The position numbers were made by a program, and so were the translations under genes. The notes beneath the pieces were generated by a model. That model saw nothing but the letters and a program-made list of their open reading frames with translations, was not told the origin of the DNA and ran no database searches. A stretch of DNA of 54,527 bases from an uncultured Bacilli bacterium (GTDB lineage Bacteria; Bacillota_I; Bacilli_A; RF39; UBA660). Shown piece after piece: positions 1 to 54,527 of this stretch. Position 1 is the stretch's first letter. The number at the start of each line of letters is the position of its first letter. Location of the stretch: NCBI GenBank assembly GCA_947623825.1, contig CANQHQ010000005.1, positions 1-54,527 of the forward strand. Reading direction: 5' to 3'.

Positions 1-49
1 CCCTATGCCAATTGATTTGAATATTGCTTATGCTGAATATCATAATTAA
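1..49 (+). CDS. 3' end of a gene truncated by the window edge (...PMPIDLNIAYAEYHN*), possibly an IS transposase
   Basis: Open frame ending TAA at 47-49, followed 5 bp later by a terminal-inverted-repeat-like 22-mer. Identity cannot be established from 15 codons. Confidence 0.3.
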   Translation, partial: PMPIDLNIAYAEYHN

Positions 50-54
50 TTATC

Positions 55-76
55 AGTCATTTTGTTTAACATAACT
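55..76 (-). mobile_element. Putative IS terminal inverted repeat (right end)
   Basis: Reverse complement AGTTATGTTAAACAAAATGACT matches 11509-11530 at 19/22 positions. Confidence 0.4.
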
Positions 77-103
77 ATTTTATAAGAAAATAGGCATGTT
101 TTA

Positions 104-112
104 TGGTATAAT
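104..112 (+). promoter_or_regulatory. Extended -10 sigmaA promoter of the giant ATPase gene
   Basis: TG-G-TATAAT upstream of the ORF. Confidence 0.55.
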
Positions 113-166
113 AAGGACAGGTTAGTTATGATTTGTTTCATAACGAAAGGTAGTGGTGAAAGTAGT

Positions 167-3100
167 ATGGATGAGAGATTGGTAGGAAAAGTGATTTTAC
201 TTCAAGATACACCAGAAGGAAAACGAGGGATGATTCAAGGAGAAAATGGGATCATCTATCGTTTTTATCAGTCGAATTTGAAAAGAATCGATACGAGTCA
301 GTTAGAAAAAGGATCCGTTGTTGAATTCACTTATATGCAAAAGAAAAATCAAAAGTATTATGTTCAATCGATGGAATTTTATGATCCGTTTTCTTTGCGA
401 AACAAGGAAAAGTTGGTTTCTCTTCTTGAAAAAAACTATCCAAATCGTACTGAATATCAATCTACGGAGATTCAGAAAGTCTTAGAGTCCTCTTTTTCTA
501 TTTTTTATAAACAACTTGGTTATAAAAAGATTAAAGATTTTTTTCTTGAAAAATATTCTGATGTGTTTGCCTTTGAAGAAAGAACGATGAATAATGTTGA
601 TTATCTTTTTGCGCAGGTTCGTCCTTACGAAGAGTGGCATAAAAAAGAAGAATCTCAATCGCTTGATTTCACCGATGTTTCTTTTGATTCTGTTTCTGAA
701 TCCGATCTTTTAGGGGCAGAGTATCTGAAACTTTTGGAACAGTATGAAAAAGGGGAAGATTATGAAGCCTATTTGAATACTTTTTCTACTTATGATATTT
801 CTCCTACGATGTTACCGGTTTCATGGATAGAAAAAACCGTTCGTATTTGTCAGAAATTGATAGGGGAAGAGGGAGATGCTACTTTCAATTCTTTTGATCG
901 GTTATTAATTCAAGTCAAGACTCCTTACGATTTAACGATTCAAGGTAATACAGCCATGATTCAAGCCGCCTTAGAACATTGTCGTTTTCCTTATCATGAG
1001 ATAGAGTTTTTAAAGAGTTATGGACGTGTCTTCTTTAAACAAAACTTTACTTTGAATCATCGTTGGGAACTTTTGGTTAGGAGATTTACTTTGGCTGAAA
1101 ATAAGTACTATATTTACTTTTTTATCATCGAACTTTATGCTTATAAAAAAGTCAAAGTATTAACGGATTATTTGGATTATGTAGAAAATTCGAGAGATTA
1201 CGAGTATGTCGAAACGTTTTTCCGTTTAGCGGAACAGGTCTTAGATACGGAGGAAAATCATGAAGATTTCTACCAAAAATATGTTCGTTTTATGGGAATT
1301 TCTTTGGATGATGACCGGTGGGAGTATATCGAAAAAACGTATCCAATTGTGCAGAAGAAAGAACATTCTGTCATTCAAGAAATGATTGAGGCGTTTCGTC
1401 AAGAAGACATTCCGAATGATTTTTTGGTTCAATTATTAGATGAACGGATTTCTCTTGCCCTTGGAGAAAAATGTATTAATTATTATTTGTATAAAAAGTA
1501 TCATGGGGCTAATTATTCAGAGAAAGATTTGGATTTGTTTGGAGAAATTTTATACCATTATCCTTCGGCTGATTTAGATGAGGTTATTTTTAATAATAGT
1601 TATTCTTCTTATACGGAAGAAGTAAAACGAGATTTATTGTTGAAGTCATGGCGCTTTTTGGTTGACCATTTAGAAGAACATCCAAAGTATTATTTGGTTT
1701 TATGTTACATCGTTCATCTATTTTCGGAACGTACCACGCTTGCTTCTGAATTATCAGGTATTTCTACAAGATTTTTAGAGAAGCAACTTCAAATTGTCGA
1801 AAAAGATATCGATCGTTTTCAAGAAATTTATCTTCTTTTCCGTTTGAGTGATTCTGGAAAAGAAAAAATGGAACATTTCTATTCTCCTTATATCTATGAG
1901 CGGTATTCCTTGGAAGGAATGTCAGAAGAAGAAGTTCTTCATTTGTTAACTCAATTTCAAAAAGATGGTTGTTCGTTTATTGTCACTTGTCTATTAAATA
2001 AAGAACCACAAGATAGTCCTCTTTTACAAAATCGAGAGATTTTAAAATGTTATTTGGATTCTTTAAAACAAACGCATCGTTATTCGACAGCCATTCAAGT
2101 CATTTTAGAAACGGAATTACTAAGTACTGCCGAAAAAGATAAAGAAGTGATTTCTACTCTTTATCAGAATTATAAAATCTATGGAGCTTCGGATATGGCT
2201 TATGAAGTATTTGAGGCTATATCGATGGAACAGGTTGAACAGTTATGTTTTAATCATTTTATTCCTAATAATGGTGTTCCTATTATTTTGATGTCTATTT
2301 ATGCGAAAAAGAAAGAGTGGCCAAAAGTTTCTTATTTATCTTCCCTTTATTATAATTATTTAAATAAAGGAAATCGTTCTTTCTTTAGTGATTTATTTAG
2401 ACAACGTCCTGTTTTAGCGAAAATTGATAACCACAACAGTGCCGTTCGTGAAGCCTTTTTGACCTACAATAGTGAAGAAATTTTTGAATTCTTGGATTGG
2501 ACAAAATATATTCGACTTATGAATGCCGAAAAATATTATCATCCTGGATATGAAAAGTATGCGAAACCATTGTCTTTCTTACTTAAAACGCCTACTTCGG
2601 CAGGATCTTGGCAAGAATTATTGGCAAGTTTAAAGAGTGCCAACGAACTTTCTTCGGCTTTTGGTTATGCGGCTCAATGCTTTTATATCACTCATTTTCT
2701 AAAGGGTACCTCGGGAGAAGGAAAGATTGATTTTGATGCATTATCGGAATTTGTTTCTTTGTCTACGTTACCTGCGAGTCACAATTTCTTTGCTTTAAAT
2801 AAGGATATTTATTCTGTCGTTCCCGAACCGTATTTGTTAAAATTGAGTGACTATTTGAAAAAAAATGAATTTCTATTTCAACGATATTCCATGAGTCGTA
2901 TCGAAGATGCCCAAGATTATTATGATGCTTTGTTGGGTAGTTTTAACGATTCTAAAAATATTGTCTATTTTGAAGTCGCTCTTTCTGTTTTCATGACGAT
3001 TCGACTAGACGAACCACATTTTGAAAAATATGCTTTGTTCTGTGGATCGAATCGAAATAAGACTTCCTTGTTCCGTATTTTGTTTCAGTTATTGAAAAAG

Positions 3101-6100
3101 GAAAGGAATCAAGAAGAAGTTCATGAGTTTGTGAATTTTTCTTTCTGGAATTGTTCTGCGAAGGAGAAACCCGTTCTTTATTTATTGAATGTTCTTTCTT
3201 CTTCGGATGTTCTTCCGGAAGATATCGAGTCTTTACCACTTTCTCTTCAAGAACGATTTAAAACCGATTGTCTTCAATTGTTAGAGAATTTTCCAGAAAT
3301 CAGTGGATTCCAATCCTTTATTTCTAATGGAGAGTCACTCACTTATCGAATGATCGTTTTGAAATATTTGTTTCAATGTACCTTTGATAATGCTTATTAT
3401 TGGGATTTTGAAAAACTTCTTGCACCGATGCAACTTCAAATACCTTTCGAGTCTGAAGATTTCTTGAATGCTTATTTAGAATATTGTAAAGTTTCTTGTT
3501 GGCAACAGGCGAAATTCAATGATCTGGGAGAAGAATTTATTTCTCGAAGATATATCGAGTTATTATTGATTTATAAATATCAAAATTACCAAGGAATCGG
3601 TGATTGGCAAGACGAAGAAGATATTGTTGATTTGATGCGAGAAAATAATCATGTATCTTTGATTTTTGATAAGTATTTTCAACCGATCAATGAAGTCATT
3701 GAGAAATGGTTAGCGACCGAAGGGGTTACGAAAGAAATCAAGGAGAGTTTCCTTCTATCTTGTATTGTTCTTTCGGCTTCAAAATTGGTTTCTTCTCCGA
3801 TGGTTTCTTCTTTGAATCAACTAAGTGAAGAAGCTTACGAAGTGATGCGAACGATTGTGAAGGATCTCGCACGGGCTTATGTCCTCAGCGTGCTTAAGGT
3901 GTATTTTCAAGCACCAGAAGAAACAAGAAAAGAAATCGAAATTTTTGCTTCTCATGTCGTTTTGGATGCCGCTCGCGTGATTCGGGCTTACGAAAATTCT
4001 GAGGAGAAGGAAGAAGCCCTCGATTTGGTTCAAACTTTCTTATCGACGACCGATAAGCCTGGACAATTGCGTTGGGTTTTTGGTCAAGGTAAAAAAGGAC
4101 GAAAGAAGTTTTTACCGGTTGAAATGTACTGTGCGCATCGAGAACTTGTGATTTCCCTTTTACTTGCGTGTCAATACGATTATGGTTTGATTCAAAATAT
4201 TGGAAACTATGTGAGAAATGGAACGGCTTTGGCGTCTCATCCTGGATATAAAGATTTGTTTGATGCCATTCATAAACCGGGTATTTACGAATATTTAAAT
4301 GCTATTTATTTTGCGCATCGACATGAAAAAGAGGAAGCCATTCGTTGTTTTTATCGGATCGATGATGTCAAACAAATTCCTCCAATGTGGCAAATGGAGT
4401 ATCAAACTCTAGAAAAATATATTCGTGGTGAAGGAGAATTTTCAACGCAATTAATTCGAAATAATATTGATATGATGCGTGAAACGATGATTCAAAAAGT
4501 GGATTTCTTAAAACCATTTCAGAAAGGTTCTCTTTCCGATCGTCAGAATGAAGAAGAAGAGGATTCGGAAGAAGATGTTACAGAAATTGCCCAATCTCTA
4601 TTCAGCTTTATCAATACGAAAAATGTTCTATCAGATCGAATCCGTTCGGCAGAAGTGGTTTTCACTTATCTACTTGGAATTCGTAATTCTAAGGAAAGAA
4701 AAAATAATGTGGATTCCCGTTTCTCTATTCTTGTGAAAACGGCAGCCAGTATTTCGAAAGAGAAATTTTCTAAGACTTATAACGAATTGATATTTGATTA
4801 TGGATTCCTTTTATTGGACGAAGAAAATCGTTCGACGACCTATGAGAAAAAAGTGGATATTTTAATCGATTTGTTTCGTAGTTTTGACTTATTAAAAGAA
4901 TCCCATAAGAATCAATTTGGACCGATGTTAAAAAGTTGTTTCCAACGTTTATTGTTAGAAAAACAACTCGATGCTTCTTTCCTTTCTTACGAAAAATGGT
5001 TAGCGATTTATCCGATTCTTTGTGATATGGCTCAGAAGTTCCATTTATCGATGGACGATGGTCCAAAACTACATGAATGGGTTACGCAGTGTCTCGAGTT
5101 AGAAAGAATGAATCCAACCGTTACGAAAAAGAGAAAAGAATTAGAAAAACTTCCATCGAATGTGGAATTTTCTCCAATCGCCATGAATTTCTTAATGGCG
5201 GTGCAGAAAGAGTATCAAAAATTGATTTCAGGAACCTTGTTGACCATCATGATTGACAATCATGAAATCGAAAAACGTTCGATTTTCTTCAGTATTCAAA
5301 ATAGTAAAGAAAGTAAAATTTCGGTTAACTTAGAAAGTGATGATGTCTATATTGAGGCAGAATACTTTTTACCAGGAGAAGAAAAACCGAATGTGGCACG
5401 TTCTTTCTGTTCTCATCATGTTTCTATTTTAAGACCAGGAGAGCGGAGTGGGGAACAGATTGAAGTTCCGCAGTATATTTTGAATTCTTTGAAGGATGAG
5501 GATTCTTTGATTATTCACATCTCTGTGGTCGTTCATGGTCATAGAATTTGTGATAATTCGAGTGAAGGGGAATCATTTACTTTCTTCCGTAATCGTCAAA
5601 AGATGTTACCGACACCAAAGACGAAATACAATACGACGGATTGTGCTTTTACAGAAGGTAATATGGGATTTGGGCGTAAGAAGGAAATCGAGTGGTTAAA
5701 TGCGACCATTCCAAATCATGGATTATCGATTATTTATGGACCGTCGCGCACCGGAAAATCTTCTTTACTACAGTACCTTACCAATTTCTTAGCGGTCGAT
5801 TATCAAAAGAATCCTTCGAAGTATCGGGAAGATAGCGAAGCAAACGCTCTTCAAGGAATTTATGTTCTTCCTGTAGCGGATAGTCTTCATCCAGGGGATT
5901 ATGTGAACCTTCCTTCTACGGAAGAAGAGATTTTAGAATATTTGTTCATTGAAAGTATTCGTCGTGGACTTCTTCAAGGAAAAAGAAAAATTGTGATGGG
6001 AGAAGAATTTTCTTCTACCTGTGTGGATCAAATATTAGAGATTCTTTCACATCGCGAAGAAAGTATTGCGGACCGTCTTTCTTTGGTAAGTGATGTTCTT

Positions 6101-8035
6101 TCACAGGTAAATGGAGAACTATGGCTTTTACTAGATGAATTTCAACAAGTCATCGAGAAATGGAAGATGCAGAACAATTATCAACTCTTGTCGTTATGTA
6201 ATTCTTTGAGAAATGGAAATACAAAAATTCGTATCGTTCTATGTGGTTCCGATGATTTCGTAAAATTGATTTTAAGTAATGATCAGAATTGGTCTCCGAT
6301 TTTCTCTATCGTTCAAGAAGAGATGTTGGCCGTTGGTCAATTGGATGCACCTGATTTTGGAGAGATGTTATCCGATTCTCATGTTTGGGGAGAAAAAGTG
6401 CCATTTACCAAGAATTCTCTTTCTTATATGTTTGAGTATACGGGTGGAAATGCCATGTATGGAAAACTAATTGGTAATAAGATTATCGAGGAAATTCAAG
6501 GAAATCGTTTGACGAATCGGGAATTTATTTATCCAGCTGATATTTCTCGTATTGTTGCGGAAGTACTAGATGAACAGAATTCTGATATGTCCGTCAATGA
6601 AGCCCAAAACAATTTAATTACGAATACGACTAAAAATTTGGAACAGGAGAACCGGTATCTTGTCTATATTGCGGATTGTATGCAGAAAGATAGTAATTCT
6701 GTCGGTGTTCCTCTTTCCAGAATTTATGAAAACTTCTGTAATACGAAACCATACGATATCAATCTTTCTTTGAAAGTATGTTGTGTACGAGGAATTTTGA
6801 AGGAAGAAGAGATAGAAAAAGAAGTCTTTTATAAATTTAGTACGTTATTCTACTATAGTTTATATTGTTTCAAGGCGAAGAAAAATGGAGTCGTGACCGA
6901 AGTAAAAGAAGAGGAAGATACGGAAAGTAATGAGACGATGATTATCGATACCTACAATGAACTTTCTGATTCGAAAAAGCAACAGACTTTGTCTACTTTA
7001 TGGGGTATCACTCCCCAAGAAGTTACAGAGGATTTACGAGGAAAATTTGGAGTCAATGTGCAGGGAGACTACATTAGTGAGGGAGGAACGAAGAACGTTC
7101 TTCATATCGAAAATGTCATTCAATCTTTCTCGACCATTTTATCAGGAAATCTTTCTGGTCCCGAATTATTAGAAGCCTATGAAAAGATTCCTACGTTATC
7201 GGATTATTATTCTCAGGAACAAAAGAATCAAATTCTTGAATTGGAAGAAAAGATAGAGAAAACAGATGATGAAGAAGAGAAGCAACAACTTCTTTTCGAA
7301 GCAGAAGAAATCAAGAATCCAGTAGAGAAAAAATATGCGAATGATTTTGTTCAGGCAGCGATTATTGAAAACGATGAGTTTGACTTTGATGAAATCGATA
7401 GCCAACGGATTCGTTATTTACTTCATTTATCGAAATATGCGGATATCAGTTATTTAGAGCATTTGCCAAAAGAGTTTCAAATTCAATTCGATTTTGCGAT
7501 TCTTCTTCATAACGTTTTCGACAAATTAGAAAAGATGCAGGAAGAAAAAGAGGATGCCCATTCTTCGAAGATTCGTTTGGATTATTGTCCTTTGGCGATT
7601 ATGTATTGTAAATTGGTCGAAGCGATTTTGAAAAAGAAGCATACGCCCGTTTATATTCGAGATTTACCGGATGCTACCATCGGAAGAGATCAGGTTACTT
7701 TCGGGGCGTTGACGAATCCAAGAGTTTTTGATTCCAATAAAAAACATCTCACGATTGGAGCGTTTACGACACATATTGTTTATCCGAGGTACAATTTAGA
7801 AAAAGATGAAAATTCTTCATCAATCAATCGTAATAATATTCAGAAATTAAGTCATGGAGAAACGCAACTTCTTGAAAAATGGGAAACGCATGCGAAAGAG
7901 ATGGCGAAAGTTTTATCGATTCGAAACCTTTCTGCTCATGAAGCGGTTCGGGTGACAAAAAGAACCTTTGATATTTTGATTACCACTTTATTTGCGGAGG
8001 GAGAATTGTCTCGATTATTAGAATTAGGAGAATAA
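167..8035 (+). CDS. Giant multidomain protein: cold-shock/OB-like + LOTUS/OST-HTH-like + long helical region + STAND/AAA-like P-loop ATPase + C-terminal HEPN-like domain
   Basis: ORF 128..8035, likely start ATG167 after GGTGA. N-terminal GKV...RGMIQGENG..YRFYQSNL...LEKGSVVEF (CSD-like). YKQLGYKKIKDFF (LOTUS-like). GFGRKKEIEWL, Walker A GPSRTGKS, Walker B LWLLLDEFQ. C-terminal DYCPLAIMYCKLVE and IRNLSAH (Rx4H). Confidence 0.75.
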   Translation: MDERLVGKVILLQDTPEGKRGMIQGENGIIYRFYQSNLKRIDTSQLEKGSVVEFTYMQKKNQKYYVQSMEFYDPFSLRNKEKLVSLLEKNYPNRTEYQSTEIQKVLESSFSIFYKQLGYKKIKDFFLEKYSDVFAFEERTMNNVDYLFAQVRPYEEWHKKEESQSLDFTDVSFDSVSESDLLGAEYLKLLEQYEKGEDYEAYLNTFSTYDISPTMLPVSWIEKTVRICQKLIGEEGDATFNSFDRLLIQVKTPYDLTIQGNTAMIQAALEHCRFPYHEIEFLKSYGRVFFKQNFTLNHRWELLVRRFTLAENKYYIYFFIIELYAYKKVKVLTDYLDYVENSRDYEYVETFFRLAEQVLDTEENHEDFYQKYVRFMGISLDDDRWEYIEKTYPIVQKKEHSVIQEMIEAFRQEDIPNDFLVQLLDERISLALGEKCINYYLYKKYHGANYSEKDLDLFGEILYHYPSADLDEVIFNNSYSSYTEEVKRDLLLKSWRFLVDHLEEHPKYYLVLCYIVHLFSERTTLASELSGISTRFLEKQLQIVEKDIDRFQEIYLLFRLSDSGKEKMEHFYSPYIYERYSLEGMSEEEVLHLLTQFQKDGCSFIVTCLLNKEPQDSPLLQNREILKCYLDSLKQTHRYSTAIQVILETELLSTAEKDKEVISTLYQNYKIYGASDMAYEVFEAISMEQVEQLCFNHFIPNNGVPIILMSIYAKKKEWPKVSYLSSLYYNYLNKGNRSFFSDLFRQRPVLAKIDNHNSAVREAFLTYNSEEIFEFLDWTKYIRLMNAEKYYHPGYEKYAKPLSFLLKTPTSAGSWQELLASLKSANELSSAFGYAAQCFYITHFLKGTSGEGKIDFDALSEFVSLSTLPASHNFFALNKDIYSVVPEPYLLKLSDYLKKNEFLFQRYSMSRIEDAQDYYDALLGSFNDSKNIVYFEVALSVFMTIRLDEPHFEKYALFCGSNRNKTSLFRILFQLLKKERNQEEVHEFVNFSFWNCSAKEKPVLYLLNVLSSSDVLPEDIESLPLSLQERFKTDCLQLLENFPEISGFQSFISNGESLTYRMIVLKYLFQCTFDNAYYWDFEKLLAPMQLQIPFESEDFLNAYLEYCKVSCWQQAKFNDLGEEFISRRYIELLLIYKYQNYQGIGDWQDEEDIVDLMRENNHVSLIFDKYFQPINEVIEKWLATEGVTKEIKESFLLSCIVLSASKLVSSPMVSSLNQLSEEAYEVMRTIVKDLARAYVLSVLKVYFQAPEETRKEIEIFASHVVLDAARVIRAYENSEEKEEALDLVQTFLSTTDKPGQLRWVFGQGKKGRKKFLPVEMYCAHRELVISLLLACQYDYGLIQNIGNYVRNGTALASHPGYKDLFDAIHKPGIYEYLNAIYFAHRHEKEEAIRCFYRIDDVKQIPPMWQMEYQTLEKYIRGEGEFSTQLIRNNIDMMRETMIQKVDFLKPFQKGSLSDRQNEEEEDSEEDVTEIAQSLFSFINTKNVLSDRIRSAEVVFTYLLGIRNSKERKNNVDSRFSILVKTAASISKEKFSKTYNELIFDYGFLLLDEENRSTTYEKKVDILIDLFRSFDLLKESHKNQFGPMLKSCFQRLLLEKQLDASFLSYEKWLAIYPILCDMAQKFHLSMDDGPKLHEWVTQCLELERMNPTVTKKRKELEKLPSNVEFSPIAMNFLMAVQKEYQKLISGTLLTIMIDNHEIEKRSIFFSIQNSKESKISVNLESDDVYIEAEYFLPGEEKPNVARSFCSHHVSILRPGERSGEQIEVPQYILNSLKDEDSLIIHISVVVHGHRICDNSSEGESFTFFRNRQKMLPTPKTKYNTTDCAFTEGNMGFGRKKEIEWLNATIPNHGLSIIYGPSRTGKSSLLQYLTNFLAVDYQKNPSKYREDSEANALQGIYVLPVADSLHPGDYVNLPSTEEEILEYLFIESIRRGLLQGKRKIVMGEEFSSTCVDQILEILSHREESIADRLSLVSDVLSQVNGELWLLLDEFQQVIEKWKMQNNYQLLSLCNSLRNGNTKIRIVLCGSDDFVKLILSNDQNWSPIFSIVQEEMLAVGQLDAPDFGEMLSDSHVWGEKVPFTKNSLSYMFEYTGGNAMYGKLIGNKIIEEIQGNRLTNREFIYPADISRIVAEVLDEQNSDMSVNEAQNNLITNTTKNLEQENRYLVYIADCMQKDSNSVGVPLSRIYENFCNTKPYDINLSLKVCCVRGILKEEEIEKEVFYKFSTLFYYSLYCFKAKKNGVVTEVKEEEDTESNETMIIDTYNELSDSKKQQTLSTLWGITPQEVTEDLRGKFGVNVQGDYISEGGTKNVLHIENVIQSFSTILSGNLSGPELLEAYEKIPTLSDYYSQEQKNQILELEEKIEKTDDEEEKQQLLFEAEEIKNPVEKKYANDFVQAAIIENDEFDFDEIDSQRIRYLLHLSKYADISYLEHLPKEFQIQFDFAILLHNVFDKLEKMQEEKEDAHSSKIRLDYCPLAIMYCKLVEAILKKKHTPVYIRDLPDATIGRDQVTFGALTNPRVFDSNKKHLTIGAFTTHIVYPRYNLEKDENSSSINRNNIQKLSHGETQLLEKWETHAKEMAKVLSIRNLSAHEAVRVTKRTFDILITTLFAEGELSRLLELGE

Positions 8036-8065
8036 AACTAGGAAAGATGCCTTTTCTAGTTTTTT
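8035..8065 (+). terminator. Intrinsic terminator
   Basis: AAACTAGGAAAG-atgc-CTTTTCTAGTTT followed by a T run. Confidence 0.7.
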
Positions 8066-8114
8066 CTTGTTGTTTTTTTCTTTCTTTGTTAGAATGAAGA
8101 TAGGAGAATTGGAT

Positions 8115-8903
8115 ATGAAAAGAAAGAATTTATTTTTGGCTATTTTATTTTATATCATCTCGGGTTTCTTTTTAGGAAGTTATGTCTTTTTAGAAGTACG
8201 TCCCGATTTTTGGATGTCAGAAATTATGAGAGTGTTGCTTCTTTCTTTTTGTTGTCTTTTTCTTTATTTTGGTGGTTTTTTTCTATCCAAACAATTGCAT
8301 AATAAACAACCGATGAAAATGAATTTATGGTTCTTTTTTGGTTTGTTTCTTTTATTGTTGATTACCCTTACTTTTTTTGATAGTATGTGGGGAAGAAGAG
8401 GATTTGTCCTTTTTCCATGGACCAAGGATTCTCTTCAACATTATCTTCATTCTTCGGTGAATCTTGTTCCTTTTCAAACGATTTTTATCTATATTCGAAA
8501 TCTATTTCGTTCTGTTTTACCCATTTCGAATGTCTTCTTTAATTTGTTTGGAAATATGATTTGTTTTATGCCGTTTGCGTTTTTTCTTCCTCTTTTATTT
8601 CCAAAATTAAAGAATGGAAAACGATTTTTTGTGACTGTTCTTTGTATTGCGATTGGGATTGAATTCTTTCAATTTCTTACGTTTTCCGGAAGTTGTGATA
8701 TCGATGATGTGATTCTCAATACGTTGGGTGCTTCTCTCGTATTTCTACTATGGCGCGTTCCGTCGGTGGAACATTTTTTGCGAAATATCTTCTTATTGGA
8801 AAAAAATACGTTTGATTGGAAACAGATTTTATCGATTTTTGTCTTTTTCGTGTTGTTTTTTTTCGTTCTTAGTATTTTTGTTTTTACAAGAGATTTTCGT
8901 TAA
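8115..8903 (+). CDS. VanZ-family membrane protein
   Basis: VNLVPFQTI, NLFGNMICFMPF, IEFFQF, GSCDIDDVILNTLGA motifs; multiple TM segments; RBS AGGAG before ATG8115. Confidence 0.85.
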   Translation: MKRKNLFLAILFYIISGFFLGSYVFLEVRPDFWMSEIMRVLLLSFCCLFLYFGGFFLSKQLHNKQPMKMNLWFFFGLFLLLLITLTFFDSMWGRRGFVLFPWTKDSLQHYLHSSVNLVPFQTIFIYIRNLFRSVLPISNVFFNLFGNMICFMPFAFFLPLLFPKLKNGKRFFVTVLCIAIGIEFFQFLTFSGSCDIDDVILNTLGASLVFLLWRVPSVEHFLRNIFLLEKNTFDWKQILSIFVFFVLFFFVLSIFVFTRDFR

Positions 8904-9011
8904 AAAAACGGATGATTTTGGGAAGAAGAGGAGAGAGAATTGTGTTCTTTCTTCTTTTATTCTTGACTTTTTTATTTAAAACTTTTACCATAAAAAACGG
9001 GTGGTGTTGTT

Positions 9012-10229
9012 ATGGTTGAAATCGAGATTCCTTGGAGCGAAATCGATCGAGAAGGGAAGAGATATCGCCAAAAAGTACAGGCTATTTCTTTGGTGGTGGC
9101 GTTATACGAAGCTTCTTTATCGGGTTCTTTTTATACGTATCCTTCTTATGTAATGGTGGATACCCTTGTTTCTCTCATGGAAAGTTTAGGGGAACTGGTT
9201 CCTTATCAAGAGAAAAATATTTATACTTATATGGATTCTATGAAAGAGAAATTGGAGGAAGAAAAAAATCATCTTTTAAAGACGTATGCGTTTGTTGATG
9301 GAATGGAGGAAGTACTAAAGAAAGAGTATTCTTGGGAAAGAGTGAAAGCCTCTTTTCTTCAGAAATTTTCTATCGAAGAAGCAAAACCATTTCATCTCAT
9401 TGGACAAATTGTAGAGCGAAATTGTGATTTTCTTTCTTGTTTTTTTAATTCGAATCTTCCAGTTTCTGATCGAGCCCAAGTGTTGTGGGATGCTTTGACA
9501 CATGGGCTTTCGAAAGAGGACTTGAGGTATATATTGGAAACTTCCGAAAAAGGAAAAAAAGAATCCTTGATTTGGGCTTTTCGTCATATGCCATTTGATG
9601 TTTCCAATTATCTTTCTTCGATGATCGAAAAAAAGAATTACGATTTAATATCTTGTCTTCAAGAATTGGGACTGATTGACTGTAACACCTACGTTTTTTG
9701 GAATGAAGAAACCCAGCAAGAGGGTACTGTTTGTTCTTTTTATGTACGGGATTCTCAAGGACTTTCGCATTTATCTCGTTTGGGATTTTGTGAGTTCGAA
9801 TCGTATGGTTCCGTGGAAGAGTCTATTCGTTTTCAAGATGCTTCTCAAATTTTGGATGTCATTTCGTGTGATGAAATTGCTTCTTTCTTCGCTTTGCCTT
9901 CTTCTCGTCTTTTAAATTTTTCCGAAGAACATGCTTTTCGTCTTATGGAAAAAGCGGTACGAAAAATCAATCAAGAACAGTTAGAAAAGGGAGATTTGTT
10001 AGAGACAAAACAAGAGATTGGACATCTTTTCCTTCGACAAGCGAAAAATAAAAAGGAATATCGATTGTATCAAATGTATGAAGATCTTTTCTTTACTCTT
10101 ACCGATTATGAAACCCTTCTTTCTCACGTAAAAGATGGAAAGATAGACGAAGGTACTTGTTCCTTGTCTCTACATGAATGGGTACCAGAAGTTTCAGGTA
10201 AACAAAAAAAGAAACATATCGAGGAGTGA
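9012..10229 (+). CDS. Hypothetical protein
   Basis: 405-aa ORF with upstream TTGACT-17-TACCAT promoter and a downstream hairpin; no recognised motif. Confidence 0.7.
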   Translation: MVEIEIPWSEIDREGKRYRQKVQAISLVVALYEASLSGSFYTYPSYVMVDTLVSLMESLGELVPYQEKNIYTYMDSMKEKLEEEKNHLLKTYAFVDGMEEVLKKEYSWERVKASFLQKFSIEEAKPFHLIGQIVERNCDFLSCFFNSNLPVSDRAQVLWDALTHGLSKEDLRYILETSEKGKKESLIWAFRHMPFDVSNYLSSMIEKKNYDLISCLQELGLIDCNTYVFWNEETQQEGTVCSFYVRDSQGLSHLSRLGFCEFESYGSVEESIRFQDASQILDVISCDEIASFFALPSSRLLNFSEEHAFRLMEKAVRKINQEQLEKGDLLETKQEIGHLFLRQAKNKKEYRLYQMYEDLFFTLTDYETLLSHVKDGKIDEGTCSLSLHEWVPEVSGKQKKKHIEE

Positions 10230-10286
10230 ATCCTCTTTTTTGTTTCATTAAAAATTTCTAAAAAAGAGAAAATGAATGGGAAAATC

Positions 10287-10315
10287 TTGTCAAAGGAAAC
10301 GATTCATGTTACAAT
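10287..10315 (+). promoter_or_regulatory. sigmaA promoter of tRNA-Glu
   Basis: TTGTCA-17 nt-TACAAT with a TG extension. Confidence 0.65.
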
Positions 10316-10344
10316 AAGGTTGTCTTTTTTGAGGCACCATTCAT

Positions 10345-10421
10345 GGTCTGTTGGTGAAGTGGCTTAACACACCACCCTCTCAAGGTGGCATTCACGGGTT
10401 CGAAACCCGTACAGACTACCA
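10345..10421 (+). tRNA. tRNA-Glu (anticodon CTC)
   Basis: Acceptor stem GGTCTGT/ACAGACT, anticodon arm CCACC-CT CTC AA-GGTGG, T arm with GTTCGAA, encoded CCA. Confidence 0.95.
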
Positions 10422-10477
10422 AATTTGTTCTTTGAGGGGACGGGAGTCTCCTTTTTTTCTTGGATGGAGGTATTTTT

Positions 10478-11488
10478 ATGAAAATATTGCTTTACGCAGA
10501 AGGATTGAAAACCATCGGAAAGAGTGGACTAGGAAAAGCGATTGAGCATCAGAAAAGAGCCTTGGAAGATGAAAAGATTCCTTATACGCTTAATCCCAAA
10601 GACGATTATGATATTTTACATATTAATACTTATTTTTTAAAATCTTATTTGCTTGCGAAGAAAGCCAAACGAAAAGGAAAAAAGATTGTCTACCATGCCC
10701 ATAGTACAGAGGAAGACTATAAAAATGGATTTATTTTGGCGAAGCAAACTGCGAAATTATTTAAATGGTGGTTAATTCGTTGTTATTCCTTGGGCGATGT
10801 TTTGATTACGCCGACACCTTATTCGAAACATTTATTAGAGGGATATCATGGCTTGGAACAGAAAAAAATTTACGATATTTCGAATGGAATCGATTTATCT
10901 TTTTTTGAACCGAATCCAGAATATGGGAAAGCCTTTCGTAAGAAATATGGATATTCCAAGAAGGATCGTGTGATTGTGGGAATTGGTCTTTATATTGAGC
11001 GAAAGGGAATTGTCGATTTTGTGGAGTTAGCAAGAAGGTTACCAGAATATCAATTTATTTGGTTTGGTTCTAGTCCTCTTTCGGCCGCTACGGCGAATGT
11101 GAGGGAAGCGGTTCATACAAAACTAGATAATCTTACTTTTGCGGGATATGTGGAACAAAACGAAATTCGCGATGCCTTGAACGGTTGTGATTTGTATTTG
11201 TTCCCGACGTTAGAAGAAACGGAAGGAATTCCGATTTTGGAAGCCTGTGCTTGTAAGGCCAATGCGATGATCCGGGATATTCCTATCTTTGCGACTTGGT
11301 TTCAAGATGGATATGATGTGTATAAAGCCAAAGATGTCGATGAATTCGAAACGAAGATTCGCTTATTTATGGAGGGAAAACTTCCTTCTCTTGTGGATCA
11401 AGCCGTTAAACAGGCAGAAGAGCGAGATATCAGGAAGGTTGGAAAAAAATTAAAACAAGTATATGAAGAAGTTCTCAAACAAAAATGA
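10478..11488 (+). CDS. GT4 glycosyltransferase (glycolipid synthase Dgs/CpoA-like)
   Basis: KSGLGKAIEHQ, HAHSTEEDY, ISNGID, RKG, EETEGIPILEA (Ex7E); RBS GGAGG before ATG10478. Confidence 0.88.
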   Translation: MKILLYAEGLKTIGKSGLGKAIEHQKRALEDEKIPYTLNPKDDYDILHINTYFLKSYLLAKKAKRKGKKIVYHAHSTEEDYKNGFILAKQTAKLFKWWLIRCYSLGDVLITPTPYSKHLLEGYHGLEQKKIYDISNGIDLSFFEPNPEYGKAFRKKYGYSKKDRVIVGIGLYIERKGIVDFVELARRLPEYQFIWFGSSPLSAATANVREAVHTKLDNLTFAGYVEQNEIRDALNGCDLYLFPTLEETEGIPILEACACKANAMIRDIPIFATWFQDGYDVYKAKDVDEFETKIRLFMEGKLPSLVDQAVKQAEERDIRKVGKKLKQVYEEVLKQK

Positions 11489-11508
11489 TAGAACTTCTTT
11501 TTTGTGAG

Positions 11509-11640
11509 AGCTGTGTTAAACAAAAGGACTCCAAGAATGTGATAAATTTCACTGCCAAAAACAGGCGGGGAGATTTCAGTATATACCCAAAATATAGGTA
11601 AATATCTAAAATTCCTTATCATACAAGGCTTTAGAGAACT
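11509..11640 (+). mobile_element. Orphan IS/MGE end remnant at the left edge of an AT-rich islet
   Basis: AGCTGTGTTAAACAAAAGGACT begins just after the GT4 terminator and is the inverted copy of 55-76. Internal dyad CCTT-atcatac-AAGG. No transposase follows. Confidence 0.4.
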
Positions 11641-11912
11641 CTAAAAATCTCTAGTTATCTATCAAAATAGTATGATTTTCATTTATTCGTGATCAAAGCG
11701 AAAGAGTCTGAGAATCATTTCGGTTGTTACGAAGTTAGTAATCTTTCTCTTTTTTTATCACTTCCAGATTTAGTTTCAGAGAAAAAAATAGGGGATATGA
11801 AAAATGATATCGTTTTCTATTAGGTATAAAATTTTTCAAAACATGGATGCTCCAATATATTATTCTTTAATAAAATATGATAGAATATGTTTTGGGAAGG
11901 GGTATTGTTCTA

Positions 11913-12926
11913 ATGAAAAAAATTTTTAAAAATAAGAAAGTGCTTATATGTTTGGTGATCCTGTTCGTGCTTATCATTTTAGGAAGTGGGATTACTTGTT
12001 ATTTCGTAATTAAAAATAAAAATAAACAGAATTCTAATCTTAAACCTAATGATCATTCCAGTGAAGTTATCGAAAAAAAAGAGACTGTCAAGGTGATTTT
12101 TGATGCTAATGGGGGAAGTGCTGTAGGAAGTTTAGAAATAGAAAAAGGTAGTATCATTGAGAAACCTGAGAATCCAACCAGAGAAGGATACCAATTTGTT
12201 TCATGGCTTTACAATGAAGAAGAATTTGATTTTACCACTTCTATTCAGGAAAATATAATACTAAAGGCAAAGTGGGAAAAGAAAGAAGAAGCGACGGATC
12301 CTTCAAGTAGTGGTTCCAATAAGCAAAATAATCTATCTGGAACAACTTCTGGCACAAGTTCTGGCACCAGTTCGTCTTCTTCCAATATTGATAAATTTAA
12401 TTTAAATGATAATGTTTCTGTTACATTCAATTTTATGAATTGGAGTCAACCTGGAGGCTATTATTTTATAACCAATATGGATTCTGTTTTACCACAATTA
12501 ACAGGGAAAAAAAGTATTACAGTTGGTTGGGATGAAGATAAAGTGGGAAATGGTATTGATGTCCTTCTTACTGATTGGGAAGATGCCCTACAAAAGTTTA
12601 CATTTGATACGGCGAAAGAAGAAAATGCCAAAGCGGTTTTCCAAAAAATTGAAAGTGCTAATCAACAAGGCATCCAATTTACTCCAAATATAAGTGACCA
12701 CCAATTTAGTTATAAATATACTTATCTAACGGTTAGTCATACTTCTTATCATTCTTTAAATTCTGCCTTTAAGGCAAACAAAAATAACTTACAAAATGAA
12801 ATTGATCGTACTTTTTCGGATGCAGTTTATGTAATTTTACCAGGTTATGGTGTTTATCCAAGTTATGATGAATTACTAACAGAAGAGATATGTAATGAAT
12901 ATCATTTAGTATGTAGTAAGTGGTGA
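11913..12926 (+). CDS. Membrane-anchored surface protein with an InlB B-repeat (Flg_new-like) domain and S/G/T-rich linker
   Basis: N-terminal TM; VIFDANGGS...PENPTREGYQFVSW...FDFTTSIQENIILKAKWE. Confidence 0.8.
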   Translation: MKKIFKNKKVLICLVILFVLIILGSGITCYFVIKNKNKQNSNLKPNDHSSEVIEKKETVKVIFDANGGSAVGSLEIEKGSIIEKPENPTREGYQFVSWLYNEEEFDFTTSIQENIILKAKWEKKEEATDPSSSGSNKQNNLSGTTSGTSSGTSSSSSNIDKFNLNDNVSVTFNFMNWSQPGGYYFITNMDSVLPQLTGKKSITVGWDEDKVGNGIDVLLTDWEDALQKFTFDTAKEENAKAVFQKIESANQQGIQFTPNISDHQFSYKYTYLTVSHTSYHSLNSAFKANKNNLQNEIDRTFSDAVYVILPGYGVYPSYDELLTEEICNEYHLVCSKW

Positions 12927-12932
12927 TAAAAA

Positions 12933-13880
12933 TTGAAAAAAGTTTTTATAGTTTTTTTAGTATTATTTTGTTTTGGAACTCTTCCTGTTTCAGCAGCAAC
13001 CAATCCCTATCCTAACACACAAACGATTAATGGAGCAAAAAGTGTTCCTTGTACAAGAGTGGTTTGGCAAGAAGTATATGATCGTTTAGGTATCGCTTTA
13101 CCAGGTGATTGGGGAAATGCTATTGATTGGCTCACAAGTGCAAAAAATGCTGGTTATCAAGTAGGAGAAGCACCAAAGGAAAATTCGATTGCTGTTTATT
13201 CCGGATTTTATGGATATGGTCATGTTGCCTATGTTCTAGATGTTCTAGATGGTTATATGCGTATAATGGAAGGTGGTGTTGTTGGAACTGAGAAAAGAGA
13301 TAGGACAACAAGTTATGAAATCGGTTCTGGTGATGGAATCTATTTAACTGGCTTTATCTATCTAGATGAAATTCCAAAACAACCATCAGGAAGTGCTAAT
13401 TCCAATTCAGGAACCAACTCAAATACTTCCAATTCTAGCAGTAATACAATAACGAAAAAAGATGGAAATAGTTATTTAAAATCATTAGAAATAGAAGGTG
13501 TTCCTATTTCCTTTCAAAAAGATACTTTTACCTATACTGTTACTCTTCCTTACGAAACAGAAAATATTGTAATAAAGGCAGAAGCGGAAGAAAGTACATC
13601 TACTATTCAAAAAGAGGATAGCTATTCATTAAATGTTGGAGAAAACGTTATCAGTATTAAATGTATTGCTGAAGATCAATCAATGAGTGAATATGTTCTT
13701 TATATTACAAGAGAAGAACCAAAAGAAGAAACAATAGAAGAACCATCCATTAAAGATAAAGAGTCGAAAGAAGAAAGAAAGATCAATTCTTTGGTTTGGA
13801 TTTTAGGTATTTCTTTTGTTAGTTTTCTTATCATAGGAATTATCATTTTCCTTTGCATAAAAAGAAAAAGAAAAAAATAA
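12933..13880 (+). CDS. CHAP-domain cell-wall hydrolase with cadherin-like beta-sandwich and C-terminal TM anchor
   Basis: Signal peptide; CT...WGNAIDW...YGHVAYV (Cys/His); YLKSLEIEG..F..DTFTYTV..LNVGENVISIKCIAED; TM plus basic tail. Confidence 0.85.
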   Translation: MKKVFIVFLVLFCFGTLPVSAATNPYPNTQTINGAKSVPCTRVVWQEVYDRLGIALPGDWGNAIDWLTSAKNAGYQVGEAPKENSIAVYSGFYGYGHVAYVLDVLDGYMRIMEGGVVGTEKRDRTTSYEIGSGDGIYLTGFIYLDEIPKQPSGSANSNSGTNSNTSNSSSNTITKKDGNSYLKSLEIEGVPISFQKDTFTYTVTLPYETENIVIKAEAEESTSTIQKEDSYSLNVGENVISIKCIAEDQSMSEYVLYITREEPKEETIEEPSIKDKESKEERKINSLVWILGISFVSFLIIGIIIFLCIKRKRKK

Positions 13881-13995
13881 AAGGGAATGTATTTAAGAAA
13901 AAAATATTATAATTTATATATAGTAATTATTACTATTGTATGGTTTAGAAAGTATCAAAATACGTAAAATTTTTTATGTAATCTAAAGATAAATA

Positions 13996-14023
13996 TTGAC
14001 GTGGGGGGGGGGTATGTTATTAT
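13996..14023 (+). promoter_or_regulatory. sigmaA promoter with a G10 tract in the spacer (candidate phase-variable)
   Basis: TTGACG-T-G10(14003-14012)-TATGT-TATTAT; spacer 16 nt. Confidence 0.7.
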
Positions 14024-14059
14024 AGTAATGTAGATATTATTGGAGAGGAGAGAAAATTT

Positions 14060-14998
14060 ATGAAAAAAGCAATAATGTTTATGATGGCATTATTCGTAGG
14101 TATGCTATGCGTAGTTCCTGTATATGCTGCTGAAGAACAATATGCCACGGTTAAAGACAACACTGCTACTGATAGTTTGATTGATGGTTTAAAACCTGAA
14201 GTTACAGTTAGCCCATCACATGAGATAGTTATTACTGTTTATGGAGGTACATACAAACTTCTTCCAGAAATCTCAGGAGTTGATCCTGCAAATCGTCCAG
14301 ACGGATATACTTGGGTTGGATTAGATTTTGTATTACCTGAAGGAACAACTGATGTTAAAATTGATACAACTAGTTATGATGATTCTGAATCAGGTGGTGA
14401 ATTTACTTTTACTGAGTGGTTTGGTTTCAACGATACTGACCTTTCAGAGGCAGCTAAAGAAAAGAAAAATTTAGAAAAGTCTTGGACATTAACTTGGAAG
14501 GATTCCGAAGAAGAAGAGCACACTCAAACTATTAGACTTATTGTTATACCTAGTAGTGTTGTTATAAAAGAACAAGACGGAGAAAACGAAGTATGGAATG
14601 AAGAAAAATATTTAGAAGAATCTAATCAAGAGAAGTTAGATTATGCTTACAGCTATACTTCTGAAGCAGCAGGATTTGAAAATCATGGTACATTGTATTA
14701 TGATGAAGGTACTACCAAAGAAGAGGTGGAGAATCAACTTCGTGAGTTAGTTAGTTCTGAATTTGAAAACCTTGTAATCGAAGGAATTTATAGTGATGAC
14801 GAAATGACTACTCCTTTTGACTTCAATACAGATTTAGGTGGAACGAAAATAGCTTATATTAAATTAGTTGATAAAGTAGTAGAAAATGAAGAAAATCCAT
14901 CTACGGGAGATAACGTATTAACTTACGCTATTATGGGGACTATTGCTCTAGTTGGTTCATTAGGAACTGCTCTTTACTTCAAAAAAGTAAATGAATAA
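14060..14998 (+). CDS. Acidic cell-wall-anchored protein (NPSTG sorting signal, probable class B sortase substrate)
   Basis: Signal peptide ending VYA-A; C-terminal ENPSTGD + hydrophobic helix + KK; RBS GAGGAG. Confidence 0.82.
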   Translation: MKKAIMFMMALFVGMLCVVPVYAAEEQYATVKDNTATDSLIDGLKPEVTVSPSHEIVITVYGGTYKLLPEISGVDPANRPDGYTWVGLDFVLPEGTTDVKIDTTSYDDSESGGEFTFTEWFGFNDTDLSEAAKEKKNLEKSWTLTWKDSEEEEHTQTIRLIVIPSSVVIKEQDGENEVWNEEKYLEESNQEKLDYAYSYTSEAAGFENHGTLYYDEGTTKEEVENQLRELVSSEFENLVIEGIYSDDEMTTPFDFNTDLGGTKIAYIKLVDKVVENEENPSTGDNVLTYAIMGTIALVGSLGTALYFKKVNE

Positions 14999-15006
14999 AA
15001 ATAACT

Positions 15007-15037
15007 AAAAGAGATGAATTTCAATTCACCTCTTTTT
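15007..15037 (+). terminator. Intrinsic terminator
   Basis: AAAAGAGATGAAT-ttca-ATTCACCTCTTTT hairpin. Confidence 0.6.
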
Positions 15038-15258
15038 GGTTGGGAAAAGTTAAAATTATAAGACCTTTTTAAGATCGATATCGATTTTATTACAGTGTTT
15101 TAGTAACTTCTTTGAAAGAAGTGTTACTATGATTATTGTTTTTCTTTGTATCATTTTTTCATATCACTCTCATAAAAAGTCTGTCGATAAAAAAAACTAT
15201 CCTTTTTTTGGCTTTTTTGATATACTGATATTAGTAGGATAAGAGAGGAGGAGATAGA

Positions 15259-16218
15259 ATGGTACAACGAGATAGTAGTATTCAAATTCTTCTTTCGATT
15301 TTAGGTGTGATTTCTTTAATTTTAGTTACTGTAGGAGTCAGTTTTGCTTTTTTTACTTATGAACAAGAAGTACAGATAGAAAATTATGGAAACAAAGGAA
15401 AAATTTCATTGATTTATGCGAAAAATATGTTTTCTGAACAAGGAATTCGTATCGATACGTTGGAGCCGGTCGATGATTTGTCTATCAAGACGTCGAATGA
15501 TTCTAAGTATGTTTTTGATTTTCGGATTGTAGGAACTTCTTCTGCGACGTTCGAAATTCCTTATGAAATTACGTTAAGAAAAAGTGAACTTTCTTTCTTG
15601 GATGAAAATTTTGTAAAAGTTTATTTGACAGAAATCGATGGAGAAGAAGAAGTAGATACGCCTTTTACGACGACGTTACAACAACCAAAAACATTTCAAG
15701 TATTGACGCAAACCGGTATGATTTCCGCCAATGAAGAAATTGAGAAAACGATTTATAAAGGGTTGATTCCTGCGAATCAAAAAAATTATGAAAAGAAATT
15801 TCGCTTGCGTCTTTGGGTTTCCTCTGATGCGATTCCTATGATGGAGAATCTTCTCCTTCAAAAAAAGGAAAATCAACCATTCTTTGATGTCAAACTGAAT
15901 GTGTATTCGGAAGCAACGACGGTGACGCAGGGAGAAACTGTCGAGGCGACCGCGATTACTTTAGATGCACCCGCACCGATGGTTGTGAATGGTACGCAGA
16001 CGATTCGAGCGACATTTACTCCGATTACGACTACCAATCAAACGTTGACGTGGACGAGTAGTCAACCAGAAGTTGTCTCTATCCTTCCTCAGGCAGATGG
16101 CACTGCTTTACTAACCGCCCATTCTTTGGGAACAGCCGTGATTCAAGCGACAAGTCAAAATGGAGTTTGTCAGAATATTTCGGTTACAGTGATTGATCCA
16201 AACCAACCGGTATCTTAG
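15259..16218 (+). CDS. Secreted/surface protein with a SipW-like signal segment and C-terminal bacterial Ig-like (Big_2) domain
   Basis: Hydrophobic N-terminus ending GVSFAFFTY; C-terminal ATFTPITTTNQTLTWTSSQPEVVSI...GTAVIQATS...ISVTV. Confidence 0.7.
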   Translation: MVQRDSSIQILLSILGVISLILVTVGVSFAFFTYEQEVQIENYGNKGKISLIYAKNMFSEQGIRIDTLEPVDDLSIKTSNDSKYVFDFRIVGTSSATFEIPYEITLRKSELSFLDENFVKVYLTEIDGEEEVDTPFTTTLQQPKTFQVLTQTGMISANEEIEKTIYKGLIPANQKNYEKKFRLRLWVSSDAIPMMENLLLQKKENQPFFDVKLNVYSEATTVTQGETVEATAITLDAPAPMVVNGTQTIRATFTPITTTNQTLTWTSSQPEVVSILPQADGTALLTAHSLGTAVIQATSQNGVCQNISVTVIDPNQPVS

Positions 16219-16222
16219 GAGC

Positions 16223-17350
16223 TTAGGCTCTTTTTTTTTGACTTTGATCGATATTCCAAATGATTCCCATCAAGAACATATAGGAAAGAAGAGAAGATCC
16301 ACCGTAACTGATGAACGGAAGCGTAATTCCTGTGATGGGAAGCATTCCTAGGGTCATTCCAATATTTTGAAATTGTTGATAGATGATCATCCCACTCGCA
16401 CCGATGACGAAAAGGGCATCTTCTGGTTTCTTGGCTTTTTTGGCAATTTCAAAAAGAGTGTAGTCAAAGAATAGAAGAAGCGCTAGAAAAAGACTACTTC
16501 CAATGAGTCCAAAGTTAGAAGCAAAAACAGAGAAAATAAAATCCGTTCCGGCTTCTGGAAAATAAAGAGGTGTCTCTTTCCAACCATGCCCGTAGAGTCC
16601 ACTAGAACCGATGGCAGTTAAAGAATTCTCCAGTTGCATTCCTGTTCCCTTTTTCCAATCGAGAAGTCGATCGACCCGATAAAATAAATCGGTTCCGAAC
16701 CAGTTGACCCATTGTTTTGGTTCATTAAAATACAAAAAGAGAAAGATAGAAGCGAAGAGAACGAGAAGCCCTCCACTTACAAAAAACCAACGTTTTCGAA
16801 GAGAAGAACAAAACAGAATGGTTCCACAAATAATAAAATATAAAAGAATGACGCCTGTATCCGGTTCTAGAAAAGTGAGAATACTAGGAAGTAAAAAGAG
16901 AAGAAAGACTTTTCCTATTAAGATTATTTCTTTTTGCCATCGTTTCTTCTTGGTCTTTTTTTTCATTTCTTGCGAGACCACGATACTTGTCGTTAAAATC
17001 AAAAAGACTTTCATAAACTCACTTGGTTGAAAAGAACCGAGACCAGGAATGACGAACCAACATTTACTACTGTTGATACTAGGAGCGAAAAATAAGAGTA
17101 AAAGTAAAAAAAGATTTCCTAAAAAATAAAAAACATAGTGATATTTTTTAATTGGTTCGTTTCCTATCTTCGCTAAAATGAAGATGAGAATTCCCCCAAC
17201 GAGATACCAGAGGAGTTGTTTTAGATAGAGTTCTCCTAATGAAGCCGAAAGATACTCTTGGGCACTTTGAATGGTAAGGATACTGATTACTAAAAAACAG
17301 AGTAGGCAAAAGACTAATTTTTTATTCCAGGTTTTCTTTGTTTTTGACAT
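16223..17350 (-). CDS. SEDS-family peptidoglycan polymerase (RodA/FtsW/SpoVE), RodA-like
   Basis: SFQPSEFMK, EPDTG, AIGSSGLYG, PEAGTDFIF, PITGITLPFISYGGSS. Confidence 0.9.
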   Translation of the reverse strand: MSKTKKTWNKKLVFCLLCFLVISILTIQSAQEYLSASLGELYLKQLLWYLVGGILIFILAKIGNEPIKKYHYVFYFLGNLFLLLLLFFAPSINSSKCWFVIPGLGSFQPSEFMKVFLILTTSIVVSQEMKKKTKKKRWQKEIILIGKVFLLFLLPSILTFLEPDTGVILLYFIICGTILFCSSLRKRWFFVSGGLLVLFASIFLFLYFNEPKQWVNWFGTDLFYRVDRLLDWKKGTGMQLENSLTAIGSSGLYGHGWKETPLYFPEAGTDFIFSVFASNFGLIGSSLFLALLLFFDYTLFEIAKKAKKPEDALFVIGASGMIIYQQFQNIGMTLGMLPITGITLPFISYGGSSLLSYMFLMGIIWNIDQSQKKRA

Positions 17351-17425
17351 AAAAATCCCTCTTTTTTAGTATTCTTTGTTTTAAAAAAAATATACCATTC
17401 ATACAGTATACTAAGGAGGAATTCT

Positions 17426-17740
17426 ATGAAGAAAGAATTGCCACATATTTATCAAAATACGATGGCGACCAAAGCGAATCGGAATAAAAACGTTTATCAT
17501 ATTCCACAGAAAGAAGAAAGGGAAACAGTCTCTTCTTTTCAAACCGTAGAAGAAAAATTGAAAAAATTATTTGGAAGTCGTCGTTATATTTTTAATATTG
17601 GAGTAGAAATTGTGACGGCGAAAAAAGTATATGATACGAAAATTGCGGGAAAAGTAAAAAACAGTATCGTGACTGTCGATGGCGATACGATTCCTATGAT
17701 TGAGATTCAAGATATCATTATAAAAGACCGTTTGTCTTAA
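17426..17740 (+). CDS. Small hypothetical protein, possibly sporulation-expressed
   Basis: Strong RBS AAGGAGG; upstream CATACAGT resembles a sigmaE -10. Confidence 0.7.
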   Translation: MKKELPHIYQNTMATKANRNKNVYHIPQKEERETVSSFQTVEEKLKKLFGSRRYIFNIGVEIVTAKKVYDTKIAGKVKNSIVTVDGDTIPMIEIQDIIIKDRLS

Positions 17741-17750
17741 ACGGCCTTTT

Positions 17751-18176
17751 TTATACACAATTGATGTAGGTATCTGCGAGGCATCGTAAAGCCCCTACGC
17801 AACTGAGATTGATGGTGAAGAATGCATCCGTTCCCACATAGGCACTTTCTGGAGTAGTCGTATCTGGATTTGGTGCCAAAACACGACATGTGCAACAGCA
17901 TCCTTCTACATTTTCGACACGTAGTACGCTACTTGTACCGGCGATTCCATTCAATGTGTAAGGTAGTGTCCATGCGAGTCCATCGCTACAACGATATAAT
18001 TCTACAGGACGCGTGTTGAAGCATATGGTTGTTGGAAGAGGTCCTAAAAAAGGACGATCGCATCCATCTTTTAAACAATCGAATTTATCACTGCGATTTT
18101 GAAGCGTTACGATGACTTTTAAGATACTGGCAATACAACAATCTTCGTTGGAATTTGGTCTTTCTTCTTGTGACAT
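17751..18176 (-). CDS. CotY/CotZ (ExsY)-family spore coat/crust protein
   Basis: Cys-rich; CCIASILKVI..LQ, NTRPVELY, LRVENVEGCCCTCRVL, FTINLSCVGALRCL; RBS AAGGAGG before ATG18176. Confidence 0.85.
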   Translation of the reverse strand: MSQEERPNSNEDCCIASILKVIVTLQNRSDKFDCLKDGCDRPFLGPLPTTICFNTRPVELYRCSDGLAWTLPYTLNGIAGTSSVLRVENVEGCCCTCRVLAPNPDTTTPESAYVGTDAFFTINLSCVGALRCLADTYINCV

Positions 18177-18254
18177 GGTCTTCCTCCTTTCTTCTCCTTT
18201 CGATAATCTAGACATAATTGTTGGTACGAATGAATCGAATTGGGTATTTCGTCA

Positions 18255-18293
18255 TTATCTACTATAAGATATTCTTTTTTTCTTCTTTTGGTG
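18255..18293 (-). promoter_or_regulatory. sigmaK-like promoter of the cotY/Z gene
   Basis: cACc-16 nt-AATATCTTATAGTAG; 19/21 identical to 21847-21867. Confidence 0.55.
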
Positions 18294-18360
18294 TATTATG
18301 ATTACCTAAAATCCCTTTTCATTTTGAAAGAAATATTGTATAATGAGTTTGGTGATAAAA

Positions 18361-18675
18361 ATGGATTATTTACAGTATATCATTATCGTTGTTGTTTTGG
18401 TGATTATGGCACTTGCCATTTTAAAATCTACCAGAAAAGATGCCCATCTAGAACTCAATAAATTGGTAGAGTATCTGGGAGGAAAGGAAAATATTGTTTC
18501 GACTGAAACGAATCTTTCTCGTTTTAAGGTTACTCTCAAAGATGTAGATATTGTCAATAAAGAGGCGATTCAGAAATTGGGTGCGAAGGGAATTGTAGAA
18601 ATTGATAATCAGTTAAAGATTATTTTAGGTCCAGAAAGTAAACAATTAAAAAAATATATCGACGATTTAAAATGA
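18361..18675 (+). CDS. Membrane-anchored PTS EIIB-like (glucose/sucrose family) protein lacking the phosphorylatable Cys
   Basis: N-terminal TM; LGGKENIVSTETNLSRFKVTLKD...LGAKG...LKIILG; canonical CxTRLR reads NLSRFK. Confidence 0.75.
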   Translation: MDYLQYIIIVVVLVIMALAILKSTRKDAHLELNKLVEYLGGKENIVSTETNLSRFKVTLKDVDIVNKEAIQKLGAKGIVEIDNQLKIILGPESKQLKKYIDDLK

Positions 18676-18700
18676 CAAAAAAGAAGAGATTTCTCTAAAA

Positions 18701-18717
18701 TTCGACAAAGTTCGACA
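18701..18717 (-). promoter_or_regulatory. Tandem Spo0A boxes
   Basis: TTCGACA-aag-TTCGACA, i.e. two perfect TGTCGAA on the minus strand with a 10-bp period, upstream of the kinase. Confidence 0.7.
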
Positions 18718-18751
18718 TAAAAAATACATATACTAGTCATGAAAGGGATGA

Positions 18752-19894
18752 TTGTATATGTATTTTTTTCGTGAAGTTTTGTTGACTGTTCTATTCATTG
18801 TAGGTAGTTATTTCGCTTATTTCTTTTGCAAACAAAAAGAGAAGGTATCCTATCGTTTCTTTTTATGGCTTGGCTTTCTTCTTTGTTTCTTTTACTGGAA
18901 TTCGATTCGTTTCTTTTTTCTCGATTTGTTTGTGTTACTTGCGTATGAAGAAGAGAAGAGGGAGGATGCGCTTTTCTTTTCTATTTTCACTTTGATTTCT
19001 TCTCTTTGGATTCCTCGTGCTTTTTTCTTTTCTCTTCTACTTTTTATGAGTTACGAAATCACCTTTCTTTTTCGTAAACATCGAAAGACTTCGGATTGGT
19101 TTCTAATTGAAAAGACTTTTCTTACGAGTCTTGCGTACTTTTCTTCTTCCTTCGTTTCTTTTTCTTCTTGTTTTTCCTTTGTCGTTCTTATTTTCTTGTT
19201 TTCCTATTTATTTTTAAGATTCCTTCCTCTTCTTTCGATGAATCTGGATTCTTCTTTGTCTTTTCTTGAAAATCAACTTTTTAAGATTACCCACGAAATT
19301 AAAAATCCTCTTTCTGTCTGTAAGGGATATTTGGATATGTTGGATGTCCATGAGGAAGAAAAAGTTAGGCGTTATCTACCGATTATTCAAAGTGAAATTT
19401 CGCGCGCATTAACGATTATGGATGATTTTATGAATCTACGATCGATGTCGATTGAAAAAGATATTATGGATTTATATTTGTTGGTGGAAGATACGAGTAG
19501 TACGATGTGTCCTTTCCTTGAAAAAGAAAAGGTTCAGCTCATTGTCCCAAAATTTCGGACCGAGTTATTTATTCTGGGAGATTATGATCGTTTAAAACAA
19601 GTTTTGATCAATTTAATCAAAAATGCGTACGAGGCTCATGCGGAAACGATTCGTTTAGAGACTCGTCGGAAAGGAAACTATGTCATGGTTGATTTAATCG
19701 ATAATGGAGATGGGATTTCCAAGGAAGATATGGGAAAAATCGGAGAATTGTTTTATACGACGAAGCCAAAGGGAAGCGGCGTGGGTGTTTCTCTTTCCAA
19801 GGAAATTATTCGTCTTCATCGAGGAGAAGTGAAGTATCAATCTATCGAAGGGAAGGGGACCAAAGTACGGATTACCCTTCCAGTCGAAATATAA
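18752..19894 (+). CDS. Orphan membrane sensor histidine kinase (sporulation-kinase-like)
   Basis: H box THEIKNPL, N box KQVLINLIKNAYEA, DNGDGI, FYTTKPKGSGVGV; multi-TM N-terminus; no adjacent response regulator. Confidence 0.88.
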   Translation: MYMYFFREVLLTVLFIVGSYFAYFFCKQKEKVSYRFFLWLGFLLCFFYWNSIRFFFLDLFVLLAYEEEKREDALFFSIFTLISSLWIPRAFFFSLLLFMSYEITFLFRKHRKTSDWFLIEKTFLTSLAYFSSSFVSFSSCFSFVVLIFLFSYLFLRFLPLLSMNLDSSLSFLENQLFKITHEIKNPLSVCKGYLDMLDVHEEEKVRRYLPIIQSEISRALTIMDDFMNLRSMSIEKDIMDLYLLVEDTSSTMCPFLEKEKVQLIVPKFRTELFILGDYDRLKQVLINLIKNAYEAHAETIRLETRRKGNYVMVDLIDNGDGISKEDMGKIGELFYTTKPKGSGVGVSLSKEIIRLHRGEVKYQSIEGKGTKVRITLPVEI

Positions 19895-19921
19895 AAACAC
19901 ATCCTTTTTTGGATGTGTTTT
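19894..19921. terminator. Bidirectional terminator between the kinase and def
   Basis: AAAACACATCC-tttttt-GGATGTGTTTT perfect stem between convergent genes. Confidence 0.75.
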
Positions 19922-20465
19922 AAATTGGACGATATTGGTCGGCACCTTTGAATGGGTTTTTCGGATCAATTTTGTCTGTAAATAAGATGCCATTTAAGTG
20001 GTCGATTTCATGTTGAAAGGCAATGGCGACTTCTTCTCGCGCTCTTACGCGAATTTGATTTCCTTCGGTGTCGTATCCTTCAATCGTGACTCTTGCGTAT
20101 CGAGGAACGATTCCTTCACATTCTCGGTTGACCGATAGACATCCTTCTCCCGATTCGACATAAATCATTTCTTCTGAATTGGAAACAATTTTGGGATTGA
20201 TTACGATATAAGAATCAAATCCTTCTTCTGTTTCATTGACGATTACAATGTATCGTTTTAATACACCGATTTGAACAGCGGAAAGTCCCATTCCTGGACG
20301 AAGGTTGTATTTTTCTGCCATTTCTTCGATTTGACTATTTACTAAATATTCTTCCATTAAATCGATATTTTTTAAATCTTCCTTGGTCATGGGGAAGGTT
20401 ACTTCTTTACTTACCATGTGAAGTCGTGGGTCTTTTTCATCTAAGATATCACTCATTTTTAACAT
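19920..20465 (-). CDS. def: Peptide deformylase
   Basis: GMGLSAVQ, EGCLSV and QHEIDHLNG motifs. Confidence 0.95.
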   Translation of the reverse strand: MLKMSDILDEKDPRLHMVSKEVTFPMTKEDLKNIDLMEEYLVNSQIEEMAEKYNLRPGMGLSAVQIGVLKRYIVIVNETEEGFDSYIVINPKIVSNSEEMIYVESGEGCLSVNRECEGIVPRYARVTIEGYDTEGNQIRVRAREEVAIAFQHEIDHLNGILFTDKIDPKNPFKGADQYRPI

Positions 20466-20538
20466 AACGTTTACCACTTCTTTTCTTTTCTCGCACATAG
20501 TATATCATTTTTTAAAATTTTATTCAATTCTTTTCTAT

Positions 20539-21552
20539 TTAGATTTTATGATCGTTCCATAATGTTTCTGAAAGAAGGTATTGGTTTCCTGTTTCATCAT
20601 TCCAACAACAATCTATATAGTACCAAGTAGTTCCTATTTTTACCCGATTCCATGCGTGGGCACCCCAACCGGTCCATCCTGCCATAGCCCATCCTTCAAC
20701 GAAGTCACATTCTATTCCGATGTAGTTACACATTGCCTCCATGAGAAGGGCATAAGAAGAACAACGACCTTGTCCAGTGGCAAGGGCATCATATATATCT
20801 CCATATTGTAGATTATAGGTAAGTAGTTTTCCAATTTCCTCATTGAGTTTTTGTACGGCTTCTTTTTCGGTCATGGAAGGAGTAATCCAAGCATTTACCA
20901 TTTCTTTGATTTTGACTTCTAATATTTGATTTCTTTCGTAAGCTTCTCTAGAGTCTGGGACGTTCACTTTATAGATTGGTTTTCCTAGATTGGTGTAACT
21001 TGTATAGAAAAATTGATCATAAGGACAGTACGTGTTATCTAAGGCTTCGATGATTCTCTCGTATTCTTCGTACGTACAGTCCCAATCTAATACGACTTCT
21101 TTTTCTTGACTTGAAAGAACGATCGAAAGAAGTTCTTCCGCGTAGTTTCTTTCTTTCTCTGTTAAATCTTGTATTTGTATTCCTTTTCGAATTCTTTGAA
21201 ACGAAACGCTTTTTCCACTCTCTACCACGATAGAATTTTCTTCTTTTATCGTTGGTGTTTGTGATGGTAAAGATTGAGAAGTTCCTGTGGAAGAAATTTC
21301 TTCTTCCATTTGTAGCTTTTCTTCTGTTTCTACTTTGGTTTCTATTTCAACCGGTTTTTCTTCTTCTTTTTTCTCTATTTCTTTCTTTGTTTCTACGATG
21401 GTGTATTTTTCTACTTTGTTTTCTTTCTTTTCCACTATTTCTTTTTCTGGTTCTTTCTTTTCAATTGGTGCGTAAAGAAAGAAATCAATCGTACTTCCTA
21501 AAAGAAGTATCATCATTATGATTCCAATTCCAATTCCTATTTTTCTTTTCAT
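20539..21552 (-). CDS. Membrane-anchored transglutaminase-like protein
   Basis: N-terminal TM, E/K-rich stalk, GRCSSYA...HAWNRVKIG..WYYIDCCWND (Cys-His-Asp). Confidence 0.85.
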   Translation of the reverse strand: MKRKIGIGIGIIMMILLLGSTIDFFLYAPIEKKEPEKEIVEKKENKVEKYTIVETKKEIEKKEEEKPVEIETKVETEEKLQMEEEISSTGTSQSLPSQTPTIKEENSIVVESGKSVSFQRIRKGIQIQDLTEKERNYAEELLSIVLSSQEKEVVLDWDCTYEEYERIIEALDNTYCPYDQFFYTSYTNLGKPIYKVNVPDSREAYERNQILEVKIKEMVNAWITPSMTEKEAVQKLNEEIGKLLTYNLQYGDIYDALATGQGRCSSYALLMEAMCNYIGIECDFVEGWAMAGWTGWGAHAWNRVKIGTTWYYIDCCWNDETGNQYLLSETLWNDHKI

Positions 21553-21663
21553 AAGAAACCCCCTCTTTCTTAAAAAAATTGGCTATATTATACCACAAAA
21601 AGGGAAAAAAGACAAGAAAAAGAAAAGAAACCAAAGAAAAAGATAGGCCAAATGGCACTATCT

Positions 21664-21825
21664 TTAACGGTTATATCTAGAACCAATGATGATCACTAAT
21701 AAGATGAATAATACTAAGATAATGGCATAATTTGAAGTGTTATTGTTACCCCAATTGTATCCTTGGTAGTATGGATAATATCCCATATTTGGGCATCCAC
21801 AACCAGAACCACCGTAGTAATACAT
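21664..21825 (-). CDS. YjcZ/SscA-family small sporulation membrane protein (53 aa; absent from the ORF track)
   Basis: MYYYGGSGCGCPNMGYYPYYQGYNWGNNNTSNYAIILVLFILLVIIIGSRYNR*; RBS AAGGAGG; hairpin after the stop; family signature AIILVLFILLVII. Confidence 0.85.
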   Translation of the reverse strand: MYYYGGSGCGCPNMGYYPYYQGYNWGNNNTSNYAIILVLFILLVIIIGSRYNR

Positions 21826-21846
21826 AACTTTCCCTCCTTTTGGTTT

Positions 21847-21885
21847 TTACCTACTATAAGGTATTCTAGAGAGGGAAAGAATGTT
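21847..21885 (-). promoter_or_regulatory. sigmaK-like promoter of the YjcZ-type gene
   Basis: aACa-16 nt-AATACCTTATAGTAG. Confidence 0.55.
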
Positions 21886-21980
21886 ATAACAAAAGTCTAT
21901 TTTTGTAAAGAAAGAAAAATTCCAAAAAAGATTGAGAATGAAATGTGTTATGATGGTATTAGAATGAGGGGAGGGCTTTT

Positions 21981-23171
21981 ATGAAAAAGGTTTTATCTTT
22001 TAAACAAATCATGAAAAGTTTAGATAGACCATTATTATTTCTTTCGGTCCTTCTTTTTATCTGTGGCTCTGTCATGATTTTTTCTTCGAGTAATGTGACG
22101 GCTTTTATGAGATATGATGCTTCCCCTTATAAATATTTTATTCGACAAGGGGTTATTTTGGGTTTTTCGCTTCTTTGTTCGTTGATTTTTATTTTTTTTC
22201 ATACGAAAAGTTATAAATATTTATCGACGTTTGGTATTTATTTATTTGGTATCTTTCTTGTACTTGTTTTGTTTATCGGTACCATTCGAAATGATGCCCG
22301 TAGTTGGTTTCAAATTTTAGGAAATTCTACTTTTCAACCAAGTGAAATGGTAAAGATTATTGCGATTTTATTTTTAGCGAGTTATTATGAATCCCATAAA
22401 GATCGATTGGATCATTATCTCGTCGTCTTTTATCCGATTTTTATTTGTGTTTTAATTGCGGGATTGATCTTTGTTCAACCGGATTTAGGAACGGCGATTA
22501 TTTTCAGCTTGATTGTGGCGATTCTCTTTTTTCTCGCTCCTATTTCGAAAGAGATTCGGACAAAAGTTTTGCTTTTGCTTCTCAGTATTTTCTTGATTGG
22601 CGTTGTCGTTCTGACGAGTGGGGGAGCGTCTCTTCTTAGTGAACGGCAAATGAAGCGATTTGATTTTAAGGATCCATGTAGTTCTGAAAAGTTTTATGGA
22701 GATGGAAATCAGTTATGTAATGCGTATATTGCCATGAATCTGGGAGGATTCAAAGGCGTTGGATTAGGAAATAGTACTCAAAAATATTTATATTTACCAG
22801 AAGCCCATACCGATTTTATTTTTCCTATTATCTTGGAGGAACTTGGTTTTTGCGCCGCTATCTTCTTGTTGTTTTTATACTTTTTACTGCTTGGTCGTAT
22901 TATTAAGGTTGCGAAAGAAAGTTACAATACGCGAGGCTATTTGCTTTGTATGGGAGTCGCGTGTTATATTTTGATTCATATCTGTGTCAATTTGGGAGGA
23001 GTTATGGGATTGATTCCTATGACCGGAGTCCCTCTTCCTTTTATGAGTTATGGAGGAAGTTTTACCGTATGTTTGGTTTTGGCTCTTACGGTCGTTCAGC
23101 GAGTCCATTGTGAGAATGTGTATTATCAACAACGAAAATTAGAAAAAATTGAGAAAAAGAAAACCGCCTAA
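21981..23171 (+). CDS. ftsW: SEDS-family protein, FtsW-like
   Basis: GSVMIFSSS, FQPSEMVK, QPDLGTA, GVGLGNSTQKYLYLPEAHTDFIF, TGVPLPFMSYGGS. Confidence 0.85.
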   Translation: MKKVLSFKQIMKSLDRPLLFLSVLLFICGSVMIFSSSNVTAFMRYDASPYKYFIRQGVILGFSLLCSLIFIFFHTKSYKYLSTFGIYLFGIFLVLVLFIGTIRNDARSWFQILGNSTFQPSEMVKIIAILFLASYYESHKDRLDHYLVVFYPIFICVLIAGLIFVQPDLGTAIIFSLIVAILFFLAPISKEIRTKVLLLLLSIFLIGVVVLTSGGASLLSERQMKRFDFKDPCSSEKFYGDGNQLCNAYIAMNLGGFKGVGLGNSTQKYLYLPEAHTDFIFPIILEELGFCAAIFLLFLYFLLLGRIIKVAKESYNTRGYLLCMGVACYILIHICVNLGGVMGLIPMTGVPLPFMSYGGSFTVCLVLALTVVQRVHCENVYYQQRKLEKIEKKKTA

Positions 23172-23208
23172 CGAAGTTTTGTAAATAATCTTAGTAGGAG
23201 GTTTTTTT

Positions 23209-23892
23209 ATGGTTCAATTTCGGTATTGGGTAGAGGAACATCGAGGAGGTCTTCTTTTTCTGTTTGCTTGTCTTCTCATCGGTTCGTTGGCGGTTGGAAT
23301 CTATTTTGGGGTTTCTTATTATTTATGGAAAGAAGAGGAAGAAACAGAAGCTTCTTCTCTTGTAGAAAAGAAAGAAGAACCAAAAGAAGAAAAAGAAAAG
23401 ACGGAAGAAGTAGAAACGGTTTATCTTGTCGATATTAAGGGAGCGATTTCTCAACCAGGTGTGTATGAAATGAAAGTAGGTAGTCGAGTTCAAGATGTCA
23501 TTACGGTAGCGGGAGGTCTTTTAGAAAATGCCGATGTGTCGCTCATCAATCTTAGTAAGAAGGTGGTTGATGAAATGGTAATTTATATTTATACGAAGGA
23601 AGAAGTTTCTTCTTTTATTTCTCCTGCAACTCCGGTTCCTTGTCCTTCCACTTTTTTAGAAAATGATGCTTGTATTTCGGAGTCTTCTTCCTCCTCTTCT
23701 TTTCCGATTTCCTTGAATGAAGCTACCTTGGAAGAATTGATGCAGCTACCGGGGATAGGGGAGAAAAAAGCGGAAGCCATTCTTTCTTATCGAGAAGAAC
23801 ATCATGGTTTTACAAACATTGAAGAGTTAAAGAATGTGAGTGGAATTGGAGAATCTATCTTTGAGGAAATTCAAGAATATCTCACGCTTTAA
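23209..23892 (+). CDS. comEA: Competence DNA receptor ComEA
   Basis: TM; SLBB VDIKGAISQPGVYEM..GSRVQDVI; HhH ISLNEATLEELMQLPGIGEKKAEAI. Confidence 0.92.
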   Translation: MVQFRYWVEEHRGGLLFLFACLLIGSLAVGIYFGVSYYLWKEEEETEASSLVEKKEEPKEEKEKTEEVETVYLVDIKGAISQPGVYEMKVGSRVQDVITVAGGLLENADVSLINLSKKVVDEMVIYIYTKEEVSSFISPATPVPCPSTFLENDACISESSSSSSFPISLNEATLEELMQLPGIGEKKAEAILSYREEHHGFTNIEELKNVSGIGESIFEEIQEYLTL

Positions 23893-25882
23893 TTGGCTTC
23901 TTTTCTTTCTTCTTTTGTTTGGCTTTCTTTCTTTTCTTTTTTCGGTTTCTCGTCCGATTCCTTCTTCTTGGGATATCGATCTTCGCGAAGTAGAAGGGGA
24001 AATCATTCAAATCTTGAAACGGGGTAGGGAAAACGAATTTCTTCTTCGAGATCAACGAGGAAAAAAATTACGGGTTTTTGTTTCTAGTGAGGAAGAAGAT
24101 TCTTTTTTCCTTGGTGACGTTCTTTCGTTGACTGGGACGATGCAGTTGCCTTCTTCTTCTACCGTTCCTTTTGGCTTTTCTTATCGATTCTATTTGTGGT
24201 ATCATCGTGAAAAAGTTGTTTTTTATGCGGATACCTATGAAAAGAAAGGTGTCACGAATCATCTTTCTTTAGGAATTCGTCGTTTTTTTTCGGAAGTCGT
24301 TTCTAGTCGCAAAAATCGTTCTTTTTTGGCCCTTTGTTTTTTAGGAGATGATACTTATCAAGAGGATACCGTTTTAGAGAGTTATCGAACGAATGGAATC
24401 AGTCATCTTTTTGCGATTTCGGGGATGCATTTTTCTTTTTTCTTCCTTTGTCTCTCTTTTTTCTTTCGGCATCTTCCTTTCTCTCGCTCTGTTTCTTTTT
24501 TTCTTTGTAGTTTTCTTCTTTTTTTCTATCTTTTCTTGATTCAATTTCCTCCTTCTAGTTGTCGGGCTTTTTGTTTTTTAGAACTTCATTTTCTTCAAAA
24601 GACGTTTTCTCTTTCTCTTTCGAAAAAGCAAATTTATTTCTGCACAGTCATCTTTTTCCTCTGGTTTTGTCCTTTCTTTTTCTTTGATTTAGGATTTCAA
24701 TATTCGATGTTGATTTCGTTCTTCTTCCTTTTTTCTTCTTCACGTTTTCTTTCGTTTTTTCTTCCTTTTTTGGTTGGTCTTCCTCTTTCTCTTTGTTCTT
24801 TTTTTCATGTCAATTTTCTCAGTGTTCTCTGGAACTTTTTCTTGATTCCTGTGGTAACCATGTTCTTTTTTCCTATTCAAATTCTTTCCTTTTTTTGTCC
24901 CTTTCTTTCTTCTTTTTGTTTTTGGTTGGGGAAGGGGATGGAGTCTCTTTCTCTTTTCCTTTCTCGCTTTTCCTTCCTTTCTTTTTCCTTTCATCATCCT
25001 CCTATTCTTTGGATTCTTCTTTATTATCTTGTCCTTTTTCTCTTTCTTGTTTCTTATCGTCGAAAAAGATATCTTTTCTTTTTATGTTTTCTTTTCTTTC
25101 TTCTTTATCATTATAATTTCTTTTTTCCGTCGACGTATTTTCTTATGATCGATGTGGGGCAGGGGGATGCTTTATTGTTTCATTCTAACAATCATACGAT
25201 GTTATTGGATACGGGCGGACTTTCCTATGATGCCACTCACACGTTGTATCATCAAAAGATAAAACCTCTTTTGGAGTCACTGGGAATTCGTCATTTAGAT
25301 GTGTTGACACTTTCTCATGGAGATTATGATCATGTAGGAGAAGCCCTTTCTTTACTCCAAGATTTTTCCGTATCTCATGTTTATTTCAATGGAAATGCTT
25401 TTTCTAATTTGGAAGAAGAGATTCGAGAGTTTCTTCTTCAGCAAAAGATTCCTTTTTCTATTTTAGAACGAAATGATTCTTTTTCGATTGGAGATTTTTC
25501 TTTTACGACGCTTTCTTCTTCTGGTTCTTCTGAAAATGCTTCTAGTATTGTTTTATTTGGAACTTGTCGAGGAAATTCCTTTCTTTTGATGGGAGACGCC
25601 TCTTCTGAAACGGAGAGGGAGGTGATGCATCATTATTCCTTTCCTCCTTTGTTATTTCTCAAAGTGGGGCATCATGGTTCTGATACGAGTTCTTCCTCTT
25701 CTTTTATTCATTCTTTAGATATCCAGTATTCGTTGATTTCGGTCGGTCATCGTTATGGACTTCCGAAAGAGGAAGTATTAGAAGTACTCAAGGACAGTCA
25801 AATTTATCGAACGGATTGGGATGGGAGTATCGAAATACGATTTTATGGTCATCGATATCAAATTCAAACGTATGCGAAATGA
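23861..25882 (+). CDS. comEC: Competence DNA uptake channel ComEC (start uncertain: TTG23861 or GTG23840)
   Basis: GISHLFAISGMH; beta-lactamase-like domain IDVGQGDA, LDTGG, SHGDYDHVG, KVGHHGS; follows comEA. Confidence 0.9.
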   Translation: MRKFKNISRFNWLLFFLLLFGFLSFLFSVSRPIPSSWDIDLREVEGEIIQILKRGRENEFLLRDQRGKKLRVFVSSEEEDSFFLGDVLSLTGTMQLPSSSTVPFGFSYRFYLWYHREKVVFYADTYEKKGVTNHLSLGIRRFFSEVVSSRKNRSFLALCFLGDDTYQEDTVLESYRTNGISHLFAISGMHFSFFFLCLSFFFRHLPFSRSVSFFLCSFLLFFYLFLIQFPPSSCRAFCFLELHFLQKTFSLSLSKKQIYFCTVIFFLWFCPFFFFDLGFQYSMLISFFFLFSSSRFLSFFLPFLVGLPLSLCSFFHVNFLSVLWNFFLIPVVTMFFFPIQILSFFCPFLSSFCFWLGKGMESLSLFLSRFSFLSFSFHHPPILWILLYYLVLFLFLVSYRRKRYLFFLCFLFFLLYHYNFFFPSTYFLMIDVGQGDALLFHSNNHTMLLDTGGLSYDATHTLYHQKIKPLLESLGIRHLDVLTLSHGDYDHVGEALSLLQDFSVSHVYFNGNAFSNLEEEIREFLLQQKIPFSILERNDSFSIGDFSFTTLSSSGSSENASSIVLFGTCRGNSFLLMGDASSETEREVMHHYSFPPLLFLKVGHHGSDTSSSSSFIHSLDIQYSLISVGHRYGLPKEEVLEVLKDSQIYRTDWDGSIEIRFYGHRYQIQTYAK

Positions 25883-25903
25883 GAAAAGGAGTGAGTAAAA
25901 CTA

Positions 25904-25920
25904 TGTCTAAAAATGTCTAA
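25904..25920 (+). promoter_or_regulatory. Tandem Spo0A-like boxes (1 mismatch each)
   Basis: TGTCTAA-aaa-TGTCTAA with a 10-bp period. Confidence 0.35.
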
Positions 25921-26011
25921 TATTGGATGTATCCTTTTCTTGCTTGACAAGAAAAAAAGAATAAAATTAGAAAAAAACCGTAACTTTTTTCGCTTTTTCT
26001 CCATAATATAT

Positions 26012-26069
26012 AGTAAGTCGCTTACCAAAGCGCTTTACATAGATGAAGGAGAATTTTTCTCCTTTTTTT
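26012..26069 (+). ncRNA. Candidate small RNA
   Basis: Preceded by AC-17 nt-CATAATATATAGTA; ends in terminator AAGGAGAA-ttt-TTCTCCTT plus T run; no RBS-led ORF. Confidence 0.3.
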
Positions 26070-26134
26070 GTTTTTTCTTTTTCTACTGTGTTATAATGAA
26101 GTGGATTGGAGTAATATTTATTGAGGTGAAGTTC

Positions 26135-26641
26135 ATGAAGAATCATACAGATAATCAAGAATATGTTTCTTTAGTCCAAGATATTTTAGAAAATCAAGAG
26201 TTTCAAAAATTACAAGGAATTGTTCATCATGGTCATAATCGTTTGGATCATTCGTTGAGAGTTTCTTATTTTTCATATAGAATCGGAAAAATGTTGACGT
26301 TAGATTACCGTAAAATTGCACGGGCAGCATTACTTCATGATTTCTTTTTTGAAGATAATGAAAGTGCCAACTGCAAGACAAGGGTGAAAACGTTGGTTCG
26401 TCATCCAGAGTATGCGTTGGAGAATGCTAGCAAGTATTATGATTTGACGGAAATGGAACGGGATATTATCGTGACGCATATGTTCCCTATTTCACCAAGA
26501 GTTCCAAAGTATTTGGAAAGTTGGTTGGTGGATTTGGTAGATGATTGCGTTTCGGTTAGCGAAAAGTTGTATCTAGCGAGACGGGAATTTTCAACCGCGA
26601 TGTCTTTTGTTTTCTTTTGTTTTATCAATTATTTAAGATAA
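26135..26641 (+). CDS. HD-domain phosphohydrolase
   Basis: HH..RLDHSLRVS, ARAALLHDFF, HP, IIVTHMFP; RBS GAGGTG; own TGnTATAAT promoter. Confidence 0.85.
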   Translation: MKNHTDNQEYVSLVQDILENQEFQKLQGIVHHGHNRLDHSLRVSYFSYRIGKMLTLDYRKIARAALLHDFFFEDNESANCKTRVKTLVRHPEYALENASKYYDLTEMERDIIVTHMFPISPRVPKYLESWLVDLVDDCVSVSEKLYLARREFSTAMSFVFFCFINYLR

Positions 26642-26674
26642 ATCTTTCGCTTTATTTGGGAGGTTTCATACAGT

Positions 26675-27202
26675 ATGTTTTCAGGGGATTTGAAAGAACT
26701 TATTTTAAAACTAATCGAGGAAAGAAAAGAACCCAAGTTGTATTCCTTACTTCGGAATGAAGAGGCTTGGAATCAAGAATATTATATTATTGATACAGAA
26801 CATGTTCATGGCTTGGAATCTTATTATCCACAGAAGAAATTCGAGTATGTGATGGAACAGGCTTCTCTTAGCGAAGTGATGCAGGTTCTCGAGTCAAAGA
26901 ATATGGATTATAATGATGTGCTTTTTCTCGACCGGATTCTATTAGAGGATTATGCGCTTGTCATGACCTATTTTCAGAAATTTACGACGCTTGGTTCGAT
27001 TGTGAAGAACAGTGCGAGCGATAGTGCATTAGAAAAGAAAGAAAAAGCAGTGAAGGAAGAGGTTCAAACCAAAATACAAGAGAGTGAGAATGGTGCTTCT
27101 TTCTTGCTTCCGTTATGGGAACAATTTTTCCTTTCCTTATCGAAAGACATGGAGGAAATCAAGAAACAATGTGAGGAGAAGGGACTTCAAGTTCAATCGT
27201 AA
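26675..27202 (+). CDS. Hypothetical protein
   Basis: 175-aa ORF with RBS GGGAGG. Confidence 0.7.
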   Translation: MFSGDLKELILKLIEERKEPKLYSLLRNEEAWNQEYYIIDTEHVHGLESYYPQKKFEYVMEQASLSEVMQVLESKNMDYNDVLFLDRILLEDYALVMTYFQKFTTLGSIVKNSASDSALEKKEKAVKEEVQTKIQESENGASFLLPLWEQFFLSLSKDMEEIKKQCEEKGLQVQS

Positions 27203-27213
27203 TCCTTGTTTCT

Positions 27214-27247
27214 TTTTTTTGCGGTTTTCTTTTTTTTGCGGTTTTCT
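27214..27247. repeat. 17-bp tandem duplication
   Basis: TTTTTTTGCGGTTTTCT x2. Confidence 0.7.
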
Positions 27248-27295
27248 CTTGTCTAGGCAATTTTTCTTTTTTGTGTTATAATGAGTTTAGTTTTT

Positions 27296-27372
<77 letters not shown>

Positions 27373-27474
27373 GATAGATAGAAAAACTACTTCAGAATTA
27401 GGAAAGTAGTTTTTATTTTTTCTTGAAAAAAATCTCTTTTTTTGATAAAATAAGGAACATTTGTGAGGTGTACT

Positions 27475-28524
27475 ATGGAGAAAAAGGGTTGGAATTTGGA
27501 TTATTTATCTAAAAAAATAGAAAAGTGTAGGGAAGAACCTTCTTCTTTGGAAGATTTGGAAGTGTATCAATTACTATTATGTACTTTGTTGTTTCAAGAG
27601 GGAGAAGTAGAGGAAGAAGAAGTGGATCTTTCTTCTTCGTTAGAATTGTTATCTGGTTTATCGAATCCTTACCATTATTCTTCTTCGGTCCAAAGAAATT
27701 GTTCTTCTATCGCTAGGCAAATGCTTGGTTTTGATGGTATTTCTCCTTCTTCTTGTTCTTCTAAGATTTCTCATGAAGAAGCGCTTTCTCTCGTTGGAGA
27801 TTTTATTCAATCAGAGTTTGGTGTTTCTCATTTGAAAGTCTATCAAGAATTCTTTCTCCATCGTTCAGAATACGTGTTGTTTGACCGAATCAGCGATCTT
27901 TCTGCGGTTACCATTACCAAGGAAGGAGAACGTTTTATTCAAATTCGTGATACACGAGATGTCGATATGGTTTCTAAGATTGCTCATGAAGCAGGGCATG
28001 TCTATCGATCATGGATTTATTCCTATCCCGAAAAAGAACATATCTTAGGAGAATTTGAATCTTTTAGTTACGAACTTCGTCTTCTTCAATGGATGATGAA
28101 ACAACACCTTTATGAAGAGGATGCGACCAATTGTTTTCTTCAGAGTATGCGACTTTTGGAAAATCTTACCATTCTTTCTTACTTGGATCGTTGTTATCAT
28201 TTTCATTTGATGAAATCTCCTTCTAAATTGGAAGAAAGAGTTCAACAATTAGGATTACTTTCGCGAACGAAAGAATCTTCTCTTTCTAGTTTGTTAGATT
28301 ATCTTTATTCTGTTCTTCAAATGAATCATCCAACGTATCTTTATTCCTATCTTGCAGTCCTTCAACAGTGGGATGTTCCTTCGTATTTAGAAAATTATGA
28401 ATGGATTGTGAGAAATCTAGATAAAAAGAAGCCTTCTTCCATTTTACAAAAAGTTTGTCGAGATCCCATTACGAATTTAACTTCTTATGAAAAGAAAAGA
28501 AAAATCCTCATGAAAAATGGATGA
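27475..28524 (+). CDS. Putative zinc metallopeptidase (HExxH...E, gluzincin-like)
   Basis: IAHEAGH followed by GEFESFSYE; RBS GAGGTG. Confidence 0.6.
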   Translation: MEKKGWNLDYLSKKIEKCREEPSSLEDLEVYQLLLCTLLFQEGEVEEEEVDLSSSLELLSGLSNPYHYSSSVQRNCSSIARQMLGFDGISPSSCSSKISHEEALSLVGDFIQSEFGVSHLKVYQEFFLHRSEYVLFDRISDLSAVTITKEGERFIQIRDTRDVDMVSKIAHEAGHVYRSWIYSYPEKEHILGEFESFSYELRLLQWMMKQHLYEEDATNCFLQSMRLLENLTILSYLDRCYHFHLMKSPSKLEERVQQLGLLSRTKESSLSSLLDYLYSVLQMNHPTYLYSYLAVLQQWDVPSYLENYEWIVRNLDKKKPSSILQKVCRDPITNLTSYEKKRKILMKNG

Positions 28525-28710
28525 TTTTTCTTTTTTTTTGTAAAACTTTCCGATAGTCTGGAAGTTTAGTAGAACTTTCGTTGTTTTTTAATAAAACATA
28601 GAAGAAAAGTGTTTTATACTGCACATAGGCTAGAAACAGAAAAAGGGGCAAAAATAGAGAAGTATATGAATAATTCGTACAGATTCTGAAAGAATTTGCG
28701 GCTAAAATTG

Positions 28711-28739
28711 TTGACTTTTCAAGTGGGGGGGGGTATACT
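28711..28739 (+). promoter_or_regulatory. sigmaA promoter of the pilus operon with a G9 spacer tract (candidate phase-variable)
   Basis: TTGACT-TTTCAAGT-G9(28725-28733)-TATACT; spacer 17 nt. Confidence 0.8.
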
Positions 28740-28760
28740 GAAAATAGGCGGGTGATCACA

Positions 28761-30875
28761 GTGGCAAGGAAAAAGAAAAGATGGATTGTATGCATTTCTG
28801 TTTTCCTTTTTGCAATCATGGCTATCCTTCTTGCTAACTTAGGCTCTTCTCTTTCTGTAGATGAACTAGACGAAGGCGCTCGTGTGATGGAAGATAGCGA
28901 ACTCATTTATTATTTAAATGTTAGTTATGATGGTAAAGATAAAGGGGCAATAGTCTCGAGTGAGAATGCGACTGCGGATGTTCGAAGCGATTATATTTAT
29001 GTAGAAGATAAGATACCAGATGGACTTATATTTGAAGATTTTGTTAAAACGGATGATGGAACGATTGGGGCAGTACAAAGAAGTAATCCTGATAAAACTT
29101 GTAGCGGACATGTCGTCGATGGAACAACAGGCTTGCATTATGATGATAAAACCAATACGGTTTCTTTTAAAATTAAAAATTTACAAGCCGGATGCCAGAT
29201 TACTGTGGGAATTAAAACCAAAACACCAAAATTAAATGGAAAGCCACGATTGGATTTTTATAATACGGCTTTTGGACGAGAAAATGATTTTTCAATCGGT
29301 TCGAATACGGTACACGTCTTTTTAGGAAACGAAAATCAACAACTTTATAAAGTAAAGTATCAATATACAGGAACGGATATTCCAAAGAATGCACCAACTT
29401 TGCCAGCAGATAGTGAATATGCCGCAGGTGTCAGTGTCGGTGTGATTGCGGATGTCGATGTGGCGGGTTATACGTTTAGTGGTTGGCAAGCCACGACGGA
29501 AAGTGGTGTCACTATTACTGATGGAAAATTTACAATGCCTTCGAAAGATGTAACCATTGTAGGTAGTTTTACTAAAAATCAAACCCATTCGGTCACCTAT
29601 ATAATTGAAGGAAGTGACAAACCGAGTGGATATCAACCACCGAAACAGAAAAATTATGAGGTAGGAGAAGATGTCCTTCTTGATTCTTTGAAAAAAGGTG
29701 ATGAGATTGATGGATATCGTTTTAAAGGTTGGACGGTAAAGACTCCACAAGTTCAAGTGGAAACAGTCGATGAAGGACAAGCTTTCACGATGCCAGGACA
29801 GAATGTAGAAATTGTCGGTAGTTTTGAACTTATTCAATACAAGGTCACTTATCAATTCCAAGGTTCTGTGAAACCACCAGATGCTGACTCATTATTACCA
29901 GAAGAAAAATCTTATGTTCCAGGGGCGACTGTTACGACCGCAAAAGATCCAGTTTCTACAGGATACCGTTTCTTAGGCTGGTATAAGGCTTCTACCTTTA
30001 TTATGCCGAGTGAAGACGTCGTTATTTATGGAGAATGGATGAAAGAAGCAGGTACGTTCCAACCAACGATTACGAAGAAAATTGATGGCGACAACAAAAA
30101 ATATTATCATGATGGGGACGTTGTAACCTTTACGATTACTGTTACTAATCCTTCTAATTTGACTTTGACCAACGTCATGATTCAGGAACAGATGCCAGGA
30201 ACGAAGTTTATCAATGGTAATGGTTCTTACACTGTGTTAAATGATACGATGGTAGAAATTCCAACGATGGCTCCAAGTCAAGCCATTGATGTTAAGGCAC
30301 AATATACAGTTGGAAAGGAACCGGTTGCACACTTTACCAATCAGGTAGAGTTAACAGGAGCTTTGGCTTCAAATGATTATCATTTGGATACTTCGAAAAC
30401 GTATCAAGCAACGGTTGAATTTGATGTTTCGAATTTGAGTTTAGATGTGCACCCGAAAGGGGAAGAAATGGAAGATTTAAAGGGTGTTACCTTCGATTTA
30501 TGCGAGGATGCTACTTGCTCTAGTGTATTGCAAAACGGTTTAAGTTTTAAAGATTTAGAGCCGGGAAAGACGTATTATTTGAAACAAAAGAGAGCGGCAA
30601 CAGGACATACACTCGTAAAAGAATCTATTCAAGTTACAGTCGATGAAAATGGTCATTTTACAGTAGACGGCTATGATTCAAAACAAGATGGTGGTCATGC
30701 GGAATTTGATGTGATTAATCCAAAGATTAATATTTTACCTGAAACAGGTGGTATGGGATTAATTCCATTCCTTGTTGGAGGACTAGTTCTTATGATTGGA
30801 AGTGCGAGTGGATATGTTTATTTTACGAAGAAGAAAAATGGAGGGAAAAAGAATGGTAAAAAAACGAAAAAATAG
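28761..30875 (+). CDS. Pilus ancillary/tip adhesin with B-repeat-like and DUF11-like domains, LPETG anchor
   Basis: N-terminal hydrophobic segment; three Y.V.Y...P...GY.F.GW...F.MP..DV repeats; GDVVTFTITVTN; LPETGG + TM + basic tail. Start GTG28761 (or 28752). Confidence 0.82.
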   Translation: MARKKKRWIVCISVFLFAIMAILLANLGSSLSVDELDEGARVMEDSELIYYLNVSYDGKDKGAIVSSENATADVRSDYIYVEDKIPDGLIFEDFVKTDDGTIGAVQRSNPDKTCSGHVVDGTTGLHYDDKTNTVSFKIKNLQAGCQITVGIKTKTPKLNGKPRLDFYNTAFGRENDFSIGSNTVHVFLGNENQQLYKVKYQYTGTDIPKNAPTLPADSEYAAGVSVGVIADVDVAGYTFSGWQATTESGVTITDGKFTMPSKDVTIVGSFTKNQTHSVTYIIEGSDKPSGYQPPKQKNYEVGEDVLLDSLKKGDEIDGYRFKGWTVKTPQVQVETVDEGQAFTMPGQNVEIVGSFELIQYKVTYQFQGSVKPPDADSLLPEEKSYVPGATVTTAKDPVSTGYRFLGWYKASTFIMPSEDVVIYGEWMKEAGTFQPTITKKIDGDNKKYYHDGDVVTFTITVTNPSNLTLTNVMIQEQMPGTKFINGNGSYTVLNDTMVEIPTMAPSQAIDVKAQYTVGKEPVAHFTNQVELTGALASNDYHLDTSKTYQATVEFDVSNLSLDVHPKGEEMEDLKGVTFDLCEDATCSSVLQNGLSFKDLEPGKTYYLKQKRAATGHTLVKESIQVTVDENGHFTVDGYDSKQDGGHAEFDVINPKINILPETGGMGLIPFLVGGLVLMIGSASGYVYFTKKKNGGKKNGKKTKK

Positions 30876-31551
30876 TTTGATACTGGGACTATTTCTGCTT
30901 CTCTTATTGTTTCCCTCTGTTCCTGTCCGAGCGGCAGGAATTGATACCGATCAATTAGGTATCTTAGAAGTAAAATGTGTCTATGATAAACTGCCTTTGG
31001 TCGGGGTCAAGGTTTCTCTTTACAAAGTGGCGGTTGTCGATGCGAGAGGGTTTTATAATTTCATCGCAAGGTATTTCTCTTTTACAGAAGATTTAAATCA
31101 TCTTTCTTCTTCCCAATCCAGAGAATTAGCAAAAAAACTTTCAGATTATATAATTGAGAACGAAATCGAACCGGATATGCAGGGAGAAGCAGATCAGTAC
31201 GGAGATTACAAATTTGAAGATATAGAGACGGGATTGTATTTGATACAAGTCGATGAATATGAAAAAGAAAATCGTAGTTATTCTATGGCACCGATTTTGA
31301 TTTCTATGCCGATGGAGGATCCGAAAGGTGGATACGATTACGATGTGATTGTCGAATCAAAAATAGAGATGGTCGATCACAATCCGAGCCATCCTACTGA
31401 TGATAACACAACGGAATCACCAAGTACCTATGATGAGATTTATGGATACGTAGCAATTCTTGTTATCTCATCGTTGTTACTTGTTGGAGCCGGTTTGTTA
31501 TATATATTACTAAAAAAGAAAGGGAGTAATAAAAATGAAAAAAATAGTTAA
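30853..31551 (+). CDS. Minor (basal) pilin with an atypical SPSTYD sorting signal
   Basis: Signal peptide; GVKVSLYKVA, G.YKFEDIETGLYLI (CnaB-like); SPSTYD + TM + KKK. Confidence 0.75.
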   Translation: MVKKRKNSLILGLFLLLLLFPSVPVRAAGIDTDQLGILEVKCVYDKLPLVGVKVSLYKVAVVDARGFYNFIARYFSFTEDLNHLSSSQSRELAKKLSDYIIENEIEPDMQGEADQYGDYKFEDIETGLYLIQVDEYEKENRSYSMAPILISMPMEDPKGGYDYDVIVESKIEMVDHNPSHPTDDNTTESPSTYDEIYGYVAILVISSLLLVGAGLLYILLKKKGSNKNEKNS

Positions 31552-33145
31552 AAGAATGTTAGCTGTATTAATGATTGCTGTTACTTTTATGGGATTTACT
31601 GTTAATGCTGTCGAGATTACAACTAATGGTCAAGTTGGTACTGTAGATACTTCTAGTAAACTTGTTACGGCCCAAGCGACATTGACAGTTTCAAATGTTC
31701 AAAGTAGCGAGAAATTTAGTGCCTATAAAATATTAGATGTATTTTATAATGAAGGGAACAATACCATCACATATGAATTTACTAAGGATTTTGACAGTTT
31801 TAGAACGAGTAGCCAAACGTATTCAAGTTTGTCAGTAGACCAGTATTTGGCATTGTCTGGTACTTCTATTGAAACTCCAAACTCTTCAAAACGGGAAGGG
31901 GAACTTGATAAACTTGCAAGTGAATATGCAGCATATGTAAAAAAGAGTGGTAGCTCTGTTCAATCAGGAGTAGCTCTAAATACATCTGGAGATAGTGCTA
32001 CGGCTACTGTTGCTGCTGGTGCTTATCTTATTCTTCCGACGGCGACTACTCGTGTGTTCGGTGTTATGGTAGGAAATGTAACTCCTGCTCGTGGAGATGA
32101 TGGAGAGTGGAAAATTGAAGGAACATCGATTGTGGCAAAAGCTACTGCCCCTACTGTAAAGAAGACAGTGGGAGATGATGTGTCTTCGACAAAAAGTTAT
32201 AGTTATGGTGAGACCATTACATATAACATTGAAGTGACTGTTCCTGCTTATCCGACAGACGCATTAAACAAAAAATTTGTATTAACTGATACTATGAGTG
32301 AGTATCTAGTTTTTTCAGGATTTGATAATATGGTAATGTTGGACGGAGGAACTTCATTATCTATCACTCACTCAGACGAGAAAAATGCAACTGTTTCTAC
32401 TTCTGATAAGAAGGAAGTAGCGAAAATAGTTATAGATGATGAAAAACATACGATGACGATTGATTTTACTATTGATAACATTACATCTAATAAAATAAGT
32501 ATTTCGTATGATACTACGTTAAGTAATCAAGCCCCTTTAGGAACAAAAACACCAATTACTAACAGTGTTGTTTTAAAGTATTCGAATGATCCATATATTC
32601 AGCCTGGAGAAGGACCTGATCCTACTCCAGATCCAGGTACAACGGAAACAAAGCCAGACGAAGATGAGGGTGGAAAAACGACAGTTACCACTTATGGAAT
32701 TAAGTTAATTAAGTACGATTCGAAAGATACTAGTACTGATAAAAAAACAAACGTATTGAAAGGTGCTGGATTCAAACTTTGTTCTACTCAAGATTGTGAA
32801 TCTCCATTGGCAACAAACACTACCGATGATCAGGGTGTGATTGAGTTCAAAGGTATTAAGGCTGGAACGTATTATTTAATAGAAACAAAAGCTCCAACAG
32901 GATATTCGCTTATAAAAAATCCAATTGTAGTCCAGGTTAATGAAAATACCCAGGAAAGTACCGCAAAATATGATTCTGAAAGCGGTATGGTAGAAGTTTT
33001 GGTATCTAACACATTGGTTGGTTCTCTTCCAGTTACTGGTGGTGCTGGTACTATACTATTTACAGTTTCAGGTGCAATTATTATGATTGGTGCTATCTGG
33101 TTTATCTTCATTTATAAAAAGAAAAATAAAGAAGCGCAATCATAA
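31535..33145 (+). CDS. Major (backbone) pilin, SpaA/EbpC-like
   Basis: Signal peptide; IVAKATAPTVKK pilin-motif region; E-box YYLIETKAPTGY; LPVTGG + TM + basic tail. Confidence 0.9.
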   Translation: MKKIVKRMLAVLMIAVTFMGFTVNAVEITTNGQVGTVDTSSKLVTAQATLTVSNVQSSEKFSAYKILDVFYNEGNNTITYEFTKDFDSFRTSSQTYSSLSVDQYLALSGTSIETPNSSKREGELDKLASEYAAYVKKSGSSVQSGVALNTSGDSATATVAAGAYLILPTATTRVFGVMVGNVTPARGDDGEWKIEGTSIVAKATAPTVKKTVGDDVSSTKSYSYGETITYNIEVTVPAYPTDALNKKFVLTDTMSEYLVFSGFDNMVMLDGGTSLSITHSDEKNATVSTSDKKEVAKIVIDDEKHTMTIDFTIDNITSNKISISYDTTLSNQAPLGTKTPITNSVVLKYSNDPYIQPGEGPDPTPDPGTTETKPDEDEGGKTTVTTYGIKLIKYDSKDTSTDKKTNVLKGAGFKLCSTQDCESPLATNTTDDQGVIEFKGIKAGTYYLIETKAPTGYSLIKNPIVVQVNENTQESTAKYDSESGMVEVLVSNTLVGSLPVTGGAGTILFTVSGAIIMIGAIWFIFIYKKKNKEAQS

Positions 33146-33150
33146 GTTCG

Positions 33151-34047
33151 ATGCTTAAAAAGTTAAAAAGAAATTTACCTCTTGTACTTTTTATTGTATT
33201 GTTTGTGACAGGATTCCTTGTGATGGCATATCCTGTCATCAGCAATGCAGTAAGCGAAGTTCGATATGATGAAACCATTAAAGACTATGAGAATACCGTT
33301 AAGAAAAAGAGTAATGAAGAATATGAATACATGTTTCATGAAGCAGAAGAGTATAACAAAAATTTAACGCATTCTACTGTAGCTGATGTGTTTTCGGATC
33401 CAAACTTTGTGAATTCAGAGGAATATTTGGATATATTGAAACTCGATGATCATGGTACAATTGGGTATCTTTCTATACCTAAGATTGATGTGAAAATTCC
33501 AATCTATCATGGTACAAGTGCTGAAGTTCTTCAAAAGGGTGTTGGTCATCTAGAGGGAAGTTCTTTTCCAGTAGGGGGAGAGACGACACATGCGATTCTT
33601 TCTGCTCATAGGGGATTGCCTTCCGCTCGACTTTTCACTGATTTAGATAAAATGGAAGAAGGAGACTTTTTCTACATCTATGTATTAGATCGTGTTTTTA
33701 CTTATCAAGTGGATCAAATTATGGTGATTGAACCTGATAATACAGAACCTTTAGGATTAAAAGAAGGACAAGATTACGTTACCTTGATAACTTGTACTCC
33801 TTATGGAGTGAATACCCATCGATTATTGGTTCGTGGAACTCGTGTCGTTCCTGAAGAGGAAGAACATAGTCCGGTGGTGGTAGAGGAAACTCCAAAGGTG
33901 ATGAGTACTTTCTACATCTTATTGTATGTGGGAATTGGAATTGGAATTCTTGTCTTAGTGATTACAATCCTAATTGTTTTGAAAATGAAGAAGAACAAAG
34001 AAAAGCATTTGAAAACGGATCATGTAGAGCATATAGAAAAGATTTAA
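33151..34047 (+). CDS. srtC: Class C (pilin) sortase
   Basis: Lid-like DVF, GHLEGSSFPVGG, SAHRG, TLITCTPYGVNTHRLLVRG; TM at both ends. Confidence 0.93.
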   Translation: MLKKLKRNLPLVLFIVLFVTGFLVMAYPVISNAVSEVRYDETIKDYENTVKKKSNEEYEYMFHEAEEYNKNLTHSTVADVFSDPNFVNSEEYLDILKLDDHGTIGYLSIPKIDVKIPIYHGTSAEVLQKGVGHLEGSSFPVGGETTHAILSAHRGLPSARLFTDLDKMEEGDFFYIYVLDRVFTYQVDQIMVIEPDNTEPLGLKEGQDYVTLITCTPYGVNTHRLLVRGTRVVPEEEEHSPVVVEETPKVMSTFYILLYVGIGIGILVLVITILIVLKMKKNKEKHLKTDHVEHIEKI

Positions 34048-34086
34048 GAGTTCTTAAATCTTTTTCTTTCTATGGAGGGATGCGAT

Positions 34087-34863
34087 TTGAAAAAGGGGTT
34101 ATTGCTTCTTTTAGTACTATTCGGTTTGCTTGGGGTAGGATATTCGAGTTATCACATTGTCGGTTGGATGCAGGACAATGAGAAAACCCATGAGCAAATT
34201 GAAAAAATACAAGAGATAGTGGAAGTCAAAGAAAAAGAGGATACTGCTTCGACGGTTGTGGTTAGTGAAAGTCCTTATACGGAAGAAAAATTCATTGATG
34301 TCGATTTTGATTCTTTGTATTCTATTAATTCTGAAGTGGCAGGGTGGATTCAAGTGAAAGGAACGAATATCAATTATCCTTTTGCTCAACACTCTGACAA
34401 TCGTTACTATTTGAAACATTCTTTTTATCCTGGTTCGAATAGTGCGGGATGGGTGTTTCTAGATTATCGAAATTCTTTGACAGAATTAAGTCGAAATACG
34501 ATTATTTATGCCCATGGAAGAGTCGATGGAACGATGTTTGGAACGTTAAAGGATACGATGAGTGAATCTTGGCTTTCTCATCCAGAGAATTACGTCATTA
34601 AAGTGTCTACGCCTTTTCAAAATTATCTCTTTGAAGTATTTAGTATTTATCATATCCCTACAACCAGTGATTACTTATACATTGATTTTAGTAGTAATCA
34701 AAGTTATTTAAACTTTTTACAAAAAATTCAAGGACGTAGCGTTCATTCTTTTGATACGGAAGTAGGTGTGACAGATAAGATTCTTACTTTATCTACTTGT
34801 TATAACGATCAGGAGAAAATGGTGTTACATGCCAAATTAATTAAAACGGAAAAGAGATATTAG
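34087..34863 (+). CDS. srtB: Class B sortase
   Basis: GWIQVKGTNINYP, DNRYYLKH, NTIIYAH, GTMFGTL, LTLSTC; start TTG after GGAGG. Confidence 0.9.
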   Translation: MKKGLLLLLVLFGLLGVGYSSYHIVGWMQDNEKTHEQIEKIQEIVEVKEKEDTASTVVVSESPYTEEKFIDVDFDSLYSINSEVAGWIQVKGTNINYPFAQHSDNRYYLKHSFYPGSNSAGWVFLDYRNSLTELSRNTIIYAHGRVDGTMFGTLKDTMSESWLSHPENYVIKVSTPFQNYLFEVFSIYHIPTTSDYLYIDFSSNQSYLNFLQKIQGRSVHSFDTEVGVTDKILTLSTCYNDQEKMVLHAKLIKTEKRY

Positions 34864-34930
34864 TCTCTTTTCTTTTGACTTTTTCTATAGAAAGGGATAC
34901 AATTACTTATAGATAGAATCGAGGGATGAT

Positions 34931-36382
34931 ATGAATAAGACTGTTTTATTTTTGATTAATGGTTTAGGTATTGAGCACGGGGATTCTTGTGATATTTATA
35001 GTAAAGAAGTGATGCCTGTGATGGATGATGCGGCGATTCATGAATGTTTTTCACAAATTGAATCCAAAGCAGTAGACTATACGACAGGATATCAAATCTT
35101 TTCGACGGGAAGTGTCGATGCGTTGGCGTTTCCTTTTATCGATAAAGTGGTCGATGATAACTTGTGGGGACAGAATCCTGTTTTTCAAAAATTGATGAGT
35201 TCTCTTCAAGCAGAAGGATCGGGAAAACTTCATATTTTGTGTTTTTTGGATAGTCCAAGAATTAGTGATCATTTAAAGAATTTTGTATCGTCTTTGAATA
35301 TTCCGAATAAGCAAGTATTTATTCACCCAATTATGACGAATCCGACGATTGATTCCTATAAAGCCATTGCCAAGACTCTTAGTAAAATCACTTATGAGTC
35401 TCCATCGAACGTAAAAATCGGAATGGTATTTGGTAAAAATATTTTGGATCCTTCGGCGCATTTGAATGAATTCAATGATTTAGGACGGATGTTTTTCCGT
35501 GGAAGTGGAGAAAAATGGACAGATAGTCAACAAAAGATTGATTCGTTGATTTCTTTTAATACGTTGCCGAATGAAGCCAAAGTATTCTGTGTGAACGATC
35601 AGTTTGGACTTCAATCGAACGATACGATTTTCTTCTATAACTATGATGGAGTGGATTGTTCCAAGTTTGTAGAGACTTTGATGAATCCTCCGATGTTTTT
35701 CAATAGTCAAGTACAAGCGGGAAGTCTTCATTTTTACTCGTTGTTTCCTCTATTAAATACTCCTAATGTCGAAAAATTATATGATAATGTCACTTCGGAA
35801 TTTTCGATGGCAAAGGCATTAAAACAGTACGGAATTAAGGCTTTGATTTTGGTAGATCAAGCAAATTTAGGTACGACGAATTTCATGGTCAATGGGTTAT
35901 CTTCTAGTAATGAGGGAGTCGTGGATTATGCGCTTACGGATTCTGGTATTTTGTTTCAGAAGGAGCAGATGCAGGCGATTCTAGCAAATCCTCAGTATTC
36001 TTTGATTGTGATCAATCATCGCATCGATCAATATACCGATGAAGCATCGATGAAACAGGCGATGAAGCAGATTGACGATAACTTGGCAATGATGAAAGAA
36101 TTGTGTGCAGACAAGTACAGTTTGGTGGTTTCTTCCTTATTTGGAATTAAAAGAGAAATTATGTTGGAGAAAGGAGTTTCCGCTACAGTTGATTTTTCTA
36201 CCATGTTACCAGTTATCATTATTGATTCAAAAATTGATAAAGCGAAGATTATGATGGGTAGAGGTTCTTTATATTCTTTACTTGGTACGGTTGTGAAACT
36301 CGTGAATCCGGATGCTAAAGTGGATTCTTTAATCAAACCGAAAAAGAAGAGTTTCTTACATTCTCTTCTCTATAAAAATTAA
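34931..36382 (+). CDS. Divergent, probably inactive homologue of cofactor-independent phosphoglycerate mutase (GpmI)
   Basis: MNKTVLFLINGLG, GKLHILCFL, VFIHPI, NDTIFFYNY align with the iPGM fold; catalytic and metal motifs are replaced. Confidence 0.6.
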   Translation: MNKTVLFLINGLGIEHGDSCDIYSKEVMPVMDDAAIHECFSQIESKAVDYTTGYQIFSTGSVDALAFPFIDKVVDDNLWGQNPVFQKLMSSLQAEGSGKLHILCFLDSPRISDHLKNFVSSLNIPNKQVFIHPIMTNPTIDSYKAIAKTLSKITYESPSNVKIGMVFGKNILDPSAHLNEFNDLGRMFFRGSGEKWTDSQQKIDSLISFNTLPNEAKVFCVNDQFGLQSNDTIFFYNYDGVDCSKFVETLMNPPMFFNSQVQAGSLHFYSLFPLLNTPNVEKLYDNVTSEFSMAKALKQYGIKALILVDQANLGTTNFMVNGLSSSNEGVVDYALTDSGILFQKEQMQAILANPQYSLIVINHRIDQYTDEASMKQAMKQIDDNLAMMKELCADKYSLVVSSLFGIKREIMLEKGVSATVDFSTMLPVIIIDSKIDKAKIMMGRGSLYSLLGTVVKLVNPDAKVDSLIKPKKKSFLHSLLYKN

Positions 36383-36482
36383 ATGGTTGTTAGCGATAGG
36401 AAACTATCGCTTTTTTCTTTTCTCTAGATAAAAAAACAGACTCTTTTTTGATGATGGCATAAATTACAATGGGTGATGAAAT

Positions 36483-36851
36483 ATGACATTGCATTGGTCG
36501 GTGTTACAACAATTGTTAATTTTAGCGATGATTTGTAGTACTTTATCCGTGGCATTTATTCAAAAAACGAAGAAACTTTGTCCGAATCACATCTTTGTTC
36601 TTTTTTATAGTTTCTTGGTGAATTTAGGAATTGGGGTTCTTTTTACGCAAACTTTTACAGATTTGTCGCTTTATCATTCTCTATGGGTCGGTTTTTTTAG
36701 TTATTTGGGGGCAGATACCATTTATCAAAGTCTAGAAGGAAAACTCGCTTCGTATTCTTCTTTGGTTGGTTCTTCTTCTAGTTCGAAAGAAGAGACAGGT
36801 GTTTCTTCGGAAGTAGACGAGGATATTTTGGGGGAGATTCCTCGTGATTAA
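36483..36851 (+). CDS. Holin-like small membrane protein
   Basis: Three hydrophobic segments and an acidic tail; overlaps the start of the downstream lysin-like gene. Confidence 0.55.
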   Translation: MTLHWSVLQQLLILAMICSTLSVAFIQKTKKLCPNHIFVLFYSFLVNLGIGVLFTQTFTDLSLYHSLWVGFFSYLGADTIYQSLEGKLASYSSLVGSSSSSKEETGVSSEVDEDILGEIPRD

Positions 36852-37725
36852 GAATTATATGGTTTATCCCCTTAAAACTATGCGGATTACTCAAACCTAT
36901 GATGAATCTACTTCTCATAGGAAACATTGGGATGGTGCGAGTGTCAAAGATTATCCCATTGATGATGGTGGAAAAGATACGGGAAAAGATCCGATTTATT
37001 GTCCTTGTGATGAAATGGTGGTGACTGCCATTCGGGGTGTTGGAAACTCTGCCACCAATACGATTTGGCTTGCATCTACGTCGCCTGTCTATACTCCTAC
37101 GTTTCACGATATTGCCTTTATCAGCTTGACCCATTCGAATGATGCCGATTTTGTTTCTCTTTCGGTCGGTCAAATTTTCCATCGTGGCGATATTCTCTGT
37201 TATGAGGGAACGGATGGGGCGAGTGCCAACCATGTTCATCTTACTTGCGGTCGTGGTTCCAGTCATACTTGGGTACAGAATGAGAATGGGAGTTGGGTGA
37301 TTTTGGGTGATACAAAAAGACCAGAAGAAGTGTTTTATGTAGATCCTTCTTTTACGACCGTGGCAAATGATGGTGGTCTTTCTTGGCAAATGCTTCCTCC
37401 TGAAATCGTAGGGAATCCCGTTTCTAGAGATGAAAAGAAAAATCAAATCGAGGTTCTGGTCTCCAATTTATATGCCCGGAAAGAGGCTTCTTTGACAGGA
37501 GAAATTTTGGGGTACGTTTCTCCCGGTATTTACGATTATGTTTCCGTTTCGACCCAAGATGGGTTGGATTGGTACCAAGTAGCCGATTTCTTTATCGCGT
37601 ATCAGGAAGGATGGGAACGTCTCTATCCAAAAGAAGAAAGAAGTCCCAGAAAAATTTATACTTGTACTCGGTCAGGAAAATACATCATCCAATTAAAAGA
37701 AGGAGAACAACTCTATTTGTTGTAA
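36844..37725 (+). CDS. M23-like cell-wall endopeptidase with an SH3b-like domain, no signal peptide
   Basis: YP...RITQ, SH...YPID, EGTDG..ANHVHL (HxH); VLVSNLYARKEASLTGEILG...WYQV. Confidence 0.7.
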   Translation: MIKNYMVYPLKTMRITQTYDESTSHRKHWDGASVKDYPIDDGGKDTGKDPIYCPCDEMVVTAIRGVGNSATNTIWLASTSPVYTPTFHDIAFISLTHSNDADFVSLSVGQIFHRGDILCYEGTDGASANHVHLTCGRGSSHTWVQNENGSWVILGDTKRPEEVFYVDPSFTTVANDGGLSWQMLPPEIVGNPVSRDEKKNQIEVLVSNLYARKEASLTGEILGYVSPGIYDYVSVSTQDGLDWYQVADFFIAYQEGWERLYPKEERSPRKIYTCTRSGKYIIQLKEGEQLYLL

Positions 37726-37797
37726 CTCCTTTTTTTCTAAAAAGAGACTTTCCAACTTTTGGATTTCATGGTAAACTACTAATGGAAGAATAGAGGG

Positions 37798-38433
37798 ATG
37801 AAGATGGAAGAAGAGGAAAGAAAACTCAGTACCAAAGAATGGATTCTTTGTATTGGTGGGATTGTCGTATTGACCCTTCTTATGATTTTACCACCGACGT
37901 TTCGGATTCTTTTTGATGAAGATGAAATGGTAATGCCTTCCCCATCTAGTACGCCTCCTTCCTCCGAGCCGACTGATGCGCCGGGTGTGGAAGAACCGGA
38001 GCCACCGGTTGAGAATTATGAAAAAGTAGTATGTAGTCGTTCAGGAGAAGGGGCTTCTCTTTATCAAGAATCGCTTGAAGTTACCTTTTTTCATGATAGT
38101 CAATCATTGAAGAAAGTCTCTTATCAAAGTACAAAAATGTATGATTTATCGAATCCTGCTTCTTTAGACGCTTATCAACGTACTTTGTCGATTTGTTCTC
38201 CTGTTCCTCTTTATTATCGCAATGTTTTAGGATTTACTTACGAATGTGATGCTTCTTCCTCTACGATTACGACCGTCCAAACGTATGATTTGTCTTCTTT
38301 TACAAATACGACCGTTACCAATGACGAAGGAGGGTACGAAGTTTTAACGACTTCTTATTTCCTAAATCAAAATGTTGATGTCGCTCGTCTCGGTTTAGAG
38401 AATGAAGGATATTATTGTCATAGTGTCGAGTAA
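37798..38433 (+). CDS. Membrane-anchored hypothetical protein with a P/S-rich linker
   Basis: N-terminal TM, PSPSSTPPSSEP linker, four extracellular Cys. Confidence 0.7.
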   Translation: MKMEEEERKLSTKEWILCIGGIVVLTLLMILPPTFRILFDEDEMVMPSPSSTPPSSEPTDAPGVEEPEPPVENYEKVVCSRSGEGASLYQESLEVTFFHDSQSLKKVSYQSTKMYDLSNPASLDAYQRTLSICSPVPLYYRNVLGFTYECDASSSTITTVQTYDLSSFTNTTVTNDEGGYEVLTTSYFLNQNVDVARLGLENEGYYCHSVE

Positions 38434-39495
38434 TTAATTCTTTTTGAAACGAATCGATAAAGAAAGAAACAGAAGAAAGAAAAGGATAAGAATATTACTA
38501 GAAGAATAAAAAAGAGAAGAAAAAGTGAAGAATTGACTTCCTAATAAAACGAAGAGAAGAAGAAGGAAAAGAATGGTTTTTTCCTTCTTTTGTATTTGGG
38601 GAAACTGTTCTTTTAAGAAAGAAGTTAGATGATAGAATAAAAATACGAGAGGGAAGAAGTAAAGAAGCACATAACTAAAAGAAAGAGTTGTTTCTACCCG
38701 TTCTAAAATATTGAGAAAAGAGATTTTTTGATAGGTAATCATAAGAGGGTTCTTGTATAAGTTGGTTAAATAAATACCCAAAGAACTTAAAATCAAGAAT
38801 AAATAAAGAAAAAGAGTGAGTCCACTTAGAAAGAGGGCTTTCTTTTTTGTTTTTTCTTGTTCTTCTTTCTTTTCTAACCAATTTTTAGGGAAATAAAGAA
38901 GTAAAAAGAAAGAAAGAGGGTAAGAGAGAAAGAAAACGAAAGAAGATTGAAGGATGGAAGAAGGGGATTCGGATAAGAGTGGTTTAATTCTTAAGAAATT
39001 GGATTGCGGAAGAATTCCAAAAAGAAAAAGAAGGAAAAGAAAAAGGTATAAATAGAAACAAAGTTCTGTTGTTTGAAAGATGGCTTCTTTGGGTTTTTGG
39101 AGGAAATAGAAAAGAATGAGGAAAAGAGGAATCATGGTCCAAAAGGCATCGATTTCAGGAGTGAGATAACTATGGAGAAATAGACTCATTTTTTGAGTGA
39201 TCCATAGAAGAAGGAAGAGAAGAAGAGAAAAGAGAAAGGGAAAGAGAACATAAGAAAATTTTGGATAAAGATCTTTGATTTTTTGATAGAGTGTTTTATT
39301 GGGATGATACGTATCAATATTTTGGATACATAGAGAAAAAAGAAAGATTTCTAGAGTACCCAATAGAATTCCAAAAAGCGCGTCTTGGTTTGCGATTCGG
39401 GTAAGGGAATGAAATCCTACAAAAGGAATCCACATCTGTAGTAAAAAGAAAAAAGTAGTAAAATATTGAAATTTTGTGATGGTCTTTTTTTTCAT
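38434..39495 (-). CDS. Spore germination receptor B subunit (GerAB/GerKB-like)
   Basis: About 10 TM; IKPLL, ISFLNILERVE motif; third gene of the ger operon. Confidence 0.8.
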   Translation of the reverse strand: MKKKTITKFQYFTTFFFLLQMWIPFVGFHSLTRIANQDALFGILLGTLEIFLFSLCIQNIDTYHPNKTLYQKIKDLYPKFSYVLFPFLFSLLLFLLLWITQKMSLFLHSYLTPEIDAFWTMIPLFLILFYFLQKPKEAIFQTTELCFYLYLFLFLLFLFGILPQSNFLRIKPLLSESPSSILQSSFVFFLSYPLSFFLLLYFPKNWLEKKEEQEKTKKKALFLSGLTLFLYLFLILSSLGIYLTNLYKNPLMITYQKISFLNILERVETTLSFSYVLLYFFPLVFLFYHLTSFLKEQFPQIQKKEKTILFLLLLFVLLGSQFFTFSSLFYSSSNILILFFLLFLSLSIRFKKN

Positions 39496-39496
39496 T

Positions 39497-40444
39497 TTAT
39501 TTCTTCCTTTCTAGATTGTTTTCTCTTACCGCTATATGGATATCGAAAGTAAAATTTCTTTTTATTTGGGTTGCGTTTGATTCTAGACGATTTTCTTTTC
39601 TTCTTTGTTTTAGTTTGATTAAGTCATAGTCTTGTTCTTCATAATAGATGAGAAGTCTTCGTAATTCTTTTTCTAATTCTTTGGAAAAGGAGGAAGGATT
39701 TTGATTCACTTCCAAGTAGATATGAAAGAGATTGTTTTCTTTTTGAAATTCTAGATTGGTTTTACTTTCATAAATGGTGATCTCTTGATAAATGGATTCT
39801 TTTAGATTGTTTTCTAATAAATTTAGAAGAATGGTTTCTTCGGTAGAAAGGGTGTCTATTGTTTGAAAATTATGGATGAGAGAGAGTCCTTCGACTTTTA
39901 ATTCTTTATTGAAAGAAAGAAGAGGAATGGTTGTGTTGGTGTCAATTAAGAGGTTTTCTAAGAATTTTTCGAAGGTAATACTTTGGGTGGTTCCCATATA
40001 GTTTTCGTTTGTATGGACTAATTCTATCAGTTCTTGGGCTCCTTTTTTTTCTTCAAATAATTTGTTTAGGGAGTCCACTTCCATGAGTTCGAAATTGTTT
40101 CTAATTTCTCGTTGATTTAATAGATACGTGACGATTTCTTTTAATTTTTCATCGATGGCTTCTTTACTTAGTACAAGGGCATCCATGTGGGCGAGATACA
40201 TTTTTTTATTACTTTTGAGATAGAGTTGATGCATGGCTTCTTCGATGGAAGATCCTTCTGCATTATAAGAAGTGAGGGCGGTGGTTTCTTCTTGTGGTTC
40301 GACAAGATAGATATAGACGTGATAGTTTTCTTCTTGATAATCGATTCCGACTAAACTGACAATTCCTAATTGATTGAGTTCTGTATAGGAATTACAACCT
40401 GTAAGAAAAAAGAGAGAGATCGCTAATAGAAAAAACTTTTTCAT
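39497..40444 (-). CDS. Spore germination receptor C subunit lipoprotein (GerAC/GerKC-like)
   Basis: Lipobox FLTGC followed by YTELNQLGIVSLVGID; EGSSIEEA, YLAHM. Confidence 0.88.
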   Translation of the reverse strand: MKKFFLLAISLFFLTGCNSYTELNQLGIVSLVGIDYQEENYHVYIYLVEPQEETTALTSYNAEGSSIEEAMHQLYLKSNKKMYLAHMDALVLSKEAIDEKLKEIVTYLLNQREIRNNFELMEVDSLNKLFEEKKGAQELIELVHTNENYMGTTQSITFEKFLENLLIDTNTTIPLLSFNKELKVEGLSLIHNFQTIDTLSTEETILLNLLENNLKESIYQEITIYESKTNLEFQKENNLFHIYLEVNQNPSSFSKELEKELRRLLIYYEEQDYDLIKLKQRRKENRLESNATQIKRNFTFDIHIAVRENNLERKK

Positions 40445-41871
40445 GATTTCGCCCTCCCTCGTACGAGATTCTTTTTGGCTAATAGAGGATTTCGATATTT
40501 GGTTTTGGTTACGTTATTGGTTCGAAGAAAGGCATCCTTTTGCTCACTGACAATGAGAGGAGAAAAGGGTGCGAGGTACGGTTTATGAAAAGAGCGGATA
40601 CTCGCTAATTGGATGATGAGAATCAAAATACCTAAAAAGATTCCATATATTCCGAAAAGGGATGCGAGAATCATGAAGAAAATGCGGAAATAACGGATGG
40701 CAGAAGTTAATTCAATAGAAGGGAAAACCAGTCCTGAAATGGCGGAAATGGCAATGACGATAATCATGATAGGAGAAATGATTCCCGCACTTACGGCGGC
40801 ATCTCCTAAGACGAGACCTCCAAGGATGGAGACCGCTGTTCCCATTGTCGAAGCCATTCGCATATCGCTTTCTCGTAGTATTTCAAACGAAATGGTCATC
40901 AGTAAGGCTTCTACTAAGGCAGGAAAAGGAACCGTGAGTCGTTGGGCGAGAAAGCGGACGAGAAGATCCGTCGTAATCGAATCATGGTTATGCGTCGTAA
41001 TCGCAATGTAGTAAGCAGGAACAAGAATGGAGATAAGAAAAGCTAAAAGACGAACGATTCGGACAAACGAAATATTGACTGGCTTTTGGTAATAATCGTC
41101 TGGGGTATGAAAGAAGTCAATGAAAAAACAGGGTAAGAGGAGGGCATAAGGACTATTTTCAGACAAGATGACCACTTTTCCTTCTAAAAGAGCCATGGTC
41201 GCTAAATCCGGTTTTTCTGTCGTCGCAATCGTAGGGAAAATAGAGGATGTTTCTTGTAGATATTCTTTGAGGTAACTGACATCTAAGATGCCATCGATAT
41301 TGATTTTTTTTAACTTTTTGGTTACTTCTTTGACGAGACGTTCTTCGGCGATATTGACCATGTAGAGGACTTCCACCTTTGTGTTGGATTGTTTTCCTAT
41401 GTTCATGGATTCTACCCAAAGGTTTTCTGTCTTTAATCGCTTGCGAACCAATCCTAAGTTTTTATTTAAATTTTCGGTAAAGGAATCTTTGGGTCCCCGC
41501 ACGGAAACTTCCGATTCACTATCGGAAATTCCTCGATCGAGGGTCGCTTTGGTTTCCATCCCAAAAGATTGATTTCCAATGATACAAATCGTATATCCAT
41601 TCCATAATTTAGAAAATAAATCTTTTTCATCTTGAATTTTTACGACATTATGGGTAGGAATGGAATTGTAAAGAAAAGAATAGAGATCTTCTTCGATATT
41701 GATTTTTTCATCAATCATTTTGGCTATATTTTTAAGAATTAATTCACTGATTTCGCTTCCACTTGTTAATACTTCACTGTATACAAGTGTGATTTTTTGA
41801 TTTTGTATTTGAATTTCTTTAAAAATAATATCGTCCGCTTGATTGGTTTTTCGTTTGATTTCTTCGATCAT
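40441..41871 (-). CDS. Spore germination receptor A subunit (GerAA/GerKA-like)
   Basis: RGPKDSFTE, TEKPD, LLEGKV, VPFPALVE, FEILRE, GGLVLGDAAVSAG, PYLAP; likely start ATG41871. Confidence 0.92.
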   Translation of the reverse strand: MIEEIKRKTNQADDIIFKEIQIQNQKITLVYSEVLTSGSEISELILKNIAKMIDEKINIEEDLYSFLYNSIPTHNVVKIQDEKDLFSKLWNGYTICIIGNQSFGMETKATLDRGISDSESEVSVRGPKDSFTENLNKNLGLVRKRLKTENLWVESMNIGKQSNTKVEVLYMVNIAEERLVKEVTKKLKKINIDGILDVSYLKEYLQETSSIFPTIATTEKPDLATMALLEGKVVILSENSPYALLLPCFFIDFFHTPDDYYQKPVNISFVRIVRLLAFLISILVPAYYIAITTHNHDSITTDLLVRFLAQRLTVPFPALVEALLMTISFEILRESDMRMASTMGTAVSILGGLVLGDAAVSAGIISPIMIIVIAISAISGLVFPSIELTSAIRYFRIFFMILASLFGIYGIFLGILILIIQLASIRSFHKPYLAPFSPLIVSEQKDAFLRTNNVTKTKYRNPLLAKKNLVRGRAKS

Positions 41872-41892
41872 ACCATCCCTCTTTTTCTCTTT

Positions 41893-41921
41893 TAGTATGA
41901 GTGATTTTTTGAAAAATATGT
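41893..41921 (-). promoter_or_regulatory. sigmaG-like promoter of the ger operon
   Basis: aCATA-17 nt-CATACTA on the minus strand, matching the B. subtilis sigmaG consensus GHATR-17/18-CATWMTA except the first base. Confidence 0.6.
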
Positions 41922-41995
41922 TTTTCTTTTGTTCTTTTCTTTTTCCCTTTTTCTTTTTTATCATTTTCATGTATAATAAGTATGAGTGTGATAAT

Positions 41996-43822
41996 ATGAT
42001 AGAAATTCGTAAGGATGATGAATACGAAGTTGTTATCAAGAAACAAGATCATTTTGGAGATGGGATTGTCCGTATCAAAGATATGTTGGTTTTTGTGAAG
42101 GATGCTCTTCCGGGAGATCGATTGAAGATTCGTATTTCTGATGTAAAAAAAACGTATGCGGTCGCCCAAATCTTAGAAGTGATTCATTCTTCGGATGAAC
42201 GGGTTGATCCTTACTGTGCGTACTTTGATACCTGTGGTGGATGTCAAATTATGGATCAATCTTATGCCTCTCAGTTGGTTTTTAAAGAAAAGAAAGTTCG
42301 GGAAATTTTTAAGAAATTCGCGGAAATTGATGATTTGGATATTGAATCCATTAGTCATGGTCCAGAAATTCATTATCGAAATAAGATTTTGTTTCATGGG
42401 ATGAATCATATTTTGGGTTTTTATCGAGAAAAGAGTCGGGCTTTGATTCCTGTCAAACTGTGTTTATTGGCAGAAGAGGATTTGAACTTGGTTTATGGAA
42501 AAATTATCGATTATTTGGATGAACACCCGAAAACGATGATTACTGGGTTACTTCTTCGAAAAACTTCTTTGGATGAAATCATGTTGGTGGTAGAAGGGGA
42601 ACTGGAGGATGAAAAAAGTTTTCTTGATGCCATGGATGCCTTATCTCTTACGTCGGTTTATGTCAATAATCAATTGGTTTTAGGAAAACCAGCCATTACA
42701 GAAAAGATTTTCGAAATGCAATTCCAGATTTATCCTGAGGCTTTTTTTCAGGTAAATTATGTGATGATGAAAGTCTTGTATCAGATTGTTTTAAATTATT
42801 ATAAATATAAAGATTACAATAAGGTACTAGATTTATATTGTGGAACCGGAACGATTGGTTTGTTGTTATCTACCTATGTTTCTCATGTAGTAGGAGTAGA
42901 ATTTTCGAAGGATGCGATTCGTTCTGCGAAGAAAAATAAAGAAATCAATCACGTCGAGAACATCGAGTTTATCGAAGGAAAAGTGGAAGATCATATTCAA
43001 CAGTTTCGGGATATCGATTCGATTGTCGTCGATCCTCCAAGAAGTGGATTAGATAGTGTTACGTTACAGACGATTTTACGTTTATTACCGGAAAGTGTCG
43101 TCTACATCTCTTGTGATCCTGTGACGTTAGCGAGAGATTTGAAATTGTTGTTGGAAGAATATACGTTGACGCGAACTAATTTGATTGATATGTTTCCTAA
43201 TACGTATCATGTAGAGACTGTCGTCATCTTAGAGAAAACGCAGAAACGAACATTTCATCAATATGGAATTCTCGTAAATAAGAGTCATCCTTATCAAATG
43301 GAAGATTTTAACGGAATGGTCTTGGTGAAGACGCAAACGGTTGATGGAGGAGAGACGTTTGTAGATGAAATTGCCTTTGAACATTACTTGTTGTGGAAGA
43401 GTCAATTGGCGGAAGAACAGATTGTGATTGGAATTGTCAATGGCTATCGTACATACGAAGAAGAGGAACAATTGTATCAGAAGGCGTTGGAAGTGTTACC
43501 GAAGGTGAAAGCGGAGGAAGAATATGCCCCTCCTGGTTTTTCTGAGTTTCATACCGGATTGCTTCTCGAATTGGCAGTTTTAAAGACACCGTTCAAAGAC
43601 GATGATGAAGCGTATACGAAAACGTTTGAAAGAATTCGGGAATTGGCACCAGAGTATGGATTTGTCTTGCGATATCCGCGAGGGAAAGAAAAGAGTACGG
43701 GATTTCGTTATCAACCACATCAGTTCCGTTATGTCGGTAGTGGATTATCCCATGTTTTAGAAAAAAATGGAATCGTATTAGAAGAATATTATAATGAAAA
43801 GGAGAAAGAAGAAAATGGATAA
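41996..43822 (+). CDS. rlmD: RlmD/RlmCD (TrmA-family) RNA m5U methyltransferase fused to a degenerate VanY/M15B D,D-carboxypeptidase domain
   Basis: TRAM domain, CAYFDTCGGC, AFFQVN, LDLYCGTG, VDPPRSG, YISCDP, HVE; then LVNK, GYRTYEE, APPGFSE, YGFVLRYP, FRYVG. Confidence 0.88.
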   Translation: MIEIRKDDEYEVVIKKQDHFGDGIVRIKDMLVFVKDALPGDRLKIRISDVKKTYAVAQILEVIHSSDERVDPYCAYFDTCGGCQIMDQSYASQLVFKEKKVREIFKKFAEIDDLDIESISHGPEIHYRNKILFHGMNHILGFYREKSRALIPVKLCLLAEEDLNLVYGKIIDYLDEHPKTMITGLLLRKTSLDEIMLVVEGELEDEKSFLDAMDALSLTSVYVNNQLVLGKPAITEKIFEMQFQIYPEAFFQVNYVMMKVLYQIVLNYYKYKDYNKVLDLYCGTGTIGLLLSTYVSHVVGVEFSKDAIRSAKKNKEINHVENIEFIEGKVEDHIQQFRDIDSIVVDPPRSGLDSVTLQTILRLLPESVVYISCDPVTLARDLKLLLEEYTLTRTNLIDMFPNTYHVETVVILEKTQKRTFHQYGILVNKSHPYQMEDFNGMVLVKTQTVDGGETFVDEIAFEHYLLWKSQLAEEQIVIGIVNGYRTYEEEEQLYQKALEVLPKVKAEEEYAPPGFSEFHTGLLLELAVLKTPFKDDDEAYTKTFERIRELAPEYGFVLRYPRGKEKSTGFRYQPHQFRYVGSGLSHVLEKNGIVLEEYYNEKEKEENG

Positions 43823-44411
43823 GAAAACGATTTTATTGATTGTAGGGGTTGTCGTCATTCTTGGCGTCGCTCTATTCTTTGGAACGAAAAAGGAGGAGAA
43901 GAAAGAAATGCTTACCGGAAAACATCATGTAGAAATTGTCGTACGTGATTATGGAACCATCGCTGTAGAACTCGATGCGGATAGTGCGCCTATCACAGTT
44001 ACCAATTTTTTGGATTTGGTAGATGCCAAATTCTATGATGGATTGACTTTCCATCGCATTCATCCTGAATTTGTGATTCAGGGAGGAGATCCGGATCATA
44101 ATGGAACGGGAGGAAGTAGTCAAAAAATCAAAGGGGAGTTCTCACAAAATGGAGTCGATAACTCTATCTCTCATGTACGAGGAACCATTTCGATGGCACG
44201 AGGAAATGATTTCAACAGTGCCACGAGTCAATTTTTCATCGTTTTGGAAGACGCACCGTCTTTAGATGGATTGTATGCGGCTTTTGGACACGTAACAGAA
44301 GGAATGGATGTCATCGATGCCATCGTTTCTCAGACAGTAATTGAAGACGATGGAGAGACCGTTCTTTATGAAAATCAACCCGTTATCGAGAAAATTGTAA
44401 AAATCGATTAA
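43815..44411 (+). CDS. Membrane-anchored cyclophilin-type peptidyl-prolyl isomerase
   Basis: APITVTNF, FYDGLTFHRI, IQGGDP, GTISMAR, SQFFI, LDGLYAAFG. Confidence 0.93.
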   Translation: MDKKTILLIVGVVVILGVALFFGTKKEEKKEMLTGKHHVEIVVRDYGTIAVELDADSAPITVTNFLDLVDAKFYDGLTFHRIHPEFVIQGGDPDHNGTGGSSQKIKGEFSQNGVDNSISHVRGTISMARGNDFNSATSQFFIVLEDAPSLDGLYAAFGHVTEGMDVIDAIVSQTVIEDDGETVLYENQPVIEKIVKID

Positions 44412-44478
44412 AATTCAAAAAAGAGTGATATAATATAGAAAGTTTTTTCTATATTATTTTCATGAAAGGAGAGATTTT

Positions 44479-45348
44479 ATGGAAACGATCGTCGTGGAAC
44501 AAGAAGATACCCTTTTACCTTATCTTTTGACCCATACGAATTATTCGAGAAAGAAATTAAAATCTTTACTCAAATATCATGCCATCACTGTTTCTGGTGT
44601 TCGATTGGCTCGTTTTGATACACCTTTGAAGAAAAAACAGGTGATTTCTATTTCGTCGGAAAAGAAAGCAACGAAAATAGAGAATGTCGATATTTTGTAT
44701 GAAGACGAAAATTATCTTGTCGTGAATAAACCGGCTGGTATGCTTACGGTGTCGACCGAAAAAGAAAAAAATCGTACTTTGTATCATTTGGTTCGTGGGT
44801 ATGTGAAAGAGAAAAATCCACATTCTAAGATTTTTATTGTGCATCGTTTGGATCGAGAGACGAGTGGAATTGTTCTTTTTGCGAAAGAGGAATCTTTAAA
44901 AAGAAAATTACAAGAGCATTGGGAAGAAGTGGCACTTTGTCGTCGATATACAGCCGTTGTTTCTGGTCTGATGGAAAAGAAAGAGGATTGTTTGGTTTCT
45001 TACTTGAAAGAGAATCGCGAAAATCATGTTTTTGTATCAAAAGATGGAACCGGAAAGAAGGCAGTGACCCATTATCGAGTTCTTCGAGAAATGGAGAATA
45101 GTCTTTTAGAAATTGAAATTGAAACAGGAAGAAAGAATCAGATTCGTGTGCAGTTGGCGGAAATTCAACATCCGATTTTGGGAGATAAAAAATACGGAAA
45201 TACGAAAGGGAAACGACTTTATCTTCATGCCAATTACTTGTCAATTCGTCATCCTTTGACGGGAAAACCGATGGTGTTTGAATGTGCCGTTCCTAGAGAT
45301 TTTATGAGACAATTATCAACTTCACAAAAACCAGAACAAGGTGTATAA
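44479..45348 (+). CDS. RluA-family pseudouridine synthase
   Basis: VNKPAG, VHRLDRETSG, TGRKNQIRV, HPILGDKKYG, LYLHA. Confidence 0.93.
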   Translation: METIVVEQEDTLLPYLLTHTNYSRKKLKSLLKYHAITVSGVRLARFDTPLKKKQVISISSEKKATKIENVDILYEDENYLVVNKPAGMLTVSTEKEKNRTLYHLVRGYVKEKNPHSKIFIVHRLDRETSGIVLFAKEESLKRKLQEHWEEVALCRRYTAVVSGLMEKKEDCLVSYLKENRENHVFVSKDGTGKKAVTHYRVLREMENSLLEIEIETGRKNQIRVQLAEIQHPILGDKKYGNTKGKRLYLHANYLSIRHPLTGKPMVFECAVPRDFMRQLSTSQKPEQGV

Positions 45349-45371
45349 TGAAATAGGAGGATGATAGATGT

Positions 45372-45932
45372 ATGAAATATTTAAAAGATGAGATTCAAAA
45401 GATTTTTGTTACTTCTCTTGTGACGTCCGTTATTATGATTTTTTTAGGAATTTTCCTATTATGCAAACCTGATTTTATTTTGACTACTTTGTCGACTGTG
45501 ATTGGAATTATTGTATTGGTTCCTGCCGTTATTTCTTTGATTGATTATTTTAAGACAAAGTATATGGCGAATTTAATTGTCGGTGTAGCTGCCGGTGTGA
45601 TGGGAATCATCTTTATTTTTAACCCTACGTTTATTTCTAGTATTTTACCATTTGTTTTGGGCGTTTATTTCCTTATCGATGGATTGAGTCGTCTTCAATA
45701 TGCATTCGAAATGAAGAAGAATCAAGTTCCAGGATGTGTTTCTGCCTTTGTTTCTTCGATTCTAATTCTCGTTTTGGGAGTTTTAATGATTCTAAATCCA
45801 TTTGAAGGAGCTTTAGCTATTACCCAAGTCATTGGTATCTTCTTAATTCTTCATTCTGCCCTTGACTTGTATAATGCAATTTCTACTAAGATGAAAGTAA
45901 CAAAATTTGTAAAGAAAATGTTGAAGGATTAG
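45372..45932 (+). CDS. HdeD/DUF308-family membrane protein
   Basis: Repeated helical hairpins with G..L...P pattern; six TM segments. Confidence 0.75.
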   Translation: MKYLKDEIQKIFVTSLVTSVIMIFLGIFLLCKPDFILTTLSTVIGIIVLVPAVISLIDYFKTKYMANLIVGVAAGVMGIIFIFNPTFISSILPFVLGVYFLIDGLSRLQYAFEMKKNQVPGCVSAFVSSILILVLGVLMILNPFEGALAITQVIGIFLILHSALDLYNAISTKMKVTKFVKKMLKD

Positions 45933-45941
45933 GAATCGGTT

Positions 45942-46226
45942 ATGGCAAAAAAAATTACAAATGAACAAAAATATCGTTTTCTTTGTTGGCGTTTATTCTG
46001 TCATTACATGATTATTGTGATGGGAATTTTAACGATTGCCCTTTCTCTTGCGTCTTTATTTTTAAAAATATCACCTATATATGCCGTTGTATCTTTTGTT
46101 TTAGAAGTGATTTTTTCTAAATTAAAACTCTATTTTAAAGAGAAAGAAGAGGCGGAAGAAGAACCAGAACAAGAAAAGAAAAAAAGCAAAAGAAAATCCA
46201 AAAAGAAAGAGGATAGACAGGGATAG
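45942..46226 (+). CDS. Small membrane hypothetical protein
   Basis: Two TM segments and a charged tail. Confidence 0.65.
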   Translation: MAKKITNEQKYRFLCWRLFCHYMIIVMGILTIALSLASLFLKISPIYAVVSFVLEVIFSKLKLYFKEKEEAEEEPEQEKKKSKRKSKKKEDRQG

Positions 46227-46242
46227 AAACCTGTTTTTTTCT

Positions 46243-46272
46243 TTGACTTTTCGATATGGGGGGGGGTATACT
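46243..46272 (+). promoter_or_regulatory. sigmaA promoter of the giant adhesin with a G9 spacer tract (candidate phase-variable)
   Basis: TTGACT-TTTCGATAT-G9(46258-46266)-TATACT; spacer 18 nt. Confidence 0.8.
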
Positions 46273-46392
46273 TAAGATGGAGATAAGATAGGAACTGTGA
46301 AGGGTGGAAACTGAATCGATTTTCTCCTAAACATGTTTCCTTTAAATGGAAAATGTTTTGCCTTGTTTTCGTAGTGAAAGGAAGAATGTCGA

Positions 46393-49300
46393 ATGAAAAA
46401 AATGTTTCTTTGGATTCATAAAAGAATTGGGATTTTTACCATTGGTCTCATTGCAATTTTTATGATTGGAATGGGGCTTTTGATGAACTCATATTCCTTA
46501 AATGAAGCAATTCCAAAAATTACTTTTTCTTCTAAAACATTAAGCTATGAAAGAAACGAACCAGGAAGTTGGCAGGTAGAGAAGAGTGCCGAATGGATTG
46601 GCTTAGGAAAAGCGAGAATTACGTTTCAAGTAGATACGATTTTAAAGACAGAAAATCCAAATACAGATGTCATTTTAGTTCTTGATATTTCTGGTTCTAT
46701 GGCAGGAGAAAAATTAGACCGAGTGAAAAAAGATTCTGTCGATTTATTGACAGCGTTGTTATCAAATGACAACAATCATGCGGCATTGATTACGTTTGAT
46801 ACAGAATCTGAATTGGTATCTGGTTTTACTAATGATAAGGATAGTTTAATAAAAAAGATTTCTTCTCTTTCTGATCACGGTAATACGAATTATTATCAAC
46901 CACTTGTCCATGTAGATGAGATTTTAAAAGACTATTCCAAGGAGAAAGATAAAGAGTGTGTTGTTTTATTCTTGACGGATGGATATCCAAACGAAGATAT
47001 TCCAAATCAGATAGGAGAATACAAATATTTAAAGAGTGAATATCCATGGTTAAAGATTCATGGGGTTCAATACGAGATGGGTGAAGAAGTCTTGGACCCT
47101 ATTAAAGAGATTAGTGATAGTCAGTTTATTGCGGATATGACTACACTAAACAATGTTTTATTTGATGCCTCTGTTGTGCCAACTCCTTATGACAATTTTG
47201 TATTAACAGATTTTATTGATAATGAATATTTTGATTTACAAGATGTTTCGAAACTTCAATCTTCTTTCGGAAAAGTAGAGTTGAAAGATGATAATGGAGT
47301 ACCCAAAGTCACATGGGATTTAAGTGGTTTAAAGTCAGGACAAGGAGCTACTTTAACGATTGATATTGATTTGAAAGAAGAACTTCTTGAAGAAGAAGGC
47401 CTTTTCCCAACGAACAAGAGTAGTAAAGTGGTTTCTCAAATCGAAGAGAATCAAGAAGATGTCATGACCGAAGAAACTCCTATTTTGTCAAGTCATTACA
47501 ATGTGATTTATGAAGGAAATTCCCCAAGTGGATGTAGTGTGAGTGGAGTACCAAGTAGAACTAGCCACGCAGTTTTTGAAACGGTAGAAAAGAGTGATGT
47601 CGTTCCTACCTGTGAAGGATATCAATTTAAAGGATGGATGATTGTTACTGAAGGAGTAAAAAAACTCAATGATGACTACTTTACAATGCCTGGAAAAGAT
47701 GTTGTGGTTCGAGCGGAATGGGGAAGAATGGGATTATCGAAGTCTGTGGAAGGAGAAGTTTATGTTCAAAGAGATCCAATCCTTCAAAGAATTGGTTTTG
47801 AGAGTTATAATAATGAACTTTGGAAATACCAAACTTCGATTACGAAGATAGTGATTGAGGGAGACCAAACATCAAAAGAAGGTTCTACAGAGGAACTTAC
47901 TTGGGATATTTCTGCAGCTAAGGATGGATCGGTTCGTGGATTGTTGGTACCGAATTCCGATAATCCTTCGACTTATACTGCCTATATTCAAGGGTTAGAT
48001 GGAAAAGTAATTGCGAACCCCGATAGTTCTTACTTATTTGGTGGTAATTATTTTTATTCTAGTAATCATTTTTCAAAGTTAACTGCAATTGAGGGACTAG
48101 AATTATTGGATACAAGTCAAGTAACTGATATGAGTTATATGTTTGCTGCTTGTAATGCCTTAATTAGTCTAGATTTAAGTAATTGGAACAAGAGTCAAGT
48201 AACCGATATGAGTGGTATGTTTTCTTATTGTAGATCCTTAACCAGTTTAAAAGGCTTAAGTAGTTGGGATACGAGTCAAGTAACCGATATGAGTTATATG
48301 TTTGAACATTGTGAGTCCTTAAGCAATTTAGATTTTGTAAGTGGCTGGGACACAAGTCACGTAATCAATATGAGTTATATTTTTAGTTATTGTTCTCTCT
48401 TAACTAGTTTAGATTTAAGTGGTTGGGTTACCAGTCAGGTAACTGATATGAGTGGTATATTTTCCAGCTGTTCATCTTTAACTAATTTAGATTTTGTAAG
48501 TGGCTGGGACACAAGTCACGTAACCAATATGAGTCATATGTTTTCTAGTTGTGAATCCTTAACCAGTTTAGATTTAAGTGGCTGGGACACGAGTCAAGTA
48601 ACCGATATGGGTGCTATGTTTTATCGTTGTAGTGCCTTAACTAGTGTTGGAAATTTAAATGGGTGGAACACAGGTCAAGTAACCAATATGGGTGCTATGT
48701 TTTCCGGTTGTAGAGCTTTAACCAGTGTTGGAGATTTAAGCAGTTGGGACACACGTCAAGTAACTTCTATGTATTCTATGTTTGATGATTGCCGGGCTTT
48801 AACTAGTCTAGATTTAAGTAGTTGGAGTACAGGTCAAGTAATCAATATGAATTTTATGTTTTATAGTTGTAACGCCTTAACCAGTGTTGGAGATTTAAGT
48901 GGTTGGGACACAAGTCATGTAACTAATATGTGGGCTATGTTTTCTGGTTGCTGGCGCTTAACCAGTGTTGGAAATTTAAGTGGTTGGGACACAAGTCATG
49001 TAACCAATATGAGTTGGATGTTTGATGGTTGTTCTCTCTTAATCAATTTAGATTTTGTAAGTGGTTGGGAAACAGGTCAAGTAACCAATATGAGTGATAT
49101 GTTTGGTGGTTGTTCTCTCTTAATCAGTTTAGATTTGAGTGGTTGGGATACGAGTCAAGTAACCGATATGAGTGGTATGTTTTCTTATTGTCAAACCTTA
49201 GCTAGTTTGGATTTAAGTAACTGGAAAACTGGTCAAGTAGCCGAGATGAGTGAGATGTTTCGTGATTGTGAATCTTTAACCAAATTAAATTTTCTAAGTG

Positions 49301-52300
49301 ACTGGGACACAAGTCATGTAACCAATATGAGTTGGATGTTTGATGGTTGTGAATCCATAATTAGTTTAGACTTGAGTAGTTGGGACACAAGTCAAGTAAC
49401 TAATATGTATATGATGTTTTCTGATTGTAGTGCCTTAACTAGTGTTGGAAATTTAAATGGGTGGAACACAGGTCACGTAACTGATATGTATTGTATGTTT
49501 TTTGGTTGTAGCGGATTAATTAGTGTCGGAGATTTAAGCAGTTGGGACACAAGTAAAGTAACTGATATGAGTTCCATGTTTTCTGGTTGTAGTACTTTAA
49601 CCACAACAATCAGTATTTTAAATAATTCGGTGACTAAATATGATAGTATGTTTTCTAGTGCTGCTACTCAAAATAATGCCCAAATTGTAGTCAATTATTC
49701 TAGTGAATCAGAAACGTTAGTGGATCAAATGATTGCTACAAAAAACAATACAAATTCAAACGTGGTAAAAGCAAGTAGTCCGTGTGTAGAACATTCTGTA
49801 ACGATTCAAGGTAGAAATGACATTATTGCGACTCCATCGAGTGGATTGGTGTCTAACAAAATTACATTGATTCCAACCAATGATGATTATATGGTTTCTT
49901 CGTTTGAAATGAATGGAAAGAAAATAAATGGAAATATCTTTTTTATGCCGAATGAAGAAGCTGTGATTACGAATGTAACTACTGTAGCGCAAGCAATATT
50001 TGAGTCTAAACATAATCCATATGATAACAATCTAGATCAAGAATATGAACATACTTTTGAAGGTGCAAATACTTTAACGGTTACCTTGGAGTATCAAATA
50101 GGCGATGATTGGGATTATTTTTATCTATATGGTTCTAACGAAATACAGTATGGAAGGTATGGCGGATCCACTAAGCAAATAGAAACGATCATTATTCCTG
50201 GAGATTATATTAAAATTTTATTTCATACAAATGGTAGTGGTAACGATTATTATGGTTTTAAAGCGACTATTGTTCCAAATTATCCACATTCTATTACTAT
50301 TCAAGATAATCCAGATGTTGTAGCTAATAAAGCAAGTGCCGCTTATGGAGAAGTTGTCAGTTTAAATGTGATGCAAGGTGATTATATGGTTACCTCGTTT
50401 GACATGAATGGAGAGAGAATAGAAGGAAATACTTTTATTATGCCGAATGAAGAAGCTATCATTACGAATGTAACTGTGAGTATAGGAAATATCGTAGAGT
50501 CTAATCATAATCCATATGATAATAGCTTAGACGAAACCTATGAACATACTTTTGAAGGTGCAGGAAGTTTGACCGTTACCTTGGAGTACCAAACCGAAAG
50601 TACTTACCTTGATTATATTTATTTATATGATTCCAATTGGAAACAGTATGGAAAGTACGGCGGTACTACTAAGAAGACAGAAACAATTCTTATTCCTGGA
50701 AATTATATTAGAATTTTATTTCATACAAATGCTAGTTATAACGACTATTATGGCTTCAAAGCGACTGTTGTTCCAAATTATCCAAATTCTGTTACGATTC
50801 AAGGTAATCCAAATGTTGTAGCTGACAAGACAAGTGCCTCTTATGGAGAAACAGTGACTCTTAGTTCTACTTTAAGTGAATTTGTGGTAGTTTCATTTGA
50901 GATGAATGGAGAGAAAATAGAAGGAAATACCTTTACTATGCCGGATGAAGACGTTGTAATTACCAATATTGTTTTCGGGGGTAGACACTCGATTGCAATT
51001 AGAGGAAATGATGATATTGAGGCACGTCCAAATATGGCTTTTGTGAGAGATACGGTAACGTTATCATCCATTTCTGGAAACTGTTACGTCACTTCCTTTG
51101 AGATGAACGGAACCAAAATAGAAGGAAATACCTTTACTATGCCGAATGAGGAAGTTGAAATTACAAATATTGCTGTAGAAGTGAAACATCCGATTGTCAT
51201 TAAAGGAAATGAGGATATTGAAGCACGTCCGAATATGGCTTATGCCGGAGATACAGTGACGTTATCCTCTATTTCTGGAAATTGTTATGTCACTTCCTTT
51301 GATATGAATGGAACAAAAATAGAAGGAAATACCTTTACTATGCCAAATGAGGAAGTTGAAATTACAAATATTGCTGTAGAAGTGAAACATCCGATTGTCA
51401 TTGAAGGAAATGACGATATTGAAGCACATCCAAATATGGCTTATGCTGGAGAAACTGTGACATTATCATCAGTCTCTGGGAACTATTACGTTACTTCATT
51501 TGAGATGAATGGAGTAGAAATTGTAGGAAATACTTTTACCATGCCAAATGAAGAAACTATGATTACAAATGTAACTGTGAGTATAGGAAGCATCATAGAG
51601 TCCAATCATAATCCATATGATAATAACCTAGAACAAGAATATGAACATACTTTTGAAGGTGCAGGAAGTTTGACTGTTACCTTGGAGTATCAAACAGAAG
51701 ATATCGATTATGATTATATTGGTTTATATGATTCTAACGAAACAGAGTATGGAAAGTATGGAGGACCTGATAAGACAACAGAAACGATTATTATCCCTGG
51801 AAATTATATTAAAATTTTATTTTATACAGATGGTAGTATTAATGACTATTATGGATTCAAAGCCATTGTGATTCCAAATTATCCACATTCTATTACGATT
51901 CAAGGCAATCCAAATGTAGTAGCTGATAAGATAAATGCGGCTTATGGAGAGGTTGTCAAGTTAAATGTAGTGAATGGTGACTATAGAGTTGCTTCGTTTG
52001 AGATGAATGGAACAAAAATAGAAGGAAATACCTTTACTATGCCGGATGAAGATGTTGAAATTACAAATATTATTGTAGAAGCTAATTATCCTATTGTAAT
52101 TACAGGAAATGAAGATATTGTGGCAAATCCAAACAGAGCTTTTGCAGGAGATACAGTGACGTTGACATCTATTCTTGAAAACTATTATGTAACTTCATTT
52201 GAGATGAATGGAGAAAAAATAAAAGGAAATACTTTTACTATGCCGGATGAAGAAGTTGAGATTACGAATGTAAAGGTGGTTTTAGGAACTATCATAGAGT

Positions 52301-52587
52301 CCAACCATAATCCATATGATAATGACTTAGATAAAGAATATGAACATACTTTTGAAGGTGCTACTTCTTTGATGGTTATATTGGAGTATCAGACAGAAGA
52401 CATTAGTTATGATTATATTTGTTTATATGATTCTGATGAAACACAATATGGAGAGTATGGAGGGGAAACTAAGACAACAGAAACAATTGTTGTCTCTGGA
52501 AATTATATTAAGATCCTATTTCATACAGATGAGAGTGTCAATGACTATTATGGATTCAAAGCTACTGTGATTCCAATTTATGAATAA
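46393..52587 (+). CDS. Giant surface adhesin: N-terminal TM, vWA, B-repeat, 19 BspA/DUF285-type LRRs, 8 ~67-aa beta repeats and 4 CUB-like domains
   Basis: MIDAS DISGS and LTDG; repeats WDTSQVTDMSxMFxxCxxL; four ESxHNPYDN...DY..LY....YG.YGG...G.YI.ILF.T......YYGFKA modules. Confidence 0.88.
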   Translation: MKKMFLWIHKRIGIFTIGLIAIFMIGMGLLMNSYSLNEAIPKITFSSKTLSYERNEPGSWQVEKSAEWIGLGKARITFQVDTILKTENPNTDVILVLDISGSMAGEKLDRVKKDSVDLLTALLSNDNNHAALITFDTESELVSGFTNDKDSLIKKISSLSDHGNTNYYQPLVHVDEILKDYSKEKDKECVVLFLTDGYPNEDIPNQIGEYKYLKSEYPWLKIHGVQYEMGEEVLDPIKEISDSQFIADMTTLNNVLFDASVVPTPYDNFVLTDFIDNEYFDLQDVSKLQSSFGKVELKDDNGVPKVTWDLSGLKSGQGATLTIDIDLKEELLEEEGLFPTNKSSKVVSQIEENQEDVMTEETPILSSHYNVIYEGNSPSGCSVSGVPSRTSHAVFETVEKSDVVPTCEGYQFKGWMIVTEGVKKLNDDYFTMPGKDVVVRAEWGRMGLSKSVEGEVYVQRDPILQRIGFESYNNELWKYQTSITKIVIEGDQTSKEGSTEELTWDISAAKDGSVRGLLVPNSDNPSTYTAYIQGLDGKVIANPDSSYLFGGNYFYSSNHFSKLTAIEGLELLDTSQVTDMSYMFAACNALISLDLSNWNKSQVTDMSGMFSYCRSLTSLKGLSSWDTSQVTDMSYMFEHCESLSNLDFVSGWDTSHVINMSYIFSYCSLLTSLDLSGWVTSQVTDMSGIFSSCSSLTNLDFVSGWDTSHVTNMSHMFSSCESLTSLDLSGWDTSQVTDMGAMFYRCSALTSVGNLNGWNTGQVTNMGAMFSGCRALTSVGDLSSWDTRQVTSMYSMFDDCRALTSLDLSSWSTGQVINMNFMFYSCNALTSVGDLSGWDTSHVTNMWAMFSGCWRLTSVGNLSGWDTSHVTNMSWMFDGCSLLINLDFVSGWETGQVTNMSDMFGGCSLLISLDLSGWDTSQVTDMSGMFSYCQTLASLDLSNWKTGQVAEMSEMFRDCESLTKLNFLSDWDTSHVTNMSWMFDGCESIISLDLSSWDTSQVTNMYMMFSDCSALTSVGNLNGWNTGHVTDMYCMFFGCSGLISVGDLSSWDTSKVTDMSSMFSGCSTLTTTISILNNSVTKYDSMFSSAATQNNAQIVVNYSSESETLVDQMIATKNNTNSNVVKASSPCVEHSVTIQGRNDIIATPSSGLVSNKITLIPTNDDYMVSSFEMNGKKINGNIFFMPNEEAVITNVTTVAQAIFESKHNPYDNNLDQEYEHTFEGANTLTVTLEYQIGDDWDYFYLYGSNEIQYGRYGGSTKQIETIIIPGDYIKILFHTNGSGNDYYGFKATIVPNYPHSITIQDNPDVVANKASAAYGEVVSLNVMQGDYMVTSFDMNGERIEGNTFIMPNEEAIITNVTVSIGNIVESNHNPYDNSLDETYEHTFEGAGSLTVTLEYQTESTYLDYIYLYDSNWKQYGKYGGTTKKTETILIPGNYIRILFHTNASYNDYYGFKATVVPNYPNSVTIQGNPNVVADKTSASYGETVTLSSTLSEFVVVSFEMNGEKIEGNTFTMPDEDVVITNIVFGGRHSIAIRGNDDIEARPNMAFVRDTVTLSSISGNCYVTSFEMNGTKIEGNTFTMPNEEVEITNIAVEVKHPIVIKGNEDIEARPNMAYAGDTVTLSSISGNCYVTSFDMNGTKIEGNTFTMPNEEVEITNIAVEVKHPIVIEGNDDIEAHPNMAYAGETVTLSSVSGNYYVTSFEMNGVEIVGNTFTMPNEETMITNVTVSIGSIIESNHNPYDNNLEQEYEHTFEGAGSLTVTLEYQTEDIDYDYIGLYDSNETEYGKYGGPDKTTETIIIPGNYIKILFYTDGSINDYYGFKAIVIPNYPHSITIQGNPNVVADKINAAYGEVVKLNVVNGDYRVASFEMNGTKIEGNTFTMPDEDVEITNIIVEANYPIVITGNEDIVANPNRAFAGDTVTLTSILENYYVTSFEMNGEKIKGNTFTMPDEEVEITNVKVVLGTIIESNHNPYDNDLDKEYEHTFEGATSLMVILEYQTEDISYDYICLYDSDETQYGEYGGETKTTETIVVSGNYIKILFHTDESVNDYYGFKATVIPIYE
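48100..49600 (+). repeat. Coding tandem array of 19 LRR units (78/81 bp)
   Basis: Recurrent DNA framework tgggacacaagtca(a/c/t)gtaac...atatgagt...atgttt...tgt...ttaac. Confidence 0.9.
49790..52584 (+). repeat. Coding repeat region: eight ~201-bp units interleaved with four ~285-bp CUB-like units
   Basis: Near-identical sequence at 51121 and 51322 (201-bp period); cataatccatatgataa recurs four times. Confidence 0.88.
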
Positions 52588-52613
52588 AAAAAGAAGATGA
52601 TTTCACTTGGATT

Positions 52614-53525
52614 TCATCTTCTTTCTTTTTCTGGTGGAATGGAGGAAAATTCTGGGATAAAACTTTCTTTTTGCGTTTCTCCTTCTTGCATGTAGGCCTG
52701 GGTAATACCTATATCTAAAGCATAGTCAATGATTTCATTGTATTCTTCTTCGGATAGGGTTCGATTGAGTTCGGGATAGATAGAGTTGGGACACATTGGG
52801 GTATATTGATTCATGATACTGAGAATGACTTGTTCTCGATAGGTTTCATGAAGATAGGAAAGAATTTTTTTTGAATCGTCGAGATGATTGGGAAGAACCA
52901 AGTGTCTGACAATGACACCTCTTACCAAGTTTCCTTCTTTGTCAAAACGAGGGGTTCCTGTTTGGCGTACCATTTCTTTGATGGATTCGATGGCGTAGTG
53001 TCTATAATTTTTTCCTTTGGAGAATTTTTGACTGAGTTCTTCTTCCCAATACTTAAAGTCAGGAAGGTAGATATCAATCAGTCCTTCTAGTTTTTTAATG
53101 GTTTCTTTTTTTTCATAACCGCTTGTATTATAAACAACAGGAATTTTTAAACCTTGTTTTTTCGCTAATTTTAATCCTTCGATGATGGGAGGAAGGAAGT
53201 GTGTCGGTGTCACAAGATTGATATTGGTTGCCTTTTTTTCTTGTAATTCTAGGCATATTTCAGCGAATCGTTCTACGGAAATTTCATATCCTACTTGTTT
53301 TTGACTAATTTGTTGATTTTGACAAAAAATACATTGTAGATTGCAGTAGGTAAAAAAGATTGTTCCCGATCCATATTTTCCTGTAATACAAGGTTCTTCC
53401 CATAGATGGAGTCGGTAACAACCAATTTTCATGGTTTCTCCAGCTTGACAAACACCTTTTTCCTTTTCGCGATTCACTCCACAATTTCTAGGACAAAGGG
53501 TACATTTTTTGAATTCGTTCCACAT
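52614..53525 (-). CDS. Radical SAM protein, PflX-like
   Basis: CTLCPRNCGVNR, HLWEEPCI, GSGTIFFTYCNLQCIFCQN, NINLVTP, VRHLVLP. Confidence 0.92.
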   Translation of the reverse strand: MWNEFKKCTLCPRNCGVNREKEKGVCQAGETMKIGCYRLHLWEEPCITGKYGSGTIFFTYCNLQCIFCQNQQISQKQVGYEISVERFAEICLELQEKKATNINLVTPTHFLPPIIEGLKLAKKQGLKIPVVYNTSGYEKKETIKKLEGLIDIYLPDFKYWEEELSQKFSKGKNYRHYAIESIKEMVRQTGTPRFDKEGNLVRGVIVRHLVLPNHLDDSKKILSYLHETYREQVILSIMNQYTPMCPNSIYPELNRTLSEEEYNEIIDYALDIGITQAYMQEGETQKESFIPEFSSIPPEKERR

Positions 53526-53653
53526 AAAACATCACATGCTTATTATACTAGAAAGTGTTTGAAAAGGATAGAATCGTTCTTTTCTTTTTAATCATTTACA
53601 ATTTCATCGGAGTGTGTTATAATAATGCAACTAGTGAAAAGGGGGAATTTTTG

Positions 53654-54448
53654 ATGGAAAAAGAATTCCAAGTAGAAGAATTTTTACAGTTTCACAAAGT
53701 CCTTGTTTATTTTTTAGGTAGAAATTTTGTTTTTTCTGATATTGTTCAATATGGGGATGGAGTGAATCATGGTTTAGATGATCTCGATCTAGTTGATTTA
53801 ATCTCTCAATATTATCTTTTTGAGACAATGGTTTCTACTGATGGGGCTATCTATCATTTGGAACCAGAATTCAAAGAAACGGTAGGTCGTATTTTTGAAA
53901 ATACAAAGACTTACTTTGCTTCTTTAGGAAAACCGTTAAGTCCTGAAAATTTACGTGAGGAATTTCTTCGTCGTCTTTTGTTCCATGATGATTCTAAATT
54001 AGAGGGACGAGAACTTGAACAAAATAAAGAATATCTACCTTCTTACTTGTCAGCCGAGGAAGGAAGTGTTCTTGCGAATACTTTGGAAGTGAAATTACGT
54101 TATCCTCATCGAAAAGAGAATCGCCATCATCCCGAATATTTTGAAAACGGAATAGAAGGTATGAATGTCATTGATTTGTTAGAGATGACCGTCGATATGG
54201 TTGCTCATATGTTGATGGAAGATAAGAAATTGATTCTTTTGATGACGCAATTTCGTGAGGAGTATCAGGTGGAGCCGATGCTTTATCAACTTTTACTTCA
54301 TACCGTTCTCCATTCTTTTGGTTATTTATCTCAAGAGGAAGAGAAGGAACAGATTTTACGAACGGTCGCTAGAATGGTAAACAATCCTCATTATTCTGTG
54401 ATTGAAGAGGGGAAAAAAGCCTATACGCTTTCTTATAAGGAGGTCTAG
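53654..54448 (+). CDS. Hypothetical protein with an HD-like DUF5662-type domain
   Basis: HDDSKL...HRKENRHHPEYFENG..GMNVIDLLEMTVD. Confidence 0.6.
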   Translation: MEKEFQVEEFLQFHKVLVYFLGRNFVFSDIVQYGDGVNHGLDDLDLVDLISQYYLFETMVSTDGAIYHLEPEFKETVGRIFENTKTYFASLGKPLSPENLREEFLRRLLFHDDSKLEGRELEQNKEYLPSYLSAEEGSVLANTLEVKLRYPHRKENRHHPEYFENGIEGMNVIDLLEMTVDMVAHMLMEDKKLILLMTQFREEYQVEPMLYQLLLHTVLHSFGYLSQEEEKEQILRTVARMVNNPHYSVIEEGKKAYTLSYKEV

Positions 54449-54470
54449 TACCTTCTTTTTGGTACTATAA

Positions 54471-54520
54471 AAGTGTAATAATTAATTACAGAAATGTGAT
54501 TGAATATTACACTTCTTTTT
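54471..54520 (+). terminator. Long hairpin / terminator
   Basis: AAGTGTAATA-attaattaca-GAAA-tgtgattgaa-TATTACACTT followed by a T run. Confidence 0.6.
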
Positions 54521-54527
54521 ATTATGA

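Follow-up and report, generated by a model that had tools for sequence, protein, structure and literature searches.

The window analysed here (54,527 nucleotides, positions 1 to 54,527 of the forward strand of contig CANQHQ010000005.1, from an uncultured Bacilli bacterium, GenBank assembly GCA_947623825.1) has near its left-hand end a single intact gene for a giant protein, at 167..8035 on the + strand (2622 codons plus stop), as reported in a preliminary description made from the sequence without database searches; every motif that this description named was found where it had been placed. The frame is open from an ATG at 128 (128..8035, + strand; 2635 aa), but ATG 167 is likely to be the better start, because in the relative P0084 (80% identity) the protein begins at the residue aligned with M14 (the residue encoded by ATG 167), the start sites of homologues agree in lying about five residues ahead of the conserved G20, and a ribosome-binding-site-like GGTGA (155..159, +) is found 7 nt upstream.

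The gene had been credited with its own promoter and terminator. An intrinsic-terminator-like hairpin (8034..8063, +; 13-bp stem, 4-nt loop, T-rich tail) does indeed lie directly after the stop codon, in a region with seven terminator-like sites against 5.0 expected. The promoter fared less well: an extended -10 promoter-like element, TGgTATAAT (104..112, +), can be picked out by eye, but a scan of the whole region, which needs a -35 box and omits this site, returned 31 sites against 29.1 expected, and so gives no statistical support for promoters. As judged from its sequence, the gene forms an independent unit that ends in a terminator of its own.

The contig begins with the first base of the window, and bases 1..94 (unstranded) are the end of a multicopy repeat, matching three other contig ends in the same genome (C20:1-91, C20:27448-27536(-) and C38:14483-14577(-)) at 93-96% identity. 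Since window bases 1 to about 94 recur in this way, the assembly evidently broke at a multicopy element. Of the IS-like end suggested in the preliminary description, the multicopy element at a contig end therefore stands, and this element is at most a putative IS. Around the window gene lie envelope genes of an ordinary kind (VanZ, glycosyltransferase, surface proteins, FtsW/RodA); none of them is a defence gene, and the upstream side was lost at the contig break. A search for RNA sequencing runs found none listed, the entries being four DNA runs (one rabbit-gut sample).

Domain organization of the giant protein

The two nucleic-acid-binding-like modules proposed for the N-terminus find support in an AF2 model (pLDDT 81.8), which resembles a cold-shock domain (CSD) followed by a LOTUS domain. 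Model residues 1-73 (167..385, +) are predicted to adopt a cold-shock-domain-like OB fold, in which the beta-barrel superposes on known CSDs: comparison with the UNR CSD (4qqb_Y) gave Z 10.6 (rmsd 1.9, 68 aligned of 72 residues), and that with Lin28A Z 8.9, the values for Lin28, CRHSP-24 and CspB spanning 8.5-8.9. In Foldseek the CSD rows for the N-terminal model had E values of 1.7e-3 to 1e-2 (TM 0.77 for the best row, and up to 0.80), nothing in the PDB being matched at E of 0.001 or better. The predicted fold is thus that of a cold-shock domain; the Pfam CSD model matches one relative only (L013; E 5.6e-6, 26.6 bits, the cut-off being 27), with no match to the window protein. By eye, the RNP1-like stretch is without the usual aromatic residues, and the RNP2-like stretch retains Y, F and Y. 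The LOTUS (OST-HTH)-like domain (380..625, +; model residues 72-153) is modelled as helices plus a beta-hairpin, and compares with TDRD7 (3rco, Z 6.7, 74 aligned of 76), TDRD5 (3s93, Z 6.6) and 2kzv (Z 6.7), the Pfam OST-HTH model (PF12872) reaching E 0.004 on the window protein at 17.4 bits, under its cut-off of 23.8. Across the family the number of N-terminal LOTUS copies ranges from 0 to 5. A linker of low model confidence (644..712, +; model residues 160-182, pLDDT under 50), and hence probably disordered, leads to the body of the protein.

This body, a central region of about 1,500 residues (713..5197, +), matches no known family (and nothing in Pfam), yet in the family it is conserved over its full length, with 46 columns at a conservation of at least 90%. 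It had been described as helical. The structure model takes in its first ~140 residues, and is helical over model residues 178-320; the remainder is helix-friendly in composition, so that this part of the description holds for the modelled stretch. Self-BLAST found no internal repeats, and in hhalign comparisons among six 250-residue blocks of the region no probability exceeded 2%. As no repeats were found, the idea of a TPR/HEAT repeat-protein body that can be recognised from sequence was discarded. Among 8,000 word-sharing candidates scored there was no shorter protein with the central region. The Atlas pointed weakly to DUF5717 for this region (0.91, low recognition), a lead on which we do not rely. 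The segment that follows (5225..5647, +), previously termed beta-rich, was aligned in 23/23 rows of an alignment of the ATPase region (A5), in which N1725 and G1775 are invariant.

Next comes a P-loop NTPase domain of the ATPase_2/nSTAND1 type (5672..6457, +), marked by profile matches and by invariant motifs: a Walker A sequence, GPSRTGKS (5738-5761, +; residues 1871-1878), and a Walker B sequence, LLLDEF (6125-6142, +; residues 2000-2005). Both Walker motifs are present in all 23 family members, with G-x-S-R-x-G-K and DEFQ invariant, and these motifs, like the C-terminal RNLSAH motif (below), do not vary among 19 full-length sequences aligned at 20-32% identity, so that they cannot be attributed to chance. 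The ATPase_2 profile (PF01637) matches 23 of the 23 members (best 1.5e-12) and nSTAND1 (PF20703) 19, which, with the motifs, substantiates the earlier call of a STAND-type ATPase; in the window protein itself ATPase_2 scores barely over its cut-off on the segment (33.3 bits vs 33.2), and under it on the whole protein (30.4 bits). Atlas look-alikes of the domain fall in nSTAND1/ATPase_2/NACHT clusters (0.92-0.96), and profile searches against PDB sequences with the full-length family (A1) and the ATPase region (A5) gave matches that were either at P-loop level or insignificant. The ATPase_2 profile aligned through position 219 of 225, and the conserved 140-residue module after it (6458..6877, +; YTGGNAxYGK..., VRGIL... 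and F-x-T-x-FYY, with 20 columns conserved at 90% or above) probably supplies the NTPase unit with its helical and winged-helix part. An acidic, poorly conserved linker (6878..7447, +), delimited from sequence and conservation columns, separates it from the C-terminal domain.

That last domain (7448..8032, +; AF2 pLDDT 88.3) is HEPN-like. The hallmarks of HEPN domains, as given in the relevant passages of PMC3710099, are Rx4-6H in which the R is directly followed by a polar residue (N, D or H), and a second conserved acidic position, typically within Ex3[KR]. Both are present here: an R-N-x3-H motif, RNLSAH (7922-7939, +; residues 2599-2604), in which N follows R2599 and which is preceded by DYCPLAIMYCKLVE, and an E-x3-K motif (7619-7633, +; E2498-A-I-L-K2502) in the first long helix. 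The conservation of Rx4H, on which the preliminary description leaned, is complete as regards R and H (74/74 each among 74 giant relatives); E is likewise found in 74/74, N in 72/74 and K/R in 65/74, and of the 45 shorter proteins that have the domain, 44-45 retain the motifs. In the genome loci the HEPN motif is present in 22 of 23. As for the fold, just two of 48,161 representative chains reached Z of at least 8 against the C-terminal model, and both were RnlA (6y2r_A, Z 9.2, rmsd 3.5, 143 residues aligned; 7aex, Z 9.0), the RnlA matches also including 6y2p_B (Z 8.7). Next, at Z 6-7.7, came LsoA (5hy3, 7.5), Roquin, AF_0298, HEPN-MNT toxins, AbiA and Csm6. A Z of about 9 is modest for a helical bundle, and beneath the level that the tool's own note asks for, and Foldseek against the PDB found nothing at E of 0.001 or better for this model (best E 0.54). 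Matches to Pfam HEPN models were all sub-threshold (HEPN_RiboL-PSP in 5/21, best E 0.0011; DUF4145 in 5/21; HEPN_MAE_28990 in 4/21; Swt1 and Apea in 1/21 each), the commonest weak match being DUF6548 (6/21). Membership of DUF4145 was rejected, hhalign giving 18% probability over 32 columns with the motif alone aligned. With HEPN RNases as the best structural matches of the model, the proposed C-terminal HEPN fold is upheld, and the motifs and model together make the domain a probable RNA-cutting, HEPN-like one.

One relative (L013) has, where the others have HEPN, a REase_DpnII-MboI domain (E 2.9e-28), and from this replacement by a DpnII/MboI-type nuclease it follows that the C-terminus is a swappable effector slot. 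The same two lines of evidence, motif and exchange, bear on whether the C-terminal domain might be no RNase at all, but a HEPN-like bundle for nucleotide/ligand binding or dimerisation only, like the HEPN domains associated with nucleotidyltransferases, the output of the protein being a different one. The moderate structural scores and the want of a significant Foldseek match would suit such a domain, as would the occurrence among its matches of non-catalytic HEPN relatives (GlnE 3k7d, HI0074 and TT1696). However, non-catalytic, nucleotidyltransferase-fused HEPN domains are, according to the passages of PMC3710099 dealing with them, ones that have lost Rx4-6H, whereas here R, H and the upstream E are invariant, and the position can be taken by a bona fide nuclease domain; we consider this alternative highly improbable. 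The HEPN-like domain is also shared more widely: among the 35 weaker profile matches scanned it ends eight shorter NTPases of nSTAND1/ATPase_2/NACHT type, six SF1 helicases and four DEAD/ResIII helicases.

Distribution of the family and its genomic neighbourhoods

The family was found in 23 loci among ~185,000 species genomes. None of 60 close relatives, 28 species of the same genus included, has the gene, and of 399 genomes in the class two carry it, one of them the window's genome. In the tree the host families are mixed together; sister pairs with strong support join hosts from different families, and the clustering of family labels does not exceed that of shuffled labels (27 of 200). On all these counts the homologues are not core, vertically inherited genes; the family is rare and scattered across gut Bacillota families, which, from the tree and the survey, implies horizontal transfer. 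The whole protein had no tblastn match among 72,556 records of plasmids and 50,697 of phages, and a scan of metagenome contigs with this single protein found no relative; one relative lies on an IMG/VR contig (classed viral). The idea of a phage-borne gene was dismissed, as the 13 ORFs of at least 150 aa scanned within 10 kb on either side of that relative matched no PHROG of a phage structural category.

Swt1, Las1 and SACSIN-type HEPN proteins process cellular RNAs in eukaryotes, and a non-immune machine for RNA metabolism or quality control might be imagined along similar lines, with a large RNA-binding scaffold, an ATPase that remodels RNPs and a HEPN domain that processes specific cellular RNAs. 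The housekeeping nature of the genes next to the window copy and the conservation of the central region along its whole length are compatible with this, and both CSD and LOTUS modules are typical of RNA metabolism (PMC2848206, in the sections concerned with these domains). Absence from 60 of 60 close relatives and from all but two (the window's own included) of 399 class genomes, a phylogeny incongruent with host families, the substitution of a restriction-type DNase for the effector in one relative and the variable number of LOTUS copies (0 to 5) all speak against it, and make such a machine very unlikely.

Known or candidate defence genes occur within 5 kb in 7 of 20 relatives' loci: Lamassu plus type II restriction-modification (RM) at L011, type I RM at L018, AbiEi at L014, TOTE primase-helicase-PLD at L013, MzaB at L019, and PDC candidates at L017 and L021. 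Mobility genes (MobC, IS66, integrase, resolvase, TrwB/TraG) likewise occur within 5 kb in 7 of the 20, so that 11 loci have defence or mobility genes and nine have neither; L025 adjoins a methyltransferase and a helicase. The defence role originally proposed thus has circumstantial support, in the 7/20 loci with defence genes and the 7/20 with mobility genes, and by its sequence and surroundings the family looks like an immune gene.

These neighbourhoods might also be read as those of a weapon that mobile elements use selfishly or against competitors (a module for addiction or exclusion) instead of an anti-phage gene, with an RNase unleashed on loss of the element or entry of a rival. Conjugation/mobilisation, integrase, resolvase or IS genes adjoin 7 of the 20 relatives, a multicopy repeat abuts the window copy, the contig of one relative is classed as viral, and the tree supports horizontal spread. 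There is, however, no conserved antitoxin-like partner, the plasmid and phage records (72,556 and 50,697) yielded no tblastn match, and defence genes are as frequent in the neighbourhoods as mobility genes. We therefore think a weapon of this kind unlikely, with the proviso that its biochemical mechanism would be the same as that of the reading we prefer (below), so that sequence evidence cannot separate the two.

A more regular association is seen downstream. In 7 of the 20 relatives having downstream DNA, a double-WYL protein of ~900 aa (24-64% identity) is encoded directly after the giant gene, and in four of these loci (L002, L009, L011 and L017) the WYL gene is followed by one for an HD protein (~228 aa, 38-58% identity). 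An HD homologue is also present downstream in L025, where a 919-aa ORF lay outside the partner-set comparison. The window copy is without both, although its two nearest relatives (L002 and L009) have both, and a search of the 93% complete genome to which the window belongs turned up neither (the double-WYL protein was sought with one query); since the nearest relatives have them, the system here may be incomplete. Against the PDB, the WYL-partner profile found CapW only, at E 0.58, and in PADLOC the WYL and HD partners matched only generic WYL and Cas3-HD models. The claim of a single-gene system consequently does not extend to the family as a whole, given the WYL partner in 7/20.

This raises the question of whether the family belongs to a three-gene system (giant, double-WYL protein of ~900 aa and HD phosphohydrolase of ~228 aa), in which the WYL protein would be the sensor, of a ligand or of a nucleic-acid signal, and the HD enzyme would be a second effector or a signal degrader, the window copy being an orphan that is perhaps unregulated, inactive or decaying. 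The homology and immediate downstream position of the WYL proteins in 7/20, the HD genes in L002, L009, L011, L017 and L025, and the fact that partners are found on each of the two deep branches of the tree, among them those of L002 and L009, the relatives nearest to the window copy, favour it. Yet the 13 of 20 relatives without an adjacent partner keep an intact giant ORF and all motifs, and the window gene runs unbroken for 2,622 codons to a terminator of its own. Partner presence is, moreover, unclustered on the tree (six changes; 305 of 500 shuffles as low), which also fits a separate module that is frequently co-located. We regard such a three-gene system as improbable.

Relation to known systems

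When the giant protein was compared with models of defence systems in PADLOC-DB 2.0.0 (library of 2023) there was a marginal mad8 P-loop match only (E 8e-4), and no catalogued anti-phage system; NCBIfam gave nothing. It is not an Avs by such standards, as no Avs or bNACHT PADLOC model matched and the domain order is opposite. From this reversed order the preliminary description had suggested an undescribed type, which is too strong, since STAND and HEPN fusions were published in 2013 and 2021: STAND-ATPase fusions with S1 OB-folds and HEPN are tabulated in PMC3710099 (Table 1), and STAND proteins with HEPN effector modules are described in the pertinent part of PMC8195603. The STAND-HEPN combination is thus already in print, and the present family is a variant of it, neither the family nor its CSD-LOTUS head being described in the literature searched. 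With the catalogued STAND/TPR/S1/HEPN fusions it shares a STAND NTPase, an OB-fold RNA-binding domain and a HEPN RNase (PMC3710099 and PMC8195603, in the passages on these fusions); for Npun_F6454 and its like, those passages mention no LOTUS, 1,500-residue body or WYL/HD partners.

Like Avs/AVAST and bacterial NACHT proteins, members of the family are large single polypeptides whose P-loop, STAND-type NTPase has a large variable region on one side and an effector of nuclease type on the other, and, like Avs, they have an exchangeable effector, an association with defence islands or mobile elements and a patchy distribution. By analogy with Avs, a family member may work by a similar, oligomerisation-activated logic (general knowledge, and PMC12803255 in its relevant part). 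Unlike Avs, in which the order is effector, STAND and TPR-like sensor, the putative sensor here is N-terminal and the effector C-terminal, the NTPase is of ATPase_2/nSTAND1 type, the protein is about twice the usual size, and a CSD-LOTUS head takes the place of the TPR protein sensor. The RnlA and LsoA RNases of anti-T4 toxin-antitoxin systems, which provide the best structural match and have a C-terminal Rx4H-type motif, differ in showing 11-14% identity with no sequence-level match and in their RnlB- or Dmd-type antitoxin context, which is lacking here, where the HEPN domain is the tail of a 2.6-kaa NTPase.

CoCoNuT systems also bring together an NTPase, HEPN RNases and OB folds resembling CSDs, and are associated with RM, their RNA targeting having been inferred from the same kind of domain evidence; but, as outlined in the sections of PMC10542128 on their organization, they are multi-gene operons with McrB GTPase, McrC and coiled-coil CnuE, none of which is present here. 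Bacterial NYN/LK-nuclease proteins with OST-HTH domains represent the known setting of OST-HTH in bacteria, where it is joined to an RNase and in some cases to an OB fold of cold-shock type, but they are small, with an NYN/PIN-like nuclease, and the main text of PMC2848206 contains neither 'ATPase' nor 'NTPase'. Among eukaryotic proteins, LOTUS-Tiamat has one to several N-terminal LOTUS domains, an ATPase and a C-terminal nuclease, and SACSIN, a giant protein with an ATPase, terminates in HEPN (both in the relevant parts of the preprint 10.64898/2026.09.30.754977). Their ATPases, according to the same parts, are of the GHL (Hsp90/MORC-like) kind, not P-loop, and the Tiamat nuclease is PD-(D/E)xK, so the likeness is one of architectural convergence, with no homology implied outside LOTUS and HEPN.

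A possible mode of action

The reading that we prefer, with a probability of about 0.55, is that the protein is an NLR-like, nucleotide-switched RNase of a conflict system, a stand-alone member of an undescribed family of giant proteins that moves horizontally among gut Bacillota as accessory cargo. The N-terminal CSD and LOTUS domains would bind RNA or other single-stranded nucleic acid, with the 1,500-residue body as a sensor or scaffold. A trigger, such as infection or an incoming mobile element, would cause the ATPase_2/nSTAND1 domain to bind or exchange nucleotide and the protein to self-associate, and this self-association would join C-terminal HEPN domains into an active RNase site. Cutting of cellular and invader RNA might then arrest the cell or the invader, in an outcome of the abortive-infection type.

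A more specific, and rather doubtful, suggestion is that the protein is a bacterial RNA-sensing NLR, in which the CSD/LOTUS array and helical body would read foreign RNA, the P-loop switch would assemble the complex and the HEPN RNase (a DNase in one relative) would fire. It would then be a counterpart of the eukaryotic LOTUS-ATPase-nuclease and SAMD9-type antiviral giants, and the WYL/HD partners would form a second regulatory layer in part of the family. The bacterial STAND/NLR-like defence proteins known so far sense phage proteins, and a sensing end made of RNA-binding modules, if true, would broaden the set of targets known for such receptors, and would provide a tractable bacterial model for animals' giant LOTUS- or OB-fold-bearing ATPase-nuclease proteins. 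Even if the protein were just another abortive-infection RNase, a large, conserved and unannotated family would be added to the defence repertoire of gut Bacillota. The family also supplies a conserved 1,500-residue region matching no known family, a recurrent WYL-HD gene pair, and a new HEPN clade outside all Pfam models that is common to helicase and small-STAND architectures.

The giant gene, its borders and its distribution

The giant gene, from an uncultured bacterium of the rabbit gut, occupies a single unbroken frame at 128–8035 (+), with room for 2635 amino acids. The ATG at 167, proposed in the preliminary description, is its likely initiation codon on sequence grounds, because it lines up with the first residue of P0084, the closest relative (67% identity over 163 N-terminal residues), more distant homologues start about five residues ahead of the conserved G20 in a 19-sequence alignment, and a GGTGA lies 7 nt 5′ of it. 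The three motifs picked out earlier translate exactly from the + strand: GPSRTGKS at 5738–5761, LLLDEF at 6125–6142 and RNLSAH at 7922–7939. The gene was also thought to have its own terminator and promoter. The former is borne out by a terminator-like hairpin with a 13-bp stem and a T-rich tail (8034–8063, +) directly after the stop codon; as to the latter, an extended −10 (TGgTATAAT, 104–112, +) can be seen by eye, but a promoter scan was at chance level overall (31 sites against 29.1 expected). The VanZ-family ORF that follows (8034–8103 region) has a listed TTG start at 8067, 4 nt past the hairpin; its real start is probably further downstream.

The contig starts at base 1 of the window, and positions 1 to about 94 are found again, with 93–96% identity, at three further contig ends in this assembly, so that four contig ends carry this repeat of about 90 nt (1–94 here, 1–91 and 27448–27536 of contig C20, which is thus flanked on both sides, and 14483–14577 of contig C38). 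Because of this recurrence, the giant gene can be said to adjoin a multicopy element that interrupted the assembly, and the repeat is probably the terminus of that unassembled element. The 'IS-like end' suggested earlier therefore stands as a multicopy element, with an IS as its candidate identity.

A word-indexed search of 5.8 billion proteins found 31 others at E ≤0.001, of 1,995–3,085 residues, most of them aligning across 76–99% of the query at 23–31% identity (the exceptions being three with just 30–40% query coverage, and one that is 80% identical). When about 185,000 species were scanned, each represented by one genome, 23 loci emerged, all from Bacillota and from bins of gut or faecal metagenomes (Acutalibacteraceae, Lachnospiraceae, Oscillospiraceae, Christensenellaceae and one member of the Erysipelotrichales); 18 have an ORF of 2,532–3,073 aa, and contig ends truncate the remaining five. 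In the 19-sequence alignment, conserved columns run along the whole length of the protein, with the highest density of those at least 90% conserved in the NTPase (35), in the following module (20) and in the C-terminal domain (25). Judged by its sequence, the gene is real and conserved.

It is also accessory and horizontally moving, and not a core, vertically inherited gene. A whole-protein search found no homologue in 60 related genomes, a set that takes in 28 further species of its genus, and a profile of the C-terminal domain had matches in 2 of the 399 scored genomes of the class, the window's own included and two others left unscored. The tree mixes host families: sister pairs come from different families (support 100/99, 100/100 and 99/96), Lachnospiraceae needs at least four changes, and the clustering of host-family labels does not exceed that in shuffles (27/200). 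By tblastn of the whole protein, there was no match in plasmid or phage collections (72,556 and 50,697 records, respectively). One IMG/VR contig (L025) bears a relative, beside which none of the 13 flank ORFs scanned matches a PHROG of the phage structural category, informative flank matches being limited to a methyltransferase and a helicase.

From the N-terminal head to the NTPase

Two N-terminal modules resembling nucleic-acid-binding domains had been proposed, and both find support in an AF2 model of residues 1–320, counted from ATG 167 (pLDDT 81.8; 15-row alignment). Residues 1–73 form a beta-barrel that, among 48,161 representative PDB chains, is matched best by cold-shock domains (UNR, Z 10.6, rmsd 1.9, 68 aligned; then Lin28A, CRHSP-24 and CspB at Z 8.9, 8.7 and 8.5), and Foldseek concurs on the CSD fold (TM up to 0.80, E 1.7e-3 and weaker). 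Residues 72–153 comprise three helices and a hairpin, resembling the LOTUS domains of TDRD7 (Z 6.7, 74/76 residues), TDRD5 (Z 6.6) and the bacterial 2kzv (Z 6.7). Pfam OST-HTH matches the window protein at E 0.004, under the cut-off, and in one relative (L013) Pfam CSD is matched at E 5.6e-6. The head is variable across loci: HMMs built from the family found CSD in 5/23 and LOTUS in 7/23 (six of the 23, namely the five truncated ORFs and L008, lack the 5′ end), and individual proteins have one to five copies of LOTUS.

Residues 196–1690 (here and below, numbering counts from ATG 128, so that ATG 167 is M14) match no Pfam family, have no internal repeats detectable by self-BLAST or by profile–profile comparison of six blocks, and did not occur in shorter proteins among the candidates scored. 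Of the 1500 or so residues earlier predicted to be helical, the first 140 or so of this central region are helical in the AF2 model. The candidate beta-rich segment of the preliminary description comes next, at about residues 1700–1840.

The claim of a STAND-type ATPase finds support across the family. In the window protein, ATPase_2 falls just below the cut-off on the whole sequence (30.4 bits) and barely over it on the isolated segment (33.3 against 33.2 bits); ATPase_2 (best 1.5e-12) and AAA_22 are each matched by the whole set of 23 family members, nSTAND1 by 19 and AAA_16 by ten. Language-model look-alikes of the domain are nSTAND1, ATPase_2, AAA_16 and NACHT clusters (0.92–0.96), and the Walker motifs G-x-S-R-x-G-K and D-E-F-Q are invariant (23/23).

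The C-terminal domain as a predicted effector

The last 215 residues were modelled from a 21-row alignment (pLDDT 88.3, pTM 0.87). Foldseek gave no match to the model at E ≤0.001, its weak top rows being Csm6, HEPN toxins of HEPN–MNT pairs, RnlA and AbiF. With an exhaustive structural aligner, only two chains reached Z ≥8, both of them the HEPN RNase RnlA (Z 9.2, rmsd 3.5, 143 aligned; and Z 9.0), followed by Roquin (7.7), LsoA (7.5), the AF_0298 HEPN (6.9), an AMPylated HEPN toxin (6.4), AbiA (6.2) and Csm6 (6.1), with unrelated helical bundles mixed in from Z 7.2 downward. A second structural look at the model agrees. Scores of this size are, by the aligner's own note, modest for a helical bundle, which makes the fold of the model by itself suggestive of HEPN, not conclusive.

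A stronger case comes from conserved residues. The HEPN superfamily is defined by Rx4-6H, in which the R is followed by a polar residue, together with a second acidic residue located within Ex3[KR] (PMC3710099), and the window protein has both E2498-x3-K2502 and R2599-N-x3-H2604. When 1.84 billion representatives were searched with the profile, the best 150 matches (leaving out 32 fragments that cover under 150 profile positions) showed E, R and H conserved in 74/74 giants, N in 72/74 and K/R in 65/74, and the motif residues are kept in 44–45 of 45 shorter proteins holding most of the domain. Curated profiles gave sub-significant matches to five HEPN families (1–5 of 21 members each) and to DUF6548 (6/21); hhalign against an assembled DUF4145 alignment aligned the motif alone (18% probability). 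Fold, motif and profile evidence together lead us to place the domain, with a probability of about 0.8, in the HEPN superfamily, as a clade without a Pfam model; the C-terminal HEPN with conserved Rx4H of the preliminary description is upheld to that degree.

This C-terminus is an effector slot. In 22 of the 23 genome loci R-N-x3-H lies about 40 residues before the end; in L013, which retains the CSD–LOTUS head and the NTPase, a REase_DpnII-MboI domain (L013, 15596–16855; E 2.9e-28) replaces the HEPN-like domain. A C-terminal profile search found 240 proteins at E ≤0.001 (77 at ≤1e-30), and among 35 of the weaker listed matches scanned with Pfam, the same domain ends eight shorter proteins with N-terminal nSTAND1/ATPase_2/AAA_16/NACHT-type NTPases, six SF1 (AAA_11/AAA_12) helicases plus three fragments, and four DEAD/ResIII helicases, the other 14 having no significant Pfam family. 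Exchangeable nuclease tails on an NTPase or helicase chassis would be the usual signature of conflict systems (PMC3710099, PMC8195603).

The best-supported reading of the protein is a nucleotide-switched, oligomerization-activated RNase of a conflict system, in which the CSD/LOTUS head and giant body would be the recognition end, the ATPase_2/nSTAND1 domain the switch and the HEPN domain the output; HEPN active sites are composite and require dimerization (preprint 10.64898/2026.09.30.754977). Beyond domain anatomy, conservation, effector swap, distribution and contexts, all of this is what we infer, and the gene is best termed a predicted NLR/STAND-like nuclease.

Its ingredients have precedents. 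Fusions of STAND NTPases with HEPN effectors and with S1 OB-folds have been published (PMC3710099 Table 1; PMC8195603), as has OST-HTH together with cold-shock-type OB folds on bacterial RNases (PMC2848206). In CoCoNuT, CSD-like folds, NTPase and HEPN are on separate genes (PMC10542128), but in the giant on one polypeptide. Eukaryotic Tiamat homologues have up to four N-terminal LOTUS domains, then ATPase and nuclease, and SACSIN, like the giant, ends in HEPN (preprint 10.64898/2026.09.30.754977). The full-text literature searched yielded no description of the giant family, of a CSD–LOTUS–NTPase–HEPN protein or of the WYL/HD partners discussed below; supplementary architecture tables could list it. 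The family is thus undescribed as well as well conserved, but the suggestion of a new type has to be set against published STAND–HEPN fusions. Overall, the observation with which this work began is confirmed, and its interpretation partly supported.

Partner genes and neighbourhoods

Seven of the 20 loci with downstream DNA have, immediately 3′ of the giant gene, a homologous protein of 861–1,148 aa (24–64% identity). Six of the seven match a WYL domain, at about residues 260–550 or 670–860 in different partners, and one also matches WCX. In four loci a homologous HD protein of about 228 aa comes next (both genes together span 14571–18043 in L002, 17693–21830 in L009, 17426–20811 in L011 and 16198–19547 in L017), and the other loci given for these partners are L006 (3988–6870), L022 (14137–16719) and L023 (8548–11202). 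On the IMG/VR contig (L025, 15903–19358) ORFs of 919 and 229 aa take the partners' places, the first a candidate counterpart of the WYL protein, the second aligning with the HD set. Neither partner matched a specific PADLOC system. Each of the two deep branches of the tree contains loci with partners, the two relatives nearest to the window among them, and partner presence is not clustered. The proposed single-gene unit fits the window copy, which has its own terminator and neither partner adjoining (one query found no WYL partner in the genome, 93% complete), but not the seven relatives in which a WYL protein follows.

For 20 loci with flanks, non-overlapping ORFs of at least 100 aa within 5 kb numbered 153; of the 146 of at least 115 aa, 145 were scanned with Pfam and 129, plus two window ORFs, with PADLOC. 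Known or candidate defence genes adjoin the giant gene in seven loci: Lamassu LmuABC and a type II RM pair (L011), type I RM M and S subunits (L018), AbiEi (L014), a TOTE-type primase–helicase–PLD protein (L013), MzaB (L019), PDC-S01 with PDC-S04 (L017) and PDC-S05/RhuM (L021); mad3/mad8 matches of ordinary ABC transporters were excluded from this count. Mobility genes (MobC, IS66, integrase, resolvase, TrwB/TraG) also adjoin it in seven, so that 11 loci have defence or mobility genes and nine have neither. These contexts are consistent with the proposed defence role, but the window's own genes downstream (VanZ, glycosyltransferase, surface proteins, FtsW/RodA) gave no PADLOC match.

Several neighbours deserve separate mention. 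In an Acutalibacteraceae MAG (L009), the giant gene has, about 1.7 kb on its upstream side, a 1,023-aa ORF (4825–7893) that adjoins a MobC/NikA gene and gives a match to the eukaryotic-type RNA-dependent RNA polymerase family PF05183 (E 4.4e-17). Two Lachnospiraceae relatives (L012, 1156–1593; L013, 8450–8914) have a SpoVG-family gene directly 5′ of the giant gene. Beside three relatives (L007, 14818–19079; L020, 10764–15640; L015, 1888–6068, opposite strand) lies a similar run of small genes, which includes an XRE-type HTH, several family-less ORFs and an OmpA-family protein some 400 aa long and gave no PADLOC match. The same negative result was obtained for another giant ORF (2,056 aa; L018, 14840–21007, −), which converges on the 3′ end of the relative there. 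Finally, the window has a second giant ORF (46393–52587, +; 2,064 aa), with VWA, six DUF285 repeats, an InlB-type repeat and a C-terminal CUB-like match, which is probably a surface adhesin.

Follow-up and report, generated by a model that had tools for sequence, protein, structure and literature searches.

The control of surface protein genes by poly-G tracts in promoter spacers is already well known from pathogens, and we describe here a probable further case in an uncultured gut bacterium. For porA of Neisseria meningitidis and tp0126 of Treponema pallidum, the mechanism has been established experimentally, with an optimum spacing of 17 nt (PMC7864442). In that account, porA has its poly-G tract in the sigma-70-type spacer of a surface protein gene, where tract length sets the spacing and hence the level of transcription; the tp0126 tract also lies between the −35 and −10 boxes, many poly-G tracts of the same small genome precede paralogous surface-protein genes (tp0126, tprE/G/J and tprL), and lengths of 7–11 G coexist within isolates (PMC7864442). 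The present host belongs to another phylum than T. pallidum and carries other surface proteins, and the variation and reporter effect measured in T. pallidum (PMC7864442) are ones that we infer here. Unlike the host of porA, it is an uncultured, Gram-positive-type gut bacterium, and it has 15 such promoters in 1.48 Mb, arranged in reusable cassette families. In Mycoplasma hyorhinis, each member of the vlp surface lipoprotein family has a poly-A tract in its promoter spacer. The likeness to the present case lies in giving every gene of a family its own spacer homopolymer, and with it the means for combinatorial, independent switching; the tracts here are poly-G rather than poly-A, the products are sortase substrates rather than lipoproteins, and Mycoplasma is wall-less. 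Outside pathogens, promoter-spacer poly-G switching seems little described, and a limited literature search found no report of poly-G tracts in the promoters of uncultured gut Bacilli or Erysipelotrichaceae.

The window, by which we mean the whole 54,527-nt stretch of DNA analysed, contains only three G or C runs of at least 8: G10 at 14003–14012, G9 at 28725–28733 and G9 at 46258–46266, lengths that, as consensus values from a short-read metagenome assembly, may be in error by one. The initial annotation had singled these out as the only long G runs, and both the coordinates and a G8 search agree: the 7 overlapping G8 matches on the two strands all fall within the three tracts, and the window has no poly-C run of at least 8. 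Across 100 dinucleotide shuffles of the window the mean was 0.30 G8 matches, and no shuffle reached 7. A promoter scan puts each tract wholly within the spacer between a −35 and a −10 box and returns the spacers of 16, 17 and 18 nt given in that annotation. The frame it had read at sites 2 and 3, TTGACTTTTC-N3/4-T-G9-TATACT, is present in both sequences, and the genes downstream are the surface genes it had named: an NPSTG-anchored protein at site 1, a sortase-pilus operon at site 2 and a 2064-aa adhesin at site 3.

Site 1 consists of a promoter, TTGACG-16-TATTAT with a TG before the −10 box, and a surface protein gene:

13996–14001, forward strand: −35 box TTGACG of promoter 1 (promoter scan)
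14003–14012, forward strand: G10 tract, fully within the promoter 1 spacer (sequence, run count)
14018–14023, forward strand: −10 box TATTAT, with TG two bases upstream and a spacer of 16 (promoter scan)
14021–14026, forward strand: alternative −10 box TATAGT, with a spacer of 19 and a score equal to that of TATTAT
14060–14998, forward strand: surface protein of 312 aa, with a signal peptide and, at the C-terminus, an NPSTG sorting signal

The C-terminus of the 312-aa protein runs from NPSTGDN through a hydrophobic stretch to KKVNE, which constitutes the sorting signal, and no Pfam or NCBIfam family was found for the protein. Four paralogues lie on another contig (C17), each with its own G9 or G10 promoter. 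In this promoter family two −10 boxes fit equally well, with a spacer of 16 or 19, and the TGn-extended −10 boxes may lessen the need for a −35 box and weaken the effect of spacing.

At site 2, promoter TTGACT-17-TATACT heads the pilus operon:

28711–28716, forward strand: −35 box TTGACT of promoter 2 (promoter scan)
28725–28733, forward strand: G9 tract adjoining the −10 box, spacer 17
28734–28739, forward strand: −10 box TATACT of promoter 2, kept in three orthologous pilus operons that have no G tract
28752–30875, forward strand: protein resembling a pilus tip or adhesin, LPETG-anchored, with InlB B-repeat, DUF11 and SpaA domains; the true start is likely a few codons inward
30796–31551, forward strand: 251-aa minor pilin-like protein, with a weak SpaH/EbpB match under the cut-off
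31535–33145, forward strand: major pilin of the SpaH/EbpB family with an LPXTG anchor (109.8 bits, cut-off 95)
33151–34047, forward strand: class C (pilus-assembly) sortase (285.9 bits, cut-off 160)
34072–34863, forward strand: class B sortase (172.3 bits, cut-off 153.75)

Orthologous operons with identical gene order and tip proteins 51–53% identical occur in three other genomes (G043, G008 and G002). Because all three retain the TATACT box and have no G or C run of 6 or more at the pilus promoter, the tract at site 2 is a lineage-specific gain.

Site 3 closely follows the end of another gene, and its promoter reads TTGACT-18-TATACT:

46215–46236, forward strand: intrinsic-terminator-like hairpin and T run, closing the upstream gene just 5′ of promoter 3
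46243–46248, forward strand: −35 box TTGACT of promoter 3 (promoter scan)
46258–46266, forward strand: G9 tract adjoining the −10 box, spacer 18
46267–46272, forward strand: −10 box TATACT of promoter 3 (promoter scan)
46273–46392, forward strand: leader of about 120 nt, partly common to paralogous adhesin genes on contigs C2, C3, C35 and C49
46393–52587, forward strand: adhesin of 2064 aa, with a signal anchor at the N-terminus, a VWA domain, 6 DUF285 stretches and, at the C-terminus, CUB domains

The leaders match no known RNA family (the window yields two tRNAs only), and their folds are weak, with z-scores of −0.1 to −2.4. DNA inversion was considered as a separate reading of the three sites and rejected: sites 1 and 3 have 0 inverted pairs, and site 2 has no more than a terminator hairpin and one 15-nt pair of low complexity.

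We consider it very probable that the three tracts are simple-sequence contingency switches, that is, classical slipped-strand phase variation of the porA or tp0126 type. Each G9–G10 run would form part of the −35/−10 spacer of a sigma-A-type promoter; replication slippage would gain or lose a G and shift the spacer by one base, and the changed spacer would alter how well RNA polymerase contacts both boxes. The predicted outcome is that expression of each surface locus rises, falls or stops in a heritable and reversible way, whatever the state of the other loci. We infer that slippage is frequent enough to be of use and that expression depends on spacer length; the surface structures would then switch stochastically and independently. 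Several lines of evidence bear on this reading.

First, the tracts of the window belong to a genome-wide set. The 1.48-Mb genome has 20 G or C runs of at least 8, of which 15 lie in promoter spacers and 5 inside glycan-synthesis genes; from the way shorter runs fall off in number, well under one would be expected. Run lengths are bimodal (8 G6, 2 G7 and 10 G8–11; 11 C6, 3 C7 and 10 C8–11), and the sense strand carries G in 20 of 20 tracts. Placement is non-random, a check named in the initial annotation, with 15 of the 20 tracts in the 10.5% of the genome outside open reading frames (ORFs) of at least 100 aa. All 15 intergenic tracts are fully inside the 15–20-nt spacer of a sigma-70-like promoter (at least 10 of 12 positions matching). 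That annotation had also proposed a test for enrichment at surface genes, and here 20 of 20 tracts go with surface or glycan genes. Downstream of the promoter tracts, 11 of the 13 readable genes (two of the 15 promoters run off contigs) encode an N-terminus that a crude rule classes as signal- or anchor-like; the rule picks out 290 of 922 ORFs of at least 200 aa. The remaining two genes encode a GT99 glycosyltransferase and a cytidylyltransferase. The loci behind the promoter tracts comprise adhesins, the pilus operon, sortase-anchored proteins, a prepilin-type protein and two surface-glycan genes.

Second, four of the five coding tracts are out of frame by one G. The epimerase gene encodes 33 aa at G10 and 312 aa at G9, the acyltransferase 247 or 348 aa by frame, and two GT6 copies 163 or 257 aa each; the fifth, a G8 tract in a GT99 gene, is in frame and gives 479 aa. 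The predicted set would contain 5 frame-shift switches in glycan-synthesis genes beside the 15 promoter switches.

Third, what mainly differs between close paralogous promoters is tract length (G8–G11), a difference observed directly between paralogues within one genome. Site 1 and the promoter at C17:27823 share 81 of 85 flank bases and have G10 and G9; the C35 and C49 promoters share 45 of 45 downstream bases and have G11 and G8; and a pair on C14 shares 19 of 20 upstream bases and has G9 and G8. The idea of a reusable cassette is borne out by six copies of TTGACTTTTC..Gn..TATACT at two non-homologous kinds of locus.

These observations also bear on a reading in which the G run is a static promoter element, a rigid, GC-rich spacer with G at −14 whose length changes only over evolutionary time, giving no useful heterogeneity within a population. 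The genome has genes for MutS and MutL, as would suit such an element, so no mismatch-repair defect is raising slippage; an extended −10 box is partly imitated by G at −13 to −15; and the only runs that match this DNA, four from one sample and none of RNA, revealed no length variation as Logan contigs at a depth of about 3–5, with no indels among the matches listed and none of the contigs listed bridging a tract with 31 letters on each side. We nevertheless judge a static element unlikely, given tract lengths that are unequal between near-identical paralogues, four of five coding tracts frame-shifted exactly at the tract, and spacers of 15 to 20 with no fixed 17. Moreover, to our knowledge homopolymers of 8 or more have been hypermutable in every case measured.

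The range of spacers also touches on a second alternative, modelled on Bordetella fim-type promoters, in which the tract lies between an activator site and the −10 box. A tract that served as a spacing device for a regulator, in the style of Bordetella fim or Neisseria opc, would set apart or overlap a transcription factor's site; its length would tune activation and not the −35/−10 geometry, and it would still be phase-variable by way of that factor. Such a device could account for distances from TTGAC to the best −10 box that are often far from 17 (15, 19 and 20, in the type II promoters of relatives and the site 1 family). The constant presence of G on the sense strand (20 of 20 tracts; the poly-C version in 0 of 29 genomes) was counted on the same side, and pure spacing needs no polarity. 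Set against this, 15 of 15 promoters have the tract enclosed by a good −35 box and a good −10 box that are 15–20 nt apart, and no conserved extra motif is evident upstream across promoter families, which makes regulator spacing quite improbable in our view.

Slipped-strand switching at the promoter spacer remains the preferred reading, and its design extends well beyond this genome. Of 29 genomes of the genus, 16 contain the pattern TTGAC-N1-14-G8+-TA, with 69 matches (some nested), and neither the reversed-pattern control nor the poly-C version matches in any of the 29. At the level of the class, 42 of 401 genomes contain it, the control giving 2 matches, and the same design is found in many phyla, including, by record titles, isolate and complete genomes. 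Among relatives, 21 of 22 ORFs downstream of tract promoters have signal- or anchor-like N-termini. Their commonest spacer is 19 (7 of 16 type I loci), and either most of these copies are in a low state or the optimum is other than 17. The initial annotation had placed the cassette in this lineage, which holds for the exact cassette, species-specific and absent from 24 other genomes of the same genus, but is too narrow for the design, which is common both in the genus and in the class and extends far beyond them. An exact-cassette search of metagenomes returned 6 loci, all from other organisms, and no second strain of the species. Similarly, a search of a protein collection found no variant forms of the tract-bearing epimerase and GT99 from other samples: the only entries at 100% identity repeat the truncated or in-frame form of this genome, and the next relative is 71% identical.

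Sequencing or assembly artefacts, such as poly-G from two-colour chemistry, are extremely improbable: two cassettes (C35 and C49) and many tracts of relatives do lie close to contig ends, but the three tracts of the window are internal with unique sequence on either side, the position of the tracts relative to the −35 and −10 boxes is constant, assemblies of many projects share the design, isolate and complete genomes included, and the reversed-pattern and poly-C controls are empty in the genus.

In Campylobacter, most tracts are coding, whereas promoter tracts here outnumber coding tracts 15 to 5. The five coding tracts, in glycosyltransferase, epimerase and acyltransferase genes, resemble the intragenic poly-G contingency loci described for surface-glycan genes of Campylobacter, Neisseria and Haemophilus (PMC6321876). 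The proposed system also resembles the invertons of gut Bacteroides in its combinatorial, heritable on/off control of many surface structures (PMC13742949); the mechanism is another one, and the proposed slippage needs no recombinase.

A broader picture can be offered tentatively. The tracts may constitute a strand-polar phasome of at least 20 poly-G switches, and a portable module some 45 bp long, made up of the −35 box, a constant part of the spacer, the G tract, the −10 box and the opening bases of the leader, may have been copied between non-homologous surface loci and have replaced an ancestral static A/T spacer at the pilus operon. Among gut Firmicutes and further uncultured lineages, spacer poly-G switching might then be a strategy of the same generality as the use of invertons by Bacteroides; as a whole, this picture is possible rather than probable.

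In annotation and assembly, glycan genes that look "frame-shifted" and contigs that break at cassettes are to be expected and should not be taken for errors. The design is widespread, both within the genus and class and across many phyla, and commensals may therefore merit the systematic study of repeat-based phase variation that invertons have already received. If switching occurs as predicted, 15 independent promoter switches and 5 coding switches could give a 1.5-Mb commensal thousands of surface-state combinations. The switched surface would consist of adhesins, pili, wall-anchored proteins and glycans, with consequences for how members of gut communities colonise, escape phages and evade immunity.

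The tracts lie exactly where the initial annotation had placed them when it proposed poly-G phase variation of surface genes, and a consensus promoter scan, which called one promoter-like site at each place, recovered the −35 to −10 spacers of 16, 17 and 18 nt that it had assigned:

14003–14012, G10: site 1, TTGACG-16-TATTAT with TG ahead of the −10 box
28725–28733, G9: site 2, TTGACT-17-TATACT
46258–46266, G9: site 3, TTGACT-18-TATACT

A G8 search of both window strands gave seven overlapping matches, every one within these three tracts; 100 dinucleotide-preserving shuffles of the window gave a mean of 0.30 matches and none reached seven. Runs of at least 8 C's are absent from the window. At site 1, an alternative candidate −10 box (TATAGT, spacer 19) scores equally with TATTAT at 16. 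A terminator-like hairpin (46215–46236) stands 5′ of the site 3 promoter, and no inverton-type inverted repeats were found flanking the promoters.

Site 2 heads a sortase-pilus operon of five recognisable genes, and the genes behind the three promoters are as follows:

Site 1 gene, 14060–14998: 312 aa, cleavable-looking signal peptide, C-terminal sorting signal (...ENPSTGDN, hydrophobic stretch, KKVNE); no Pfam or NCBIfam family matched
Pilus operon gene 1: 707-aa tip-like protein with InlB B-repeat, DUF11 and SpaA domains and LPETG
Pilus operon gene 2: 251-aa minor pilin-like protein
Pilus operon gene 3: SpaH/EbpB-family major pilin (109.8 bits, cut-off 95)
Pilus operon gene 4: class C sortase (285.9 bits, cut-off 160)
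Pilus operon gene 5, 34072–34863: class B sortase (172.3 bits, cut-off 153.75)
Site 3 gene, after a leader of ~120 nt: 2064 aa, signal anchor, VWA domain, six DUF285 stretches and CUB domains

The leaders of this and two other VWA/DUF285 adhesins (window 46273–46392; 23358–23477 on contig C2 and 22934–23033 on contig C3 of the same genome), ~100–126 nt long, have in common a GGAAC...GUUCC stem and, after it, a U run. This arrangement could be a leader attenuator; folding gives z-scores of only −0.6 to −2.4, and the leaders have no Rfam match. Elsewhere in the window, a 2635-aa ORF (128–8035) without a poly-G promoter has only weak STAND/AAA NTPase matches, at around residues 1848–2109, and may encode a large cytoplasmic NTPase of defence or signalling type.

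The window makes up contig C5 of an assembly of 1,476,410 bases in 61 contigs, with 34% G+C. Across this whole assembly, G/C run lengths are bimodal: G6 to G11 occur 8, 2, 2, 4, 3 and 1 times and C6 to C11 occur 11, 3, 3, 2, 4 and 1 times, so that 20 runs of at least 8 are observed where well under one is expected from the decay of shorter runs. Fifteen of the 20 are intergenic, although DNA outside ORFs of at least 100 aa makes up only 10.5% of the genome, and all 15 lie wholly within the spacer of a promoter that agrees with the consensus at 10 or more of its 12 positions.

Intergenic poly-G promoters of the genome, by family
Family A: TTGACTTTTC..Gn-TATACT; sites 2 and 3, contigs C2, C3, C35 and C49; G8–G11; spacers 17, 17, 18, 18, 19, 20
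Family B: TTGAC(G/A)..Gn..TGnTATTAT; site 1, four on contig C17, one on C4; spacers 15–20
Family C: TTGCCA-Gn-TATAAT; two on contig C14; spacers 17, 18
Single promoter: TTGTCA-G11-TATAAT; contig C1; spacer 19

Two family A promoters reach a contig end before a gene, leaving 13 readable downstream genes. Outside the window these encode two more VWA/DUF285 adhesins (980 and 1275 aa), four further (N/V)PSTG-anchored proteins, a Flg_new/Big_2 protein with a 1180-aa protein behind it, a 607-aa product whose N-terminus is of prepilin type, and two enzymes, a GT99 glycosyltransferase and a cytidylyltransferase. A crude hydrophobicity rule classes the N-terminus as signal- or anchor-like in 11 of the 13, compared with 290 of 922 ORFs of at least 200 aa (binomial p 1e-4, overstated because paralogues are non-independent). 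The sense strand carries the G run in all 20 tracts. This polarity goes beyond what pure spacing explains, and may come from a G at −14 that makes an extended-10-like contact, or from replication-strand bias.

Tract length appears to be the fast-changing part of these promoters, on evidence from paralogues rather than cells. The flanks of site 1 (G10) and its paralogue at C17:27823 (G9) are identical at 81 of 85 bases, the C35 (G11) and C49 (G8) promoters at 45 of 45 downstream bases, and the C14 pair (G9 and G8) at 19 of 20 upstream bases. Only four public runs, all from one sample labelled rabbit gut metagenome, contain the window; their contigs, at a depth of ~3–5, list no indels, and none of the listed pieces bridges a tract. 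The protein collection held no other-sample variants of the tract-bearing genes, and a metagenome scan found the exact cassette in other organisms only. In all four runs, a contig at depth ~50 joins window positions 36783 and 39485, omitting 2701 bases, with only 25 letters on its shorter side; it probably stems from a different organism or from a repeat. Contig ends often fall within ~50–450 bases of a cassette (C35:16144, C49:9498 and many tracts in relatives), as expected where the promoter, the leader and the starts of paralogous genes form repeats; tract heterogeneity may also contribute.

The remaining five tracts lie inside glycan-synthesis genes, where their length sets the reading frame:

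NAD-dependent epimerase: G10 observed, 33 aa; at G9, 312 aa
Acyltransferase_3: G10 observed, 247 aa; at G9, 348 aa
GT6, copy 1 of a tandem duplicate: G8 observed, 163 aa; at G9, 257 aa
GT6, copy 2: G8 observed, 163 aa; at G9, 257 aa
GT99: G8 observed, 479 aa, in frame; at G9, truncated

Full-length epimerase relatives measure 305–315 aa, which agrees with the epimerase here being cut short.

At the pilus operon, the putative switch is a lineage-specific gain. Major pilin orthologues occur in 3 of 28 other genomes of the genus (46–48% identity), and all three operons conserve the order tip, minor pilin, major pilin, with tip proteins 51–53% identical. G/C runs of at least 6 are absent from the ~6.4 kb covered in each, including ~3.3 kb 5′ of the tip gene. 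Their promoters instead read gggTTTG, an A/T-rich spacer whose total length is constant, and TATACTtaatata; this retention makes the pilus −10 box ancestral. The static spacers (loci L175, L176 and L177) contain T and A homopolymers (T8A5, T5cA6, T9A3) of constant summed length, and their differences look like substitution, not slippage. By this comparison, the TTGACTTTTCAAGT-G9 part is a replacement specific to the species studied here. The same TTGACTTTTCAAGT-G9 cassette serves the non-homologous VWA/DUF285 adhesins, which supports the earlier suggestion of a reusable cassette.

The exact family A cassette was found in none of 24 other same-genus genomes and none of 16 more distant ones. The broader pattern TTGAC-N1-14-G8+-TA gave 69 matches (a few nested) in 16 of 29 genus genomes, against none for the reversed pattern, and occurred in 42 of 401 genomes sampled from the class, against 2 control matches. 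Its poly-C version occurs in none of the 29 genus genomes, 24 of which carry G runs of at least 9. The 28 loci fetched from relatives fall into two types. In type I (16 loci), TTGACAAAA-N-Gn adjoins a TAnnnT box, with spacers of 17 (3 loci), 18 (4), 19 (7) and 20 (2); in type II (12 loci), TTGAC(A/T)T-G10 precedes TAGTTATGATACAAT; here the G tract adjoins the −35 box, with a pair of overlapping −10 candidates downstream. Six loci meet a contig end before an ORF; of the 22 readable downstream ORFs, 21 have a signal- or anchor-like N-terminus. Six type II loci (L031, L032, L034, L045, L046 and L048, from relatives G021, G001 and G010) carry C-rich runs, such as ccccc-aa-ccccc, just 5′ of the −35 box; their complementarity to the G tract makes it conceivable that a hairpin or cruciform forms around the −35 box, which would lie in the loop.

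With one genome per species, TTGACAAAA-N3-10-G8-TA matched at least 120 stretches. Among the matches listed are Lachnospiraceae, Erysipelotrichaceae, 'Tenericutes/Mollicutes/Bacilli' MAGs, Christensenellaceae, Treponema, gut Alphaproteobacteria MAGs and others, so this lineage is not alone in having the design. These cross-taxon matches, with isolate and complete genomes among those listed, rule out assembly artefact as the source of the tracts.

Established models for this design are Neisseria meningitidis porA and Treponema pallidum tp0126, in which, according to PMC7864442, poly-G lies between the −35 and −10 boxes, transcription is best at a 17-nt spacer and lengths of 7–11 G coexist within T. 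pallidum isolates; a review (PMC13742949) describes opc as working by the same principle. Applied by analogy, these models would put site 2 (spacer 17) fully on, site 3 (18) at a reduced level, and site 1 (16, extended −10 box) either on or reduced. Points that may weigh against this mechanism are the presence of MutS and MutL, the ambiguous −10 box of family B and the fact that 19 is the commonest spacer in relatives; promoters with extended −10 boxes may also depend less on exact spacing.

The poly-G promoter system of this genome is well supported as real. The mechanism itself is long established; what is new as an example is the host, a small, low-GC, uncultured bacterium that has sortases, together with the scale of the system. 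A limited literature search found no papers on poly-G promoter tracts in gut Bacilli or Erysipelotrichaceae. What is added is a genome-wide catalogue, a strand rule and a documented gain at a conserved operon. Class B sortases recognise NPxTG-type signals, and the one in the pilus operon might anchor the NPSTG/VPSTG proteins of site 1 and contig C17. If it does, the two sets of switches would be coupled.
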